From: Nemertoderma westbladi
Lineage: Eukaryota; Animalia; Xenacoelomorpha
Direction of reading: 5' to 3'
Length of the DNA stretch: 64,000 nt
Assembly: GCA_032718475.1 (NCBI GenBank)
Contig: JAUCBJ010006781.1
Span: 94,371-158,370 of the forward strand
In this document: positions 1 through 64,000 of the stretch, piece after piece
How positions within the stretch are numbered: the first letter of the stretch is position 1
Layout: the number at the start of each line of letters is the position of its first letter
Made by a program: the position numbers and the translations under genes
The notes under the pieces: generated by a model
The model's input: the letters and a program-made list of their open reading frames with translations, nothing else
Database searches by the model: none
Told to the model about the DNA's origin: nothing

Positions 1-3000
1 TCCCACAACCCTCTCCCACAACCCTCCCACAACCGTCTCCCGCAACCGTCTCCCACAACCGTCTCCCACAACCCTCTCCCACAACCCTCACCCACAACCC
101 TCTCCCTTAACCCTCTCCCACAACCCTCTCCCATAACCCTCTCCCACAACCCTCTACCACAACCCTCTCCCACAACCCTCTCCCACAACCGTCTCCCACA
201 ACCCTCTCCCACAACCCTCTCCCACAACTGTCTCCCACAACCCTCTCCCACAACCCTCTCCCACAACCCTCTCCCACAACCCTCTCCCGCAACCCTCTCC
301 CACAACCCTCTCCCACAACCCTCTCCCACAACCCTCCCACAACCCTCTCCCACAACCCTCTCCCACAACCCTCTCCCACAACCCTCTCCCATAACCGTCT
401 CCCACAACCGTCTCCCACAACCCTCTCCCACAACCATCTCCCACAACCCTCTCCCACAACCCTCTCCCACAACCCTCTCCCACAACCGTCTCCCACAACC
501 CTCTCCCACAACCCTCTCCCACAACCCTCTCCCACAACCCTCTCCCACAACACTCTCCCGCAACACTCTCCCACAACCCTCTCCCACAACCCTCTCCCAC
601 AACCCTCTCCCACAACCCTCCCACAACCGTCTCCCGCAACCGTCTCCCACAACCGTCTCCCACAACCCTCTCCCACAACCCACACCCACAACCCTCTCCC
701 ATAACCCTCTCCCACAACCCTCTCCCACAACCCTCTCACACAACCCTCTCCCACAACCCTCTCCCACAACCCTCTCCCACAACCGTCTCCCACAACCGTC
801 TCCCACAAACGTCTCCCACAACCCTCTCCCACAACGCTCTCCCACAACCCTCTCCCACAACCCTCTCCCACAACACTCTCCCACAACCGTCTCCCACAAC
901 CGTCTCCCGCAACCGTCTCCCACAACCCTCTCCCACAACCGTCTCCCACAACCCTCTCCCACAACCCTCTCCCACAACCGTCTCCCACAACAGTCTCCCA
1001 CAACCCTCTCCCACAACCCTCTCCCACAACCCTCTCCCACAACCATCTCCCACAACCCTCTCCCACAACCCTCTCCCACAACCCTCTCCCACAACCCTCC
1101 CACAACCGTCTCCCGCAACCGTCTCCCACAACCGTCTCCCACAACCCTCTCCCACAACTCTCACCCACAACCCTCTCCCTTAACCCTCTCCCACAACCCT
1201 CTCCCATAACCCTCTCCCACAACCCTCTACCACAACCCTCTCCCACAACCCTCTCCCACAACCGTCTCCCACAACCCTCTCCCACAACCCTCTCCCACAA
1301 CTGTCTCCCACAACCCTCTCCCACAACCCTCTCCCACAACCCTCTCCCACAACCCTCTCCCGCAACCCTCTCCCACAACCCTCTCCCACAACCCTCTCCC
1401 ACAACCCTCCCACAACCCTCTCCCACAACCCTCTCCCACAACCCTCTCCCACAACCCTCTCCCATAACCGTCTCCCACAACCGTCTCCCACAACCCTCTC
1501 CTACAACCATCTCCCACAACCCTCTCCCACAACCCTCTCCCACAACCCTCTCCCACAACCGTCTCCCACAACCCTCTCCCACAACCCTCTCCCACAACCC
1601 TCTCCCACAACCCTCTCCCACAACACTCTCCCGCAACACTCTCCCACAACCCTCTCCCACAACCCTCTCCCACAACCCTCTCCCACAACCCTCCCACAAC
1701 CGTCTCCCGCAACCGTCTCCCACAACCGTCTCCCACAACCCTCTCCCACAACCCACACCCACAACCCTCTCCCATAACCCTCTCCCACAACCCTCTCCCA
1801 CAACCCTCTCCCACAACACTCTCCCACAACCGTCTCCCACAACCCTCTCCCACAACCCGCTCCCACAACCGTCTCCCACAACAGTCTCCCACAACCCTCT
1901 CCCACAACCCTCTCCCACAACCCTCTCCCACAACCCTCTCCCGCAACCCTCTCCCACAACCCTCTCCCACAACTCTCTCCCACAACCCTCTCCCACAACT
2001 CTCCCACAACCATCTCCCGCAACCGTCTCCCACAACCCTCTCCCACAACCGTCTCCCACAACCCTCTCCCACAACCCTCTCCCACAACCGTCTCCCACAA
2101 CAGTCTCCCACAACCCTCTCCCACAACCCTCTCCCACAACCCTCTCCCACAACCCTCTCCCGCAACCCTCTCCCACAACCCTCTCCCACAACCCTCTCCC
2201 ACAACCCTCTCCCACAACCCTCCCACAACCGTCTCCCGCAACCGTCTCCCACAACCGTCTCCCACAACCCTCTCCCACAACCCTCACCCACAACCCTCTC
2301 CCTTAACCCTCTCCCACAACCCTCTCCCATAACCCTCTCCCACAACCCTCTACCACAACCCTCTCCCACAACCCTCTCCCACAACCGTCTCCCACAACCC
2401 TCTCCCACAACCCTCTCCCACAACCCTCTCCCACAACCCTCTCCCATAACCGTCTCGCACAACCGTCTCCCACAACCCTCTCCCACAACCCTCTCCCACA
2501 ACCCTCTCCCACAACCCTCTCCCACAATCCTCTCCCACAACCGTCTCCCACAACCCTCTCCCACAACCCTCTCCCACAACCCTCTCCCACAACCCTCTCC
2601 CGCAACACTCTCCCACAACCCTCTCCCACAACCCTCTCCCACAACCCTCTCCCACAACCCTCTCCCACAACCCTCCCACAACCGTCTCCCGCAACCGTCT
2701 CCCACAACCGTCTCCCACAACCCTCTCCCACAACCCTCACCCACAACCCTCTCCCATAACCCTCTCCCACAACCCTCTCCCACAACCCTCTCCCACAACC
2801 CTCTCCCACAACCGTCTCCCACAACCCTCTCCCACAACCCTCCCCCACAACCGTCTCCCACAACAGTCTCCCACAACCCTCTCCCACAACCTTCTCCCAC
2901 AACCCTCTCCCACAACTCTCTCCCACAACCCTCTCCCACAACTCTCCCACAACCATCTCCCGCAACCGTCTCCCACAACCCTCTCCCACAACCGTCTCCC

Positions 3001-4752
3001 ACAACCCTCTCCCACAACCCTCTCCCACAACCGTCTCCCACAACAGTCTCCCACAACCCTCTCCCACAACCCTCTCCCACAACCCTCTCCCACAACCCTC
3101 TCCCGCAACCCTCTCCCACAACCCTCTCCCACAACCCTCTCCCACAACCCTCTCCCACAACCCTCCCACAACCGTCTCCCGCAACCGTCTCCCACAACCG
3201 TCTCCCACAACCCTCTCCCACAACCCTCACCCACAACCCTCTCCCTTAACCCTCTCCCACAACCCTCTCCCATAACCCTCTCCCACAACCCTCTACCACA
3301 ACCCTCTCCCACAACCCTCTCCCACAACCGTCTCCCACAACCCTCTCCCACAACCCTCTCCCACAACCCTCTCCCACAACCCTCTCCCATAACCGTCTCG
3401 CACAACCGTCTCCCACAACCCTCTCCCACAACCCTCTCCCACAACCCTCTCCCACAACCCTCTCCCACAATCCTCTCCCACAACCGTCTCCCACAACCCT
3501 CTCCCACAACCCTCTCCCACAACCCTCTCCCACAACCCTCTCCCGCAACACTCTCCCACAACCCTCTCCCACAACCCTCTCCCACAACCCTCTCCCACAA
3601 CCCTCTCCCACAACCCTCCCACAACCGTCTCCCGCAACCGTCTCCCACAACCGTCTCCCACAACCCTCTCCCACAACCCTCACCCACAACCCTCTCCCAT
3701 AACCCTCTCCCACAACCCTCTCCCACAACCCTCTCCCACAACCCTCTCCCACAACCGTCTCCCACAACCCTCTCCCACAACCCTCCCCCACAACCGTCTC
3801 CCACAACAGTCTCCCACAACCCTCTCCCACAACCTTCTCCCACAACCCTCTCCCACAACCCTCTCCCGCAACCCTCTCCCACAACCCTCTCCCACAACCC
3901 TCTCCCACAACCCTCTCCCACAACCCTCCCACAACCGTCTCCCGCAACCGTCTCCCACAAGCCTCCCACAACCGTCTCCCGCAACCGTCTCCCACAACCG
4001 TCTCCCACAACCCTCTCCCACAACCCTCACCCACAACCCTCTCCCATAACCCTCTCCCACAACCCTCTCCCACAACCCTCTCCCACAACCCTCTCCCACA
4101 ACCGTCTCCCACAACCCTCTCCCACAACCCTCTCCCACAACCGTCTCCCACAACAGTCTCCCACAACCCTCTCCCACAACCCTCTCCCACAACCCTCTCC
4201 CACAACCCTCTCCCGCAACCCTCTCCCACAACCCTCTCCCACAACCCTCTCCCACAACCCTCTCCCACAACCCTCCCACAACCGTCTCCCGCAACCATCT
4301 CCCACAACCGTCTCCCACAACCCTATCCCACAACCCTCACCCACAACCCTCTCCCTTAACCCTCTCCCACAACCCTCTCCCATAACCCTCTCCCACAACC
4401 CTATACCACAACCCTCTCCCACAACCCTCTCCCACAACCGTCTCCCACAACCCTCTCCCACAACCCTCTCCCACAACCGTCTCCCACAACCCTCTCCCAC
4501 AACCCTCACCCACAACCCTTTCCCATAACCCTCTCCCACTACCCTCTCCCACAACCCTCTCCCACAACCCTCTCCCACAACCGTCTCCCACATCCCTCTC
4601 CCACAACCCTCTCCCACAACCCTCTCCCACAACCGTCTCCCACAACCCTCACCCACAACCCTCTCCCATAACCCTCTCCCACAACCCTCTCCCACAACCC
4701 TCTCCCACAACCCTCTCCCACAACCGTCTCCCACAACCCTCTCCCACAACCC
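1..4752. repeat. C-rich 13-bp minisatellite (CCCTCTCCCACAA)n with approximately 1-kb higher-order blocks; probably intronic to the SLC44 gene
   Basis: Continuous 13-bp unit with CCGT, CCGC and 11-bp variants; the rare TTAA variant recurs at 107, 1180, 2303, 3246 and 4356. Runs off the window start. Confidence 0.97.
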
Positions 4753-4825
4753 TATCCCTGCAATTCCGCTGTATTTTGAACGTCATTATCTATCTCTATC
4801 TATCGTAATCAACTTTATCTTCCCT

Positions 4826-5231
4826 TCACCTTACGTACACTTTATTACACTGTATTTTTAACTTTATTTTTTCCAGTTCTGCATGGACTCCTGCGTTCTC
4901 CTTACGTACACCTTATGCCATTTTATTTTCAACTTTATTTTCTCCAGCTCTGCATGGACTCCTGTGTTCTCCTTGCGTACACCTTATGCCATTGTATTTT
5001 CAACTTTATTTTCTCCAGCTCTGCATGGACTGTTGCGTTCTCCATACATACACTTTATTCCACTGTATTTTCAACTTTATTTTCTCCAGTTCTGCATGGA
5101 CTCCTGTGTTCTCCTTACGTACACTTTATGCCACTGTATTTTCAACTTTATTTTCTCCAGTTCTGCATGGACTCCTGTGTTCTCCTTACGTACACCTTAT
5201 GCCATTGTATTTTCAACTTTATTTTCTCCAG
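4826..5231 (+). repeat. 71-bp tandem array of the SLC44 splice acceptor
   Basis: Pyrimidine tract + CCAG ends at 4876, 4947, 5018, 5089, 5160 and 5231 (71-bp spacing); each upstream AG is followed by TTCTGCATGGACTCCTG-like sequence resembling the exon start GTCTGCGTAGACGCTTGC. Confidence 0.93.
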
Positions 5232-7103
5232 GTCTGCGTAGACGCTTGCCCAAAGGACTACTGGATTGCCCTAACAGACATTCTAATGCAAAAAGTTGTC
5301 GCAACTTCAACTGTATTCTACGCCCAGTACTGCACAGAAACATTGGCTGCGAAAATAAGCAATCTGGAAACGCTAGTAGCAGAAGGAAAGTGTCCCGCAT
5401 ATATACTAAACAGCGAGGCCGTTCTAGGGAGATGCATACCAACGCTAATTAAAGATATACTAACATCAGGAGTTTCAACGGTTTATGAATTAAATAATGC
5501 GGAAATGACGGTGAAGACGTATCTACAAGCTCCAGGTGGATTCGAGATTGTCATCCCAGCTGGAACCGGAGGTTTATTCGAAAATATCGATGTTAACACG
5601 ATTCAACAGGCAGGAACAGCCCTAACTACTTTATTAGACTTTGAAGACATAACTGCGAAAATATTCAAAGACTTCGGCTCTTGTTGGCCTTGGATAGTGG
5701 GTTTGCTCACAATGGGTATGATTTTCGCTTTATTCTGGGTTATCATAATGCGTTGGATCGCGGGTATAGTTGTGTGGATCCAGCTGATAGCGCTGCTGTT
5801 AGGTTTGGTGTTCGGGTTGTGGTACACGTGGGAGCAATACATAGCCGTATCAGCTAGCACTGTAAACGCAACAGCGTTCGCATTCTCGACAGACTTCTCT
5901 TACTACACAGGTCGAACGGAGTTCTGGCTAGCTTGCGCGATCACAGATGGTGTCATCCTTATCATTCTAATAATTTTACTTCTGTTTCTTTGCAAAAGAA
6001 TTCGACTCGGAATACAAATGATTAAAGAAGGAAGTAAGGCGATTTCCGCTATGATGTTAACCTTATTCTACCCCTTGTTTGGTTATCTTCTTATATTGAT
6101 AATTTTCGGAGGGTTTGGTGTAATAGCTGTCTATCTAGCTAGCAATGGAACACCGTACTATACTATAAGTTCCACCGACACAAACATAGCTGATACTACT
6201 TGCGATCCCGCGACATTCTCGCCGGCAAACACCGGAGATACATGTATGTTCAAGAACTACGGGGGTGATCCAAACATATTTCGTCTTCAAATCTACAATC
6301 TTTTCGCTTTGTTCTGGAATATGAATTTTGTAATGGCTTTCACTCAAGTTTCTTTAGCAGGCGCTTTCGCTTCTTGGTTCTGGGCTTTCGTTAAGCCAGA
6401 CGATGTCCCTCTATTCCCACTCCTTTACGCCCAAGGGAGGGCGTTAAGATATCATCTGGGATCCTTGGCATTCGGTAGTCTTATCATTGCGATTGTTCAA
6501 ATGATTCGAGTTATTCTAGAATACATTGAGTTCAAAGTTAAAGACAATGATAATATCATTGCGAAGTTCGTATTGAAATGTTTGAAATGTTGTTTTTGGT
6601 GTCTTGAAAAGATTATACGTTTTCTCACAAAGAACGCCTACATAATGATAGCAGTTCATGGAAAGAATTTCTGCCGTTCTGCTAAAGATGCGTTTTTTCT
6701 TCTTCTAAGAAATATAGTAAGAGTAGCGGTTCTCAACGGAATTACAGGGTTTCTATTGCTGATCGGGAAACTCGTTGTTACGGCAGCGATTGGAGTTCTA
6801 AGTTTCTTTTGTTTCAGCGGCCAGATTAAGATTCCGTATTACAAGGTCGGAGTTGTTCCTCTTAATTACTACTACGTTCCAATGATAGTTGTTATTATCG
6901 GAACCTACGTGATCGCCTCAATGTTCTTTAGTGTCTATGATATGGCGATAGATACGCTATTTCTATGTTTTTTGGAAGACATGGAGCGGAATGATGGAAG
7001 TCCTGAGAAACCGTATTTTATGTCGAAAAGTTTGATGAGCCTAGCAGGAAAGAAAAACAAAAAAGAAAAAAAGAAAAAAGAAAAGGAACAGAAAACTGAT
7101 TAA
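5232..7103 (+). CDS. Choline transporter-like protein (SLC44A2/4/5-like), last coding exon of about 623 codons; upstream exons lie outside the window
   Basis: Starts VCVDACP after TTTTCTCCAG; multi-TM protein with SLC44 motifs AGAFASWFW, RYHLGSLAFGSLIIAIVQ, KCCFWCLEK, KNAYIMIAVHGKNFC, DTLFLCFLED..RNDGS.EKPYFMS; TAA at 7101-7103. Confidence 0.96.
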   Translation, partial: VCVDACPKDYWIALTDILMQKVVATSTVFYAQYCTETLAAKISNLETLVAEGKCPAYILNSEAVLGRCIPTLIKDILTSGVSTVYELNNAEMTVKTYLQAPGGFEIVIPAGTGGLFENIDVNTIQQAGTALTTLLDFEDITAKIFKDFGSCWPWIVGLLTMGMIFALFWVIIMRWIAGIVVWIQLIALLLGLVFGLWYTWEQYIAVSASTVNATAFAFSTDFSYYTGRTEFWLACAITDGVILIILIILLLFLCKRIRLGIQMIKEGSKAISAMMLTLFYPLFGYLLILIIFGGFGVIAVYLASNGTPYYTISSTDTNIADTTCDPATFSPANTGDTCMFKNYGGDPNIFRLQIYNLFALFWNMNFVMAFTQVSLAGAFASWFWAFVKPDDVPLFPLLYAQGRALRYHLGSLAFGSLIIAIVQMIRVILEYIEFKVKDNDNIIAKFVLKCLKCCFWCLEKIIRFLTKNAYIMIAVHGKNFCRSAKDAFFLLLRNIVRVAVLNGITGFLLLIGKLVVTAAIGVLSFFCFSGQIKIPYYKVGVVPLNYYYVPMIVVIIGTYVIASMFFSVYDMAIDTLFLCFLEDMERNDGSPEKPYFMSKSLMSLAGKKNKKEKKKKEKEQKTD

Positions 7104-7344
7104 ACTTAACTGTACTTAAATGTGTTAGCTGTTCACCAAGTCTTATAATTAACCCTAATTACACTTAATTAATTAATAAATTACTGTAGGGCAATTGGTG
7201 GATGATGCATAATGGGGTGATACGTGGATTCTAGAATGGTTAATCAACCAATTAACTGTCGGAGATCAATAGCTACCTAACGTGGAACGATTATCGGGAT
7301 AACTTCACAATTTAAAAATTAATGACATAATTAATTGATGATAA

Positions 7345-8878
7345 ACAAAAGTAAACAATTACACAAGTGAACAAGTACATAAGTGAACTAGTAAAATAGT
7401 GAACAAGTAAACTAGTACACAAGTGAACAAGTACAAAAGTGAACTAGTGAACAAGTAAACTAGTACACAAGTGAACAAGTACATAAGGGAACTAGTAAAT
7501 AAGTGAACAATTAAACTAGTACCCAAGTGAACAAGTACATAAGTGAACTAGTAAACAAGTGAGCAAGTAAACTAGTACACACGTGAACAAGTACAAAAGT
7601 GAACTAGTAAACAAGTGAACAAGTAAACTAGTACACAAGTGAACAAGTACAAAAGTGAACTAGTAAACAAGTGAGCAAGTAAACTAGTACACAAGTGAAC
7701 AAGTACAAAAGTGAACTAGTAAACAAGTGAACAAGTAAACTAGTACACAAGTGAACAAGTACATAAGTGAACTAGTAAACAAGTGAACAAGTAAACTAGT
7801 ACACAAGTGAACAAGTACATAAGTGAACTAGTAAAATAGTGAACAATTAAACTAGTACACAAGTGAACAAGTACATAAGTGAACTAGTAAAATAGTGAAC
7901 AATTAAACTAGTACCCAAGTGTTAAAGTACATAAAGTGAACTAGTAAACAAGTGAACAAGTAAACTAGTACACAAGTGAACAAGTACATAAGTGAACTAG
8001 TAAACAAGTGAACAAGTAAACTAGTACACAAGTGAACAAGTACATAAGTGAACTAGTAAACAAGTGAACAAGTAAACTAGTACACAAGTGAACAAGTACA
8101 TAAGTGAACTAGTAAAAAAGTGAACAATTAAACTAGTACCCAAGTGAACAAGTACATAAAGTGAAATAGTAAAAAAGTGAACAATTAAACTAGTACCCAA
8201 GTGAACAAGTACATAAGTGAACTAGTAAATAAGTGAACAATTAAACTAGTACACAAGTGAACAAGTACATAAGTGAACTAGTAAAAATGTGAACATTTAA
8301 ACTAGTACACAAGTGAACAATTAAACTAGTACACAAGTGAACAATTAAACTAGTACACAAGTGAACAAGTACATAAGTGAACTAGTAAAAAATTGAACAA
8401 TTAAACTAGTACACAAGTGAACAAGTACATAAGTGAACTAGTAAAAAAGTGAACATTTAAACTAGTAAACAAGTGAACAAGTAAACTAGTTCACAAGTGA
8501 ACAAGTAAACTAGTTCACAAGTGAACAAGTACATAAGTGAACAAGTAAACTAGTACACAAGTGAACAAGTACACAAGTAAACTAGTAAAAAGGTGAACAT
8601 TTAAACTAGTACACAAGTGAACAAGTACATAAGTGAACTAGTAAAAAAGTGAACAATTAAACTAGTACACAAGTGAACAAGTACACTAGTTCACAAGTGA
8701 ACAAGTAAACTAGTACACAAGTGAACAAGTACATAAGTGAACAAGTAAACTAGTACACAAGTGAACAAGTACATAAGAGAACTAATAAAAAAGTGAACAA
8801 TTAAACTAGTACACAAATAAAACAAGTAAACTAGTACACAAGTGAACAACAAAAAAAGTACACAAGTGAAACAAGTAC
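7345..8878. repeat. AT-rich satellite of 8-bp subunits (AAGTGAAC/AAGTAAAC/TAGTACAC/AAGTACAT) organised as a 56-bp higher-order unit
   Basis: Seven-octamer unit AAGTGAAC AAGTAAAC TAGTACAC AAGTGAAC AAGTACAT AAGTGAAC TAGTAAAC repeated, starting about 240 bp after the SLC44 stop. Confidence 0.93.
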
Positions 8879-11662
8879 TATACATTACTGTAATTCGCGT
8901 TGGTAACCTGTTATGACGGATTTTTATACCAATTTACATGTAAATTGTATTATAATAATTGAATTATTAATATTATTACATTGAATGTTCCGCTATGGAT
9001 TTATACTTTAGCTCTATGCGTTGAAAATTATTCACTTTGTTCAATGAAACGCACCTCTATTGTTTATTTCAATATGACTGCCATAAACTGTGCCTCTAGA
9101 TATCTTACAGTATCTTATTCGAAAGAACGCTAGTTCCTAATATTTTTCGTAACACGAAAATTAATAATCTATAAATTTTTGTAAAAACTTTAACAAAAAT
9201 TATAATATATCTTATTTCGGAAAATTATATTTAATTTCACAGAGCCGACTAGCTTGTATATTAATCGCTGTTAGCCAAATCCACCACCTCCACTCGCTTT
9301 TCATTATTTATTCTAAATTTTCATTGCGTATTAATTAATTGGCGATGGTATGATCCTACTGTAATAATAATAATTAAATCCGTGAACTTGAACTACTTTG
9401 AACAGTATAGGCTCGTATAATGTGGCTCGCCACATATAATAACAGAGTTGTCCATGAAGTGTTTTATGTAACATGTTTGAATTTTACATGTCAAAGTACA
9501 ATTAGAAAGATAACATCCATGCAGAGCATTCTGTAATTAAATGATGTAGGCCTAACTAAATATTTCGCAAATATTTTTCATACAGAATGATTGACTTTAT
9601 TAAATTTTGCATGGCCCCATGTAGGATGGAAGGGAGGTAGCAATACCAGATTATTGAGATACTAAACATACAAATTAAGAATTTTTGTATTAACAACATT
9701 ACGAAAAAAATGAGCACCAATTTAATGAGGTTTACTATCTGCCAGGAATGAATCACCTTTAATTGCCACATCGATATATATTGCCTAGAATTCGTTACAA
9801 CAAACCGGCAGTCCATTAAACTGATGTTCTAATTGAATATTAACGGTAACCAGATTAACTTTATGATACGACCACGGAAACGAACTAAATTCCAGGAACG
9901 CTATACTAATTTCCAAAGATGTTGTCGCACCGAGCCCCTATTCACTTACAGACTTAATTACGAGTTACTACTGTAGCCCGCATACTATTAGATTTCTTGA
10001 TTTCATTCCATTTTAGGATTCTAACAAATAGCATTACATGAATTTTAGTCGCCCCTTTTACCCAATGGATATTCCTGTAGGTTACGAATCTGACTTCTTA
10101 GATTAAATTATGGGTGTCGCGTCACACGTGACACATTACAAGTAACGTAATTAATAATGAATGTTAGATTCTCATCGAAACTGGTTGGCATGGCGTACGT
10201 ATGTAATTTGACAGACTCTTTTTTGTCTTCAAAGACACCAGAGTGTTTATATAAAAACACACTGGGGATTTTTATAAAAATATTTATATGAAAAAAAAAA
10301 CAATTTTCGAAAGCGAGTAAAGAAAGGCGACCTCTCGCAAATTAGTGAATTTATTAATTCCATGAGTCAAAATGAAACTAAACTTGTAACCAGAAAGGTT
10401 AATAATCTACATGACTTAAAAAACAAACTAAACAATTAACTACCGAAATACATAATTATAATAAATATATATAAATAAATATATTATAATAAATATAATT
10501 TCGCGTTTTCTGTAATCCCCCCCCCCCCCCCCCCCCGCCCTATATACAAAAATTTTATGTGTACCAGATTGTCAACAAGATAACGAATCAGTAAACAAAA
10601 TTATTTTTCATCGACTTGTTTTTTATTAATTTTTCAAATAAACTTTTCAATGAATACGAATTGGCTAAGAATACGAATCCCATTGACGCACGTGAAATAA
10701 CATGGTGTGTTGACTTTTACTATGATATCGGCTCTGTAAAAACTGGTGTAAGTAGAAAAAGGTGTATTGTTCTATTTATTCTACTTGTTTTTTTAGATAC
10801 CTGATGCAAAATACAATTTGTTTACGCCGCCTGCACTAGGGTAGTATAGGGACTTCTACACCATCTCAGATTAATGGTTGTATTTAATGCAGTAACTTTC
10901 TGTTAGATTCTTAGCAGTGATTATACGCATGGTAAAAAACAATAATAAGATGCAGAAATAAGTTTTCTTCACTTTTCTTTAAACTTTTTCAGAATTATTT
11001 TTCAGAGATAAGTTTTGTTAATTTTGCTTTGCCACTACTTTTTGTCTCGCCATTACTATGTGTTATATAGCATTCTATATTGTAAAAAGGACACACTCAA
11101 TGGCCGTAATATGTGTTACTTTTCACCGAGACTTTACAACAGCTCTGACAAGTTGATGATATGTAACAAATATTAATAAAAACAATGAATTTTAATTAAA
11201 TTATATTTATTAAAATCATAAAATTCGATATAAACAAATAAATATTTCAAAACCCACATATACTACAATACAGACAAAGTATATATTATGCCTCCATACC
11301 TGTACACCTTTATAGTATTATGTGGTGTACAACATTGAAGTGGCTACTTTATATATAACAAGAAGGAACATTTAAGACAATGTTTGCTATTAACATTTTA
11401 TATAAGGCACCAAGTTTTGCATCACCGACAATATAATAATATCGAATTTACAATTCGTTACGCTTGCGTTACCAGCTTATAAATTCAAATAGGGAAGCAA
11501 AATAAATAAATAAATATACATTTATCGACTTACATATACAAGCACTGTTTCTATTTATACATAATATATGCAACTAAAACACCAACCAAATATTATTTAT
11601 GTCAAACAAAACGTTTTTCAGTAATTCTTTTTGGATTATTATCAATTTAGAATAAAACCACG

Positions 11663-11810
11663 TACTCGGTGTGGAGTCCCGAATAGACGGGGCGACACGG
11701 CAATGAATTTTTGAAATAAAATCCACCCACAATTCTCCTATTCCAGCCACCCCGACTATTAGCATAATGAAATTTTTCCACCCAACCCGTTTATTAGGGA
11801 CTCCAGAGTA
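11663..11810. mobile_element. Short MITE, Tc1/mariner-pogo-like
   Basis: TACTC..GGAGTCCCGAATAGACGGG at the left is the near reverse complement of CCCGTTTATTAGGGACTCCAGAGTA at the right; TA at both ends. Confidence 0.6.
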
Positions 11811-12878
11811 CATATATACTTGTAAAGTACTTTACAGTGTTATTATCCTCGTATCAGTACTAGCACTCACTCGCTATGTTCTTTCTTGTAACAAACAACT
11901 CGGATTAGAACATAGAAACTATAATTAAAGTGCTACTTTTTTCCCGGTATGTATATAGTTATCATGAATTTATTCCAAAATTGTAACATTACTCAACGCC
12001 GTTAATATTAACAACGAGTTTTGTTATTTAGCACTTTACAAGTACAGTAGTACTAGTTAGTCCATTACAACCGGTACATTTAGTGATATAATATTATGTT
12101 GTAATGTCCCAATAGAGCGACTTTACAGTGCACCCGTTCAATGTAAGTGAATCTTTGGGATCGCCATGGTTACCACATAAACAAAAGTTGGTATTTATTA
12201 TTAATTGCCTGACATGACAGCCAGATAGGTCTACTGCATTACCTACTGGTAGGCGGGGTATAGCTATTAATAACCAGTAGCTATAAACTATTAACATGGC
12301 TCCAAACGCCACCATAAATATAAGCTAACTTATTTATAACATAATTTATGTCATTTTTACATTTATTTATACAGCAACTAATATAATTTGTGCAGTTTCT
12401 ATCACTTATAATGTATATGTACAATAATTTCGTAATGTTAAAATTTTGGAATAAAACTACATACATACTTGTTGCAAAGTACTTTACAGTGTTCTGATCC
12501 TCGTGGCTTTATTTTCACTCACTCACTAACGTTCGTTCGTGTAACAAAGCCACTCGAATCATCACACTGTGAAGTGCTACTTTACACACAACTATGTAAA
12601 TAGTTTTTATTTACAAATATTTTTTTCGTACAATAAAACCCTTTAAATTAATTTTTCACAAAATTGGTATTATATATATATAAATCTTGAGTGAATAAAA
12701 ACCGTTAAATATGCAAATGGATTGTGAAACGAATTTTGCAGCAAAAATTAAGGAAAAAAGAACTGCCTTATTATTTATTAATTGCCACGAACATATTTAC
12801 AATATTAATTTAATTTATTTTTCTCTTTTCTATTTATTTATTTTTATACTAAATATTATTTATATCAATTTTGATTGA

Positions 12879-13023
12879 TTATTTGGTTGATATGTCTCCC
12901 CTGACCACATCCGTCGGTGCATTGTATTGTAACCATGACAACTGCATTCCTCTCTTGAACTGCTCGAAGAGAACAAACATACAAATATTCCAGGTCCCCA
13001 AACGCATAAACGACGGCATAAAC
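12879..13023 (-). CDS. Uncoupling protein (UCP2/3-like, SLC25), last coding exon
   Basis: TTTCCAG|G TTT ATG CCG; encodes (G)FMPSFMRLGTWNICMFVLFEQFKR...ISTK*, matching the UCP C-terminal helix; phase 2 agrees with the upstream exon. Confidence 0.92.
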
Positions 13024-15000
13024 CTGGAAATAAAGTAAACAATGACATAAACCTGGAAATAAAGTAAACAATGACATAAACCTGGAAATAAAGTAAACAA
13101 TGACATAAACCTGGAAATAAAGTAAACAATGACATAAAGCTAGGAAATAAAGTAAACAATGACATAAACCTGGAAATAAAGTAAACAATGACATAAACCT
13201 GGAAATAAAGTAAACAATGACATAAAGCTAGGAAATAAAGTAAACAATGACATAAAGCTAGGAAATAAAGTAAACAATGACATAAACCTGGAAATAAAGT
13301 AAACAATGACATAAACCTGGAAATAAAGTAAACAATGACATAAACCTGGAAATAAAGTAAACAATGACATAAACCTGGAAATAAAGTAAACAATGACATA
13401 AACCTGGAAATAAAGTAAACAATGACATAAACCTGGAAATAAAGTAAACAATGACATAAACATGGAAATAAAGTAAACAATGACATAAACCTGGAAATAA
13501 AGTAAACAATGACATAAACCTGGAAATAAAGTAAACAATGACATAAACCTGGAAATAAAGTAAACAATGACATAAACCTGGAAATAAAGTAAACAATGAC
13601 ATAAACCTGGAAATAAAGTAAACAATGACATAAACCTGGAAATAAAGTAAACAATGACATAAACCTGGAAATAAAGTAAACAATGACATAAACCTGGAAA
13701 TAAAGTAAACAATGACATAAACCTGGAAATAAAGTAAACAATGACATAAAGCTAGGAAATAAAGTAAACAATGACATAAACCTGGAAATAAAGTAAACAA
13801 TGACATAAACCTGGAAATAAAGTGAACAATGACATAAACCTGGAAATAAAGTAAACAATGACATAAACCTGGAAATAAAGTAAACAATGACATAAACCTG
13901 GAAATAAAGTTAACAATGACATAAACCTGGAAATAAAGTAAACAATGACATAAACCTGGAAATAAAGTAAACAATGACATAAACCTGGAAATAAAGTAAA
14001 CAATGACATAAACCTGGAAATAAAGTAAACAATGACATAAACCTGGAAATAAAGTAAACAATGACATAAACCTGGAAATAAAGTAAACAATGACATAAAC
14101 CTGGAAATAAAGTAAACAATGACATAAACCTGGAAATAAAGTAAACAATGACATAAACCTGGAAATAAAGTAAACAATGACATAAACCTGGAAATAAAGT
14201 AAACAATGACATAAACCTGGAAATAAAGTAAACAATGACATAAACCTGGAAATAAAGTAAACAATGACATATACCTGGAAATAAAGTAAACAATGACATA
14301 AACATGGAAATAAAGTAAACAATGACATAAACCTGGAAATAAAGTAAACAATGACATAAACCTGGAAATAAAGTAAACAATGACATAAACCTGGAAATAA
14401 AGTAAACAATGACATAAACCTGGAAATAAAGTAAACAATGACATAAACCTGGAAATAAAGTAAACAATGACATAAACCTGGAAATAAAGTGAACAATGAC
14501 ATAAACCTGGAAATAAAGTGAACAATGACATAAACCTGGAAATAAAGTAAACAATGACATAAACCTGGAAATAAAGTAAACAATGACATAAACCTGGAAA
14601 TAAAGTAAACAATGACATAAACCTGGAAATAAAGTAAACAATGACATAAACCTGGAAATAAAGTAAACAATGACATAAACCTGGAAATAAAGTAAACAAT
14701 GACATAAACCTGGAAATAAAGTAAACAATGACATAAAGCTAGGAAATAAAGTAAACAATGACATAAACCTGGAAATAAAGTAAACAATGACATAAACCTG
14801 GAAATAAAGTAAACAATGACATAAACCTGGAAATAAAGTAAACAATGACATAAACCTGGAAATAAAGTAAACAATGACATAAACCTGGAAATAAACCTGG
14901 AAATAAAGTAAACAATGACATAAACCTGGAAATAAAGTAAACAATGACATAAACCTGGAAATAAAGTAAACAATGACATAAAGCTAGGAAATAAAGTGAA
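13015..15000 (-). repeat. 29-bp tandem array (about 68 copies) of the UCP last-exon acceptor junction
   Basis: Minus-strand unit GTTTATGTCATTGTTTACTTTATTTCCAG; the real exon starts GTTTATGCCGTCGTTTA. Degenerate copies continue to about 15160 and at about 18850-18895. Confidence 0.96.
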
Positions 15001-15167
15001 CAAAAGCAAAAATACGGAAAATTAGGTAAAGAACAGCTTAAAGTTTGAGAATAATGTCACCGATGACATTAAAATGGAATATAAAGTAAATAAGGATTAA
15101 ACTTGGAAAAAATCAAACAATGGCATAAAACTGTAAATTAAAACTGAGAAATAAAGTTAACTTAATG

Positions 15168-15184
<17 letters not shown>

Positions 15185-15209
<25 letters not shown>

Positions 15210-18200
15210 ATAAATTCCCGGCTTACGCCCCGGTGGCTATATTCACTTAACCGCAAAATAAAATGTTCGTGCACTGGTTAAAAGAAGAACAATATGTGAC
15301 AGAGGGTAGTATATGAATTAAAAATATTTAAGGAAGATGCCAAATCATGACTTTAAGATTAATATAGATTACCATATTATATGCCATAACGTTCCATTAC
15401 TATACAATATCTATTATTATCGCGTATCTATTTATTAACGAATATATGAAAAACCCCGTCACTTGTAAACAAAATAGGATAGTGTACAGGTAAATTATTG
15501 CACAAATGTAAAAAATTAAACAATTTATAATATATAGAGCGATAGTGTAATAAAATCATAGAGCGCGTTATATAATAACGTTCAACTAAATAAATGATTA
15601 TATACTTTTTAAACAAAAATTAACGATCATATTACGATCATTACAATTAAAGTCGAAAATAGTGTCATAAAATATCAGTCACTTAGTTATTTTTTATGGT
15701 AATTAATCTAAATAAGAATCAAATAGTAACTGTAATAGTTAGTAACAAGAAAAAGTGAGGCTTAATAAAAATATTTATAATTCGATTAAATTGTATCAGA
15801 AAATAAATAAAATATGAAACAAGCACGCATACATGTACTGTATGTTATGATGGATGCTAGATGCACAAACTGTTGTATATATCTATACCAATATACCAAC
15901 TATAAAATAATAATAACAATATCATTAACAATATATATATATATATTAATCTCATAGATTATATGATAAAAAGAAGACTTTATGGTTAGAAACGGTGTCT
16001 AAATCAGTCTGTAAAAGTTTGATGTGTAGGTTTAGTCTAGCCCAAAGAACGATAATATTGTAGTATGTTTGGATGTATGGTCATTATTGCAGTTGTTTAG
16101 GATTGATCGGAAATAAGAGCTATGAAACTTTTCTTTGAAGGTTAGGGGGATGTTTCCAGCTTTAGTTCTGACCTTTGCTCCTTTTAACACCTTCTTCACA
16201 CAGTATTGTGAGGTAGCAATACTAGTGAGTGTCGGGAGACCTTCTTGCCACGATAAAAGTTCATGGGGTGGTGCGTCCAGTGGTTCAGCTATTTCTGATT
16301 GTGGGGACATTGAACACGCATCTATAGTTGCATAGTCTGTACTTTCATCAGTATCACTCTCAAAGGTAAATTTACTGCTCCTGCTCTTCTTTTTGTAACG
16401 TTTCGACTTTTTCTTTTTTGACTTTTTGTTGCTGTTTTTGTTATTATTCAAGATAGTTTCTTTGGTGATACCTTCATTCCTTAGTTGTGTGTTGTCTGAG
16501 TGAGTAGTCTCTGAGTCTGAGTCATTGTGATCTTTTCCCTGCATGGGATTGGTCGAATTACAGCAAAATCTACAGGTAGATGTAGGTTGTTGTGTCTGTA
16601 ACTCGTCTAGGCCGTTTTCCATGGCATCCACCTTATTTTGTGTTACTCGCAATTGGCTGTTTATTGTTTTCACTTCGACTTGCAGGTTGGCTACAAGGTC
16701 CACAAGTTGGAAAAGGCTGAAGGTGTCGAGGGTTCCTATATGCACCCTTTTCTTAAAAATGGGTGTAATTGCGGAGCTTTCAGCAACCAGTGCAAACTCA
16801 GCCACGTCAGCTGCTAGTTCATCAATGGAGCGACGGTTTATTGCACTTATGTTGAGGCTTGGAGTGCTCCCCAGAATATTTGTCTTTATATGTTCAAAGA
16901 GCATCTTTTGTATGTTATTTAAAGATTCAAGGCCTATAGGTAATAGTGCCCGAATAAGTATGTCTTTAGGGTTCCTTAGAATATTCGAGTCGATTAGAAT
17001 TTTTAATACATCCAGTGCTGTGTTTGCTTTTCGCAATTTTGTGTGGCTCCCTTGGAAGCCAGCGTTGTGGATTTCATTCTGGGTGGATTCGTTTTGAGAT
17101 CGGGTGTGTGGGGCATGGTGACCCTGGGATTTATTTGTTGGTACTCGTCCAGTTGTGTTCTCTGCAGATTTAGTTTTTTGTTGTTTGCCGGTCTTTATTC
17201 CAAAGTTTGGGCCAGTGTTTAAGAATCTTTCATCTTGAGGTGCATTTGGTTTCATTACCGATTTTCTTTCTATGGAAGTTGCCATCCAAACTCTACCCTG
17301 TGCACATTCGTTATTTGTCATTTTCTTGGCAAAAACGTTATTTTCTTTAGGGAAAGCAAGCATATAGGAATACACACACACGAAAATCCCACAGTCGACG
17401 TTATTTGTTTGCTTTGGGAATTGAGACATGTTTGGGGCTTGTATTGGGCGCCATTGGTCAAAGTTTAGACTTGAGGGTAAAGTTTTCGTAGAGGGGGTCA
17501 GGTTATCAATTGTGTTAAGGACGTTGCATAGTGCTTTTGTTGTGTTTGTGTAATATGGGTTTCCCATTGGACAGAGAGTATAAATTTCTTTGTCCTTAGG
17601 GATAGCGACATGTAATACAAAGTGCCCTATTGGAGTATTAGAATATTGTCTACACTCTGGGATTAGCAAAATTTCTATGTCTGGTCGTTTGTATCTACTA
17701 CTGGCAAATTTGACCAAGGAAAACATATCACTTAGTGGTGTACTGAGCTTGGTCGAAAACTCTGTAGGTAAAATGCCTACACGAAAATTTGTGCTTTCCT
17801 CTAGGAGGTAGAGAACGGAGTTTACTAGTGCATCGTTTATACATGTACCTGGGCTCAACAAAATCATATCGTCCTTTGTAAGTTTGGTTAAAATATTCTC
17901 CATGTTTGTTGGCTTGCACTTTGTATTTAATAGAGTCAAATATTTCTCACTAGCCAGGAAACGTTTAATTTTAACTCGTTTTTGATCTTCATCACTGTTG
18001 TCTATCGGTGGGTGGTACGTTTCATACAAAAGTTCGATGGGATTGTGGTCGTCATCGCTTAGGAGATCATCTCGGTTCCTTGGCTTGATCTTCTCCGAAA
18101 CGTCACCTCTGTGTTCGGCGGATTCGGCCAGGTTCCGTGGGTTTATCTTCTCCGAATCGTCTCCACGGTGTTCGGCAGAATCAGCCCGGTCCAGTGGATT

Positions 18201-18812
18201 TACCTTCTCCGAAATGTCACCGTGGTGTTCGGCGTGATTGATCCGATCCTGTGGGTTTATCTTTTCAAGATCGTCGCTGCGGTGTTTGGCGGAATTGACC
18301 TGGTTCCATGGGTTGATCTTCTCTGAATCATTGCCATCGTGTTCGGGGGAAATGGCACGGTTCCGTGGGTTTGTCTTCTCAGAAAGTTCTCCACGGTGAT
18401 CGGTGGAATCGGCACAAATCTGTTGGTTTATCTTCGCCAAATCGTCACCGCAGTGTTCGGCTGAAACAGCCTGCTCTCGTGGGTTTATCTTCTCCAAATC
18501 GCCAATGCGTCGTTGTTCGGCAGAAACGTCCCAGTCCTGTGAGTTTATCTTCTCTGAATCGCCGCTACGGTGTTCGGCAGAATCGGCCCTGTCCCGTGGG
18601 TTTATCCTCTCTGAATCGTCACCACGGTGTTCAGTGGAAACGGCCCGGTTTTGTGGGTTTATCTTCTTTGTGTTGGTGCCTGGTGGTGGTGTTCTCGGTA
18701 TCTCCCATTTAACCACCAGAGGCGATTTCATCGTGTGGCTTAATGTAGTAATGCCGTAATGTCGTAAGTAGTTATATTTAAACAGGATCGTTACAGCGCA
18801 TCAATTAGTAGA
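15185..18812 (-). mobile_element. Polyadenylated single-ORF retroposon (or retrocopy) in a UCP intron
   Basis: T35 run at 15171-15205 (A-tail on minus); candidate TSD TA+T14 at 15169-15184 and 18813-18828 followed by AA (TTTT/AA site); degenerate 29-mer copies on both sides. Confidence 0.7.
16032..18731 (-). CDS. 899-aa intronless protein: about 20-aa N-terminal repeats, Ulp1/SENP (peptidase C48)-like domain, coiled-coil region resembling non-LTR ORF1, basic/Ser tail
   Basis: Motifs CINDALVNSVLYLL, GHFVLHV (His) and PKQTNNVDCGIFVC (oxyanion Gln, catalytic Cys); repeats of the form EKINPRDRADSAEHRGDDS; heptads LVDLVANLQVEVKTINSQLRVTQNKVDAMENGL. Confidence 0.85.
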   Translation of the reverse strand: MKSPLVVKWEIPRTPPPGTNTKKINPQNRAVSTEHRGDDSERINPRDRADSAEHRSGDSEKINSQDWDVSAEQRRIGDLEKINPREQAVSAEHCGDDLAKINQQICADSTDHRGELSEKTNPRNRAISPEHDGNDSEKINPWNQVNSAKHRSDDLEKINPQDRINHAEHHGDISEKVNPLDRADSAEHRGDDSEKINPRNLAESAEHRGDVSEKIKPRNRDDLLSDDDHNPIELLYETYHPPIDNSDEDQKRVKIKRFLASEKYLTLLNTKCKPTNMENILTKLTKDDMILLSPGTCINDALVNSVLYLLEESTNFRVGILPTEFSTKLSTPLSDMFSLVKFASSRYKRPDIEILLIPECRQYSNTPIGHFVLHVAIPKDKEIYTLCPMGNPYYTNTTKALCNVLNTIDNLTPSTKTLPSSLNFDQWRPIQAPNMSQFPKQTNNVDCGIFVCVYSYMLAFPKENNVFAKKMTNNECAQGRVWMATSIERKSVMKPNAPQDERFLNTGPNFGIKTGKQQKTKSAENTTGRVPTNKSQGHHAPHTRSQNESTQNEIHNAGFQGSHTKLRKANTALDVLKILIDSNILRNPKDILIRALLPIGLESLNNIQKMLFEHIKTNILGSTPSLNISAINRRSIDELAADVAEFALVAESSAITPIFKKRVHIGTLDTFSLFQLVDLVANLQVEVKTINSQLRVTQNKVDAMENGLDELQTQQPTSTCRFCCNSTNPMQGKDHNDSDSETTHSDNTQLRNEGITKETILNNNKNSNKKSKKKKSKRYKKKSRSSKFTFESDTDESTDYATIDACSMSPQSEIAEPLDAPPHELLSWQEGLPTLTSIATSQYCVKKVLKGAKVRTKAGNIPLTFKEKFHSSYFRSILNNCNNDHTSKHTTILSFFGLD

Positions 18813-19100
18813 TATTTTTTTTTTTTTTAATTACGGGCTAGTGTTGTATAAGACTGGAAATAAAGTAACCAATAGCAAAAAACTGAAAATAAATTAAGAG
18901 TAATGTATCGGTCAGACTAAGCGATCGTTATCGGGTTGATTAGAATTGCTTGAATCAATTAATGTGGTAATAAGTGATTAAATAATTTGCAACAGAAGGT
19001 GCGCTCAAGGTTCGTTCGTTTACTAACCTCTCTGAGTGCAAACTGAAACGATTCACTTTACTTACAAATATATAAAACCTATAAATATTATGTAACTGAC

Positions 19101-19383
19101 CCTTTGTAAAACGTAAGGAGGCCGTTTTCTTTAAACATTTTCACGGTGCAGTCTATCAAACCGCGATACTGCCCGGGGGACGAATTCATGTAACGAGTTT
19201 TAATAACATCAACGGGAGACGCGACGCAAGTAGTAAACAGCCCTGCTGAGAAAGCCGAGACGAAATGGCAGGGAAAGTTATCCGACATGAGTTTCCGCTT
19301 CAGAATGGCCTCCTTTACGAGATCGTAACACACCAATTCGCAGCAGTTAACAACAGCGTTACGGGCCATATTGGGTGTCGTAC
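19101..19383 (-). CDS. UCP-like internal exon
   Basis: TTACAG|GT ACG ACA CCC; encodes (G)[24 protein letters not shown]...[14 protein letters not shown]...FYKG; donor GG|GTCAGT; 283 nt, phase 1 to phase 2. Confidence 0.95.
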
Positions 19384-22300
19384 CTGTAATAATTACCAAA
19401 ATAGTTACATGTATGTCGTACCTGTAATAAATACCAAAATAGTTACCATGTGTGACGTACCTGTAATAAATACCAAAATAGTTACCCTGTGTGTCGTACC
19501 TGTAATAAATACCAAAATAATTACCATGTGTGTCGTACCTGTAATAATTACCAAAATAGTTACCATGTGTGTCGTACCTGTAATAATTACCAAAATAATT
19601 ACCATGTGTGTCGTACCTGTAACAATTACCAAAATAGTTACCATGTGTGTCGTACCTGTAATAATTACCAAAATAGTTACATGTATGTCGTACCTGTAAT
19701 AAATACCAAAATAGTTACCATGTGTGACGTACCTGTAATAATTACCAAAATAGTTACCATGTGTGTCGTACCTGTAACAATTACCAAAATAATTACCATC
19801 TGTGTCGTACCTGTAACAATTATCAAAATAGTTACCATGTGTGACGTACCTGTAATAAATACCAAAATAGTTACCCTGTGTGTCGTACCTGTAATAATTA
19901 CCAAAATAATTACCATGTGTGTCGTACCTGTAACAATTACCAAAATAGTTACCATGTGTGTCGTACCTGTAATAATTACCAAAATAGTTACATGTATGTC
20001 GTACCTGTAATAAATACCAAAATAGTTACCATGTGTGTCGTACCTGTAATAATTACCAAAATAGTTACCATGTGTGTCGTACCTGTAATAATTACCAAAA
20101 TAGTTACATGTATGTCGTACCTGTAATAAATACCAAAATAGTTACCATGTGTGTCGTACCTGTAATAATTACCAAAATAGTTACCATGTGTGTCGTACCT
20201 GTAACAATTACCAAAATAGTTACCATGTGTGTCGTACCTGTAACAATTACCAAAATAATTACCATCTGTGTCGTACCTGTAACAATTACCAAAATAGTTA
20301 CCATGTGTGTCGTACCTGCAATAATTACCAAAATAGTTAACATGTGTGTCGTACCTGTAACAATTACCAAAATAGTTACATGTGTGTCGTACCTGTAATA
20401 ATTACCAAAATAGTTACATGTGTGTCGTACCTGTAATAATTACCAAAATAATTACCATGTGTGTCGTACCTGTAACAATTACCAAAATAGTTACCATGTG
20501 TGTCGTACCTGTAATAATTACCAAAATAATTACCATGTGTGTCGTACCTGTAACAATTACCAAAATAGTTACATGTGTGTCGTACCTGTAATAATTACCA
20601 AAATAATTACCATGTGTGTCGTACCTGTAACAATTACCAAAATAGTTACCATGTGTGTCGTACCTGTAACAATTACCAAAATAGTTACCATGTGTGTCGT
20701 ACCTGTAATAATTACCAAAATAGTTAACATGTGTGTCGTACCTGTAAAAATTACCAAAATAGTTACATGTGTGTCGTACCTGTAATAATTACCAAAATAG
20801 TTACCATGTGTGTCGTACCTGTAATAAATACCAAAATAATTACCATGTGTGTCGTACCTGTAACAATTACCAAAATAGTTAGCATGTGTGTCGTACCTGT
20901 AATAATTACCAAAATAATTACCATCTGTGTCGTACCTGTAACAATTATCAAAATAGTTACCATGTGTGTCGTACCTGTAATAATTACCAAAATAGTTACC
21001 ATGTGTGTTGTACCAGTAACAATTACCAAAATAGTTACCATGTGTGTCGTACCTGTAACAATTACCAAAATAGTTACCCTGTGTGTCGTACCTGTAACAA
21101 TTACCAAAATAGTTACCATGTGTGTCGTACCTGTAATAAATACCAAAATAGTTACCATGTGTGACGTACCTGTAATAAATACCAAAATAATTACCATGTG
21201 TGTCGTACCTGTAACAATTACCAAAATAGTTACCATGTGTGTCGTACCTGTAATAATTACCAAAATAGTTACCATGTGTGTCGTACCTGTAACAATTACC
21301 AAAATAGTTACCATGTGTGTCGTACCTGTAATAATTACCAAAATAGTTACCATGTGTGTCGTACCTGTAACAATTACCAAAATAGTTACCATGTGTGTCG
21401 TACCTTGTATTCTTGTATTCTTGTATATATATTTAGTGATTTAAAATTCACACGGTAGAACTCGTAGAGCACACCAAATTAAGTACATAAACCTAAAAAC
21501 TGCAGTATATCAAATAATTAAGTACGGGCCTACAGTTGTAAAAATTACGCAAATAAGGCACAAAATGCACATAACTAATAATAAGAAAAAAAACATTACA
21601 GTAAAAATATACATTGTATACAAATTGTGCAAAAACTGGCTAATTCTTCTGTTTAAATGGACAATGCAATGAAAGAAATGTAGTCCATTTAATTTATTTT
21701 AATACTTGTACCTTAGTTAGGGAGTTTGACTGGATAGGTCTCGAGTCAGTGTATCCAGGCGAGCCGGGACAATCTGGGACGGTGAAAAGATATGCATCAA
21801 GATGCTTTTTAAAAGTCTCCAGTGCGCAGCATGTCAAGTCTCTTATATGTTTTGGGATGGTGTTAAATAATTTAGGTCCAATAACACAAAAACTGTTGTC
21901 TATAAGAGAGGAGACGCGACATGTAGCCTTACTTGCAAGGGACGGTATGGTACAAAGTCGACCTCTGCGGATGTTTTTTGTAGATTTAATTTTATAGGTT
22001 AAATCTGAAATATTTGGAACTCTATTTTCGATAATTTTCCATGTATATATTATTATATACCTTTCTCTCCTCCGCTGTACCTGTAACAATTACCAAAATA
22101 GTTACCATGTGTGTCGTACCTGTAATAAATACCAAAATAATTACCATGTGTGTCGTACCTGTAACAATTATCAAAATAGTTACCATGTGTGTCGTACCTG
22201 TAACAATTACCAAAATAGTTACCATGTGTGTCGTACCTGTAATAAATACCAAAATAGTTACCATGTGTGTCGTACCTGTAATAAATACCAAAATAATTAC

Positions 22301-25300
22301 CATGTGTGTCGTACCTGTAACAATTACCAAAATAGTTACCATGTGTGTCGTACCTGTAATAATTACCAAAATAATTACCATGTGTGTCGTACCTGTAACA
22401 ATTACCAAAATAGTTACCATGTGTGTCGTACCTGTAATAAATACCAAAATAGTTACCATGTGTGACGTACCTGTAATAAATACCAAAATAATTACCATGT
22501 GTGTCGTACCTGTAACAATTACCAAAATAGTTATCATGTGTGTCGTACCTGTAATAATTACCAAAATAGTTACCATGTGTGTCGAACCTGTAACAATTAC
22601 CAAAATAGTTACCATGTGTGTCGTACCTGTAATAATTACCAAAATAGTTACCATGTGTGTCGTACCTGTAATAATTACCAAAATAGTTACCATGTGTGTC
22701 GTACCTGTAACAATTACCAAAATAGTTACCATGTGTGTCGTACCTGTAACAATTACCAAAATAGTTACCATGTGTGTCGTACCTGTAATAATTACCAAAA
22801 TAGTTACCATGTGTGTCGTACCTGTAACAATTACCAAAATAGTTACCATGTGTGTCGTACCTGTAATAATTACCAAAATAGTTACCATGTGTGTCGTACC
22901 TGTAATAATTACCAAAATAGTTACCATGTGTGTCGTACCTGTAATAATTACCAAAATAGTTACCATGTGTGTCGTACCTGTAATAAATACCAAAATAATT
23001 ACCATGTGTGTCGTACCTGTAACAATTACCAAAATAGTTATCATGTGTGTCGTACCTGTAATAATTACCAAAATAGTTACCATGTGTGTCGAACCTGTAA
23101 CAATTACCAAAATAGTTACCATGTGTGTCGTACCTGTAATAATTACCAAAATAGTTACCATGTGTGTCGTACCTGTAATAATTACCAAAATAGTTACCAT
23201 GTGTGTCGTACCTGTAACAATTACCAAAATAGTTACCATGTGTGTCGTACCTGTAATAATTACCAAAATAGTTACCATGTGTGTCGTACCTGTAATAAAT
23301 ACCAAAATAATTACCATGTGTGTCGTACCTGTAACAATTACCAAAATAGTTACCATGTGTGTCGTACCTGTAATAATTACCAAAATAATTACCATGTGTG
23401 TCGTACCTGTAACAATTACCAAAATAGTTACCATGTGTGTCGTACCTGTAATAATTACCAAAATAGTTACCATGTGTGTCGTACCTGTAACAATTACCAA
23501 AATAGTTACCATGTGTGTCGTACCTGTAATAATTACCAAAATAGTTACCATGTGTGTCGTACCTGTAATAATTACCAAAATAGTTACCATGTGTGTCGTA
23601 CCTGTAACAATTACCAAAATAGTTACCATGTGTGTCGTACCTGTAATAATTACCAAAATAGTTACCATGTGTGTCGTACCTGTAATAATTACCAAAATAA
23701 TTACCATGTGTGTCGTACCTGTAACAATTACCAAAATAGTTACCATGTGTGTCGTACCTGTAATAATTACCAAAATAGTTACCATGTGTGTCGTACCTGT
23801 AACAATTACCAAAATAGTTACCATGTGTGTCGTACCTGTAATAATTACCAAAATAGTTACCATGTGTGTCGTACCTGTAATAAATACCAAAATAATTACC
23901 ATGTGTGTCGTACCTGTAACAATTACCAAAATAGTTACCATGTGTGTCGTACCTGTAATAATTACCAAAATAGTTACCATGTGTGTCGTACCTGTAATAA
24001 ATACCAAAATAATTACCATGTGTGTCGTACCTGTAACAATTACCAAAATAGTTACCATGTGTGTCGTACCTGTAATAATTACCAAAATAATTACCATGTG
24101 TGTCGTACCTGTAATAATTACCAAAATAGTTACCATGTGTGTCGTACCTGTAATAATTACCAAAATAGTTACCATGTGTGTCGTACCTGTAACAATTACC
24201 AAAATAGTTACCATGTGTGTCGTACCTGTAATAATTACCAAAATAGTTACCATGTGTGTCGTACCTGTAATAAATACCAAAATAATTACCATGTGTGTCG
24301 TACCTGTAACAATTACCAAAATAGTTACCATGTGTGTCGTACCTGTAATAATTACCAAAATAATTACCATGTGTGTCGTACCTGTAACAATTACCAAAAT
24401 AGTTACCATGTGTGTCGTACCTGTAACAATTACCAAAATAGTTACCATGTGTGTCGTACCTGTAATAATTACCAAAATAGTTACCATGTGTGTCGTACCT
24501 GTAACAATTACCAAAATAGTTACCATGTGTGTCGTACCTGTAACAATTACCAAAATAGTTACCATGTGTGTCGTACCTGTAATAATTACCAAAATAGTTA
24601 CCATGTGTGTCGTACCTGTAATAAATACCAAAATAATTACCATGTGTGTCGTACCTGTAACAATTACCAAAATAGTTACCATGTGTGTCGTACCTGTAAT
24701 AATTACCAAAATAATTACCATGTGTGTCGTACCTGTAACAATTACCAAAATAGTTACCATGTGTGTCGTACCTGTAATAATTACCAAAATAGTTACCATG
24801 TGTGTTGTACCAGTAACAATTACCAAAATAGTTACCATGTGTGTCGTACCTGTAACAATTACCAAAATAGTTACCCTGTGTGTCGTACCTGTAATAATTA
24901 CCAAAATAATTACCATGTGTGTTGTACCAGTAACAATTACCAAAATAGTTACCATGTGTGACGTACCTGTAATAATTACCAAAATAGTTACATGTATGTC
25001 GTACCTGTAATAAATACCAAAATAGTTACATGTGTGTCGTACCTGTAATAATTACCAAAATAATTACCATGTGTGTCGTACCTGTAACAATTACCAAAAT
25101 AGTTACCATGTGTGTCGTACCTGTAACAATTACCAAAATAGTTACCATGTGTGTCGTACCTGTAATAATTACCAAAATAGTTAACATGTGTGTCGTACCT
25201 GTAACAATTACCAAAATAGTTACCATGTGTGTCGTACCTGTAACAATTACCAAAATAGTTACCATGTGTGTCGTACCTGTAACAATTACCAAAATAGTTA

Positions 25301-27675
25301 CCATGTGTGTCGTACCTGTAACAATTACCAAAATAGTTACCATGTGTGTCGTACCTGTAACAATTACCAAAATAATTACCATGTGTGTCGTACCTGTAAC
25401 AATTACCAAAATAGTTACCATGTGTGTCGTACCTGTAACAATTACCAAAATAGTTACCATGTGTGTCGTACCTGTAATAATTACCAAAATAGTTACCATG
25501 TGTGTTGTACCAGTAACAATTACCAAAATAGTTACCATGTGTGTCGTACCTGTAACAATTACCAAAATAGTTACCCTGTGTGTCGTACCTGTAATAATTA
25601 CCAAAATAGTTACATGTATGTCGTACCTGTAATAATTACCAAAATAGTTACCATGTGTGTTGTACCAGTAACAATTACCAAAATAGTTACCATGTGTGTC
25701 GTACCTGTAATAATTACCAAAATAGTTACCATGTGTGTTGTACCAGTAACAATTACCAAAATAGTTACATGTGTGACGTACCTGTAACAATTACCAAAAT
25801 AGTTACCCTGTGTGTCGTACCTGTAATAATTACCAAAATAATTACCATCTGTGTCGTACCTGTAACAATTACCAAAATAGTTACCATGTGTGTCGTACCT
25901 GTAATAATTACCAAAATAATTACCATGTGTGTCGTACCTGTAACAATTACCAAAATAGTTACCATGTGTGTCGTACCTGTAATAATTACCAAAATAGTTA
26001 CCATGTGTGTTGTACCAGTAACAATTACCAAAATAGTTACCATGTGTGTCGTACCTGTAACAATTACCAAAATAATTACCATGTGTGTCGTACCTGTAAC
26101 AATTACCAAAATAGTTACATGTGTGTCGTACCTGTAATAATTACCAAAATAATTACCATGTGTGTCGTACCTGTAACAATTACCAAAATAGTTACCATGT
26201 GTGTCGTACCTGTAACAATTACCAAAATAGTTACCCTGTGTGTCGTACCTGTAATAATTACCAAAATAATTACCATGTGTGTCGTACCTGTAACAATTAC
26301 CAAAATAATTACCATGTGTGTCGTACCTGTAACAATTACCAAAATAGTTACCATGTGTGTCGTACCTGTAACAATTACCAAAATAGTTACCCTGTGTGTC
26401 GTACCTGTAATAATTACCAAAATAATTACCATGTGTGTCGTACCTGTAACAATTACCAAAATAATTACCATGTGTGTCGTACCTGTAACAATTACCAAAA
26501 TAGTTACATGTGTGTCGTACCTGTAATAATTACCAAAATAGTTACCATGTGTGTCGTACCTGTAATAATTACCAAAATAGTTACCATGTGTGTCGTACCT
26601 GTAATAATTACCAAAATAATTACCATGTGTGTCGTACCTGTAACAATTACCAAAATAGTTACCATGTGTGTCGTACCTGTAACAATTACCAAAATAGTTA
26701 CCCTGTGTGTCGTACCTGTAATAATTACCAAAATAATTACCATGTGTGTCGTACCTGTAATAATTACCAAAATAGTTACCATGTGTGTCGTACCTGTAAT
26801 AATTACCAAAATAGTTACCATGTGTGTCGTACCTGTAATAATTACCAAAATAGTTACCATGTGTGTCGTACCTGTAATAATTACCAAAATAGTTACCATG
26901 TGTGTCGTACCTGTAATAATTACCAAAATAATTACCATGTGTGTCGTACCTGTAATAATTACCAAAATAATTACCATGTGTGTCGTACCTGTAATAATTA
27001 CCAAAATAGTTACCCTGTGTGTCGTACCTGTAATAATTACCAAAATAATTACCATGTGTGTCGTACCTGTAACAATTACCAAAATAATTACCATGTGTGT
27101 CGTACCTGTAACAATTACCAAAATAGTTACCATGTGTGTCGTACCTGTAACAATTACCAAAATAGTTACCCTGTGTGTCGTACCTGTAATAATTACCAAA
27201 ATAATTACCATGTGTGTCGTACCTGTAACAATTACCAAAATAATTACCATGTGTGTCGTACCTGTAACAATTACCAAAATAGTTACATGTGTGTCGTACC
27301 TGTAACAATTACCAAAATAGTTACCCTGTGTGTCGTACCTGTAATAATTACCAAAATAATTACCATGTGTGTCGTACCTGTAATAATTACCAAAATAGTT
27401 ACCATGTGTGTCGTACCTGTAATAATTACCAAAATAGTTACCATGTGTGTCGTACCTGTAATAATTACCAAAATAGTTACCATGTGTGTCGTACCTGTAA
27501 TAATTACCAAAATAGTTACCATGTGTGTCGTACCTGTAATAATTACCAAAATAATTACCATGTGTGTCGTACCTGTAATAATTACCAAAATAATTACCAT
27601 GTGTGTCGTACCTGTAATAATTACCAAAATAGTTACCCTGTGTGTCGTACCTGTAATAATTACCAAAATAGTTAA
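19374..27675 (-). repeat. 39-bp tandem array (about 195 copies) of the UCP acceptor junction, filling almost the whole intron
   Basis: Minus-strand unit GTACGACACACATGGTAACTATTTTGGTAATTATTACAG; the real exon begins GTACGACACCCAATATGG. Interrupted at 21406-22076. Confidence 0.97.
21406..22076 (-). mobile_element. 5'-truncated LINE (CR1/L2 group) inserted in the 39-bp array
   Basis: ORF2 C-terminal signature RRRERYIIIYTWKI...GPKLFNTIP..IR...FKKHLD..L..VPD.P; 3' tail of ATACAAGA repeats; GTACCT duplicated at 21400-21405 and 22077-22082. Confidence 0.85.
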
Positions 27676-27760
27676 TATTCATATTGTGTGGCGGACTTTT
27701 TGTACATGTATCAAAATAATTACAGAATGTCGCCGGATTATATTCTGGAACTTTACTAAC

Positions 27761-27964
27761 CCTTCCACAAGCCTCTTCGTATACCTTCGTCTCGAGCTAT
27801 TGAGGAATAGGCCTGCCAGGTTTTACGGTACCGTCTAGGCTGTCCAGGCACAAAAGCCTGAAACCGAACTTTAACAACGTCAGTTGGCTGAGCGAATAGG
27901 ACAGCTGAAGAGCCGGTAGTGACGCCGGCTAGAATGCGGATAAGTATGTCGACGTTCTTCAATT
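27761..27964 (-). CDS. UCP-like internal exon
   Basis: TTTTCTAG|AA TTG; encodes [28 protein letters not shown]...[10 protein letters not shown] with the carrier signature PxDxxKxR; donor G|GTTAGT; 204 nt, phase 1 to phase 1. Confidence 0.95.
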
Positions 27965-28760
27965 CTAGAAAAAATTTTATGATAATAAAATCACTTTATG
28001 ACATTGCAGTAAAAAAGTTACACTTTATACAAAACTTTGGGAATTATATAATATTGTATCATGTAATGCATGCGTTAAGTCTTTAGATAATGATATTAGC
28101 TTCAATCTCAGTGTTACTTAATAATTATTACATATAATAAACCATGTGAAATCTGTAGTTATGTATTAAATAGTTTATAAGATACTACGTGAAGATAATT
28201 AATTCAGTTAAAACTGAATTCGCCACCTAGTGAGCACATTAGGCATAAACTATCAATCATCACTATCAATAGATAGATATGCTTACAGTGTACACGAGAT
28301 GGCGCACTTAAATGATATTTAAATATAAAATGATGGTTCCATGACTTCTTGGTAATAGGTACTACAAACTGATTGGCTACTGCAAACTAGGTTCGTTTCA
28401 ATACAAATTTGATTGGTTGAAATAAATTGCTGGTAAAAGTTTAGTTTTATCGATCATAATAATTATTACTTACGAAAAAAGCCCATATCATGGCCCATGT
28501 GAAGTCAAGTGAAGAAATCCTGGTATTCTTCACATGGGCGCATATCATAGCATGTTGTAATTTTTATCTTTAGATTTTTTAATTGTATGTATATTTAGTA
28601 TCTGCATGTCTCTGCATGTCTCTTCATCTGTCCGTATATGCCCTGTCCAACGTTTAAACTCAAAAATATGTAGGTTATTTATAGTTATTGAATTAGGGTA
28701 ATTAAATTAGTAATTTATAGAGTAAAAACAATCACAATAATTCGATTACATCTGTATTAC

Positions 28761-28888
28761 CTTTATTATTATTCAATTGGGTTAACTTGGTTGTGTAGAT
28801 TTCCTTAACTCGGTCATATAAACCAATTCGTATCGAGGCGAAACACATTTGTCGATGGAGCCCAGCTATTAAACCGTTATACATTCCT
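28761..28888 (-). CDS. UCP-like internal exon (not in the ORF track)
   Basis: GTTACAG|A GGA ATG TAT AAC; translates [32 protein letters not shown], close to the UCP2 [24 protein letters not shown] motif; donor AAG|GTAATA; phase 1 matches the next exon. Confidence 0.93.
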
Positions 28889-29366
28889 CTGTAACATATA
28901 AATCATTATGTGGCTTAGACTGCATCAATCAACACGGGAGATTCGAAACTATTTTAGGTGTCTAGCAGCGGAAGCTATCCACATTGACTAATATCTCAAG
29001 AAGATCCACCCTAATCTCTCAAGAAGATCCCCCAATTAACTTAAATTAGTCTTAAATAAAATTTGAACACAAGTAAGCTGAATCTTTGCAATTATCAGCT
29101 GATTAGCGCCAAAAATTAAACTGTAGCCTTGAAACATTTGTTATAGAATCTCGATTATTATTTTTGGTTTGAATAAATTTGCCACTGTGACCAGCTCCTT
29201 TCCCTTAATTGGTTAGGAACATGGTTAATTCGCCGAGATAGGATTTGAATCAATCTGAAATGCTCGAGGCCCCCCAGAGGGGCCATCCTAGAGGAGCCAT
29301 TGCCCCTTCCTAGAGGAGGCCTGTGGGTGGTAATGGAGGACTGCTTTATTATATATTAAAGATATC

Positions 29367-29920
29367 GGTAATGGTGAAAAATATCGAGACTTGAAAAATA
29401 TCGAGAGTAAAAATATCGAGAGTAAAAATATCGAGAGTAAAAATAACGCGAGATGAAAAATATCGAAAATAACGAGTGTTGAAAAATATCGAGTGTTGAA
29501 AAATATCGAGAGTAAAAATAACGAGTGTTGAAAAATATCGAGAGTAAAAATATTGCATTTTGCTTGAGCATTTTATTTAGAATTATGGGATAATATTGCA
29601 GTGCATGGGTTACAACAGTGAATGGCATTAATACACCTTGGGTACCCATTCACCAGATTTATTATACTAGCTAGTTTTTGCTATTTTTATAATAAATATT
29701 ATGGAAGAAGTTCTAGCATCAATTTTGATAAATATTTTTGTTCTAGAACATTTTTAGGAAAAAAAATTATTATACAATCCTTATTTTAAAAAATTGTTAC
29801 TCTCGATATTTTTCAACTCTCGATAATTTTACTCTCGATATTTTTACTCTCGATATTTTTACTCTCGATATTTTTACTCTCGATATTTTTACTCTCGATA
29901 TTTTTACTCTCGAAATAACC
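29367..29920. mobile_element. Foldback-type MITE with tandem AAAAATATCGAGAGT subterminal repeats in opposite orientation
   Basis: Left arm (AAAAATATCGAGAGT)n, right arm (ACTCTCGATATTTTT)n; ends GGTAAT...ATAACC; flanks AAGATATC and AAGATATT. Confidence 0.8.
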
Positions 29921-30224
29921 AAGATATTTGGAGAAAATAAAAAAAATTATAAGAAAATATATTATATCTCTCCTTTCTTTATGGATTATCATATTTCATT
30001 CAGATAATGGCGTGATAATGAAAACCTAATAATTCTTCAATTATTTACCCCGAGACAAAATCTCTCATCATTAATAAGTTCTACAGTAGATGGCGTGTCC
30101 CCTGATGTGTCCCCTTTAAATTGGTTTTGCGTGTTTGAGTATTTGGAGCTCATCCACCCGATTATTCTGGACATGTACTGGACAAAGATAGTCAGTCCCT
30201 CAAGAAATTAAATCAAATAAGTTG

Positions 30225-30415
30225 GTCTCAGCCCGAAAGAAGTCGCGCCTCCGCTTTGCAGGACATTGCTTTCGCCGTGAGGACCAGCCAGTGCATAATC
30301 TTGTGCTTTGGCGGCCTCATGGAGTGAATAAGCATGGTGGACAGCCCATGACTTTCTTGAGACGCATCTTAAAGGACACTGGCCTTAAAGATGCGGATGA
30401 TCTAGCAAATGTCAT
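30225..30415 (+). mobile_element. RTE-like LINE ORF2 C-terminal remnant (further copies at about 49770-49960 and 51705-51905)
   Basis: RLRFAGHCFRREDQPVHNLVLW...GGQPMTF...LKDTGL motif typical of RTE-clade ORF2 ends. Confidence 0.75.
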
Positions 30416-32117
30416 TATAACTTTTTGTTGGGCACAGCTTTTGCAAAGTCGAGGGACATGACGTCCAGGTGGGATCGAACTGGCGACCGGTATATTTAAT
30501 AATTTATAATTGGTTGGATGGGTGAATGCGTGCGTGGTTTTTATGTTATTATAACTTTTTGTTGGGCACAGCTTTTGCAAAGTAAAGGTGGAATCGAACT
30601 GGTGATCTCCGGGTTGAGCACAGTGGTAGCATATGATGGTATGACAGATGGGAGGACATGAGGACGTCAATAATTGCGGACATACAAGGTATCAGATAGT
30701 TTAGTGTAATTTATATATAATAAAACAGATTATTTAATGAAATAATTTAGAATTACATAAACAGTTCTAATAATATCTCCCCGTATTATCAATTACCATA
30801 ACTTTTATTCTTAGTCCGTATTAAAATGTTTAAAAATGGATATATTTAAAACTTAATATTTCTTTGTGTTTCTCTAAAAATCGATAAGTTATTCACACAG
30901 CCGGTGGCTACCTCAACACCATGCATATAGTGTCGTAATTCGAATCCAAATATATAACACAATATGAAATTCGTCATAAAATAGCTGAGATATACGGGCG
31001 TTCAAAAGTGGCATGGTTCTACATCTGCGCGAGGCTATTTTAATAAATGCACCATATTCTGGCACCTTTTTTTATACAATACAATCCAATACCTCTCTAA
31101 TCTAACTTAATTGAACTGTTATTTGTTATTTTGTACGGATATTTTGTATGAGTGACTATTATTTCGTCTGTTATAACACGTCCGAGGACGACATAATAGC
31201 TTTACGAGTAAAATAAAAATTTTGGCTCACCCAGTACAGTAAAGAGGAGGTGGGTGAATCTATCTCTGTTTCAAATTTCACGTAATTTAATAAGGATTTC
31301 TTGAAAAAAATTGGCCTGCAGTTGAATTGGCCTGCTGTCATTGAATTATGACACTATATTCCTTGGCATGGTGAATAGGATAAAAACAGATAAAAACAAT
31401 AAATATTATTTCACAAAATTACTTGTATTTAACAGATTTATATCTATCTGGAATATTTATAGAAATCTGGGTCACCAAAAAAAGCTTAATTTGGTTTACT
31501 TGTAATAAATAGTTACAATATACAAAATTAAAATTATTATCAAATATTCATAATCGAATCAACAGTAAACAACAAAAATATATAATGACAAAAGTCAATA
31601 AAATAAAATAAAATCATATTACCACAATCACGAAAACTGTTACTTTAACTGTAAAACCTTATTACTCTCATGACATTTAAGTGTCACATCAATGTACAGC
31701 AGTACCGTACCGGTAGGCCTATGTCATTACTTCTGAGTCTCTAGCGGATCCCCAATTAAATGTCTTAACTTTTCAATTTCGTAAAAGATAGACTTCATGA
31801 TTCTCTACATGCCACCAAAATTTCAGCTCAGGAAAATGAGGCCTTCCCGAGAAATTTAACATTTTCTAAAAACCACATAATCTGTCGTAGCTGACGTCAG
31901 ACTGCATGATTTTTCACCAAACTTTACAAACTTTCTAAACTTTCTCTCTACTACTTACCTACTAAGTTTGGTTCAATTCCGAACGAGCGATGCCGAGAAA
32001 TTCGCGTTCAAACATTTACCAGACAGACGGACGGACAGACAGACAGACGGACATGCCCCATTTGCCCTATATGAACCGTATGCAAAGGCTCGCCGACTAC
32101 GTGTCTCGCCCCACAAA

Positions 32118-32885
32118 TCTAATGTTGAATGTAAAGTTGGAAAGAGTCTTTTAAATCACTTATTTAACGCAGATGACCTGTGTTTACTGTCGCCGAGTAT
32201 TTTTGGGTTACGAGCACTAGTCAAGATATGTGAGCGTTACGGCGCTAAATTTGATATTTTGTTCAATCAACTCAAATCACACTGTTTGTATTTTTTATTA
32301 TTAGTAAAGTGACATGCCGACTTCAGGGCGTTTGTATACATCATGACATTTGTATTTTTTGCCTTATCGTTTTCACCGTGCAGGCGACATCTATCTCAAT
32401 GGAAAACCGTTAGACTGTGTTAAGCAGGTATCATACTTGGGACACATTTTAAGCTGTGACCTTTCTGATGAAGCAGACATGAATAAAATTAAATCTTCTT
32501 TATTTTGTCGAGGTAATTTGTTTGTTAGAAATTTCTCTCGGTGTTCTCTTGGTGTTAAATTATGTTTGTTCAAAACTTATTGCTACAGTTTATATTGCTG
32601 CTCTTTGTGGTCAATTTTCCGTGTACAAACTTTGCGACAAGTGAAAGTAGCCTATAACATGTGTTTTCGTCTGTTGTTTAAATACACCCGTAGTGACGAT
32701 GCAGACACAATTTTTGTTAATAATAGAGTAAATAACTTTAAGGCCATTATGCGCAAAGTTATATTTTCCTTGTTAAACAGAGTAAATACGTAAATAGTAA
32801 ATTACCTGAAGTATATTCAGGTAATACGCTAAACGGTGCTGTTATAACAAATTTTTCAGTGAACTCTGTTCTGATTGATCGGTGG
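32118..32885 (+). mobile_element. Decayed LINE reverse transcriptase fragment (L2/L2B-like)
   Basis: HLFNADDLCLLSPSIFGLRAL (YADD box mutated to NADD), VSYLGHIL, RGNLFVRNFSRCS..VK..LFKTYC..LYCCSLW; split by a stop and frameshift. Confidence 0.85.
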
Positions 32886-32902
32886 CACAAGGCTACTGCC
32901 GG

Positions 32903-34803
32903 CCCTACTGCGCTCCATTAGATCTATTCTCGCGTCCTGAGCCGAGCCAACACGCCCTACTGAGCTCCATTAGATCTATTTTCGAGCACAGAACCGAGCC
33001 AACACGCCCTATTGCGCTCCATTAGATCTATTCTCGCATCCTGAGCCGACCCAACACGCCCTACTGCGCTCCATTAGATCTATTCTCGCGTCCTGAGCCG
33101 AGCCAACACGCCCTACTGAGCTCCATTAGATCTATTTTCGAGCACAGAACCGAGACAACACGCCCTATTGCGCTCCATTAGATCTATTCTCGCATCCTGA
33201 GCCGACCCAACACGCCCTACTGCGCTCCATTAGATCTATTCTCGCGTCCTGAGCCGAGCCAACACGCCCTACTGAGCTCCATTAGATCTATTTTCGAGCA
33301 CAGAACCGAGACAACACGCCCTATTGCGCTCCATTAGATCTATTCTCGCATCCTGAGCCGACCCAACACGCCCTACTGTGCTCCATTAGATCTATTCTCG
33401 CGTCCTGAGCCGAGCCAACACGCCCTACTGAGCTCCATTAGATCTATTTTCGAGCACAGAACCGAGCCAACACGCCCTATTGCGCTCCATTAGATCTATT
33501 CTCGCGTCCTGAGCCGATCCAACATACCCTACTGCGCTCCATTAGATCTATTCTCGCATCCTAAGCCGACCCAACACGCCCTACTGCGCTCCATTAGATC
33601 TATTCTCGCGTCCTGAGCCGACCCAACACGCCCTACTGCGCTCCATTAGATCTATTCTCGCATCCTGAGCCGATCCAACATACCCTACTGCGCTCCATTA
33701 GATCTATTCTCGCATCCTGAGCCGATCCAACACGCCCTACTGCACTCCATTAGATCTATTCTCGCGTCCTGAGCCGATCCAACATACCCTACTGCGCTCC
33801 ATTAGATCTATTCTCGCATCCTGAGCCGATCCAACATACCCTACTGCGCTCCATTAGATCTATACTCGCATCCTGAGCCGACCCCACACGCCCTACTGCG
33901 CTCCATTAGATCTATTCTCGCATCCTGAGCCGAGCCAACACGCCCTACTGCGCTCCATTAGATATATTTTCGAGCACAGAACCGAGCCAACACGCCCTAT
34001 TGCGCTCCATTAGATCTATTCTCGCGTCCTGAGCCGATCCAACATACCCTACTGCGCTCCATTAGATCTATTCTCGCATCCTGAACCGAGCCAACACGCC
34101 CTACTGCGCTCCATTAGATCTATTTTCGAGCACAGAACCGAGCCAACACGCCCTATTGCGCTCCATTAGATCTATTCTCGCGTCCTGAGCCGAGCCAACA
34201 CGCCCTATTGCGCTCCATTAGATCTATTCTCGCATCCTGAGCCGACCCCACACGCCCTGCTGCGCTCCATTAGATCTATTCTCGCGTCCTGAGTCGAGCC
34301 AACACGCCATACTGCGCTCCATTAGATATATTTTCGAGCACAGAACCGAGCCAACACGCCCTATTGCGCTCCATTAGATCTATTCTCGCATCCTGAGCCG
34401 ACCCAACACGCCCTACTGCGCTCCATTAGATCTATTCTCGCGTCCTGAGTCGAGCCAACACGCCATACTGCGCTCCATTAGATCTATACTCGCATCCTGA
34501 GCCGACCCCACACGCCCTACTGCGCTCGATTAGATCTATTCTCGCATCCTGAGCCGACCCAACACGCCCTACTGCGCTCCATTAGATCTATTCTCGCGTC
34601 CTGAGCCGATCCAACATACCCTACTGCGCTCCATTAGATCTATTCTCGCATCCTGAGCCGACCCAACACGCCCTATTGCGCTCCATTAGATCTATTCTCG
34701 CGTCCTGAGCCGAGCCAACACGCCCTACTGCGCTCCATTAGATCTATTCTCGCATCCTGAGCCGACCCAACACGCCCTACTGAGATCCATTATATCTATT
34801 CTC
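32903..34803. repeat. 52-bp minisatellite (about 36 copies) with a local 3-unit higher-order pattern
   Basis: Unit CCCTACTGCGCTCCATTAGATCTATTCTCGCGTCCTGAGCCGAGCCAACACG; the variant TTTCGAGCACAGAACC recurs every 156 bp in the first part. Confidence 0.96.
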
Positions 34804-34875
34804 GTTCAAATATTTCAGGTCTATATATATGAATGCTCACGAACAGAAACTATGTCCTTTTCATGTGATGCTCAC

Positions 34876-35418
34876 TAGGGATGTTGCGAATGTCATATTT
34901 TTAACATTCGCGGATGCAGATGCGGATGCAGATGTCTGAGGTGACATCCGCAGGGATGCGGATGTCTATTAAACATATATATTTTTGCCTGGCCTCCCTT
35001 TTACATCTAGGTTATACCAGCATTTTAATATTATATTCTAATCTTATATTAATAAACTAACAAGCGTCTAAGGTTATAGAACAGAATGGGACATAATATA
35101 ACAAAACAATAATACAACAAACATTTTTTTATATAGTTCCCGTCCAGTGTTAGTGTATTTTTAGTATTAGTGTAATTTTAAGATGAAATAAAAAAAATTC
35201 ATAAGGGAAAAAGTAATTATTATTGAAAATTTAATTGAGTTGTTGCTGGGCCTTCAGACAGGATGCTTGAATAGTGCATGTAACATCCGCATGTAACATC
35301 CGCATGTAACATCCGCATGTCACATCCGCATGCCATGGGTGCGGATGCGAAAAATCATGCGGATATCCGCGGATGCGGATATCCGCGGATGCGGATGCGG
35401 ACATTCGCCACATCCCTA
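34876..35418. mobile_element. hAT-type MITE
   Basis: TIR TAGGGATGT(T/G)GCGAATGTC; subterminal GCGGAT/ATCCGC repeats; 8-bp TSD ATGCTCAC / ATGCACAC. Confidence 0.88.
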
Positions 35419-36121
35419 ATGCACACTGACCTTTAAAATGTGATTGAGCATCAGCACTTTCTAAGGGATGGCTATTATTATTACGGCTAATATAAATCAC
35501 CTTGAGCCCAATTATATATTGAACCATTCGTGAATTAAAACATAAGACGAAATGAACACAAATATATATTGAAATATTATAAGACCCAACAACAGGCGAA
35601 TTCAATAAATTTGACAAAATCAATACTTGCATAAAATTAGGCAAACAAACTCTGAAACAAACTACTAAACTCGATATAACATTAATATTGTAGACCAGAA
35701 AATACATATCAACTCTACTGTACATAAAACACAAAGTGAGTAAATATATCATAAAAGAATACCGATAATTAATTTAGTTACGTTAATCAATAAGTTTGGT
35801 TCATTTGGATTAATAAGGGTAAACCTAGATGGATTCTACGATATGCAGTCATTTGCCGACCAATACAATGTTTCACCACATTCCACACGCGCCAATTTCA
35901 CCAATACCCGTAGGTAAGTTATACAACGATGGTGAGAGATGGCAAATCAAGTCTCGCGAAATAGTAAAACTGTTGTGGCATATGCTGTAGTTGGTGGGTT
36001 ATACATGATAGTATAAAGGAAAACGTTTTAGTTTTTGAATGTTTTCTACCATCGTTTCCTCGCGCACCTAAAACCGAAAACACTTTAATGCGATTGTTCG
36101 TATAACACGGAAAACTCAGAC

Positions 36122-36961
36122 TCACTTAGCTGCCTTATCATCTTCAACAACCTTAACATCATCGTCACCATCGTCCTTGTCCTCCTCCTTAATTTCTTTC
36201 TTGCTCTCCTCTATTGCCGCCTTAGCAGCGACGGCCTCAGCGCATTCCTCTGAGTTCTTATGGCGAATATAAGCCAGCTTGTACGAGAACACCTCCCCGC
36301 ACTTCTCGCACGTGTAAGTCGCGCGTTTTACAGGACTGACAATTTCTTCTTCATCGTCATCGTCTCTAACAACTTCTTTGTAAGTGGATCGCTTCCTACC
36401 GCCACTAACAGCCGGGGTCGTGGGGGTATTGGTGGAAGCCGAGCCGGCGTAGCCCTTCATCTCAACCAACTGCTCCTTATTGCACAACTCGAGATGTAGC
36501 ATCAAGGAATCTCGACTTGTAAAATTCCCCCTACATCGACTACACTCGTGAACCTCGCCGGGTTTAATCTTCTTCTTCTGCAGATCCATTGGTTTATAAT
36601 CTCCTTTGCGGCAATTAATAAGATGATCTCTGTAGTGGGTGCCGTCGCGGCATACCATATTGCCGCAGGATTCGCAGCACCCGAACGTGGTGCATTTGTG
36701 TTTCGGGGTAGTGGAGGAAGTCCCCGGTTGTGGACTGGGTTTCGCCGGCTCGGTGGGCACCCCTTTACATATCTTGATGTGCTCGAGGATGTGGCTTCGC
36801 GAACCTGTGCAGTCCCGGCAGAGCGGGCATACTATCTTCGCTTCATGCGAGGCCATGTTGCTCGGTTTAATGTTGGTTAACGGTGTTGCCTTGGTGACTG
36901 CAGGGGTTGGGGGGTTAGGTTTGTTGACAACGGGAATCGGTTTGCTCGCTGGTTGAGTTGG
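36122..36961 (-). CDS. C2H2/C2HC zinc-finger gene, downstream exon
   Basis: Acceptor ACTAAC-CCTCATCCATCCCCC-CAG|CCA in phase 0 with the upstream exon; fingers CPLC..HIKIC, CSRC..HLELC, CEKC..YIRH; ends at TGA 36122-36124 or splices out at AA|GTGAGT (36125). Confidence 0.8.
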   Translation of the reverse strand, partial: PTQPASKPIPVVNKPNPPTPAVTKATPLTNIKPSNMASHEAKIVCPLCRDCTGSRSHILEHIKICKGVPTEPAKPSPQPGTSSTTPKHKCTTFGCCESCGNMVCRDGTHYRDHLINCRKGDYKPMDLQKKKIKPGEVHECSRCRGNFTSRDSLMLHLELCNKEQLVEMKGYAGSASTNTPTTPAVSGGRKRSTYKEVVRDDDDEEEIVSPVKRATYTCEKCGEVFSYKLAYIRHKNSEECAEAVAAKAAIEESKKEIKEEDKDDGDDDVKVVEDDKAAK

Positions 36962-37519
36962 CTGGGGGGATGGATGAGGGTTAGTTCCGGTGTCTAGGTG
37001 AAGGAACCATTAGTTACAGTCCAACAATAAATTTATATTATTGTATCATAACAGATCTGGGGGGGGTGTGGGGGGGGGGGGGCTGTACTCTTGGCACAAA
37101 TACCAGTTGCACATAGTGCGGAAAGCCCAAATGTGAAAAAACAAGTGAAAACAAAAAGAAAAATAATAAAATAAAATAAAATAAATCTGTAATACGAAGT
37201 AAGAAAATTGTGTGAAACATTTTAATATTAAAAAATTGCAAGCTGTTTGCGTTACGATAATATTTAAATTTTTTTTCATTATTAGATATCCCCATTGCTA
37301 CGGCTGTTCTAAGTGGATTACTTTACGAGAGATAAGGATGTCGCCACATTGGGCTTCTTATAGCTATATATTGTAGAACTTGTTAGCCCTGATGATGTGA
37401 AAAACTTACATTAGATATCTCCAATGCATTATTCCCTCCAGTAACAGGCGAGCGTAGCATTCGTTCTGGTCTCATATATTAAAGAGAAACGGAAATACAT
37501 AGACATCGTTAAGTTAAGT

Positions 37520-38140
37520 GCCTGTCAGACTCTCTACCTGTCGGACTCTCTACCTGTCGGACTGTCTACCTGTCGGACTCTCTACCTGTCGGACTGTCTA
37601 CCTGTCAGTTGTCAAACTATCTACCAGTCGGAATGTCTCCCTGTCAGACTGCTATCTACCTGTCGGAATGTCTCCCTGTCAGACTGTCTACCTGTCGGAC
37701 TGTCTACCTGTCGGACTGTCTCCCTGTCAGACTGTATACCTGTCGGACTGTCTACCTGTCGGACTGTCTACCTGCCAGACTATCTATCTGTCGGACTGTC
37801 TATCGGTCACACTATCTACCTGTCACACTGTCCTCCTGTCGGACTGTCTACCTATCAGACTGTCTATCTGTTAGACCGTCTATCTATCAAACTGTCTACC
37901 TGTCACACTGTCTCCCTAAACCTCTAAAAGACTGTCCACCTGTCAGTGTTTCACTATCTACCTGTCCTATCAGACTGTCTACCTACCAGACTCTACCAGA
38001 CTGCCAACCTGTCGGACCCGTCTACCTATCCGACCGTATACCTGTCAGACTGTCTCCCTGACAGACTGCCTATCCGCCAGACTGTCTACCTGACAGACAA
38101 TCTCCCTGTCAAACTGGCTATCTGTCAGACTGTCTAACTG
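37520..38140. repeat. Degenerate 16-bp minisatellite (CTGTCTACCTGTCGGA)n inside the zinc-finger intron
   Basis: Tandem units visible directly, decaying rightwards. Confidence 0.9.
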
Positions 38141-39806
38141 TCGTCTGATATTATGTCAATATCAATCTTAATGTGTGTGAGTGGGACTGAGCACATTTAT
38201 GGAAACCGCAACGGGAATAGCGTAATGGGTAAATTTAGGGATCATTACCGCAAGTAAACAGCTGGCCAATCGAGTTATTCCGAGAGAAATAAGATAAAAA
38301 GAATCAGTACACCAAACATTCAAAATATTCTAAGCGACTGGCCTTTCTACACCAGGTCTTCTAACTGAGAGGAGATCACAAACAGATTATAGTTAATGTC
38401 TCAATTTGTTTTCAGCATTTTATCTTCAAATTGTGGAAACCATTGGGGATACCATTATAATGGTGGTTTCTACTTTGATTCGCAAATATAAATTGCCGTT
38501 AATTTTGTTTGCTTGGACATTTTGTAATTGGATAATCTGCCAAAAGTTCAATTTTGGTGAGAAAACCACACCATTTTTTTAATATTAAATTTTTTCGGTG
38601 CTACAGCTACCAACTTTAACTTCCTCTCCATATTATGCCTAATGCCTACTTACAAATTATATCCTGCTTATAGTCCTAATTGCACTACCGGTAATGTTAT
38701 TCTCATTCGAACCTCAGTGATCGAGTTAGTGGGTGTAAACACCTTCAAAGGTCAAAACAAAAGTCTACAAAACGTATAAGGCGGCTCAAACTGCAATTTA
38801 CCTTATCAATTCCAAATTAAAGCATTTTTACAAAATAAAACTTCCAGAGTGACCTTTCCGAATGAATAATAGCGTTATTCGATTCCAAATGATCCATTTA
38901 ATGGGAGGAAAGTGAAAAAAATAGAAAATGTGAAAAAATAGTAGATTTAGTATTTCTCTATATTTTGCACGAAAGAAGTCAGCAGGCTCAATTAAATTGT
39001 AATGTATTGATTGACTGAGCATGACTACCCATTATTTTCGAAAACTAATAGTTTTCTTTTGAGATTGTCTACCAGACACCCACTAAATCAATTGTCACTG
39101 TTATTGTTTCTCAAAGTTTATAAACGCCAAAGATCTGCTGTTGGGCGGAGTTCAAAGACTCTGTAGCCTGAATATAAACGCTCACAGTTAATTAGGTTAA
39201 ATAGTATTAGGAAAATGTTGGTGTTTCATAGCTCATGCACCACGTCAGAGGGACTCCTATTTTCTAAATAACAACTGCCTTTTTTCACAATACTTTTTAA
39301 GATTAACATGATTATTAGAACGTTCTCTGGAAACCCTAAAACAGTACTCTGCTAAACGATTATAATTATCTTACTAGCAAATATTCACAAACGTTATTAA
39401 TAATATAACCAAAACTACGTATGTTGTTTTTTTGCCCTATATTCCTGAGACTTTTAGCCTGACTGAATATAAGTACTGTAGTTGGTCATCACTGTCAAAA
39501 TGCAGAGTATATGGAAGTGAGAGTGGAAAGCGGAAGCTGAGCTGTTTAGCACCATTTGAAAAATAATATTTCTTAAAATTTTGTGATTTATAATTAGTTT
39601 TTAGATTTTTATTAGAAATGTATTTATTCAAAATTAAAAAAAAAAGATATATATATTTTAAGGACCATTTTTGTTACGCAAATTTTTCCTCGAATGATGA
39701 TTTTAAACTGCCAACGCAAAAATTATTATATTCTATTGTATTATAAAGACAGTTGGGTTGATTCCGGAACGGTTCCGAGCTGTTCCCACCGGAAACCGGA
39801 ACTAAC

Positions 39807-41090
39807 CCTGGGAGCGGGGGGTGGGATGTACTGGACGTCCTGGGCGGCTGGGACAATCTTGTTCTTCTGGTTCGGACAGCTCGGGAGATGCGCCATCACC
39901 TTCTCGCGGGACTCAAAGATTCCGTTGCAGAGCGGACAGACGACGTTGGCCTTCCGAGTCGCAGGGACCGACGAAACCCCGACGTTCTGGTGCATAATGA
40001 TGTGGTTGTAGTACTCGGAGTAGCTGTTGAAGTGGACGTTCTCGTCGAGACAGTAGAGCGCGACCAACTCGGCCTGGAAGCCGTGCGCCTGGATGTGCGC
40101 GAGGAACAACTTCTCCCCGGCTTCGCGGAACACGGTCCCGCACACGAAGCAGGTGAACGGGCGCGTGCAGCTGTGCACCCGCATGTGGGCGCACAATGCG
40201 CAGTTGTTCATCATCTGCAACCCACACTCGTTGCAGCGAAGGAACCCGGTCCCCGGTTTCAGATCGTTTCGCGCGAAGTGGATCGCCAGATAGTGGGCGC
40301 CCTCAAAGTAGCGGTTGCACTCCAGACAGACTCGCTTCGCTCGGTCTCGTACGTTCACGTAGACGTGGATGTCCTTGGCTTTACGGCGGAGGAAGATGTA
40401 TTTCTTCAACTTTAGTCCTTCCTTTGGTGCCATCGATTCGAGTATGAAATTGTTCATCCGGTGTTTAACCAGCGGCAGGAGGTTCGCGTTGGAGGTTGGT
40501 TGATTCGAGCCCGCCTGGGAGGTTGTAGGGCGGGTCTCGTTGCGTTGTAGGCTGGGGGGTTGGACAGGGCGAGGGTTCGACCCCGGGGGAGTGGGGCGGG
40601 TTGAGAGAGCTGGGGGAGGGCCGCGTTGCGGGGCGGGTTGTTGGCGCGCCGATGTCCCTGGCTCCGACGGGCGATATACCCCGGGAGGGGCGGTGCTGCC
40701 CGGGACCTTCTGCCACCCGCGGGTCGCCGTTTGGGCCGCCGCGGGCGGGGGCGCAGCGGTAGGCGCCGCAGGGCGTTGGGGCTGCACGACCTTTGGCTGC
40801 AGCTGGCGTTCCGTCGTGCCGCCTCGGTTAACCCCGTTCACTAACTGCGCCATCTGTTGCTGCTGTTTGAGCGCCGCTTGCTGCTGTGCGATTACCGGGT
40901 TCGGAACGGCGACGGGGGGTGGTGGGGGCGCCGGAGGTGGGCTCGGTTCCCGGAACTTCGACATTGCTCTGTCGTATGCCGCATTATACGCCTTCTTGAG
41001 TTCAACGTCATCTTTCGGAAGTCCAAAAGCAACTAACAGATCAGATATTGAATCGGCAGGGCTAGACTGCCGATCTTCAGCAATAGGCAT
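39807..41090 (-). CDS. ZNF532/ZNF592/ZNF687-like zinc-finger protein, first coding exon
   Basis: ATG at 41090 with an upstream in-frame stop; GC-rich Pro/Gln N-terminus; CLECNRYF...LAIHFAR and CNECGLQMMNNCALCAHMRVHSCTRPFTCFVCG recall the ZNF532-family fingers; donor AGG|GTTAGT. Confidence 0.82.
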
Positions 41091-42077
41091 ATTACTTCAT
41101 TTACAAATTATTAGGCTGTTACTATTAAGAATATGAGAATAGAAGATTAGTGGAGTTTTTCTAATTTGCCTGTCCAACTACTGAACTCGGTAAAGACTGA
41201 CCTATTGACAGAGAGACCTATGAATAGTGACAGTAGAAATTATGGAACAGACTCACACTGAACTGAACAATATTACAATTGCAAGCCATTAATATTACAA
41301 ACACAATATTACAAACTGAACACCCGAACAGAAGCCATACAAAATTACTACAGTGTACAAATACAGTCAACACCTGCTTAAAAACAATAGTGACAAGAAA
41401 CTTTTCGAGCCTAATCCAATGCTACTCCGGTGGTAACACAGCGTGCAGTAGTCACAGGGGAGCCACATGATAGTTTATCCGTCATCCCCGTCATCATCTA
41501 CCTGCTGGCACTTTGCGCAGACTACGTCATTTATAAGGTTCTGATCCTAGAGATCTTCAAGATCATCTAGATAGATATCCATAGAGTGATTGATGATGTC
41601 GAGGGCACCTCCTCCACAGGGTCAGGGTTACTGCAACCAGGATTGGCTATAGCACCTTGGACAGATGCAGATTGCCACACTACTGTAGTTGAGGTGTCTC
41701 TATTGCTGACTAGTATCTGGCCGTGGCCAGGATCAGGAACAGCTCTAGGGACTTTCTTCCCTATCCTGTGCTTCATGGATTCTGAACTGGAACCTCGGTC
41801 AGTCGGTGCTCCTGCAACATTTCAACGACAGTGTCATTACGTTTTGTTTAGCTTGCTTCTCATCAAGCGACCATAACCCTGAAGCTCGAAACCCATATTG
41901 AATATTCTTAGATATGGTTCTCTGCAGACCGCTCTGTAGACGTCCAAATCTCCAGGATCGCCTCCAAAGGCATGTACAACATCATTATCGGAATACGCGT
42001 CTGTTAGATCCGTTTCATATATTGCATCAGCATAGATGTTTTCAATGACTGGGAAAGCAGGAGAGTTCTTCGACTCC

Positions 42078-43161
42078 ACTATGGGTACCGGACAAGTCCC
42101 TAAAAGGTGCCACCCTGCTCCATAGCGCGGGAAATTCAAATGATTGAAAGACATGTAATTTGTGCTGGAAAGGGTGGCAGATCAGATATGCCACCAATAT
42201 TTTGGCGGTAAATTCAAATCTGTTTCAACATTGAATACATGAATAGAGTACCGGTAAGACTTATGTAATTCATTGAATCAGAGTAAATTATTTCTTATCG
42301 GTTTAATTCACTCATCCGTTATTGTTGTTGTTTTATCTATTCTGGGGCTTCGAGCAGCACGTGAACAACCAAGCTGACTTGTTAGCTAGTCTGGGACTTC
42401 GAGCAGCACGTGAACAACTAAGCTGACTGGTTAACTAGTCTGGGACTTCGATCAGCACGTGAACAACTAAGCTGACTGGTTAACTATTATACACTTATAC
42501 CTAGTATATTAATAGTAGATTACAAGTGGATAGGTGATAGAAAGGCGCAGTGAATTTATTTATTTTTGGCGGTTGATTCAAATTACAGAATTATCATATT
42601 TCCATCACAAACTGTACACAGTGTGATGCAGTATGTACGTGAGTAACGTACTAAAGGGTCAAGGAGCTAGAGCAGTAGACTTCATACTGTAAACCTCTTA
42701 CTGTAGTAGCTACTGCTACTGCATGTGCAGTAGGCCTACTGTATTAACAGTTCAGTTTAGTTGTTCACGTGCTGCTCGAAGTCCCAGACTAGTTAACCAG
42801 TCAGCTTAGTTGTTCACGTGGTGCTCGAAGTCCCAGACTAGTTAACCAGTCAGCTTAGTTGTTGACGTGCTGCTCGAAGCCCCAGAATAGATAAAACAAC
42901 AACAATAACGGATGAGTGAATTAAACCGATTAGAAATAATTTATTCTAATTCAATGAATTACATTAGTCTTACTCTAGGCCTATTCATGTACCGGTATTC
43001 AATGTTAGATTTTGAAGATTTGAATTTACCGCCAAAATATAGGTAGCAGATCTGATCTGCCACCCTTTCCAGTATAAATTACATGTCTTTCAATCATTTG
43101 AATTCCCGCGCTATGGAGCAGGGTTGGCACCTTTTAGGGACTTGTTGGGTACCGGTATAGT
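42078..43161. repeat. Long imperfect palindrome (about 400-bp arms, about 270-bp spacer), foldback-like
   Basis: 42084 GGTACC..ACAAGTCCCTAAAAGGTGCCA is mirrored by CACCTTTTAGGGACTTGT..GGTACC 43153; each arm has three 49-bp internal repeats containing CACGTG. Confidence 0.9.
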
Positions 43162-43499
43162 ATAAGTGTTATAGCCAAACCAACGGATATTGTATTTAAG
43201 GAATATAAGCCTGGCTGCATTTTCTGATATTCATCGAATCCGCTTCCCACGTGTTGTGTTCTTGGCGACTTTAAACTCACACTCCGAGCCTGGGGTACCA
43301 CTCACTCCCTGGCAGCCTGGTACTAAATATCGGTATGAGAGCTAAAAATATAGGATAAGGGCGGTTAAAAAATTATGTCATGGTCAAATGGGAGGGGGGG
43401 TGGGGGGAGTCAAACGGTCCGGAGCAGGTGCTCTGGTTGAACAATAGATGAGACGAGCACGAGACATGTATCTTCAACAATGTGGGAACTCCTGTAGGG

Positions 43500-44908
43500 C
43501 CCGTATGCTAAGTGATTTTTTTGTGCGCCGAACGCGACGCGGCGCAGAAAAAAATGTGCGCCTGTGCAGTCGAAAACAGTGCAAAATCCGCGTGCGCAGC
43601 AGAAAAACTGCGCGAGATTGGCAGATTGGCGCGCGCAGCAGAAATTCTGCGCGAGATTGGCGCGCACAGCAGACTGGCAGAAATACTGCGCGAAATCTCC
43701 TACCACGTACCTGCCTGCCTACTGCTGTACTGGCCTAAAGCACACCAAGCAGCCAAGTAGCAAGTACAGAAGTGGGACAGTAGAAGGCTTATTATTTCAG
43801 TATTTCTTACAGTCTTATCTGTATTGTCATTACCCTGTTACCGGTAGTCAGCAGACTGCCAGGGGTAGCGGGTAGGTCTACTTACCGGTACTGACTAGGG
43901 CTCGATCGGAGCTCCGGCCTCCGGCTCCGGCTCCGGCCATTTTGGCACCTCCGGCTCCTGCTCCGGCTCCGGTAAAAATATTGCCGGAGTTAATTTTTTA
44001 ATAAAGTATTATATTTCGTGCATATTCTAATCTGAACAATTATCTACACTCTGACACTATAAGTACCGTACTGTAGTACAGCTTCAATATCAAGCATAAT
44101 ACTGCAGTATTTACCTAGTCAATGACTGACTGACTGACTGTACTGCAGTACTGGTACTGGCCAGCTGGCTGACTAGCAGACTGTTACAGATAGGCCCTAC
44201 AGCCCTACCTACTGTAAAAAATTGTTGTAAATGCTATGATTGTACACTGTACCACTGCCTGACTGCAGCCATTTACTGACTGTCATGCCAGCATAATGTA
44301 CTGCAGTACTGGTACACGTACGGTACAGCGGTAGGCTACCTACAGTACACACCTCTACCACAGTTAGACAGTCTGACAGTTAGTGAGTTAGGTACTGTAG
44401 CACTGTAGGTAATTTTTAGCCGTCAGCGTCAGGCCGTCTGTCCGTGATAAATTAATTACTTAAATGTTAAATTGAAAATTCGTAAATCTATAAATTATGA
44501 AATTAATTAGACCTACAGTACAGCAGTATGATTGATTATGAGCGATTGGCGAACGATAACCATACTTTATTTTTTTTAAATAAATAATTAATTTTTTAAA
44601 ATTTTTGAAAAACTCCGGCTCCTGCTCCGGCTCCGGCCAAATTGTCCAACTCCGGCTCCTGCTCCGGCCAAATCCCAACTCCGATCGAGCCCTAGTACTG
44701 ACTTAGTGCTGTAGTGCAAGTCTGAGCCGTGCTATCAATTTTCTGCGCCTGCGCCTGTCGCGCCGCGCTCTAAATTTTCTGCGCCTGCGCGCTGCGCGGC
44801 GCTGCGCTGCGCGGCGCTGCGCTCTCAATTTTCTGCGCCTGCTCCAAATTATGGAAAAAATTGTGCGCCGAACGCGTTCGGCGTACATGCCCTACTTAGC
44901 AGAATGGC
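43500..44908. mobile_element. GC-rich non-autonomous DNA transposon, copy 1 (with nested MITE)
   Basis: Ends CCCGTATGCTAAGT...ACTTAGCAGAATGGC; TGTAGGG duplicated at 43493-43499 and 44909-44915; near-identical to 49122-49699. Confidence 0.88.
43896..44694. mobile_element. hAT-type MITE nested in the preceding element
   Basis: TIR TAGGGCTCGATCGGAG / CTCCGATCGAGCCCTA; perfect 8-bp TSD GTACTGAC; the empty site is present in copy 2 at 49501-49508. Confidence 0.93.
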
Positions 44909-46519
44909 TGTAGGGCCTATACTTTTATACGCCTTGACTGTCCTGTCATAAAACCTCATGGATTTGGCAATGGATCGACCGAATTTAAAATTTTGCAGAA
45001 CCGGAACCGAACTTGATAAAAAATTACCGAATAACCGAATAATTCGGTCGATCCCTACTACTCAACCTACTACTAAATAACGGTTCGATTAATATGCATT
45101 ACTTTTACCTACTGTTTTTATATATTCGATTTACACTTCTGCCTGCACTTATATTACAGTATTAAATAGGCTCACAGGCCGACTTCCAGTACCTTGGATA
45201 GAGAGTAGCAAAACGGACATAGAAGTTAGGAAAAACATTTCCACTGTCCGAGTTCGCTCGACCTAGTAGTAGTAGTAGTAGTAGACAGGCCGAAAGGCTA
45301 AAAAGCGCCTCTGATACCGGTAATTATATTTAAGTATATATTTAATTTATAGGCCTATGGGTCCAATTTTTATTAGGTTTTTTTAATAATACATACCTGC
45401 CACTGCCACTCAGAACTGCAGAACAAGCTGACAAGGGGTGGAAGGAAATTTTCCACATCTGCAATCTGGATGGAATGTAAGCATTATAAGTTTCGCATTC
45501 AGCTATTCGGAATGACGTTTATCACATAGGCCCTACTGACAGTCAGGGAGATCATAAATTTTGGGGTTACCCCAAATTTCGAATTCTGGTAATAGACTGT
45601 CGAAAATTGGGGTTTTTTGTTCAAATTTGAGGTATTTTTAGGCTCCATAATATCAAGTGTTGCTGCGACTTAGGGAAACTGTTGGAGCAACTTCTACTTG
45701 TAATATGTTAAAATATAATGTAAAATAAGAACTTTTATCGATGCAATAAAATATTTCACCGATGCAAACATGCTTTTATTGGGGGCGAAAATTGAAATTT
45801 GAGGTTAAACCTCAAATTTGAGACAAAACCTCAAATTTCGCCAGTCTTTACAACATCACCAGCCTGCCAGCAGTAGGGTGTAGCAGTAGGCTTTGCTGCT
45901 TAGTGCTTATAGCTGTATAGAGCTTGGTGAGAATGGGTGACCAGTGTAACCTGTGACATGACTGTATGACATGTATGCAGGGTAGGCTTAACCTTACAGC
46001 ACAGCAACTTACAGTCAATAACTTTAATGATTGTTAACTCCGTTAGTGATTGGTGATAAAAATGCAGAAGACTAGAGAAATTCGCTATCCTTACAGCCTT
46101 ACTGTTGGTAAGAAGAAAAGTAGACCAAATCCTCACTGTTGCGAGATTCAAGCTCACACAGCTGCACAGTCACAGACTCAGGAAGGCCTACTATATCTTG
46201 TAGATGTTGAATCAATTCCAGAATTTGGAAGTTTACATATGCTGGCATTCATCGGTTCTGTTCATCATTCACATCACACATCTTCGGAAAAAAACAGACC
46301 AAATCCTCACTGTCAGACTGTTGCGAGATTCAAGCTCACACAGCTGCACAGACTCAGGAAGGCCTACTATATCTTGTAGATGTTGAATCAATTCCAGAAT
46401 TTGGACGTTTACATATCGGTTCTGTTCATCATTCATATCACACATCTTCGGAAAAAATATGTTTTCTGGTTGTTGATGTCCTCTTTAAAACTTTGTATAT
46501 CAAATGAAGCCATTCCTCT

Positions 46520-47110
46520 CCTGACAGCCTGAAGACTTATGTAATATTCGCCTGCCCGAGCTCTATCTGTCAATTGGAATACTGTACCATCATTCTCCCA
46601 CATAGTTCTGTAGTTTGGAGCCCATTACTAGACAAATGTTGCCGCAAAGGTTGACGTGGTTTATACAATATATGTGGACTTGATTCTTTTGTTAGTTATT
46701 CTATACGACTGGAGACTCTAAAGTTGGAACCACTACCTACTGCAGTATACATCAATTAAAGTTCAATTTGATAATGTGATTTAAACTTATATGTAAAGAT
46801 CTAAACCTGATCCTCCATTACAACAATGTGCAACATCCTCGCAGACTATTTTAATATCCCAGCCAGACATCCAATGCAATCATGACCTGGCCATATATAT
46901 AAAATTACGAAGCAAAGGCCATGCCCCGCCCATCTGCCCATGTCTGCATGTTCCATACATCACCTCTTCTTTATCAGGGTCATTAACATATGGAACATGA
47001 TGGACCTGGAACACAGTAGAAACATCATCATCACTAATCGCTATTCTTTTAAACAGTCTTTAGACTCTGCTTTCTTATCAAGACATCTGAAATGTTTTAG
47101 AAATCTAAGC
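46520..47110 (+). mobile_element. Highly decayed CR1/L2-type LINE 3' remnant
   Basis: Fragments translate as IRLETLKLEPL and FFIRVINIWN, typical of CR1-group ORF2 ends; many stops. Confidence 0.55.
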
Positions 47111-48136
47111 GACTGTTTGTTTATACTATACATACATACAGCCATAGCAGCATAGTTCAACAGTAGTTGTATATAAAGCTCTGAATGCTGGAATGCTGGA
47201 CCCGGAATGTCAGAATGTCTATGACAGTATGAAGGTTGGCAGTTGGATCATTGGCTGATTTGTGGGTCGGGCCCACTGCTGCACTGGCTGACTGGAACGG
47301 TCTATGATTATAATACAGTATGAATGGGTATTTCGAATCGAATCACGTATTTTCGAAATCTCGTTCGAGAAAATTTTTAAGTTTTCAAAAACTTCCAGGT
47401 GGCAACTGGCAATATTGTGCTTTATGTTATAATCCATCTTATCTTCGCAATGATATGTCAGTCAGTCAGGGAGATCATCAAATTTGAGAATACCTCAAAT
47501 TTCAAATTATAGACCCAATTTTGGAATTACCTCAAATTTAATACAAGGTTAGGTTAATTCTCTAAATTTGAGTTTTACCCCAAATTTGAATTTCATAGCA
47601 GCATAGTCAGATACAGACAGAAGTCATAGTTGGCCTAGTTCAATAGTTGTTAGCTTGTTACTGTCACTGTATTGCAAAGGTAAAAAAATAAACTGATGTA
47701 GGCCTAGTGTCTGAGTGTTGTGAAATATAATATTTAAAACATATACATACAGTATTAGTTTAAAAAGGCTTATACTTAAAAAGGCTATTGGTAGGGGTGC
47801 AGTGCAGCAGTGGGGTGGTATGATCAGATGGTAGACATATAAAACGAAGTATAGAGCTTAAAGAACTTATATTTTTATATTGCTACTTTTTGCTTGAATA
47901 TGCCCTAAAATCGGGAGAAAAAGTAGTAGGCCTACTTTTTTTCCCTACTGGTAGGGAAAAAGTTGTCCCCATAATATCTGAATATTGTAACTTTTTGTTG
48001 GCACAGCTTTTGCAAAGGCGGCAACACAGCAACCTGCAATAATATTGAATATATTGCCACATAATAATGTACCATAGAGCCATAATTTTGCATTGATTTT
48101 ACTTTTTCTCCCAGTAAAAAAAGTAAAATAAAACAT

Positions 48137-48397
48137 TGGCACTTGTGTCAAATAGGGGACCCTCCTAGCTCCTAATCTGCTAATCCTGAAATCCTCTAAA
48201 CTAAAGTCACTTTCACTAGTGCCCGGTTACAGGGTTAGCAAAGGAGCAGGTTACAGAGGTGAGTTGAAAGTAACCAAAAAACAATAAACAAGAGTTAGGA
48301 ATATTGATATCACCTGCACTAAATTTCAGGATTAGCTGGTGATTTCAGGATTAGCAGATTAGGAGGGTCACCTATTTGATTTGACACAAGTGCCAAC
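48137..48397. mobile_element. Small MITE
   Basis: TTGGCACTTGTGTCAAAT ... ATTTGACACAAGTGCCAA inverted ends with internal CTAATC/GATTAG mirror motifs. Confidence 0.65.
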
Positions 48398-48619
48398 ATA
48401 TTTTTGGTGGAATTTCTAAAATTTCATTGAATGTGTTGATCAAAATTTGAGCAAAATCCATCCCTACACACTATTGCAATGCAACTTGCCTGCAAGGTGT
48501 ACTCCAGAGATGAGATAAAGCCTCGCCTCGAGAATAGGTTAGTGAAAAAGGTTATACTTTTTGCTCAAGTTATAAATAATTCTGGTTCCTCATAAGGTCA
48601 ATTTAAAAGGATGTATATG

Positions 48620-51600
48620 TCAGTCGGTGAGAAGTCAACAATTGGACTTCAAGTCCAATTTTGGACTCCAAAGTCCAATATTGGACTTTAGTACAATTCC
48701 AATTCCAATTCCACTGCATCCCGTATCAGTACATATATATTACATAATTACAATGCAACATTATTTTAATGATCAAATTAATTATTATATGTATTATACA
48801 ATGTTATAAACAGGGATCGCACTCGCACACGTACAGTCAGACATCAGTAGTTACTTTTTGCGGTAGTGGTATAGCTTTGCCGTAGCCTTACTGCCTTAGC
48901 GGTGTATACCGCGGTAGCGTAGTTGAATTACAGCTGTATAGTTCATTCATACCCATACTGACTGCCATACCTGTGGTATTTTCGTATGGCAAAAATAAGA
49001 TACTGTAAACTGTAACCTATTATGTTATTGAGTTAATGTTTATTGACTAATTGTTTTGATTAGGTTCACTGTGTCAAGTACAATGCACACATCTCTGCAT
49101 CTCCAACCAGACAGCAGACACCCCGTATGCTAAGTGATTTTTTTGTGCGCCGAACGCGACGCGGCGCAGAAAAAAATGTGCGCCTGCGCAGTCGAAAACA
49201 TTGCAAAATCCGCGTGCGCAGCAGAAAAACTGCGCGAGATTGGCGCGCGCAGCAGAAATTCTGCGCGAGATTGGCGCGCACAGCAGAAATACTGCGCGAA
49301 ATCTCCTACCACGTACCTGCCTGCTTACCACCTACTGCCAGACTGCTGTCAGGCTGTACTGGCCTAAAGCACACCAAGCAGCCAAGTAGCAAGTAGGAGG
49401 CTTATTATTTCAGTATTTCTTACAGTCTTATCTGTATTGTCATTACCCTGTTACCGGTAGTCGGCAGACTGCCAGGGGTAGCGGGTAGGTCTACTTACCG
49501 GTACTGACTTAGTGCTGTAATGCAAGTCTGAGCCGTGCTATCAATTTTCTGCGCCTGCGCCTGTCGCGCCGCGCTCTAAATTTTCTGCGCCTGCGCGCTG
49601 CGCGGCGCTGCGCTCTCAATTTTCTGCGCCTGCTCCAAATTCTGGAAAAAATTGTGCGCCGAACGCGTTCGGCGTACATGCCCTACTTAGCAGAATGGCC
49701 AGACACTATATAACTGATAACATTGGAGTTGGAGGTGTCTCATTCAGTCATTGGTTCCCCCAAGTTTGACACTAGAACAAAGCTGCTTCCGCTTTGCAGG
49801 ACATCGCTTTAAGCCGTGCCTGTGAGGACCAGCCAGTGCACCTCATGTAGTGAATACGCATGGTGGACAGCCCATGACTTTCTTGAGACGCATCTTTCTT
49901 ACTGTCTTACTTTCTACACTGGCCTTGAAGATGCGGATGATCTAACAAATGTCATGGGTGATAAAGGCTGTAAGAGTGTAAGGGAGTTGTGGATGTGGAG
50001 GCGCACTTTTGTCAACAAGCCGGCACAGCATTCTTAATACATAATAGGGCCTATATATATAATGCAGCTGCAATGAATCATGCCGATTGTAGTATTAGTA
50101 TGTGGTGAGGTTATAGGGCTCCTTCAATTGGTAAAGTCAAAAGTGGCCGTTTATTGTTTTAGTTAGAAAAGCCTGCCTCTCTAACCTGTTCCTTTCCCTT
50201 ATGATTATGACGTGTGTTACTTGTTACTTCTGTACTTATTATGTGGAGACCCCAACACGTTAATCAGTTACTAATCCCATTTCATTATCCTGTTATCCAG
50301 CCGTTTTATAATACACTTCCTGTTGTATGGAAACAATTAGAAGAGATGGTGGTAGTATTTCTTTCTGATAGGGCTCCCATACTGCCATAGCCTTAGACGA
50401 AATCGTAGCTTGTACTGTAGTTAGCCTTAGCAGCAGCTGCAGTTGGCTAACCTGGCATTGCTACCAGTCAGCTAGTATCCACCAAATATAATTTGTAATT
50501 AAATATTTGTTGGAGCATAATCTAATCTAGTCCTCCTAAAGACACTATAAAGTCCTGGGTACATAAGGCTGTAAGGTTAGACATAACATGAATGTAAATT
50601 GTAAACTAAACAATATGCTAAAAGTACAGTACAAAGTAGGCGTACCTAGAATGCTAGAATGTACCATTATATTCTAAGTACAGTACAGTCAGTACACTGA
50701 AGATACATAGAGAGCTGCAAAGGTAACTTTCCATAACTTAACAGCTGTCTGGCTGTCTCTCATCTGTCATGCTTCAAGTTCGATTCTCAATGTCACGTCC
50801 AAAATTGGACTTAAAGTCCAATATTGGACTTTTGTAAAAATTCAAAGCCTTATAAAAAAAGTTCCCCCTGGTGAATTTCAGGTCCCCCTGTTCAAAACTC
50901 TTATTTTTTGATATATTTTCGATTAAAGAAAAAAAATCCCGCCCGATCCAATTACCCAAGGCCCTGGAACAATTGGCTGACTCACAGATTGGACTCACAG
51001 AAGTCCAATTTTGGACTTGAACTGGAGTCGAAGTCCAATTTTGGACTCAAGTCCAATTTTTGACTTCTCACCGACTCAGTCGGTGAGAAGTCAAAAATTG
51101 GACTTCAAGTCCAATTTTAGACTTAAAGTCCAATTTTGGACTCCAAAGTCCAATATTGGACTTTAGTACAACTCCAAGTGTACCTACCCATGCTGCCATA
51201 CTGTATATCGGTATTTAAATCAAAACTGCATCCCGTATCAGTACATATATATTACATAATTACAATGCAACATTATTTTAATGATCAAATTAATTATTAT
51301 AAGTATTATAAAAGCAGGGATCGCACACATACAGTCAGACATCAGTAGTTAAGAGTTACTTTTTGCGGTAGTGGTATGGCTTTGTGGTAGCCTTACTGCC
51401 TTAATGGTGTATACCGCGGTAGCGGTAGTGGAGTTATAGCTGTATAGTTCATTCATACCCATACCTGTGGTATTTTCGTATGGCAAAAATAAGACTATCG
51501 TATGGCAAAAATAAGACTACTGTAAACTGTAACCTATTATGTTGTTGAGTTAATGTTAATGTTTATTGACTAATTGTTTTGATTAGGTTCACTGTCAGAC

Positions 51601-52025
51601 TGTGTCAAGCTGTCAAGTACAATGCACACATCTCCAACCAGACACTACAGCACTATATATTCAACATTGGAGTTGGAGGTGTCTCATTGGTTCTCCCAAG
51701 CTTGACACTAGAACAAAGCCGCCTCCGCTTTGCAGGACATTGCTATCGCCGTGAGGGAGGACTGCAGCCAGTGCACCTCATGGCAGCATGGAGTGAATAA
51801 GCATGGTGGACAGCCCATGACTTTCTTGAGACGCATCTTTCTTACTGTCTTAAAGGACACTGGCCTTGAAGATGCGGATGATCTAGCAAATGTCATGGGT
51901 GATAAGGCTGTAAGAGTGTAAGGGAGTTGTGGAGGCGCACTTTTGTCAACAAGCCGGCACAGCATTCTTAATAGGGCCTATATATATAATGCAGCTGCAA
52001 TGCAGCATGCCGATTGGAGTAGTAC
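48620..52025 (+). repeat. Local direct duplication: about 48620-50095 versus about 51077-52025
   Basis: Both copies start CAGTCGGTGAGAAGTCAA and share ACTGCATCCCGTATCAGTACAT, the RTE remnant and AAGCCGGCACAGCATTCTTAA; only the first carries the 578-bp insertion. Confidence 0.88.
49122..49699. mobile_element. GC-rich non-autonomous DNA transposon, copy 2
   Basis: Same ends as copy 1; CAGACAC duplicated at 49115-49121 and 49700-49706; empty site in the duplicate near 51640. Confidence 0.9.
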
Positions 52026-53890
52026 AGTACTGAGGACTACGTTGTTATTCAATATAAGTGGATCGGATTGGCGGATGTAGATTCACTAAATGCAAAGCCA
52101 TATTATGATAAAAAAGAAAAATATCTAGATCCACCTATGATTGTAATTGATGATGATTTTCCTGATCTCGATGCGAAGTCGGATATAACGGTTCAAAAAT
52201 GTCAACCTTCAACAAGTGTCAGTAACCTTATAACACTAAGCGACATTGCCAATGATGATACCCTGCAGCCAAATGATCGTTGAGTTGTTACCAATCAATG
52301 TTTTCGTAAACGGGGTATTATTTCTATCAAAGAGAAAAAGAAAATCGGTAATATGTACTTTCACAAGGCTTGTCTTGAAAAAGAAATCGGATTTACTTAT
52401 AATTCGTGCTACATTTTAATGAAAAATATGAAATATTTTGATAACGAAGTTGTTGACTATTTTATTGGTAAAGGTATTATTATTGCTTAAGTTAATGGAA
52501 ATAATTACCGGTAACCTAAGAATACAATGCATCCAATGCTGTAATGCTGTAATGGCCCATGGCTATGGCACTATCTCTGTAACCAGGCTGCCAGGCTGTC
52601 TTAATACTGTAATCAGGTAATGCTTACCGGTACTACTCAGCTACTAAAATATAGAAATATTTACAGCTTTAACTAACCCTAACAATACTGCAATAACGGA
52701 ATACTGGAATACACTACTGCACTACACAGCACTAATACTGTAATCTGTAATCAGGTAATAGGCCTACCAGAATACAGCAATACTGGTACTTTGCGCCTCT
52801 ACCGACTGACCAGTAAAACAAGGATAGTACTGCTGTACTGATACTGCACCGTATGCTGATTGGTTACAGTTCTTTGGTTGCCTGGCAACAAGCTTTCTGG
52901 GCAGTATTAGACTCTTTCAATTTATTTTTTTGCAGCATATAGGTAAAATTTAATGCTGATCAATTTTTTCACTGTTTTCCGTAAGGTTTATAGTGTTTTT
53001 ATAGTGTTTTCCCTATGTTTTACGGTGATTACTTAATGGGTGCTATGTGAGGAGTACATTTAGGATTGTCAATTCAGAGAAGTACATGTGTTAAATTCCC
53101 TGCTGATCAATATTTTCACTGTTTTCCGTGTGTTTTACAGTACTTTTCCTATGTTTTCCTAGTGTTTTACTGTTTTACTAGTGTTTTCCTAATTTAGAAT
53201 CATCCGCCACATACCTACCCTACAGTACCCACCTACAGTACATGTACCAGTTAGTATGTAGTTACTTTGTTTTATGTAGGCCTACCCTTTGTTATGTTGT
53301 AATATATATGGTCTTGCTTTGTATTTTACATTAGTTATCTTGACATTAGTAGTTAATTTTCATATTTATTTCATTCCTTATCCATTTTAGGCCAATACTG
53401 TAGTTTCATTTGTTACATTCTGACATATTTGTTACTTACTGTATATGTGGCGTGAAAAGTAAAACGTAGTATCAAAAAAAGGCGTTCTGTGAAAAACGTA
53501 TTTAAAGTTTTATGATAATGTTTTTTTTTCTTCTTGCAAGACCCTATTGGCTAGAAGGACAGTTTCTAACTCAAAATTTTACGAGGAATCCCAAAATTTT
53601 GATTTAAACCACGTAAACGCAATTCTTTGTTTGCAAATATCTAATGACAGACAGATTGGCAAAATGACGGACAGTCAGACAGGCGGAGGGTCTATATTAC
53701 GTGAAATGTGAAAACTGACATCGGAAATGAAATCACGAACCGAAAAAACCTCTATAGCAAGAATTTTAGTTAGCCTGTATTCTTTCTTAATGTTTGACAG
53801 ACAAACAGACCGGCATCGGCAGACAGAAATATGAATTTGTTGTAACTTAATGATAAAAACTATTTCAGTTGGAGTTTTACACGCCCATAT

Positions 53891-55356
53891 ACAGTTAGGT
53901 ACAATGGCCAAATCTGGCAACCTCAAAAGTTGCCACATATGGCAATGTTTATTGCCAAATCTGGCAACTTTTGGTTTTTCTAATTTTCGCACGCCCAGAA
54001 GTAAAATCGCATTTTGGTAAATAGTTAAGTGAAAAGAGCGCGAAATTTAAATATAATTGACCGTATAAGAAAAAAATCATCGTCTGAATTCCTCTTAGCA
54101 ATAGGCCGAAATGTGCCTAAAATAATTATTGCCATTTTTGGCAACCATTAGAATTAAAGAAAAATAATGGTTGCCATTTTTGGCAACAATTATTATTGTG
54201 CAGCCCTGTCAGTAACCCTGTCATTGTAAATTACTTCAAAATTGCTTACTGCTGTACTGCTTGCTTACCCTTGTCGAGTTGTGATATATATAAACATTAG
54301 GCCTATTAGTTGATGAAATGTCAGAATGTTGGCCTATTTGATATGTTGTTAATATGTTAATGGACATATGGATGAGTCTGTAAAAGATACCGTACTGGTC
54401 AGCTGGTAGATTGGTATAGGCCCTATCTGCCTATGGTATAGGCATAAACAAATCTAAAGAATCACATGCTTCAAAGGCTGAAATGGAAATAAACGTAATA
54501 ATATTTGACAACGTCAGAACGTTAACATCACCAAAACAGCAAAAGGCAGCAAGAAGGCATTCAAGTTTGAGAAACGGCGTGACGGAAGAAAAATAGTGAC
54601 AAAATTGAGAAAGACTGATAAAACCAAAACGCGTGTTAACAAGTTAACTAAGTTAATGGATTCAACAAATTGTTTCTAGTAGGGTAGGCCCTAATCCAGT
54701 GTAATCAGCTAATGAAAAACGGGATGAAATTATTTTCATTATATGTCTGTATGTAGTCGGCTATGTACTGATGTAGGAATGGAAAGATAGATATACTGAA
54801 CTGATATAGAGTGAAGGATGATTTAGATTGCTGGGCAATTGTATCAGCATTACACAGTTACAATCTTTAACTACTAAACTATTATTGGTACAAACAACAA
54901 TCAACCACCTCCCCAAGCAGCGCCAGAGATTACTAGCAAAAATGTCAAAAAAACTATCACCAGTCAGTCTGTGTTTGTGTTATTGACTCTCATTCTCACC
55001 TCATTTATTAGGATATATTGCTGTATTGGTTAGAACTTAGAATATGCCACTACTGGCTGACTGGCTGACCGGTATAAGTATAACCTGTAACCTGGCCCTA
55101 CCCCTTTGCCTTTTTTCTAGGCCTAACATTAACATTTCAGGATCTAAGGAATGACCATACTGCCATAGAAGGACTTAATGACGTAGAACCATATGCCATA
55201 TAATCCATATTCAATGAGTTAGTTAAGTTGCCAAATATGGCAACAACGGCTTTATATAGTTGCCAAATTAGGCAATCAGAAATGTTGCCAAATTTTGCTT
55301 GGTTGCCAAATATGGCAATCACAATCATTGCCAGATTTGGCCATTGTACCTAACTG
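53891..55356. mobile_element. Non-autonomous DNA transposon with perfect 29-bp TIR
   Basis: CAGTTAGGTACAATGGCCAAATCTGGCAA ... TTGCCAGATTTGGCCATTGTACCTAACTG; subterminal TTGCCA/TGGCAA repeats; ATATA on both flanks. Confidence 0.88.
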
Positions 55357-55501
55357 ATATAATGCAACCAAGGTACCATATACCAAGGTACCGGTACTGC
55401 AGTACTGCCGGCTACTGCAGTAGTGAGTTGAAACTCTGTAATTATCAGATTAATGTAGTTGGTTCGATTTAGTAGTACGATAGAGCTTGTTGTTGTTGCG
55501 A

Positions 55502-55537
55502 ACCCTGAGGATGCCCCGAGGGGCGAAATTAATTGGT
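55502..55537 (+). ncRNA. Minimal type I hammerhead ribozyme motif (Penelope-like element type)
   Basis: ACC-CTGAGGA-T-GCCC-CGAG-GGGC-GAAA-TTAA-TT-GGT: core CUGANGA and GAAA, 4-bp stem II, palindromic stem III, UH site, stem I ACC/GGT. Confidence 0.75.
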
Positions 55538-57404
55538 AATTGAATTATATTTTATTGATATTATACATTACTGCATTATATGGGCGTGTAAAACTCCAAC
55601 TGAAATAGTTTTTATCATTAAGTTACAACAATAATATGAACGCCCTGAAGACGGCATGTCGTTATTTAAGCAATTTCAAAGAAATATGAATGGATGTCGA
55701 GTGTCGTTTTGAACTCTGAACTCGTTTTGAAGAAATTATGAGCGATTACCCTTCAGTTTTAGTAAAAATTACTCCAAAATGGAAAATTATAGAAGGTAAG
55801 TATTATATACAGTACCACTAGATAGCCCGAAAAATTCTTTTTTGGTATTAGATTTGATTTGTTTTTTGGTATTAATCATGCCTTATTATCATATCTATAC
55901 AGCAGTATATACTTAGTTATATATCTCGTTAGACTGGTGCGATTGGCTGTAGGCCTATCATATGTTACTCATTCTCCATTTAATCCATGCAATAATTAAA
56001 TATGGGGTATATCACTAATATAAAATATTATCTCCCATTCATTAAGATTATTTATATTATTATACATACAAGTAATTTTTACCTTATACAGTACAACGAA
56101 TAAAAATTCGCAACCTTGTTATATTTCATGTTATATTAATTCCAAACATGTGTTGGCTGACTATTTATTGCACTATCCACTATCCTGCCACTATCGTTTT
56201 ACAGTTTTGGTTCAGCCGTTTTCAAATTATAACAATTAATATAAAAAATCCCATGTGGGGCAGCCTCGAATCTATCAATGCTGACGTCTCCCTTAGATAC
56301 ATCCTCATAGAGAACCATTGCACTCCGGTTGAGTTGATTGACACTTTGACACTGGGGCGGATTAAGGTGTAGGTGAACTGGTTCAAACAGGGGACAATTG
56401 CATGAATACACAGCGACAAACCGGGGACGATCTACAATCCGGGGACGTCCCCGGAATGAAATGATATCAAAAATGGAATCTACGTACTAAAATTAATGGA
56501 TTCTGAAAATTTCAGATCATTTCGGCGATGTCCCCTGTTCCACCCAAACCTGTCAAATACGTGTGTAAATTTGTGTTTGAGTTTTGAAAATTTCACTGAC
56601 CCCAGTATAATGCGATAGTTTCAAGTGTCCCCTTTTCCATACAGTTAATATAACATTCCAAACACACGTTGTAGTATGGGTGCTGTTGTTCAATGTGGGG
56701 ACTGGAATCTACAATGTAATTAATATTTTGTGATCTAATTTAACATTTTGACCAATCGCAGCAGTATGTGTGGCATGGTTCAAAATGGGGACTAGGAATT
56801 CATTGTCACCTAAAAAGTAGAGATTAATTTTAAGTAAGTCGAATATATATGTCGAATGTGCCAATTTGGAAATCAAATACTTTAGTAATCGTGTTTTAAA
56901 GCAGAATGGCGCCCGAATCGCTCGAATATATAATTTTATGACAAATTTTCCTGATAAACAACTTGATATACATTTGCAATATACAATTGAAAGTGGTTCA
57001 TGAAGGACATTCATTAAGAACGTTACGTTTCGTTTTCTTGCTATAAATTGTATTACCGGATTCTGACTCAAATTCAAATTCAGTTACTTGGAAATACATC
57101 CATATCATCTTTACCAGAAACATTTTCCGAATCACTATGCCTATCAGAATTGCATAGATTGTTTTTATCTTCTTGAGAATCACCACAGACCATGTCACAG
57201 TTACTCAATGCCGGATTGCTGACATGTTGCTCACTGATGCAATCTGCAAGTTCAGCATAGTTGCTGCACCATGTAAACTCCTTAACAATATCAAGAACAT
57301 TGGTGGTTGTCAAATCTGATGTATCAAATAAGTCATGCCATAAACGCATGGTTTGCATAACATCAACAGACGCAGTTAACCTTGCCCCCAAACCCTATCC
57401 TCCT

Positions 57405-59452
57405 CCAACGACCCTGCCCCACCCACTCCTTCAACATCCAACGACCTCGTCCCACCCACTCCTACAACCTCGGACAACCCTGCCCCACCCATTCCTTCAA
57501 CATCCGACAACCCTGCCCCACTCACTCCTTTAAACTCCGACAGCACTGCCCCACCCATTCCTTTAAACTCCGACGACCCTACCCCACCCACTCCTTCAAA
57601 CTCCAATGACCCTGCCCCACCCACTCCTTCGACATCCGACAACCCTGCCCCACTCACTACTTAAAACTCCGACAACCCAGCCCCACACACTCCTTTAAAC
57701 ACCGACAGCACTGCCCCACCCATTCCTTTAAACTCCGACGACCCTGCCCCACCCACTCCTTTAAACTCCAATAACCCTGCCCCACCCACTCCTTCGACAT
57801 CCGACAACCCTGCTCCACTCACTACTTAAAACCCCGACAACCCTGCCCCACCCACTCCTTTAAACTCCGACAACCCTGCCCCACCCACTCCTTTAAACTC
57901 CGACAACCCTGCCCCAGCCACTCCTTTAAACTCCAATGACCCTGCCCCATCCACTCCTTTAAACTCCGACAACCCTGTCCTACTCACTCCTTTAAACTCC
58001 AATGACCCTGCCCCACCCACTCCTTCAACCTCCAACGAGCCTGCCTCACCCACTCCTTCGACCTCCGACAACCATGCCCCACTCACTCCTTTAAACTCCG
58101 ACAACCCTGCCCCACCCACTCCTTCAACCTCCAACGACCCTGCCCCACCCACTCTTTCAACCTTCAACGACCCTGCGCCACCCACTCCTTCAACCTCCAA
58201 CGAGCCTGCCTCACCCACTCCTTCGACCTCCGACAACCATGCCCCACCCACTCCTTAAAACTCCGACAACCCTGCCCCACCCACTCCTTTAAACTCCAAC
58301 AACCCTACCCCACCCACTCCTTTAAACTCCAATGACCCTGCCCCATCCACTCCTTTAAACTCCGACAACCCTGCCCCACTCACTCCTTTAAACTCAAATG
58401 ACCCTGCCCCACCCACTCCTTCGACCTCCGACAACCCTGCCCCACTCACTCCTTTAAACTCAGACGACCCTGCCCCACCCCCTCCTTTAAACTCCATTGA
58501 CCCTGCTCCATCCACTCCTTCAACCTCCGACAACCCTGCCCCACTCACTCCTTTAAACTCAGACGACCCTGCCCCACTCACTCCTTTAAACTCAGACGAC
58601 CCTGCCCCACCCCCTCCTTTAAACTCCATTGACCCTGCCCCACCCACTCCTTTAAACTCCAACGACCCTGCCCCACCCACTCTTTCAACCTTCAACGACC
58701 CTGCGCCACCCACTCCTTCAACCTTCAACGACCCTGCCCCACCCACTCCTTAAAACTCCGACAACCCTGCCCCACCCACTCCTTTAAACTCCAACAACCC
58801 TACCCCACCCACTCCTTTAAACTCCAATGACCCTGCCCCATCCACTCCTTTAAACTCCGACAACCCTGCCCCACTCACTCCTTTAAACTCAAATGACCCT
58901 GCCCCACCCACTCCTTCGACCTCCGACAACCCTGCCCCACTCACTCCTTTAAACTCAGACGACCCTGCCCCACCCCCTCCTTTAAACTCCATTGACCCTG
59001 CTCCATCCACTCCTTCAACCTCCGACAACCCTGCCCCACTCACTCTTTTAAACTCCGACAACCCTGCCCCACCCACTCCTTTAAACTCCAACAACCCTAC
59101 CCCACCCACTCCTTTAAACTCCAATGACCCTGCCCCACTCACTCCTTTAAACTCAAATGACCCTGCCCCACCCACTCCTTCGACCTCCGACAACCCTGCC
59201 CCACTCACTCCTTTAAACTCAGACGACCCTGCCCCACCCCCTCCTTTAAACTCCATTGACCCTGCTCCATCCACTCCTTCAACCTCCGACAACCCTGCCC
59301 CACTCACTCCTTTAAACTCAGACGACCCTGCCCCACTCACTCCTTTAAACTCAGACGACCCTGCCCCACCCCCTCCTTTAAACTCCATTGACCCTGCCCC
59401 ACCCACTCCTTTAAACTCCAACGACCCAGCCCCACCCACTTCTTTAACCTTC
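57405..59452. repeat. 33-bp C-rich minisatellite (about 62 copies), mostly open on the minus strand as 11-aa GVGGAGSLEFK-type repeats
   Basis: Unit ACCCTGCCCCACCCACTCCTTTAAACTCCGACA and variants. Confidence 0.95.
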
Positions 59453-59929
59453 AATATCGCTCTGTATCTCTGCTTTATTATCCAATCTTCTAGTTGCTCT
59501 GCTTCTTTTTGGGTAAGATTTGATAACTTCCGTGTTATTTCTCTTTCTTCTTCTTGTATTCAATACCTTTTCTCCTTCCTTTTCAACCCCATAAACACGT
59601 TAGCATCCATGTATTTACAATTATTTTATACATGGATTTTATTTACTATTAATACACTTTGTAAAAAGTAGCACTTTTTAGAGGTCGGCCAGAGTGTGTT
59701 TATTATCTGAACGAAGCGAGTGTTATAAAATGTCATAACGCTATAAAGTGCTTCTTTCTTATAAGTATGTTTGTAATTTTCTCCAATTATCAACTTTACA
59801 CATAGAAACTTGTTTGCACTTAACTTGAAATTGTGAATCCCAGGCATAACCAAGAAAGTTCAACTTTTTGATCCTATGAAATTTTTCTAGAACTGTACAA
59901 AGTTGATATAATTAGAGAAAAACACTTAC

Positions 59930-62505
59930 GGCCCCGGTAGCAGATTTTTATCAAGATTCCAAGTTTGAAAACCGTTTAGCAAGATCTGTCCTACTTCTCG
60001 AGATATTGCTGTCTGTCCGTTTTACTGTCGGTTTGTCCGTCAGTATGTCTGACCTGAACGTCAATAAAAAACATACGATCTGTCTAATAAAATTCTCTGT
60101 GTGGGTTTTCGTGGTCGGTGACTTCATTTCTGATGTCATTAATCAAATTTGGCCTCGTTGGTTCTGTCTGTATGCCTGTCAGTCTGTCTGTCAAAATATA
60201 ACCGACAGTCTGACAGCCAAACAGACAATTTGGATGTCATCAAAATGTTAATATTGACACTGGAAATGAATTCTGCGACCAGGAAAACCCCTATAACTAA
60301 ACTTTTAGCTCAATGCTGTGCCTTTTCCTAATACAGATAAGTCGGATGGTCAGAAAGACCGACAGACAGACATTCAGACAAACTAGATTTCATTAAAATT
60401 GAGAACTGACCTCAAAAATGAAATCAGCGATCAGGAAAACCCCCATAGCAAAATTCTTAGCATGGTTTTATGCTTTCTTGTTGATAGATATATATTGACA
60501 GACTTTCTCACATATTAACAGACAATTTTGGCGCGGGAAGTTTCAAATTTTAACCCTTTGGGCACCAGGCGCTAAAAAAACACTCCCGCTACTGTCCCAA
60601 CATTTTAGGGTAAAAAACTGATTTTTTTTAAATCGTCATATCTTTACCTGTGTTGGTCGTAGAAGTGAAAATTTTTGTTATTTGGAATCAGCATAAAATT
60701 CTACACCTGAAATTACTTAAATTTTAATTTTTTTTTACATTTTTGGTGTAAAAAATTAAATTTTTAAAAAAATTTAATTTTTTACAATTTTGAATTTTTT
60801 GTTTTTTTTTCCTTTGTCCTTTTTTCCATTCTTGTTTCCTTCTCAATCTTTTCAACGTCGGATTGTTCGAAGTTGAGTTCTCCCCCAGCACTTTCTCCGA
60901 GATTACCGGGATCTAGAATCTTCCATATATCTGCAGGCGGTTGCAAAGTCGGAGTGTTTGTAATTGCAGGTACTTGCCGGTACCGGTACCGGTACATCTA
61001 CGTCTACGTCTACATCCTCAATATCATCTTCTTCCTCTGAATCATTAGTGGAGAGGATATCTGATGCATCACTCCCTTCTTCATCATCTGAATCGATACA
61101 ACTATCGCTACTGTGACTTTCAATATCATAGCCATAGCAACAGGGAGGCTTCCTGGGTCTCCGTGGGTAACGATCCATTATACCATTGTTAGTCTATAGG
61201 CCTACTAGGCCCAACCAGTAAAATGACTACAGACCTGACTAACCCTAAAGCTTATCCAAAACTAAAACGACCCATGCCACTGGATATTACACTAAAATTT
61301 TGAAACTATAACTTAGGGTTAGGATTACATCACAATTTTATTTAGGGTCAAGTCCTCACTACAGACCTAACCAAAACAATAAACTAAATAGACCCACACT
61401 ACCCAATAGGCCTATTACAAAATAATTCCTTATTATGCCTACCGTAATACAGTAATAAAATGCAGCAGTGATATGGATAAGAACACTGAACAGTAACCCT
61501 AAAAAGCTGTTGATACAATATTTTCAATTTGTTGAAAATATTGACGGCTAACCAAAATACTAAACCAAAAACACATGTAACTGTTAACAGGAACAACAGA
61601 CAGACTGTCAGACAAATGCCACTCTTATCATACATACTGCAATAGGCTGACTAAACGACAAGAAAATAGGTAGCATGCAAACCAAAACAGATATGAGATA
61701 CGGTAAATAAGGACGGCCACCAAATCCTCAACACTACTGGCCTACTGCCTACTGACTGGCACAGAATGGTTTAAATTTCCCGCTACCTAGAGTGAAGTGT
61801 GCTGAAATATCTCCCAACTGTCCCAGGTACCTAAATAACACATCAGCTGGTGAACCAGTATCAAAGGACATTGCTAAGGAACAGTATAACTTAATGGCAT
61901 ATATGTATGCCATGGGACACCAGATGGTGGCATAGTATTATGCCATGGTGCCCAAAGGGTTAAAGGCAATTATCTCGGAATGGTATTTTTTTGCACAAAA
62001 ATAGCTTCAGACAATTCAATTTTCAATAAATTTTCAAAAATTTTGCTCAGAGGGGTTCTCTGATGTGCTCTCTTCAGATATCTCGACCTCGAATTCTGAT
62101 TGTTTTATTCCAATATGGAAATAAATGGCCAAAATGGAATAAAATATTGATAATTTTTAATTTGTCAAAATTAAACAATAAACAAAACAAAAAACAGCAC
62201 CAAAATGACAATTGTTAATTAATTTTCGATATTTTGCTTCGAGATATCGAAAGAGCATACAAACATTTGAAAAATTACAGTAGAAAGAAAAATACTCAAG
62301 ATTGAATCTGCTGAATTTTTTTGGATTTTTATCCAAAAATTTGGTAATATTTTTCCAAATTTTTGAAAAATTTGAATTATTTATTTTTATTCATAATTAC
62401 AAATCTTCCATTGACCTTCATACAAAGTTATGGTCATTTCTGACAATGAGAAGTTGCTCTAACAAGGCAATATAAAAATTATGTCCATGTAGCGCTACCG
62501 GGGCC
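59930..62505. mobile_element. Non-autonomous DNA transposon, Kolobok-like ends
   Basis: TIR GGCCCCGGTAGC / GCTACCGGGGCC flanked by TTAC (left) and TTAA (right). Confidence 0.6.
60554..61959 (-). mobile_element. Internally deleted piggyBac element, nested
   Basis: TTAA|CCCTTTGGGCACCA ... TGGTGCCCAAAGGG|TTAA; retains an acidic ORF start (61178-60903, DSDDEEGSDASD...SEEEDDIED) like piggyBac transposase N-termini; no catalytic core. Confidence 0.88.
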
Positions 62506-63621
62506 TTAAAATAATACCTAGGCCAACGTATCGTGTGTTTTCATTCTTATGTATTTAGTACTAAAGAATTTAACTTGCTTAGTACCCTATCCTACTTGAT
62601 ATGTTCATGCAATCATATGTATTCAAAAATATACATTACATACGGATTACACAGGATTACGTTGTACCTGATTCATACCGGGGACAATTGCATGAATACA
62701 CAACAACAAACCGGGGACGATTTACAATCCGGGGACGTCCCCGGAATGAATTTGTAGCTAAAATGAAATCTACATCAACATCATTTTTTCTAAATATTCA
62801 GAAAGAAATAAATGAATCGCTTATTAAAATATAAATTTTAGAAACGAAATAATACATGTATTGTTTTCTTCTTATATATTAAGTAATTCAGAATTATAGC
62901 ATTTAATTATATTATCTGACTGTATTAATGTTACGAACATCATGTAGGCCTAGTCAATAATATACTATTAGGCACTACATACTGCGAAATTAAATGAATG
63001 TTTCTAGGTTTAGTTAATTATTTATTTCAAGTTGATTGGTTATTTTGATTATTATCACAAATAGCAATAAAAATATTAAAATATTTAGTTAAAATTGGTA
63101 GCAAAAATGAAATCTACGTATTGTTTCCTCACATCAAAATCATATTGCAGAATTAGTTACGAATACAAGGATTTTAAGATTATGGCTGCCCATTGAACCC
63201 TTTCCATTTCTCAAGAATATTCCAGAACATTATTTGTTATCCAATCACATATCGTCTGACACGGCAGCACATTGATTAATGTTTAACATTCGGTAGAGTT
63301 AATGATTGTGTAAACTATACCTGAAATGTGCTCAATCACACTGGGGACCGGGTCGTGATTGGACAAAAACTTAAACACACCAGAGAAATGTGTATGTTTG
63401 AGGTCCTCACTTCAACCCATGAGTAACAAATTAGCAATCTTTAGAGTTGATAAATTTTGAAACAATAGAATAACGTAAAATTTATTAAGTAAAATCTATT
63501 GGTGCCAAAATAATTTAATTTAAACCAAGAATAAAGAAGTTATAAGGGAATCAATATCGACCCCAAAACCGACCGATAGAAATAACGGTCCCCAGAATGG
63601 GGGTTGTACAAAGAGGGGTGG

Positions 63622-63652
<31 letters not shown>

Positions 63653-63839
63653 GGGGGGGGCAACAGGGGAAGCTGCCGCCGCCCGTAAGTTGGAAGGGGC
63701 CCGCAAGTTCGGATAAATTTACCGCACATTAATGGTAATAAGTGAATTGTTGTGGGGCGAGTGACGCGGTGAATTAAATTATTATTTTATAATGTAAATA
63801 GGACAATATGATAATGCTCTTCATAGCGAAAAATATCAA

Positions 63840-63927
63840 CCGGCCCTATTGGGGCTCGAACCCGGTACCTAGGTTTCAAACTTCTGGTTATCATCAGCCA
63901 GGTGAGTGTACTGAGCTACCAGGCCGG
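63840..63927 (-). mobile_element. tRNA-derived SINE head or tRNA-like pseudogene
   Basis: Minus strand CCGGCCTGGTAGCTCAGT (A box-like) ... GGGTTCGAGCCCC (B box) ... AGGGCCGG; D and anticodon arms irregular. Confidence 0.6.
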
Positions 63928-64000
63928 ATGAATATTTCGTTATGGAGTGGGAGATCATATTTATTTAGGCCAACTAATCACTCAAAGTAAAGTACAACTT

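Follow-up and report, generated by a model that had tools for sequence, protein, structure and literature searches.

Two neighbouring genes in the window (the whole 64-kb stretch of DNA analysed here) raise the question of how tandem arrays came to be built at their 3' splice sites, and of which copy would then be spliced. The preliminary description reported three arrays, with unrelated units of 71, 29 and 39 bp, each ending exactly at an acceptor, and three affected acceptors among the five of an SLC44 choline transporter-like (CTL) gene and an SLC25 uncoupling protein-like (UCP) gene, with all three real exons beginning with GT. These points were confirmed: the array coordinates are correct, the three acceptors are supported by homology, which sets the exact first exon bases (Table 1), and the proportion becomes three of six when a zinc-finger gene is included. 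When the units were searched with blastn-short, a degenerate 29-bp copy at 18854-18873 was the sole match beyond the array of the unit concerned. We favor, with a probability of about 0.72, the reading that the arrays are mirage minisatellites, in which a junction was duplicated by chance and amplified as an ordinary minisatellite, the resulting decoy acceptors being predicted to be skipped in splicing.

Table 1 Exons, arrays, degenerate copies and insertions at the CTL and UCP loci.
Feature	Position	Strand	Remarks
71-bp array	4825..5237	+	5 decoy acceptors and the real acceptor at 5231/5232
CTL (SLC44) terminal coding exon	5232..7103	+	623 codons, PF04515; first exon base 5232
UCP (SLC25) last coding exon	12880..13023	-	From homology and junctions; first exon base 13023
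29-bp array, homogeneous core	13017..15003	-	At UCP acceptor 13023
Degenerate, older 29-bp-unit copies	15004..15160	-	28-30 nt spacing; several at 15056-15157
Likely inserted element	15171..18850	-	Between degenerate 29-bp copies; 35-nt A run at its end
Two degenerate donor-side 29-bp-unit copies	18854..18895	-	Both with CAG
UCP internal exon, 283 nt	19101..19383	-	Donor GT at 19100; first exon base 19383
39-bp array	19375..27674	-	At UCP acceptor 19383
~670-bp insertion within 39-bp array	21406..22075	-	Lies at a decoy AG|GT; 6-bp flanking duplication
Oldest, undeleted ~46-nt junction copy	27670..27718	-	Original CAG decayed; score 47 vs maximum 40 in 500 shuffles
UCP exon, 204 nt	27761..27964	-	Donor GT at 27760; own acceptor without array
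UCP exon, 128 nt	28761..28888	-	Acceptor without array

Both genes have intact reading frames, their homology ends precisely at the last AG, and joining the UCP exons at GT-AG boundaries gives one open frame. The N-terminal ~115 amino acids of CTL are absent from the 64-kb window, and no further upstream UCP exon was located within it. CTL shows at most 49% identity, and in a quick tree it forms a long unplaced branch outside the lancelet, vertebrate, ambulacrarian and mollusc/annelid/nemertean clades. A metagenome scan (7 of 64 parts) yielded one distant CTL (L001, 43% identity), whose ORF is continuous and of no use for intron comparison.

Each unit combines an intron tail ending in CAG with a degraded version of the beginning of the exon that follows. 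Junction probes matched the upstream intron over 25-27 of 30 nt, compared to maxima of 19-22 in 200 shuffles each, and probes of the other three acceptors gave no copies upstream. In the CTL 71-mer, 12-13 of the first ~18 exon nucleotides are identical; in the 29-mer, mostly 14 of 18; the 39-mer carries nine exact nucleotides, then a gapped match up to exon position 26 (p = 7e-4 to 2e-5 for exon-head identity). The unit had been described as a pyrimidine-rich tract, CAG and the first 9-18 nt of the exon. This layout of tail, CAG and exon start holds, with two corrections: the exon part is decayed rather than a simple copy, and the 39-bp tail is 55% pyrimidine. Decoy and real heads first differ by nucleotide 10 (39-mer), 8 (29-mer) and 1 (71-mer). 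CpG decay is unsupported as the cause of this divergence, CpG observed/expected being 0.86-1.1 outside the arrays and in exons. Five decoys precede the CTL exon, 68 lie in the whole of the intron that holds the 29-bp array and 195 in the 39-bp array, of which 5, 61 and 188, respectively, retain CAG. AG|GT is present in 59 of the 61 CAG-bearing 29-bp decoys and in all 188 AG-bearing 39-bp decoys (CAG|GT), whereas the CTL decoys read CAG|TT or CAG|CT (AG|GT in 0/5).

The inner units of the UCP arrays differ from their consensus by ~0.2-1.5 nt on average; the exon head and the donor-most copies have diverged. A polarity had been proposed for these arrays, and it stands insofar as degenerate copies are located toward the donor: the 29-mer has several, at 15056-15157 and 18866-18895, and the 39-mer has a single one, near 27690-27720. 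Inside the arrays there is no gradient of homogeneity toward the exon (Spearman -0.09, p 0.2; -0.06, p 0.61), nor are the copies most alike in the fifth nearest the exon. The AG/GT positions show no greater conservation than the remainder of the unit, variants that destroy the AG occur in both UCP arrays, and selection on the decoy AG gave no resolvable signal in either direction. Block duplications, regional variants and insertions inside the arrays are signatures of turnover; the 39-bp array comprises 194 units (179 of 39 nt and 15 of 38 nt) with 29 distinct sequences, plus one insertion-bearing unit.

The donor-side copies also bear on how the introns grew. The UCP intron 27760-19384 is now 8,377 nt long, 99% of it array plus one insertion. 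Its oldest junction copy marks the ancestral acceptor ~64 nt from the donor, and the intron thus measured about 65 nt before duplication. The proposal that introns were inflated by copies of acceptor junctions is borne out for the two UCP introns. We take the insertion within the 39-bp array, whose database matches were unnamed eukaryotic clusters only, to be a likely 3' fragment of a non-LTR retrotransposon (LINE). The element lying among the degenerate 29-bp copies carries a 922-codon ORF (16032-18800) with an Ulp1/C48 protease-like domain, for which no homologue was found at E<=0.001 among 274 candidates; it probably arose by retroposition.

These features suggest the following course. Each unit derives from an intron/exon junction, and the founding copy of the 39-mer lay in the ~65-nt intron, its AG having since decayed; both of these steps are shown by the sequence. 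Unequal exchange or slippage may then have expanded and homogenized the units. Because the working acceptor tail belongs to the last unit, CAG would persist in the decoys even if they serve no function; the real exon head falls outside the homogenized register and has diverged from the decoy heads. The full exon, with its enhancers and its donor or poly(A) site, would be found only after the last AG, which may thereby outcompete acceptors followed by short (up to 26 nt), decayed exon heads. Choice of the last AG would be expected from duplicated-acceptor experiments: in the available text of these studies, when duplicated 3' splice sites were separated by a short proximal exon, the downstream site won in vitro by 6:1 to 25:1 or exclusively (PMC1450099, PMC5389562). 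That the host uses it is what we infer from the DNA. Leaky use of decoys is predicted to lead mostly to frameshifts or stops, since it would be in frame and stop-free for 0 of 188 AGs in the 39-bp array, 7 of 61 in the 29-bp array and 1 of 5 in the 71-bp array. Counting against this course, the first intact 39-bp decoy comes 110 nt after the donor, the real acceptor is transcribed ~8.3 kb later, and use of an upstream acceptor is described as rising when the downstream exon is delayed (PMC1450099, available text). Also against it, two of the three exons are terminal and so cannot be defined by a donor downstream. Masking of decoys by RNA structure was rejected, as the real acceptor is as paired as the decoys or more so (unpaired, real acceptor vs decoys: 0.73 vs 0.82; 0.42 vs 0.40; 0.50 vs 0.62; from samples of up to 30 decoys in each array).

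Would a dedicated process be needed to place the arrays? The preliminary description invoked one that duplicates acceptor junctions, and a lineage-specific mechanism acting on AG|GT junctions, for example by splicing- or cDNA-linked repair, and inflating introns from the 3' end genome-wide would fit several observations. Three junction arrays among nine large arrays are far above uniform placement (P about 7e-6, for this window and post hoc, by a test that ignores the purging of exon-internal duplications and the shortness of ancestral introns). Because of this excess, pure chance placement is insufficient without selection or a seeding bias. Copies occur at 3/6 acceptors (zinc-finger gene included) and 0/5 donors, the donor regions being unique, and GT starts all three array exons and none of the three others. 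However, neither bias is significant in this window (Fisher p 0.2 for 3/6 vs 0/4; p 0.1 for GT). Ordinary minisatellite turnover is favored by the abundance of tandem arrays, which occupy 34.5% of the window, with six of the nine large ones at no modelled junction. In addition, conserved Gly codons in UCP dictate the +1 G and a Val codon in CTL dictates GT, a 46-nt duplication in a ~65-nt ancestral intron easily overlaps a junction, and amphioxus mirages occur at both boundaries (PMC3087553, available text). We thus regard such a process as unlikely. Equally doubtful is the broader proposition that, in an intron-poor lineage, short introns were inflated ~100-fold mainly by directional amplification of acceptor junctions, with up to 188 perfect acceptors ignored or used stepwise; if it were true, the genome would show, as a natural experiment, how commitment to a 3' splice site is decided. 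Acoelomorph genomes have been reported as exon-poor (PMC10565955, available text).

Stepwise splicing had also been offered as an answer to the number of decoys. Recursive splice sites, or ratchet points, present AG then GT in long introns, as single sites with strong regenerated donors, and the long UCP introns might be removed in the same manner, each AG|GT regenerating a donor. The near-universal AG|GT of the UCP decoys agrees with this possibility, as does the donor regenerated by the 39-mer, which fits 6/9 consensus positions, over six bases at which decoy and real heads are the same. Stepwise splicing cannot be general, because the CTL decoys regenerate no GT; moreover, the donor regenerated by the 29-mer fits 5/9 positions against 7/9 for each of the four real donors, homogenization with the live acceptor accounts for the retained AG|GT, at positions that do mutate, and correct splicing would itself recreate this donor, risking exon skipping. 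We consider ratcheting very improbable. Slightly more improbable still is a regulatory sink, in which unproductive splicing would tune UCP and CTL output by copy number: nearly all decoy choices are unproductive and the 38-nt unit next to the exon brings a stop into frame, but 8 of the 15 units of 38 nt sit among the 36 nearest the exon, making a frameshifting unit at that place unremarkable. Least probable of all is that assembly errors created the arrays or set their lengths. Long runs of near-identical units are prone to such errors, but the 39-bp array has 29 unit types that cluster by region and include duplicated blocks, one insertion is flanked by a 6-bp duplication, and periodic degenerate copies lie on both sides of the second. 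Copy number may nonetheless be inexact.

Taken together, the arrays are of a known kind, the mirage, and extreme in size; a new process cannot be claimed from this window alone. An intron consisting to 99% of decoy acceptors and an insertion sets a co-transcriptional "first acceptor wins" rule against exon-dependent choice, with terminal exons in two of the three cases. The 39-bp array also preserves, one copy after another, the growth of a ~65-nt intron to 8.4 kb, with the functional acceptor passing to the newest copy. In the freely accessible main texts searched, descriptions of mirages came from amphioxus and human F7 only, with no genome-wide survey; a cross-species census of junction arrays might be publishable.

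Repeats across splice sites had been called known only in isolated cases, but the structure is a named type (PMC3087553). As in the amphioxus mirages of Adh3, the globins BflGb6 and BflGb9, troponin C and PGBD5, tandem units span an intron-exon boundary of the host gene, and the BflGb6 mirage is of the acceptor type (PMC3087553, PMC3902484). The arrays also share with them minisatellite-sized units (10-160 bp in amphioxus), splice signals kept in many units (AG/GT in many amphioxus ones), occurrence in several genes of one genome, and concerted evolution from which the boundary copies are excluded (PMC3087553). They differ in that the available descriptions give 2-7 copies in amphioxus, compared to up to 195 decoys and an intron 99% array and insertion here, and place mirages at both boundaries, whereas this window, from a host that is not a lancelet, has them at acceptors only; in amphioxus, normal mRNA splicing and length polymorphism were shown, whereas for the present genes normal splicing is predicted, with indirect support from their intact reading frames. 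Intron gain by tandem duplication of an exonic proto-splice site (the Rogers model, as cited in PMC3087553), in which copies of one exonic unit supply both the donor and the acceptor, was rejected, as there are no donor copies (0/5) and the units carry an intron tail. The 37-bp VNTR in intron 7 of human F7 is similar in that its end unit spans the true junction, and identical pseudo-sites are functional yet silent, the exon-adjacent site winning (PMC1557585, available text). It lies on the donor side, with 5-9 sites and a winner transcribed first; here the arrays precede acceptors, and the site that wins has to be the one transcribed last. In the engineered 3' splice site duplicates (beta-globin 3'D series, wt14), an upstream acceptor followed by a short exon piece loses to the downstream one that has the full exon (PMC5389562, PMC1450099, available text), as would the decoys; those substrates had two sites, in human extracts in vitro, as opposed to the 6-196 sites spread across as much as 8.3 kb in this invertebrate. 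Compared to ratchet points, finally, the arrays are tandem copies with a weaker (UCP) or no (CTL) regenerated donor.

Tandem arrays with mutually unrelated units terminate at three acceptors, that of the CTL exon (SLC44, choline transporter-like) and those of two exons of the UCP gene (SLC25, uncoupling protein-like). Probes of 15 intron and 15 exon nucleotides were compared with the 600 nt upstream of each junction and with shuffled sequences. At the three array acceptors, 25-27 of 30 positions matched, versus shuffle maxima of 19-22. For the remaining acceptors, two belonging to UCP and one to a zinc-finger gene, the probes matched at 14-18 positions, with no excess over chance, and donor probes revealed copies at 0/5 donors. 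Counting as decoys all places where at least 12 positions match the last 14 nt of the real acceptor, we found five before the CTL exon (CAG in 5/5, GT after the AG in 0/5), 68 in the 29-bp array intron (CAG in 61, AG/GT in 59) and 195 in the 39-bp array intron, of which 188 retain CAG, followed by GT in 188/188. The exon part of the units is significantly exon-like yet decayed (12/18 for CTL, 14/18 for the 29-mer; 9 exact nucleotides plus a gapped match reaching exon position 26 for the 39-mer), and the pyrimidine content of the unit tail is 80%, 75% and 55% for the 71-, 29- and 39-mer, respectively. The three acceptor-junction arrays reported in the preliminary description are real. Its formula for the unit, a pyrimidine-rich tract, CAG and the first exon nucleotides, holds for the CAG, whereas the exon head has decayed and the 39-mer tail is hardly pyrimidine-rich.

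The analysis drew on the window sequence, which is animal nuclear DNA, on homologous proteins and on the literature. CTL is represented by one 623-codon exon (5232-7103, +; PF04515, E 9e-102), whose homology begins exactly at the last CAG, residue ~115 of its relatives; no CTL part was found upstream of 5232 within the window. The protein shares at most 49% identity with any of 37 other tree rows, and in a quick tree its branch is long and unplaced. The host is an invertebrate other than a lancelet. The 1.87-kb CTL exon holds ~85% of the SLC44 coding sequence, and in the CTL intron the 13-bp array ends 66 nt short of the 71-bp array. Vertebrate SLC44 orthologues have many introns in the matching region, and the single large exon suggests heavy intron loss in the host lineage. 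The joined UCP exons form one open frame that matches UCP proteins, with introns of 796, 8,377 and 6,077 nt, all GT-AG. The 35 kb of the window upstream of these exons (28889-64000, -) yielded no UCP first exon or exons (~75 codons), which could be divided among several short exons, have diverged, or lie outside the window on the far side of the zinc-finger gene.

Features of the window and their coordinates
Feature	Position	Strand	Remark
13-bp array, large	1-4758		unconnected with modelled splice sites
56-bp array, large	7349-8877		unconnected with modelled splice sites
52-bp array, large	32902-34804		unconnected with modelled splice sites
33-bp array, large	57403-59447		unconnected with modelled splice sites
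UCP exons	28888-28761, 27964-27761, 19383-19101, 13023-12880	-	homology to UCP proteins, joined open frame
Exon-adjacent unit of 39-bp array, 38-nt variant	19384-19421	-	in-frame stop
Insertion in 39-bp array, ~670 bp	21406-22075	-	6-bp flanking duplication at decoy AG/GT
Intronless 922-codon ORF	16032-18800 (segment 15171-18850)	-	nested in last UCP intron, same strand as UCP
C2H2 zinc-finger gene, two long exons	36122-41096	-	PF13894

Tandem repeats occupy 22,088 of 64,000 bp (34.5%) in 14 arrays of the Tandem Repeats Finder list, and the six large arrays other than the three at acceptors (units of 13, 56, 57, 52, 16 and 33 bp) lie at none of the modelled junctions. The 16-bp array (37521-38142) sits mid-intron in the zinc-finger gene, away from its junctions. 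At the donor of that intron, a 15-nt stretch matches the reverse complement of the next exon start exactly (39792-39808, -; 36977-36991, +), and the 5' end of the intron could, judging from this complementarity, pair with the downstream exon head. The 922-codon ORF encodes an Ulp1/C48 protease-like domain (PF02902, E 1.7e-5); its region contains a 57-bp coding tandem repeat, with a 35-nt A run downstream, and a homologue search with the protease region found none at E<=0.001 among 274 candidates. It is possibly a mobile-element gene. Foldback-type elements lie at 42130-43107 and 29374-29913; they comprise 230-nt and 92-nt inverted arms bearing tandem units of 49 bp, as well as arrays of 15-17 bp in inverted arrangement.

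At its donor end, the 8,377-nt intron retains one old, undeleted copy comprising the tail and a 26-nt exon head, with a decayed CAG (score 47, where 500 shuffles gave at most 40); the ancestral intron thus measured ~65 nt. Today 110 nt separate the donor from the first intact 39-mer decoy, and the array together with the insertion accounts for 99% of the intron. The insertion, by its features probably a retrotransposon 3' fragment, matched only unnamed eukaryotic clusters in the Atlas. Degenerate 29-mer copies recur periodically in the 6,077-nt intron (15056-15157 and 18866-18895), flanking both sides of the 3.7-kb A-tailed segment that carries the Ulp1-like ORF. The 39-bp array comprises 29 unit types and a unit bearing the insertion, and shows duplicated blocks and variants confined to regions; such unit diversity, insertions and degenerate copies argue against an assembly artefact, although the assembled copy number may be inexact. 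The claimed polarity holds only in that the oldest copies are donor-side: homogeneity does not rise toward the exon within the 39-bp array (Spearman -0.09, p 0.2, 194 units) or the 29-bp array (-0.06, p 0.61, 66 units), nor are the units most uniform in the fifth nearest the exon. A short duplication across an acceptor would leave the downstream copy joined to the whole exon, and minisatellite turnover would then amplify and homogenise the unit. Decoys would keep their CAG without function because the live acceptor tail belongs to the last unit; variants that destroy the AG do occur (7/195 decoys for the 39-mer, 7/68 for the 29-mer).

Splicing probably uses the last AG. In two studies of duplicated 3' splice sites whose upstream copy carried a short exon piece, splicing went to the downstream site, exclusively in one (PMC5389562) and at ratios of 6:1 to 25:1 in the other, which attributes the preference to a lack of enhancers in the short exon (PMC1450099). 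The latter source also describes more upstream-site use when the downstream exon is delayed, which weakens the case for last-AG choice here, where the delay to the real acceptor reaches 8.3 kb. GAA/GAG motifs number 4 and 5 in the first 100 nt of the two UCP exons, against none in the array next to them; none are present in the CTL exon, but its decoys lack the +1 G. RNA folding was rejected as a source of preference, since it shows no advantage for the real acceptor over at most 30 sampled decoys per array. Splicing to a decoy would keep the frame without a stop at 0/188 (39-mer), 7/61 (29-mer) and 1/5 (CTL) AGs; the zero stems from the in-frame stop of the 38-nt exon-adjacent unit, although the 39-nt consensus unit taken alone reads open. 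Stepwise splicing through decoy AG/GT, offered earlier as an answer, is impossible for CTL, where no decoy has the GT, and weak for the 29-mer, whose regenerated donor has 5/9 matches versus 7/9 in all four real donors; for the 39-mer, with 6/9, it is conceivable, if improbable.

The preliminary description, mostly right as to the structures, overreached in reading them as a directional, genome-wide amplification of acceptors with strict last-AG or stepwise splicing, which we consider improbable. In its favour, three of nine large arrays lie across one of six acceptors (P ~7e-6), a post hoc figure under uniform seeding, a null that ignores both the purging of exon-internal duplications and how readily a duplicated stretch of 46 nt, within or next to an intron of 65 nt, takes in a junction. 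Against it, arrays at 3/6 acceptors versus 0/4 donors, the doubtful fifth donor excluded, give a Fisher p of 0.2. All three array exons do start with GT, as claimed, but the association (3/3 versus 0/3) reaches only p 0.1, and the +1 G of the UCP exons falls within conserved Gly codons and the GT of the CTL exon within a Val codon. An acceptor-specific process at the genome level may exist but is not demonstrated by these arrays; duplication of an acceptor junction followed by minisatellite turnover is the most likely origin.

The arrays are of the mirage type, after the amphioxus minisatellites whose unit spans an intron-exon boundary. Two amphioxus papers (PMC3087553; PMC3902484) describe mirages in Adh3, globins, troponin C and PGBD5. 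The units there measure 10-160 bp, sit at 5' as well as 3' boundaries, evolve in concert and are unstable in length, and the mRNA is reported to be normal. All four structural features of mirages covered there (a boundary-spanning unit, minisatellite size, a retained splice signal and concerted evolution) are also found in the window arrays. Human F7 intron 7 is a donor-side equivalent (PMC1557585), whereas the window arrays are acceptor-side. We conclude that the three arrays are mirage-type minisatellites, a kind already known, and unusually large.

Follow-up and report, generated by a model that had tools for sequence, protein, structure and literature searches.

A 195-unit minisatellite of an acceptor junction makes up most of a UCP intron in Nemertoderma westbladi

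How is the last acceptor of an intron chosen when 187 near-identical acceptors precede it, the first of them 110 nt from the donor? A UCP intron of Nemertoderma westbladi offers a natural experiment on this question. It lies in a 64,000-nt stretch of contig JAUCBJ010006781.1 (assembly GCA_032718475.1, positions 94,371 to 158,370) that was analysed as a whole and is referred to as the window. The intron is an unusually large instance of the junction-spanning "mirage" minisatellite, a class known from lancelets.

Table 1. Features located in the window, with positions counted from its first letter.
Feature	Coordinates	Strand	Details
UCP2-like exon, first one located (GMYNGLIAG...)	28761..28888	-	acceptor AG|AG, without array; found by tblastn
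UCP exon ending ...LWK-G (phase 1)	27761..27964	-	acceptor AG|AA without array; donor AGG|GTTAGT
UCP intron carrying the array	19384..27760	-	8,377 nt, GT..AG
5' segment of this intron	27651..27760	-	110 nt
Junction-unit array, 195 units of 39/38 nt	19384..27650	-	
3' end of a 5'-truncated non-LTR retrotransposon	21404..22080	-	677 nt
UCP exon, 283 nt	19101..19383	-	true acceptor CAG|GT, the repeat source; donor AGG|GTCAGT
Second mirage, 67 copies of a 29-nt unit	13024..14983	-	spans last UCP acceptor
Last UCP coding exon (FMPSFMRLG... to stop)	12877..13023	-	acceptor CAG|GT
Third mirage, five 71-nt units	4825..5231	+	precedes choline-transporter-like exon
SLC44/CTL terminal coding exon, 602 codons	5232..7040	+	inferred true acceptor CAG|GT; Pfam PF04515

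The four UCP exons join through canonical GT-AG ends into a single reading frame of 252 codons that stays open up to the stop and runs on across the exons flanking the array-bearing intron. Only 3 of 100 conserved columns are changed (range among 44 homologues 0–17), and the gene looks to be under constraint. The search for a near-identical UCP protein found none, the best match being 71%, and a tree of the 93-residue UCP exon with 44 of 57 homologues joined it to no well-supported group.

The array begins at intron offset 110 (27650) and comprises 30 unit variants, with lengths of 39 nt in 179 units, 38 nt in 15 and 716 nt in one. Each unit duplicates the acceptor junction, as the sequence-only reading had recognized: the first ~26 nt of the exon, in decayed form, are joined in it to the final 20 nt of the intron. 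Units show a mean divergence of 1.8 of 39 nt, block duplications are present, and the longest run of identical units is nine. The internal junctions (n = 195) read CAG|GT in 187 units, CTG|GT in seven and AAG|GT in one; AG is lost in seven, and no unit keeps AG while losing GT. The earlier estimate of about 195 CAG|GT copies filling the intron therefore holds for the number of units, which cover 90% of its length, but not for CAG|GT itself. Similarly, almost all sequence past the first 110 nt had been assigned to the 39-mer; the array does start there, but the retrotransposon end interrupts it. This fragment (22080-21404) sits at a unit junction, splits the array and carries a short-repeat tail; it has 102 protein matches, most with the reverse-transcriptase domain PF00078, and an uninformative search against phage sequences gave no match. 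The motif GGTAAC, previously placed in every unit, is GGTAAT in 48, lacks one G in 15 and is otherwise changed in six, and the list of donor-like sites per unit had passed over a third one, TTG|GTAATT, present in 171 copies.

The 5' segment is not the unique sequence it was taken for. Positions 27696-27651 are a 46-nt older copy with an ungapped alignment to the exon start, and 27759-27701 are a probable, more decayed junction copy (equal score in 11 of 1000 shuffles). The short ancestral intron proposed earlier is upheld: it grew about 80-fold from its own junction. As in described mirages, the unit is of minisatellite size, the array abuts a real exon, and homogenized units are bordered by diverged edges. 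No match to the 39-mer pattern was found among metagenome contigs, and none of six related loci (59–71% identity), too distant for dating the array, holds a long array.

Neither the described repeat class nor two further arrays in the window had figured in the sequence-only reading. In all three arrays, head-to-tail units span an exon–intron boundary of the host gene. The 29-mer array lies in the UCP intron next to the 39-mer intron, so that two consecutive introns are affected. Its junctions are AG|GT in 59 units and TAG|CT in six, the 5'-most included, with AG lost in two, and older decayed copies lie at about 15129-15050 (0 of 1000 shuffles score as high). The 71-mer array has decoy acceptor ends at 4876, 4947, 5018, 5089 and 5160, three AG|TT and two AG|CT. 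The two sister arrays thus differ in decoy GT retention, with AG kept and GT absent in 5 of 5 choline-transporter decoys and 6 of 67 29-mer decoys. The protein of the SLC44/CTL exon gave 47% identity across 100% of the query; no near-identical CTL protein was found, the best match being 48%.

Over its full length, the 71-mer unit can be aligned with the opening 96 nt of its exon. Alignment scores suggest that all of this unit, its AG included, derives from the exon (1 of 300 shuffles and 1 of 141 exon windows as good), do not suggest it for the 46-nt older copy (53 of 300 shuffles) or the 29-mer (268 of 300), and are marginal for the UCP 39-mer (13 of 300 shuffles, 10 of 189 exon windows). The coincidence of arrays with acceptors is not due to chance. 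The nine long arrays in the window have 18 ends, of which three fall within 20 nt of any of the six acceptors placed (P about 4e-5) and none at the four donors. All three AG|GT acceptors carry an array, compared with none of the three non-GT acceptors (P = 0.05).

Donors were scored by matches to a 9-nt consensus and by duplex energy against the U1 5' end, crude measures that are not species-trained. The donor regenerated by a 39-mer decoy has 6/9 matches and -5.0 kcal/mol, while the four authentic donors have 7/9 and -5.9 to -7.7 kcal/mol. Internal GT sites beat the regenerated donor in 377 of 715 cases by consensus and in 423 by U1 duplex energy, and CAG|GTACGA within the unit is itself the better donor, an edge missed earlier. 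The 39-mer acceptor has 10 of 17 pyrimidines, and junctions are spaced 39 nt apart. Counting sites with at least 7/9 matches as donor-like, the next one follows a decoy after 14 nt in 166 of 187 cases, 13 nt in 15 and 39 nt in six; beyond the true acceptor at 19383 it is the authentic donor, 283 nt away. In each of the three arrays, the sequence behind the decoys has more T and less GC than the true exon. Splicing to any of the 188 AG-intact decoys with the remainder retained would give no in-frame, stop-free product, and none of the 12 decoys closest to the exon is in frame. RNA structure was rejected as a mark of the true acceptor (unpaired 0.40 versus 0.36 ± 0.11; 82 of 187 decoys are more open).

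From these features, we consider it probable that the array, a minisatellite of the intron's own acceptor junction, arose via tandem duplication across the intron–exon boundary, and that a single splicing step joins the donor to the last copy, since no other copy has a full exon behind it. Unequal crossing-over or slippage may have enlarged the array, with its units evolving in concert. Decoys would stay silent because each has a donor-like site 13–39 nt on and no more than ~26 nt of decayed exon sequence. Such an exon would be sub-minimal and lack enhancers, whereas the real acceptor would be chosen by pairing with its own donor 283 nt away; the occasional use of a decoy would yield RNA with a frameshift or a stop, to be degraded. 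The array is likely without function and simply tolerated. The close-donor argument holds for the 39-mer only: 29-mer and CTL decoys lack a nearby donor-like site and exceed the true acceptor in accessibility (29-mer, 65 of 65). All five CTL decoys combine strong acceptors and no GT with an intact 602-codon exon, and last-copy choice therefore apparently needs no regenerated donor. Against one-step splicing, the first decoy, 110 nt from the donor, is a natural partner under intron definition, and the restriction of arrays to AG|GT junctions (P = 0.05) is not predicted by plain exon definition. Human globin minigenes with duplicated sites used the proximal copy in one study and did the opposite in another (cited in PMC1557585); amphioxus mirages are reported as not disturbing splicing (PMC3087553, PMC3902484).

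The sequence-only reading had seen in the intron a candidate substrate for recursive (ratchet) splicing, in which the donor would join an early decoy, for instance through a 110-nt first segment, and the GT thus regenerated would then be spliced to the true acceptor or to a unit further on. Use of a decoy would indeed leave the same exon with a new GT at its end. AG|GT is juxtaposed inside the intron at 187 of 195 junctions, no 39-mer unit keeps AG without GT, and the confinement of arrays to AG|GT acceptors leaves the intron a possible substrate; the array could also supply short cryptic exons like the ~50 nt described for fly ratchet points (PMC8605326). As the main route we find recursion unlikely, disfavoured by donor strength. 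The regenerated site falls below all four authentic donors and hundreds of internal GT sites, and is weaker than the donor of the downstream cryptic exon (6/9 versus 7/9 at 13–39 nt, by crude scores), an order reported in flies to cause inclusion, not clean removal (PMC8605326). Although GT is unchanged among the 195 units, its conservation within this one array is not above chance (P = 0.40); a 29-mer decoy would regenerate a 5/9 site, the first 29-mer decoy is TAG|CT, and CTL decoys have no GT. Fly ratchet acceptors are described as very strong and their segments as nearly all >1 kb (PMC6110457), features that the 39-mer array, with its 10 of 17 pyrimidines, does not share. The regenerated site would also be present in correct mRNA, where it would need suppression, perhaps by the EJC (PMC6224609). 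Error correction through re-splicing, also proposed earlier, gains no sequence support from a weak regenerated donor, sister arrays that persist with GT-less decoys and chance-level GT conservation. It is conceivable, if doubtful, that acceptor mirages can be born only at AG|GT: a duplication would survive if erroneous splicing to the first copy restores a donor, so that re-splicing rescues the message, and would otherwise be lost. The 39-mer intron would still use this route (the 110-nt segment first, with as many as 194 decoys then skipped at once), older arrays would drop GT after decay of the exon copy, and at the CTL exon an exon-derived copy would have become the working acceptor.

The remaining alternatives concern the locus itself. 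The N-terminal ~80 residues of the UCP gave nothing convincing by HMM and tblastn in the window's 35 kb upstream, where a same-strand zinc-finger gene lies, as might be expected of a 5'-truncated or recently dead duplicate whose arrays are free of splicing constraint. This is improbable against four exons in one 252-codon frame with canonical ends, conserved columns that barely changed while repeat copies of the exon start decayed, and the same array build in the unrelated CTL gene. Tandem arrays are prone to mis-assembly, which happened to one amphioxus mirage (PMC3087553), but 30 unit variants, identical runs of at most nine units and a unique retrotransposon insert make it very improbable that the true array is much shorter. 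It is equally hard to credit the decoys as regulated alternative acceptors or 39-nt in-frame microexons, giving 13-residue inserts or tuning UCP level by nonsense-mediated decay. A 39-nt unit is 13 codons, common units are without stops in the UCP frame and form long ORFs, and in certain genes human junction minisatellites are described as using one or two pseudo-sites (PMC1557585); but 15 units are 38 nt long, the nearest 12 decoys are out of frame, sister units of 29 and 71 nt are not multiples of three, and the unit sequence bears no sign of selection.

The UCP array can be set beside known systems. Human junction VNTRs (F7 intron 7, IFI6/6-16, CBS intron 13, lamin B2, PDGF; PMC1557585) likewise repeat identical pseudo-splice sites into the intron, with the exon-adjacent site mostly used, but those described there are donor repeats of 5–25 copies, whereas the UCP array repeats an acceptor. 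Drosophila ratchet points share the juxtaposed AG|GT and a downstream donor-like site (PMC6110457, PMC8605326); as described, they are few, conserved and separated by kb, their acceptors are very strong and their donor outcompetes that of the cryptic exon, while UCP junctions lie 39 nt apart with a weak acceptor and a weaker regenerated donor. In Rogers-type exonic duplication an AG|GT-bounded segment is duplicated to give new splice sites, which resembles the CTL unit and its matching 96-nt exon segment (GT to CAG), but copies here lengthen the 3' end of an existing intron and create no new intron position.

The mirage class is already known, and no function is indicated. A limited literature search found no invertebrate acceptor minisatellites, and larger arrays may be published. 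Amphioxus mirages, described in Adh3, troponin C, globins BflGb6/BflGb9 and PGBD5 (PMC3087553, PMC3902484; Canestro 2002 via these), have reported units of 10–160 bp (PMC3087553). Like the present units, theirs span the intron 3' end and exon 5' start and many, not all, keep AG/GT; there, too, several occur per genome, with concerted evolution and diverged edges. The UCP array differs in its 195 copies over 8.3 kb versus 3–6 in BflGb6 and 2–7 in PGBD5, the two compared, in the two consecutive introns hit and in the retrotransposon inside the array. It also apparently belongs to another lineage, the best CTL matches to Branchiostoma being 46–47%, and a mirage-prone genome can thus occur outside lancelets.

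The minus strand of the window carries a UCP2-like mitochondrial carrier gene in which an 8,377-nt GT-AG intron (27760..19384) separates two exons. The intron is filled by the 39-mer array, tandem copies of its own acceptor junction, whose opening unit begins 110 nt past the donor and which covers 90% of the intron. Unit length is 39 nt in 179 of its 195 units, 38 nt in 15, and 716 nt in one, and 30 variants occur; the internal junctions (n = 195) read CAG|GT in 187 cases, CTG|GT in seven, and AAG|GT in one. The 716-nt unit contains a 677-nt insert (22080-21404) whose reading frame resembles the C-terminal end of endonuclease/reverse-transcriptase proteins (102 hits), and this insert is, judged by its sequence, a 5'-truncated non-LTR retrotransposon. 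A sequence-only reading, which proposed recursive (ratchet) splicing of this intron, described the array accurately overall but missed the insert and the unit variants.

Joined, the four UCP exons read through 252 codons without interruption before reaching the stop. Searches of the 35 kb upstream (28889-64000) did not find the protein's first ~80 residues; a C2H2 zinc-finger gene on the same strand sits within this region, at about 41096-36122. The absent 5' exons may reflect a very long first intron, or the gene may be a truncated duplicate. Against a dead copy stands the conservation of the remaining protein: 57 homologues were found, and of the 100 columns conserved in 90% or more of the 44 full-length ones, 3 are changed, inside the homologues' own range of 0-17. 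Immediately before the array intron, the exon carries a one-residue insertion relative to homologues (EGIRRGLWK, 27777-27762, minus strand). Within the last UCP intron lies a 922-codon stop-to-stop frame (16035-18800, minus strand), probably transposon-borne, that encodes a Ulp1/Peptidase_C48 domain and includes a 57-bp coding repeat.

Aligned to its surroundings, the 39-mer unit corresponds to the opening ~26 nt of the exon that follows the intron, shortened by two small deletions, joined to the last 20 nt of the intron. A 46-nt older copy (27696-27651) aligns without gaps to the exon start, and 27759-27701 looks like another copy in a state of decay (11/1000 shuffles), so the 110-nt 5' segment is, on this likeness, not wholly ancestral. 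Units differ on average at 1.8 of 39 nt, the longest run of identical units is nine, and block duplications are visible in the variant string. This unit make-up, the older edge copies, the low divergence, and the block duplications fit an array that would have been born by duplication across the junction and grown by slippage or unequal crossing-over.

Features placed in the window
Feature	Position	Strand	Description
UCP exon	28888-28761	minus	
UCP exon	27964-27761	minus	
UCP exon	19383-19101	minus	
UCP exon	13023-12877	minus	
29-mer array	13024-14983	minus	67 units spanning acceptor of last UCP intron; sequence unrelated to 39-mer
CTL array	4825-5231	plus	five 71-nt units, then 602-codon choline-transporter exon (PF04515)
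Array without placed splice site	1-4758		13-bp unit
Array without placed splice site	7349-8877		56-bp unit
Array without placed splice site	32902-34804		52-bp unit
Array without placed splice site	37521-38142		16-bp unit
Array without placed splice site	57403-59447		33-bp unit

Two other arrays also adjoin acceptors. Junctions of the 29-mer array are AG|GT in 59 units, TAG|CT in six, including the 5'-most, and have lost AG in two; older decayed copies lie upstream (0/1000 shuffles). At the CTL array, the probable true junction, at 5231/5232, reads CAG|GT, and all five decoys, the internal copies of the acceptor, read AG|TT or AG|CT. Nine long arrays occupy 35% of the window. Of their 18 ends, three lie no more than 20 nt away from a placed acceptor, of which there are six (P about 4e-5), and none lies at the four donors in the window. 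The Nemertoderma westbladi genome appears prone to junction arrays. Inspection by eye shows inverted 49-bp arrays together with dispersed, duplicated segments of kb scale in 42333-42894 and 43500-52000, a pattern similar to that of non-autonomous DNA transposons.

Over its full length, the 71-nt CTL unit can be aligned with the first 96 nt of its exon, the alignment ending at an exonic CCAG. With scoring parameters picked post hoc, once the likeness was seen, 1/300 shuffles and 1/141 other exon windows score as high for the CTL unit; the outcome is borderline for the 39-mer (13/300 shuffles; 10/189 exon windows) and negative for the 46-nt older copy (53/300 shuffles) and the 29-mer (268/300). 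The last 22 nt of the CTL unit are richer in pyrimidines than their exon source, which, together with the alignment up to CCAG, suggests that the unit is wholly exon-derived and that today's acceptor may have arisen by remodelling of an exon copy. The SLC44/CTL protein itself is coded by a single 1.8-kb exon (5232-7040, plus strand). Vertebrate SLC44/CTL genes have many introns in the corresponding region, which suggests either that introns were lost or that the gene was retroposed.

Each donor was given two scores, crude and not species-trained: its matches to a 9-base consensus and the energy of its duplex with the 5' end of U1. The four authentic donors in the window have 7/9 matches and -5.9 to -7.7 kcal/mol. 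The donor that 39-mer decoy splicing would regenerate falls below them all (6/9, -5.0 kcal/mol), as does that of the 29-mer (5/9, -3.5 kcal/mol). Among 715 internal GT sites, 377 match the consensus better than the regenerated 39-mer donor and 423 pair more strongly with U1. In Drosophila, the outcome switches to inclusion when the ratchet donor is weaker than that of the cryptic exon, although, as the authors note, not every case is accounted for by relative strength (PMC8605326). Because the regenerated donor is the weaker one, a mis-splice would more likely leave 14, 26, or 39 nt than be cleanly corrected.

Recursive splicing is a minority reading. It draws on array placement, three of three at AG|GT junctions and none at the three acceptors lacking GT (six sites compared post hoc by Fisher test, P = 0.05), on a first decoy only 110 nt from the donor, and on the lack of any 39-mer unit with AG intact and GT lost. 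GT does not vary across the units, an outcome with P = 0.40 given 14/39 variable positions. The acceptor has 10/17 pyrimidines, whereas fly ratchet points are described as having very strong acceptors and segments nearly all >1 kb (PMC6110457). CTL decoys and some 29-mer decoys have no GT, and these indicate that arrays persist without a ratchet. It is possible but unlikely that a regenerated donor matters at array birth, and perhaps still in the 39-mer intron.

Selection of the last acceptor in the 39-mer intron may be related to nearby donors. For the 187 intact decoys, a donor-like site (at least 7/9 consensus matches) next appears after 14 nt (166 decoys), 13 nt (15 decoys), or 39 nt (six decoys); the true acceptor is followed by no such site until the authentic donor, 283 nt away. 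Recognition is harder for exons no longer than 51 nt, which are rare (PMC4317164). This close-donor argument is confined to the 39-mer; in the 29-mer and CTL arrays the last copy would have to be singled out by the content of the exon and by terminal-exon definition. In 3/3 arrays, the sequence following decoys has more T and less GC than the true exon. RNA folding did not discriminate the true acceptor from decoys in the 39-mer array, and in the 29-mer array the true site is less open than the decoys. None of 188 products of decoy use with the remainder retained is in frame and stop-free, so such errors would likely be degraded.

Among known systems, the 39-mer array departs from ratchet points in donor strength and in the strong-acceptor, long-segment feature. 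The exon-derived acceptor suggested for CTL parallels the Rogers duplication model, in which an exon-derived copy likewise becomes an acceptor (PMC3443670; PMC4974935). AGGT repeats in UBC can serve as donor and acceptor alike (PMC10809524), and human donor-side VNTRs have 5-25 copies with the exon-adjacent site mostly used (PMC1557585). The 39-mer array exceeds in size the published examples compared, and it is of use as a substrate for testing how acceptors are chosen. It shows both features tested of the amphioxus 'mirages', namely tandem units spanning the boundary and a minisatellite-sized, homogenised array with diverged edges, and is a real, very large member of this known repeat class.

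Follow-up and report, generated by a model that had tools for sequence, protein, structure and literature searches.

How new introns arise is still an open question, and the portion of the literature covered here leaves most gained introns without a known source (PMC3443670). The introners (Gozashti et al., 2022, PMC9860276; Gozashti et al., 2025, PMC12130899; reviewed in PMC11282704) offer a close comparison and are defined, in the parts of these papers used here, as families of similar introns. In the sections of the 2022 survey considered, introner families carry the 5' splice site and recruit the 3' splice site from the target or the neighbouring exon, with codons added or deleted, and some families have inverted repeats and no target-site duplications (PMC9860276). 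The intron in this study is similar: it has inverted repeats at its ends and lacks a clean target duplication, its 5' site would come from the element and its 3' site from the neighbouring exon, and the change in codons would be small. The likeness between its two ends is bounded by the intron edges, as in introners, and the repeat would supply or recruit the splice sites. In contrast to introners, no second copy of the intron was seen.

The intron interrupts a C2H2/C2HC zinc-finger gene in the 64-kb window, that is, the whole stretch of DNA that was analysed.

39807..41090, minus strand: coding part of exon 1 of the zinc-finger gene, 428 codons, with the ATG at 41090
36962..39806, minus strand: intron of 2845 nt, phase 0, GT..AG, with the joint 36961-39807 in run X4
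36122..36961, minus strand: coding part of exon 2 of the zinc-finger gene, 279 codons and the stop

One contig of run X4 (depth 657) joins 36961 to 39807, skipping the 2845 nt and keeping the frame. The ends of the skipped piece are CT..AC on the plus strand, equivalent to GT..AG on the minus strand, and its removal from the transcript with these ends is what is expected of a U2-type intron. The intron is real and is spliced at 39806/36962. The splicing evidence comes from one study and from a run whose kind is inferred: the tool label of X4 is 'DNA?', and we read it as RNA because its exon contig ends 90 nt before the ATG, at 41180, a point beyond which three DNA runs extend, and because one of its loose ends resembles what we take to be library adapter. 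The transcript likely starts near 41180, at this contig end. No other joint was found among the X4 contigs, and the TAG at 36994-36996 was not seen in use; the in-frame junction proposed in a preliminary description of this locus is thus the one observed in this RNA-like run. The intron is unbroken at both ends in DNA runs X1-X3 (two samples), all of which carry it, and no empty allele was found among them. A contig of run X5, of unknown kind, crosses the donor and ends at 39755. X5 comes from the same sample as two of the DNA runs and may be GC-biased DNA. The X4 and X5 contigs do not cover most of the intron, nor those of X5 exon 2, and uncovered parts were kept out of the evidence.

Protein searches returned only generic zinc-finger arrays, and no orthologue of the gene was found among them. 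One search gave 1 match among 159 candidates and another 1 among 629. In a third, the 150 matches listed of 18375 were all multi-finger proteins with 28-43% identity, and the Atlas search gave a similar result. A suspected relationship to ZNF532/592/687 was dropped, as only finger-to-finger matches were seen.

The two ends of the intron carry a perfect inverted repeat.

39795..39809, minus strand: left arm, comprising the last 3 nt of exon 1 and the first 12 nt of the intron, with the donor GTTAGT inside
36977..36991, minus strand: right arm, with the predicted branch point ACTAAC (36985-36980) inside

The 15 letters of 39795-39809 on the minus strand are those of 36977-36991 on the plus strand, and the arm sequences are identical in X1-X3. 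The left arm covers -3..+12 of the donor, which starts at 39806, and the right arm stops 15 nt short of the acceptor end. The last A of ACTAAC is 20 nt from the intron end at 36962, a position that fits the predicted branch point. The preliminary description had reported the perfect arms, this symmetry and its spacing, all of which we found in the sequence, together with a looser similarity further in. The latter is real but modest, with an anchored score of 9 that was reached by 30 of 2000 shuffles (p 0.015). The looser likeness extends ~16 nt inward from the arms. A search of the 64 kb for a third arm copy within 3 mismatches found none; its two matches were both exact. Repeats of such length are not rare, and 38 perfect inverted repeats of at least 15 nt with arms within 6 kb were counted outside the masked arrays. 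The unusual part is that the two arms of this one coincide with splice signals. The arm duplex has a predicted energy of -26.8 kcal/mol (-41.1 kcal/mol when extended), and the predicted minimum-energy fold of the 2965-nt region forms all 15 arm pairs.

Further features lie inside the arms or next to them.

36962..36976, minus strand: C-rich tract with the CAG acceptor, read in the frame of exon 2, 4.3 bits in the linker codon model
36992..37009, minus strand: inner portion of the right end, with loose complementarity to that of the left end
37521..38142, no strand assigned: 16-nt GTCT-rich tandem array of 38 copies, within the intron
39755..39767, minus strand: third, degenerate arm copy, 11/13 (p 0.005), which could pair locally with the donor arm
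39775..39794, minus strand: inverted copy of exon 1 39865-39884, 16/20 with 9 in a row (p about 0.016)
39788..39794, minus strand: 7 nt from the inner end of the left arm repeated in tandem, as read from the sequence

The tract at 36962..36976 is likely a piece of former exon, judging from its codons: it scores 4.3 bits against a linker median of 4.8, and the right arm scores 1.1 bits. It is also richer in C than other acceptors (12 of 20 nucleotides, compared with 2-5 in five others). The intron looks gained because this C-rich 3' tract reads like the surrounding proline linker. The inner right end holds a second acceptor-like site, with ACTAAT, pyrimidines and a TAG at 36996-36994 at the same branch-acceptor spacing; this TAG is 32 nt upstream of the used acceptor and out of frame with the used donor. 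At the other end, the first 60 nt of the intron contain 33 G+C, compared with 12, 14 and 19 in other introns of the window. The score of the inverted exon-1 piece was reached by 0 of 52 other exon windows. The GTCT-rich array is likely a later addition to the intron. Rfam gave no matches over the intron up to E 1, and Pfam gave none, including no transposase as an autonomous transposon would have, for the 6 intron reading frames scanned out of 22 frames listed; the longest frames outside these six are exons or lie within the tandem array.

The single most likely reading, which we hold tentatively, is that the intron is what remains of a single, old DNA transposon, non-coding and with terminal inverted repeats. 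The transposon would have landed in the proline-rich linker of an exon that was unbroken until then. Its left repeat would have provided the donor, three bases inside its end, and its right repeat, the mirror image of the left, would have provided ACTAAC as the branch point. The first CAG, reached after 15 nt of old exon, would have served the spliceosome as acceptor, and the message would have gained one codon and lost five with the frame kept. With the gene still working, the insertion could have become fixed. Splicing would have partly preserved its ends, with decay of the target-site copy, of the inner repeats and of the sister elements, and with other repeats entering the interior. The perfect 15-bp arms argue for this reading in combination with the inner likeness and the third, degenerate copy. 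Short motifs behind the left arm repeat in both orientations, as they do in the subterminal parts of hAT-type elements. Just outside the right arm the sequence becomes exon-like again, as the bit scores above indicate, and the frame stays open when exactly the piece from arm to arm is taken out (a 1-in-3 event). The two ends of the intron are unlike those of other introns in the window, in the G+C of the first 60 nt and the C content of the tract. The abundance of inverted-repeat elements in the window also favours a transposon, and the introner families described above provide a precedent. Against the transposon, perfect outer arms are poorly suited to an element old enough to have lost its target site and its sisters, and the inverted exon-1 piece behind the left arm is not expected of a transposon. 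The same side of the balance holds the Pfam result and the searches for a target-site duplication, for sister copies in the contigs and for partner arms in metagenomes, described next.

If the intron is a transposon relic, its family is not apparent. No sister copies on either arm were found among the contigs of X1-X3 at 85% or of X1 and X3 at 80%, where only the locus itself was returned; this search sees contigs and pieces of at least ~30 letters, a bare 15-mer falls below that, and contigs show presence, not absence. The preliminary description named a lack of other repeat copies as an outcome that would refute it, and to the extent that contigs can show, this is the outcome here: the arms have no extra contig or loose end, and the window holds no third match. 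The arm pattern was matched at 16 metagenome loci, none of the 16 with a partner arm within 2 mismatches, which we treated as chance. The window is rich in inverted-repeat elements, including a pair of the hAT type.

34876-35418 and 43896-44694: hAT-type miniature elements with TAGGG ends, 14-15 of 15 matching at the ends, with target copies of 7/8 and 8/8

hAT elements have an 8-bp target-site duplication, as seen in these two, and YAG at both ends. The intron resembles them in its left end, CAGGG, and in the short motifs repeated behind that end. The affinity drawn from CAGGG in the preliminary description breaks down at the right end, which is GAGGG instead of YAGGG, and at the target site, which matches at 4/8 (by eye), under the 60% print limit. 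We therefore rejected hAT membership and agree that no clean target-site duplication is present. Sola2-type elements have GRG ends. Their target duplications are 4 bp and AT-rich in described cases (PMC3627910), compared with a best in-frame candidate here of 3/4 that is C-rich and has a mismatched terminal base, with one end GAG; shuffled flanks yield such a candidate in 33%. A diverged 19-bp target copy (12/19, out of frame) was rejected as C-rich chance.

GTTAGT is 2 of the 4 donors in the window, three of the donors being inferred from the carrier reading frame. The preliminary description had pointed to a GTTAGT donor at 27760. That donor, at 27759, belongs to an ordinary mitochondrial-carrier intron without a mirror arm, which argues for GTTAGT as a normal donor here and not for a repeat family. 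Another GTTAGT, at 19026, was ruled out as a donor; the carrier reading frame places the donor at 19100 (GTCAGT). Intron gain from an inverted-repeat element, as first proposed, survives as the most likely reading, and the Introner label fails: no sister copy was found among the contigs, there is no clean target-site duplication, and the donor is also an ordinary one.

A close rival, and a possible one, involves no mobile element. Fold-back (template-switch) repair would have copied an exonic ACTAAC in reverse to give the donor, the original serving as the branch point; as GTTAGT and ACTAAC are reverse complements, the inverted copy would be a ready donor. The right arm and the tract would be ordinary linker codons with ACTAAC, pyrimidines and CAG by chance, and a break or stalled fork just upstream would have been healed with a short inverted copy. 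More copied scraps would have formed the first 60 nt, and the interior would have grown afterwards. Such repair predicts a single copy and no target duplication, as observed, and break repair is an accepted source of new introns in the parts of two papers considered (PMC4202315, PMC3443670). In the passages on short inverted insertions in yeast, synthesis is primed by an imperfect repeat on the inside, and the other end of the break receives a perfect copy on the outside (PMC11724301). The intron has the same perfect-outside, imperfect-inside pattern. The order behind the left arm also suits a backward read: the 7-nt slip duplicate, then 5 of 6 bases that match (by eye) the six exon bases just before the arm when these are reverse-complemented, then the inverted exon-1 piece. 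Joining 39810 to 36991 is in frame (2818 nt, by arithmetic the same remainder as the intron), and exon 2 itself holds CTAAC, a C-tract and CAG at 36919-36898, consistent with linker codons giving rise to such cryptic sites. Near both ends of the intron lies a weak direct repeat of 55 nt, which beats 1000 shuffles and hints that the interior came later, but it is equalled or beaten by 2-8 of 692 real background windows. The right arm scores unlike exon, its 1.1 bits being below the linker tenth percentile of 1.3 (in-sample), and when ACTAAC is kept fixed, 20% of random 15-mers score as well as it does. Fold-back repair also requires several steps and a later expansion of 2.7 kb, the p values that bear on it are post hoc and uncorrected, and no templated match is seen for the right flank once the arm is left out (p 0.9). 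In this repeat-rich genome, fold-back events would be expected to occur much less often than transposon insertions.

We consider it unlikely that chance alone produced the arrangement. The intron would be older, its donor a common one and its branch point a consensus one, which makes the two reverse complements by nature. Another nine pairs would be due to luck, and the acceptor may have moved by 32 nt, from the TAG at 36994 to a site in former exon. The frequency of GTTAGT among the donors, the 38 perfect repeats, the upstream acceptor-like site with ACTAAT, and the lack of both sister copies and a target duplication are consistent with this, and scanning many windows picks out rare coincidences. 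However, given GTTAGT/ACTAAC, the chance of the other nine pairs is 2-5 x 10^-6 (by arithmetic ~10 times higher if any split of the nine is allowed), and ACTAAC is present in only 1 of 6 acceptors examined. The inner likeness, the third copy and the GC-rich first 60 nt would have to be absorbed as well, and a 32-nt acceptor shift needs a matching donor shift to keep the frame.

Least probable is that, whatever its origin, the repeat is kept for pairing of the arms in the pre-mRNA. The pairing would bring the intron ends together, or would hide the donor and the branch point and so adjust splicing or promote a short read-through form that stops in frame at 39741. The predicted arm duplex, the local hairpin that the third arm copy could form in competition over the donor, and the X5 contig that reads across the donor speak for it. 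Against it, the predicted folding is expected of any perfect 15-bp repeat, the local hairpin does not outperform shuffled sequences (z -0.56), the spliced joint is the only one listed for X4, and X5 may be DNA.

Both leading readings point to an overlooked symmetry. Because GTTAGT read backwards is a consensus branch point, one inverted repeat can supply two of the three splice signals. If the intron is a transposon relic, it would add one more isolated gain, in which labour is divided in an unusual way and which surveys that depend on families would miss. If it arose by fold-back repair, it would be the inverted counterpart of intron gain by tandem duplication, a route available to any lineage with GTTAGT donors. 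The signature of that route could be counted genome-wide, with singleton introns whose donor mirrors the branch region expected in excess where GTTAGT donors are common. We did not find a fold-back route of intron gain in the literature searched, and the evidence so far is from one locus.

Among other known systems, Helentron/DINE-1 non-autonomous elements resemble the intron in the sections of their description considered (PMC4067079). They have subterminal inverted repeats of 12-15 bp, a range that includes the arms here, a third, partial copy close to one of the arms and an internal tandem repeat, and they lack a target duplication. The third copy is located 3-22 nt from the arm in DINE-1 and 27 nt from it here. 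Membership was rejected: no 3' stem-loop was found in either orientation, the flank folds no better than shuffles (z 0.10 and 0.37), and the flanks are C-rich, not T-rich (TT). Daphnia introns formed by double-strand-break repair (PMC4202315) and yeast fold-back insertions (PMC11724301) are, in the portions considered, single-copy, without a family and with local scraps at the junction, as here. They differ in that direct repeats are reported in Daphnia, where the word 'inverted' is absent from the text covered, and the yeast passages are not about introns. The symmetrical stwintrons of Hypoxylaceae and their sister introns are spliceosomal, with terminal inverted repeats and no target duplication, and in the parts of the description used they are short and multi-copy, with 45-55 nt repeats ~73% identical and reacting nucleotides mostly unpaired (PMC8469720). 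Here, in contrast, there is one long intron, with the donor and the predicted branch point within a perfect helix. The words 'branchpoint' and 'branch' are absent from the main texts of the two introner surveys. In introners, as far as the texts considered describe them, the repeat pairs the donor with the acceptor, whereas here it pairs the donor with the predicted branch point.

The intron lies in a proline-rich linker of a C2H2/C2HC zinc-finger protein and is the single intron in ~2.1 kb of coding sequence. Pfam matches of the product are weak and stay below the cut-off per stretch, and no orthologue was found in the protein libraries searched. Open-frame reading gives two parts.

From 41090 through the donor, minus strand: first open frame of the zinc-finger gene
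From the acceptor to the stop at 36122, minus strand: second open frame of the zinc-finger gene

Four sequencing runs (X1-X4) were compared over 36000-41300. Both intron ends are joined to the exons in the three DNA runs (X1-X3). In X4, a single study labelled 'DNA?', a contig joins 36961 to 39807; the 2845 nt skipped begin with GT and end with AG when read along the strand of the gene, and a repeat comparison found the joint again. The X4 exon contig stops at 41180 whereas the DNA runs continue, and X4 is therefore taken as RNA. The junction predicted in the preliminary description is right to the base in this RNA-like contig from one study, and no joint to its alternative acceptor, the TAG at 36994, is listed in the runs examined. 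X4 contains the spliced form only. The predicted branch-point A, judged by position only, would lie 20 nt from the intron end. We regard the intron as real, efficiently spliced and probably gained.

Its ends are unusual in composition. Of the 20 nt directly upstream of the AG, 12 are C, versus 2, 2, 2, 4 and 5 in five other acceptors; G+C over the initial 60 nt amounts to 33, versus 12, 14 and 19 in three other donors. The 15-mers at 39795-39809 (left arm, holding the donor GTTAGT) and 36977-36991 (right arm, holding the predicted branch point ACTAAC) are perfect reverse complements, a pair already described and recovered by our inverted-repeat search of the window. Neither the left arm nor the inner part of either end resembles exon; under a linker model the right arm is neutral (1.1 bits, p 0.2). 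Between that arm and the exon lie 15 nt that are linker-like in frame (4.3 bits; linker median 4.8), and this exon-like tract suggests that the acceptor was likely taken from old exon.

The intron may well be a solitary transposon relic, a reading that we hold tentatively; the weights given to it and to the fold-back, chance and pairing explanations are judged ones. The family test covered X1-X3 (two samples) at 85% and X1 and X3 at 80%. Membership in an Introner family, as first proposed, was not borne out and the intron is not shown to be an Introner: X1-X3 gave no sister copy at the arms, with single-contig depth over both except in bins touched by the poly-C at 37047-37089, and no loose ends at either arm were among those listed at these thresholds. 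Repeats elsewhere in the intron (38697-38749, 39419) attract other contigs. The test rests on contigs, which drop rare forms, and on listed pieces of about 30 letters or more, so a family sharing the 15-mer alone could escape it. Pfam had no match in the six intron reading frames scanned, Rfam had none in the intron, and the partner arm was absent at 16 of 16 metagenome matches to the arm. A target-site scan (boundary offsets -3 to +3, lengths 2-20) gave as best in-frame candidates 3/4 with one mismatched terminal base and 2/2 with two mismatched terminal bases; shuffled flanks yield an in-frame candidate of at least 75% in 33% of cases. As remarked earlier, no clean target-site duplication is visible. 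The suggested hAT link lost ground, with an 8-bp target copy of 4/8 here versus 7 and 8 in two elements of the window.

34876-35418: hAT-type miniature element, TAGGG ends, target copy 7/8
43896-44694: hAT-type miniature element, TAGGG ends, target copy 8/8

The third pair listed in this comparison has a target copy of 4 (of 8). The 43896-44694 element sits in a larger repeat found again near 49100-49700. The element at 42092-43145 consists almost entirely of long inverted arms; 49-nt repeats occur within it, and extra matching bases extend beyond the listed arms. Nested inverted repeats at 53837-55631 (55 nt perfect, with 29 nt perfect just inside) are likely one element within another.

An origin by fold-back, that is inverted-copy repair, is rather unlikely, although several details near the left arm fit it. 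Behind this arm, 7 nt of its inner end are duplicated in tandem; of the next six bases, five agree by eye with the exon bases immediately preceding the arm, read as reverse complement; and an overlapping 20-nt stretch repeats exon 1 at 39865-39884 in inverted orientation (16/20, p 0.016 in two shuffles), a score reached by 0 of 52 other exon windows. In yeast, fold-back insertions start at an inner repeat that is imperfect, gain 5-34 bp of perfect outer copy and lack a target copy (PMC11724301). Exon 2 has its own CTAAC, C-tract and CAG at 36919-36898, so raw material for fold-back occurs in this linker. However, apart from the arm itself the right flank shows no templated match (p 0.9 if the arm is left out, 0.27 if it is included), an exon origin of the right arm is not demonstrated, and the interior would have had to grow by 2.7 kb. 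Such events should also be rarer than insertions in a genome rich in inverted-repeat elements. For the growth of the interior, a 55-nt direct repeat near both intron ends is a hint: it beats 1000 shuffles, yet 2-8 of 692 real windows equal it. Among the papers listed, from a collection with few subscription titles, no title or opening describes a donor formed by mirroring a branch point.

A chance coincidence on splice signals is improbable. Perfect inverted repeats of at least 15 nt are common in the window, with 38 whose arms lie no more than 6 kb apart when masked arrays are left aside, and GTTAGT, as the reverse complement of ACTAAC, accounts for 6 of the 15 arm pairs. GTTAGT is present in two of four donors and ACTAAC in one of six acceptors, all except those of the studied intron being read from reading frames. 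At this placement the probability of the remaining nine pairs is 2-5 x 10^-6, or roughly tenfold higher if the split is left free; over the whole genome and a large scan, we estimate the probability of this coincidence to be small but not nil. No further copy of the 15-mer with up to 3 mismatches occurs elsewhere in the window. In post hoc tests, the looser likeness inside the arms noted previously holds at p 0.015, and a third arm copy (11/13), 27 nt behind the left arm, has p 0.005; both make chance less likely. Selected pairing as the main cause of the repeat is the least probable explanation: the arm duplex reaches -26.8 kcal/mol (-41.1 extended) and all 15 arm pairs form when the intron and flanks are folded to minimum energy, but this is a result of the perfect repeat and does not imply function, the hairpin local to the donor is unremarkable (z -0.56), and X4 shows the spliced form alone. 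No differences in the arms are listed among X1-X3, but differing places are few throughout (13 in 5.3 kb).

In X5, from the same sample as X2 and X3, a 565-nt contig spans the donor and stops at 39755, the end of the third arm copy. This contig is explained equally well by read-through RNA and by GC-biased DNA. Given this contig end, an in-frame stop at 39741 and AATAAA signals near 39610-39630, a short transcript form around 39755-39950 is conceivable.

Three other introns in the window end in long tandem arrays whose unit holds the acceptor AG and nearby bases.

19375-27674, minus strand: 39-nt unit x214, intron of a mitochondrial-carrier (uncoupling-protein-like) gene
13017-14895, minus strand: 29-nt unit x65, another intron of the same mitochondrial-carrier gene
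4825-5237: 71-nt unit x6, intron preceding the final exon of a choline-transporter-like gene

With hundreds of near-identical acceptors in these arrays, one may ask how splicing selects the correct one. The choline-transporter-like protein has its best named matches in hemichordate and amphioxus proteins (46-48%), which marks the window as animal DNA. The last exon of its gene (5232-7103, plus strand) is unbroken over 623 codons in a gene whose vertebrate relatives contain many introns; this contrast hints that introns were widely lost in the lineage. Inside a carrier-gene intron lies a 922-codon open frame (16032-18800, minus strand). It encodes a Ulp1 protease domain (PF02902, E 1.7e-5) as well as a 19-residue repeat and is possibly of mobile-element origin. 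At 57100-59610 on the minus strand, an ATG near 59610 starts a frame that enters 62 tandem copies of a 33-nt unit; each copy adds 11 codons, and the product may be a repeat protein.

A solitary transposon relic can be compared with known systems. Helentron features (PMC4067079) are only half present in the intron; the stem-loop and T flanks were not found there. In an Introner survey, families carry the 5' site and recruit the 3' site from the neighbouring exon, with codons gained or lost, and some have inverted repeats without a target copy (PMC9860276). On that account, the anatomy of this intron has a precedent.
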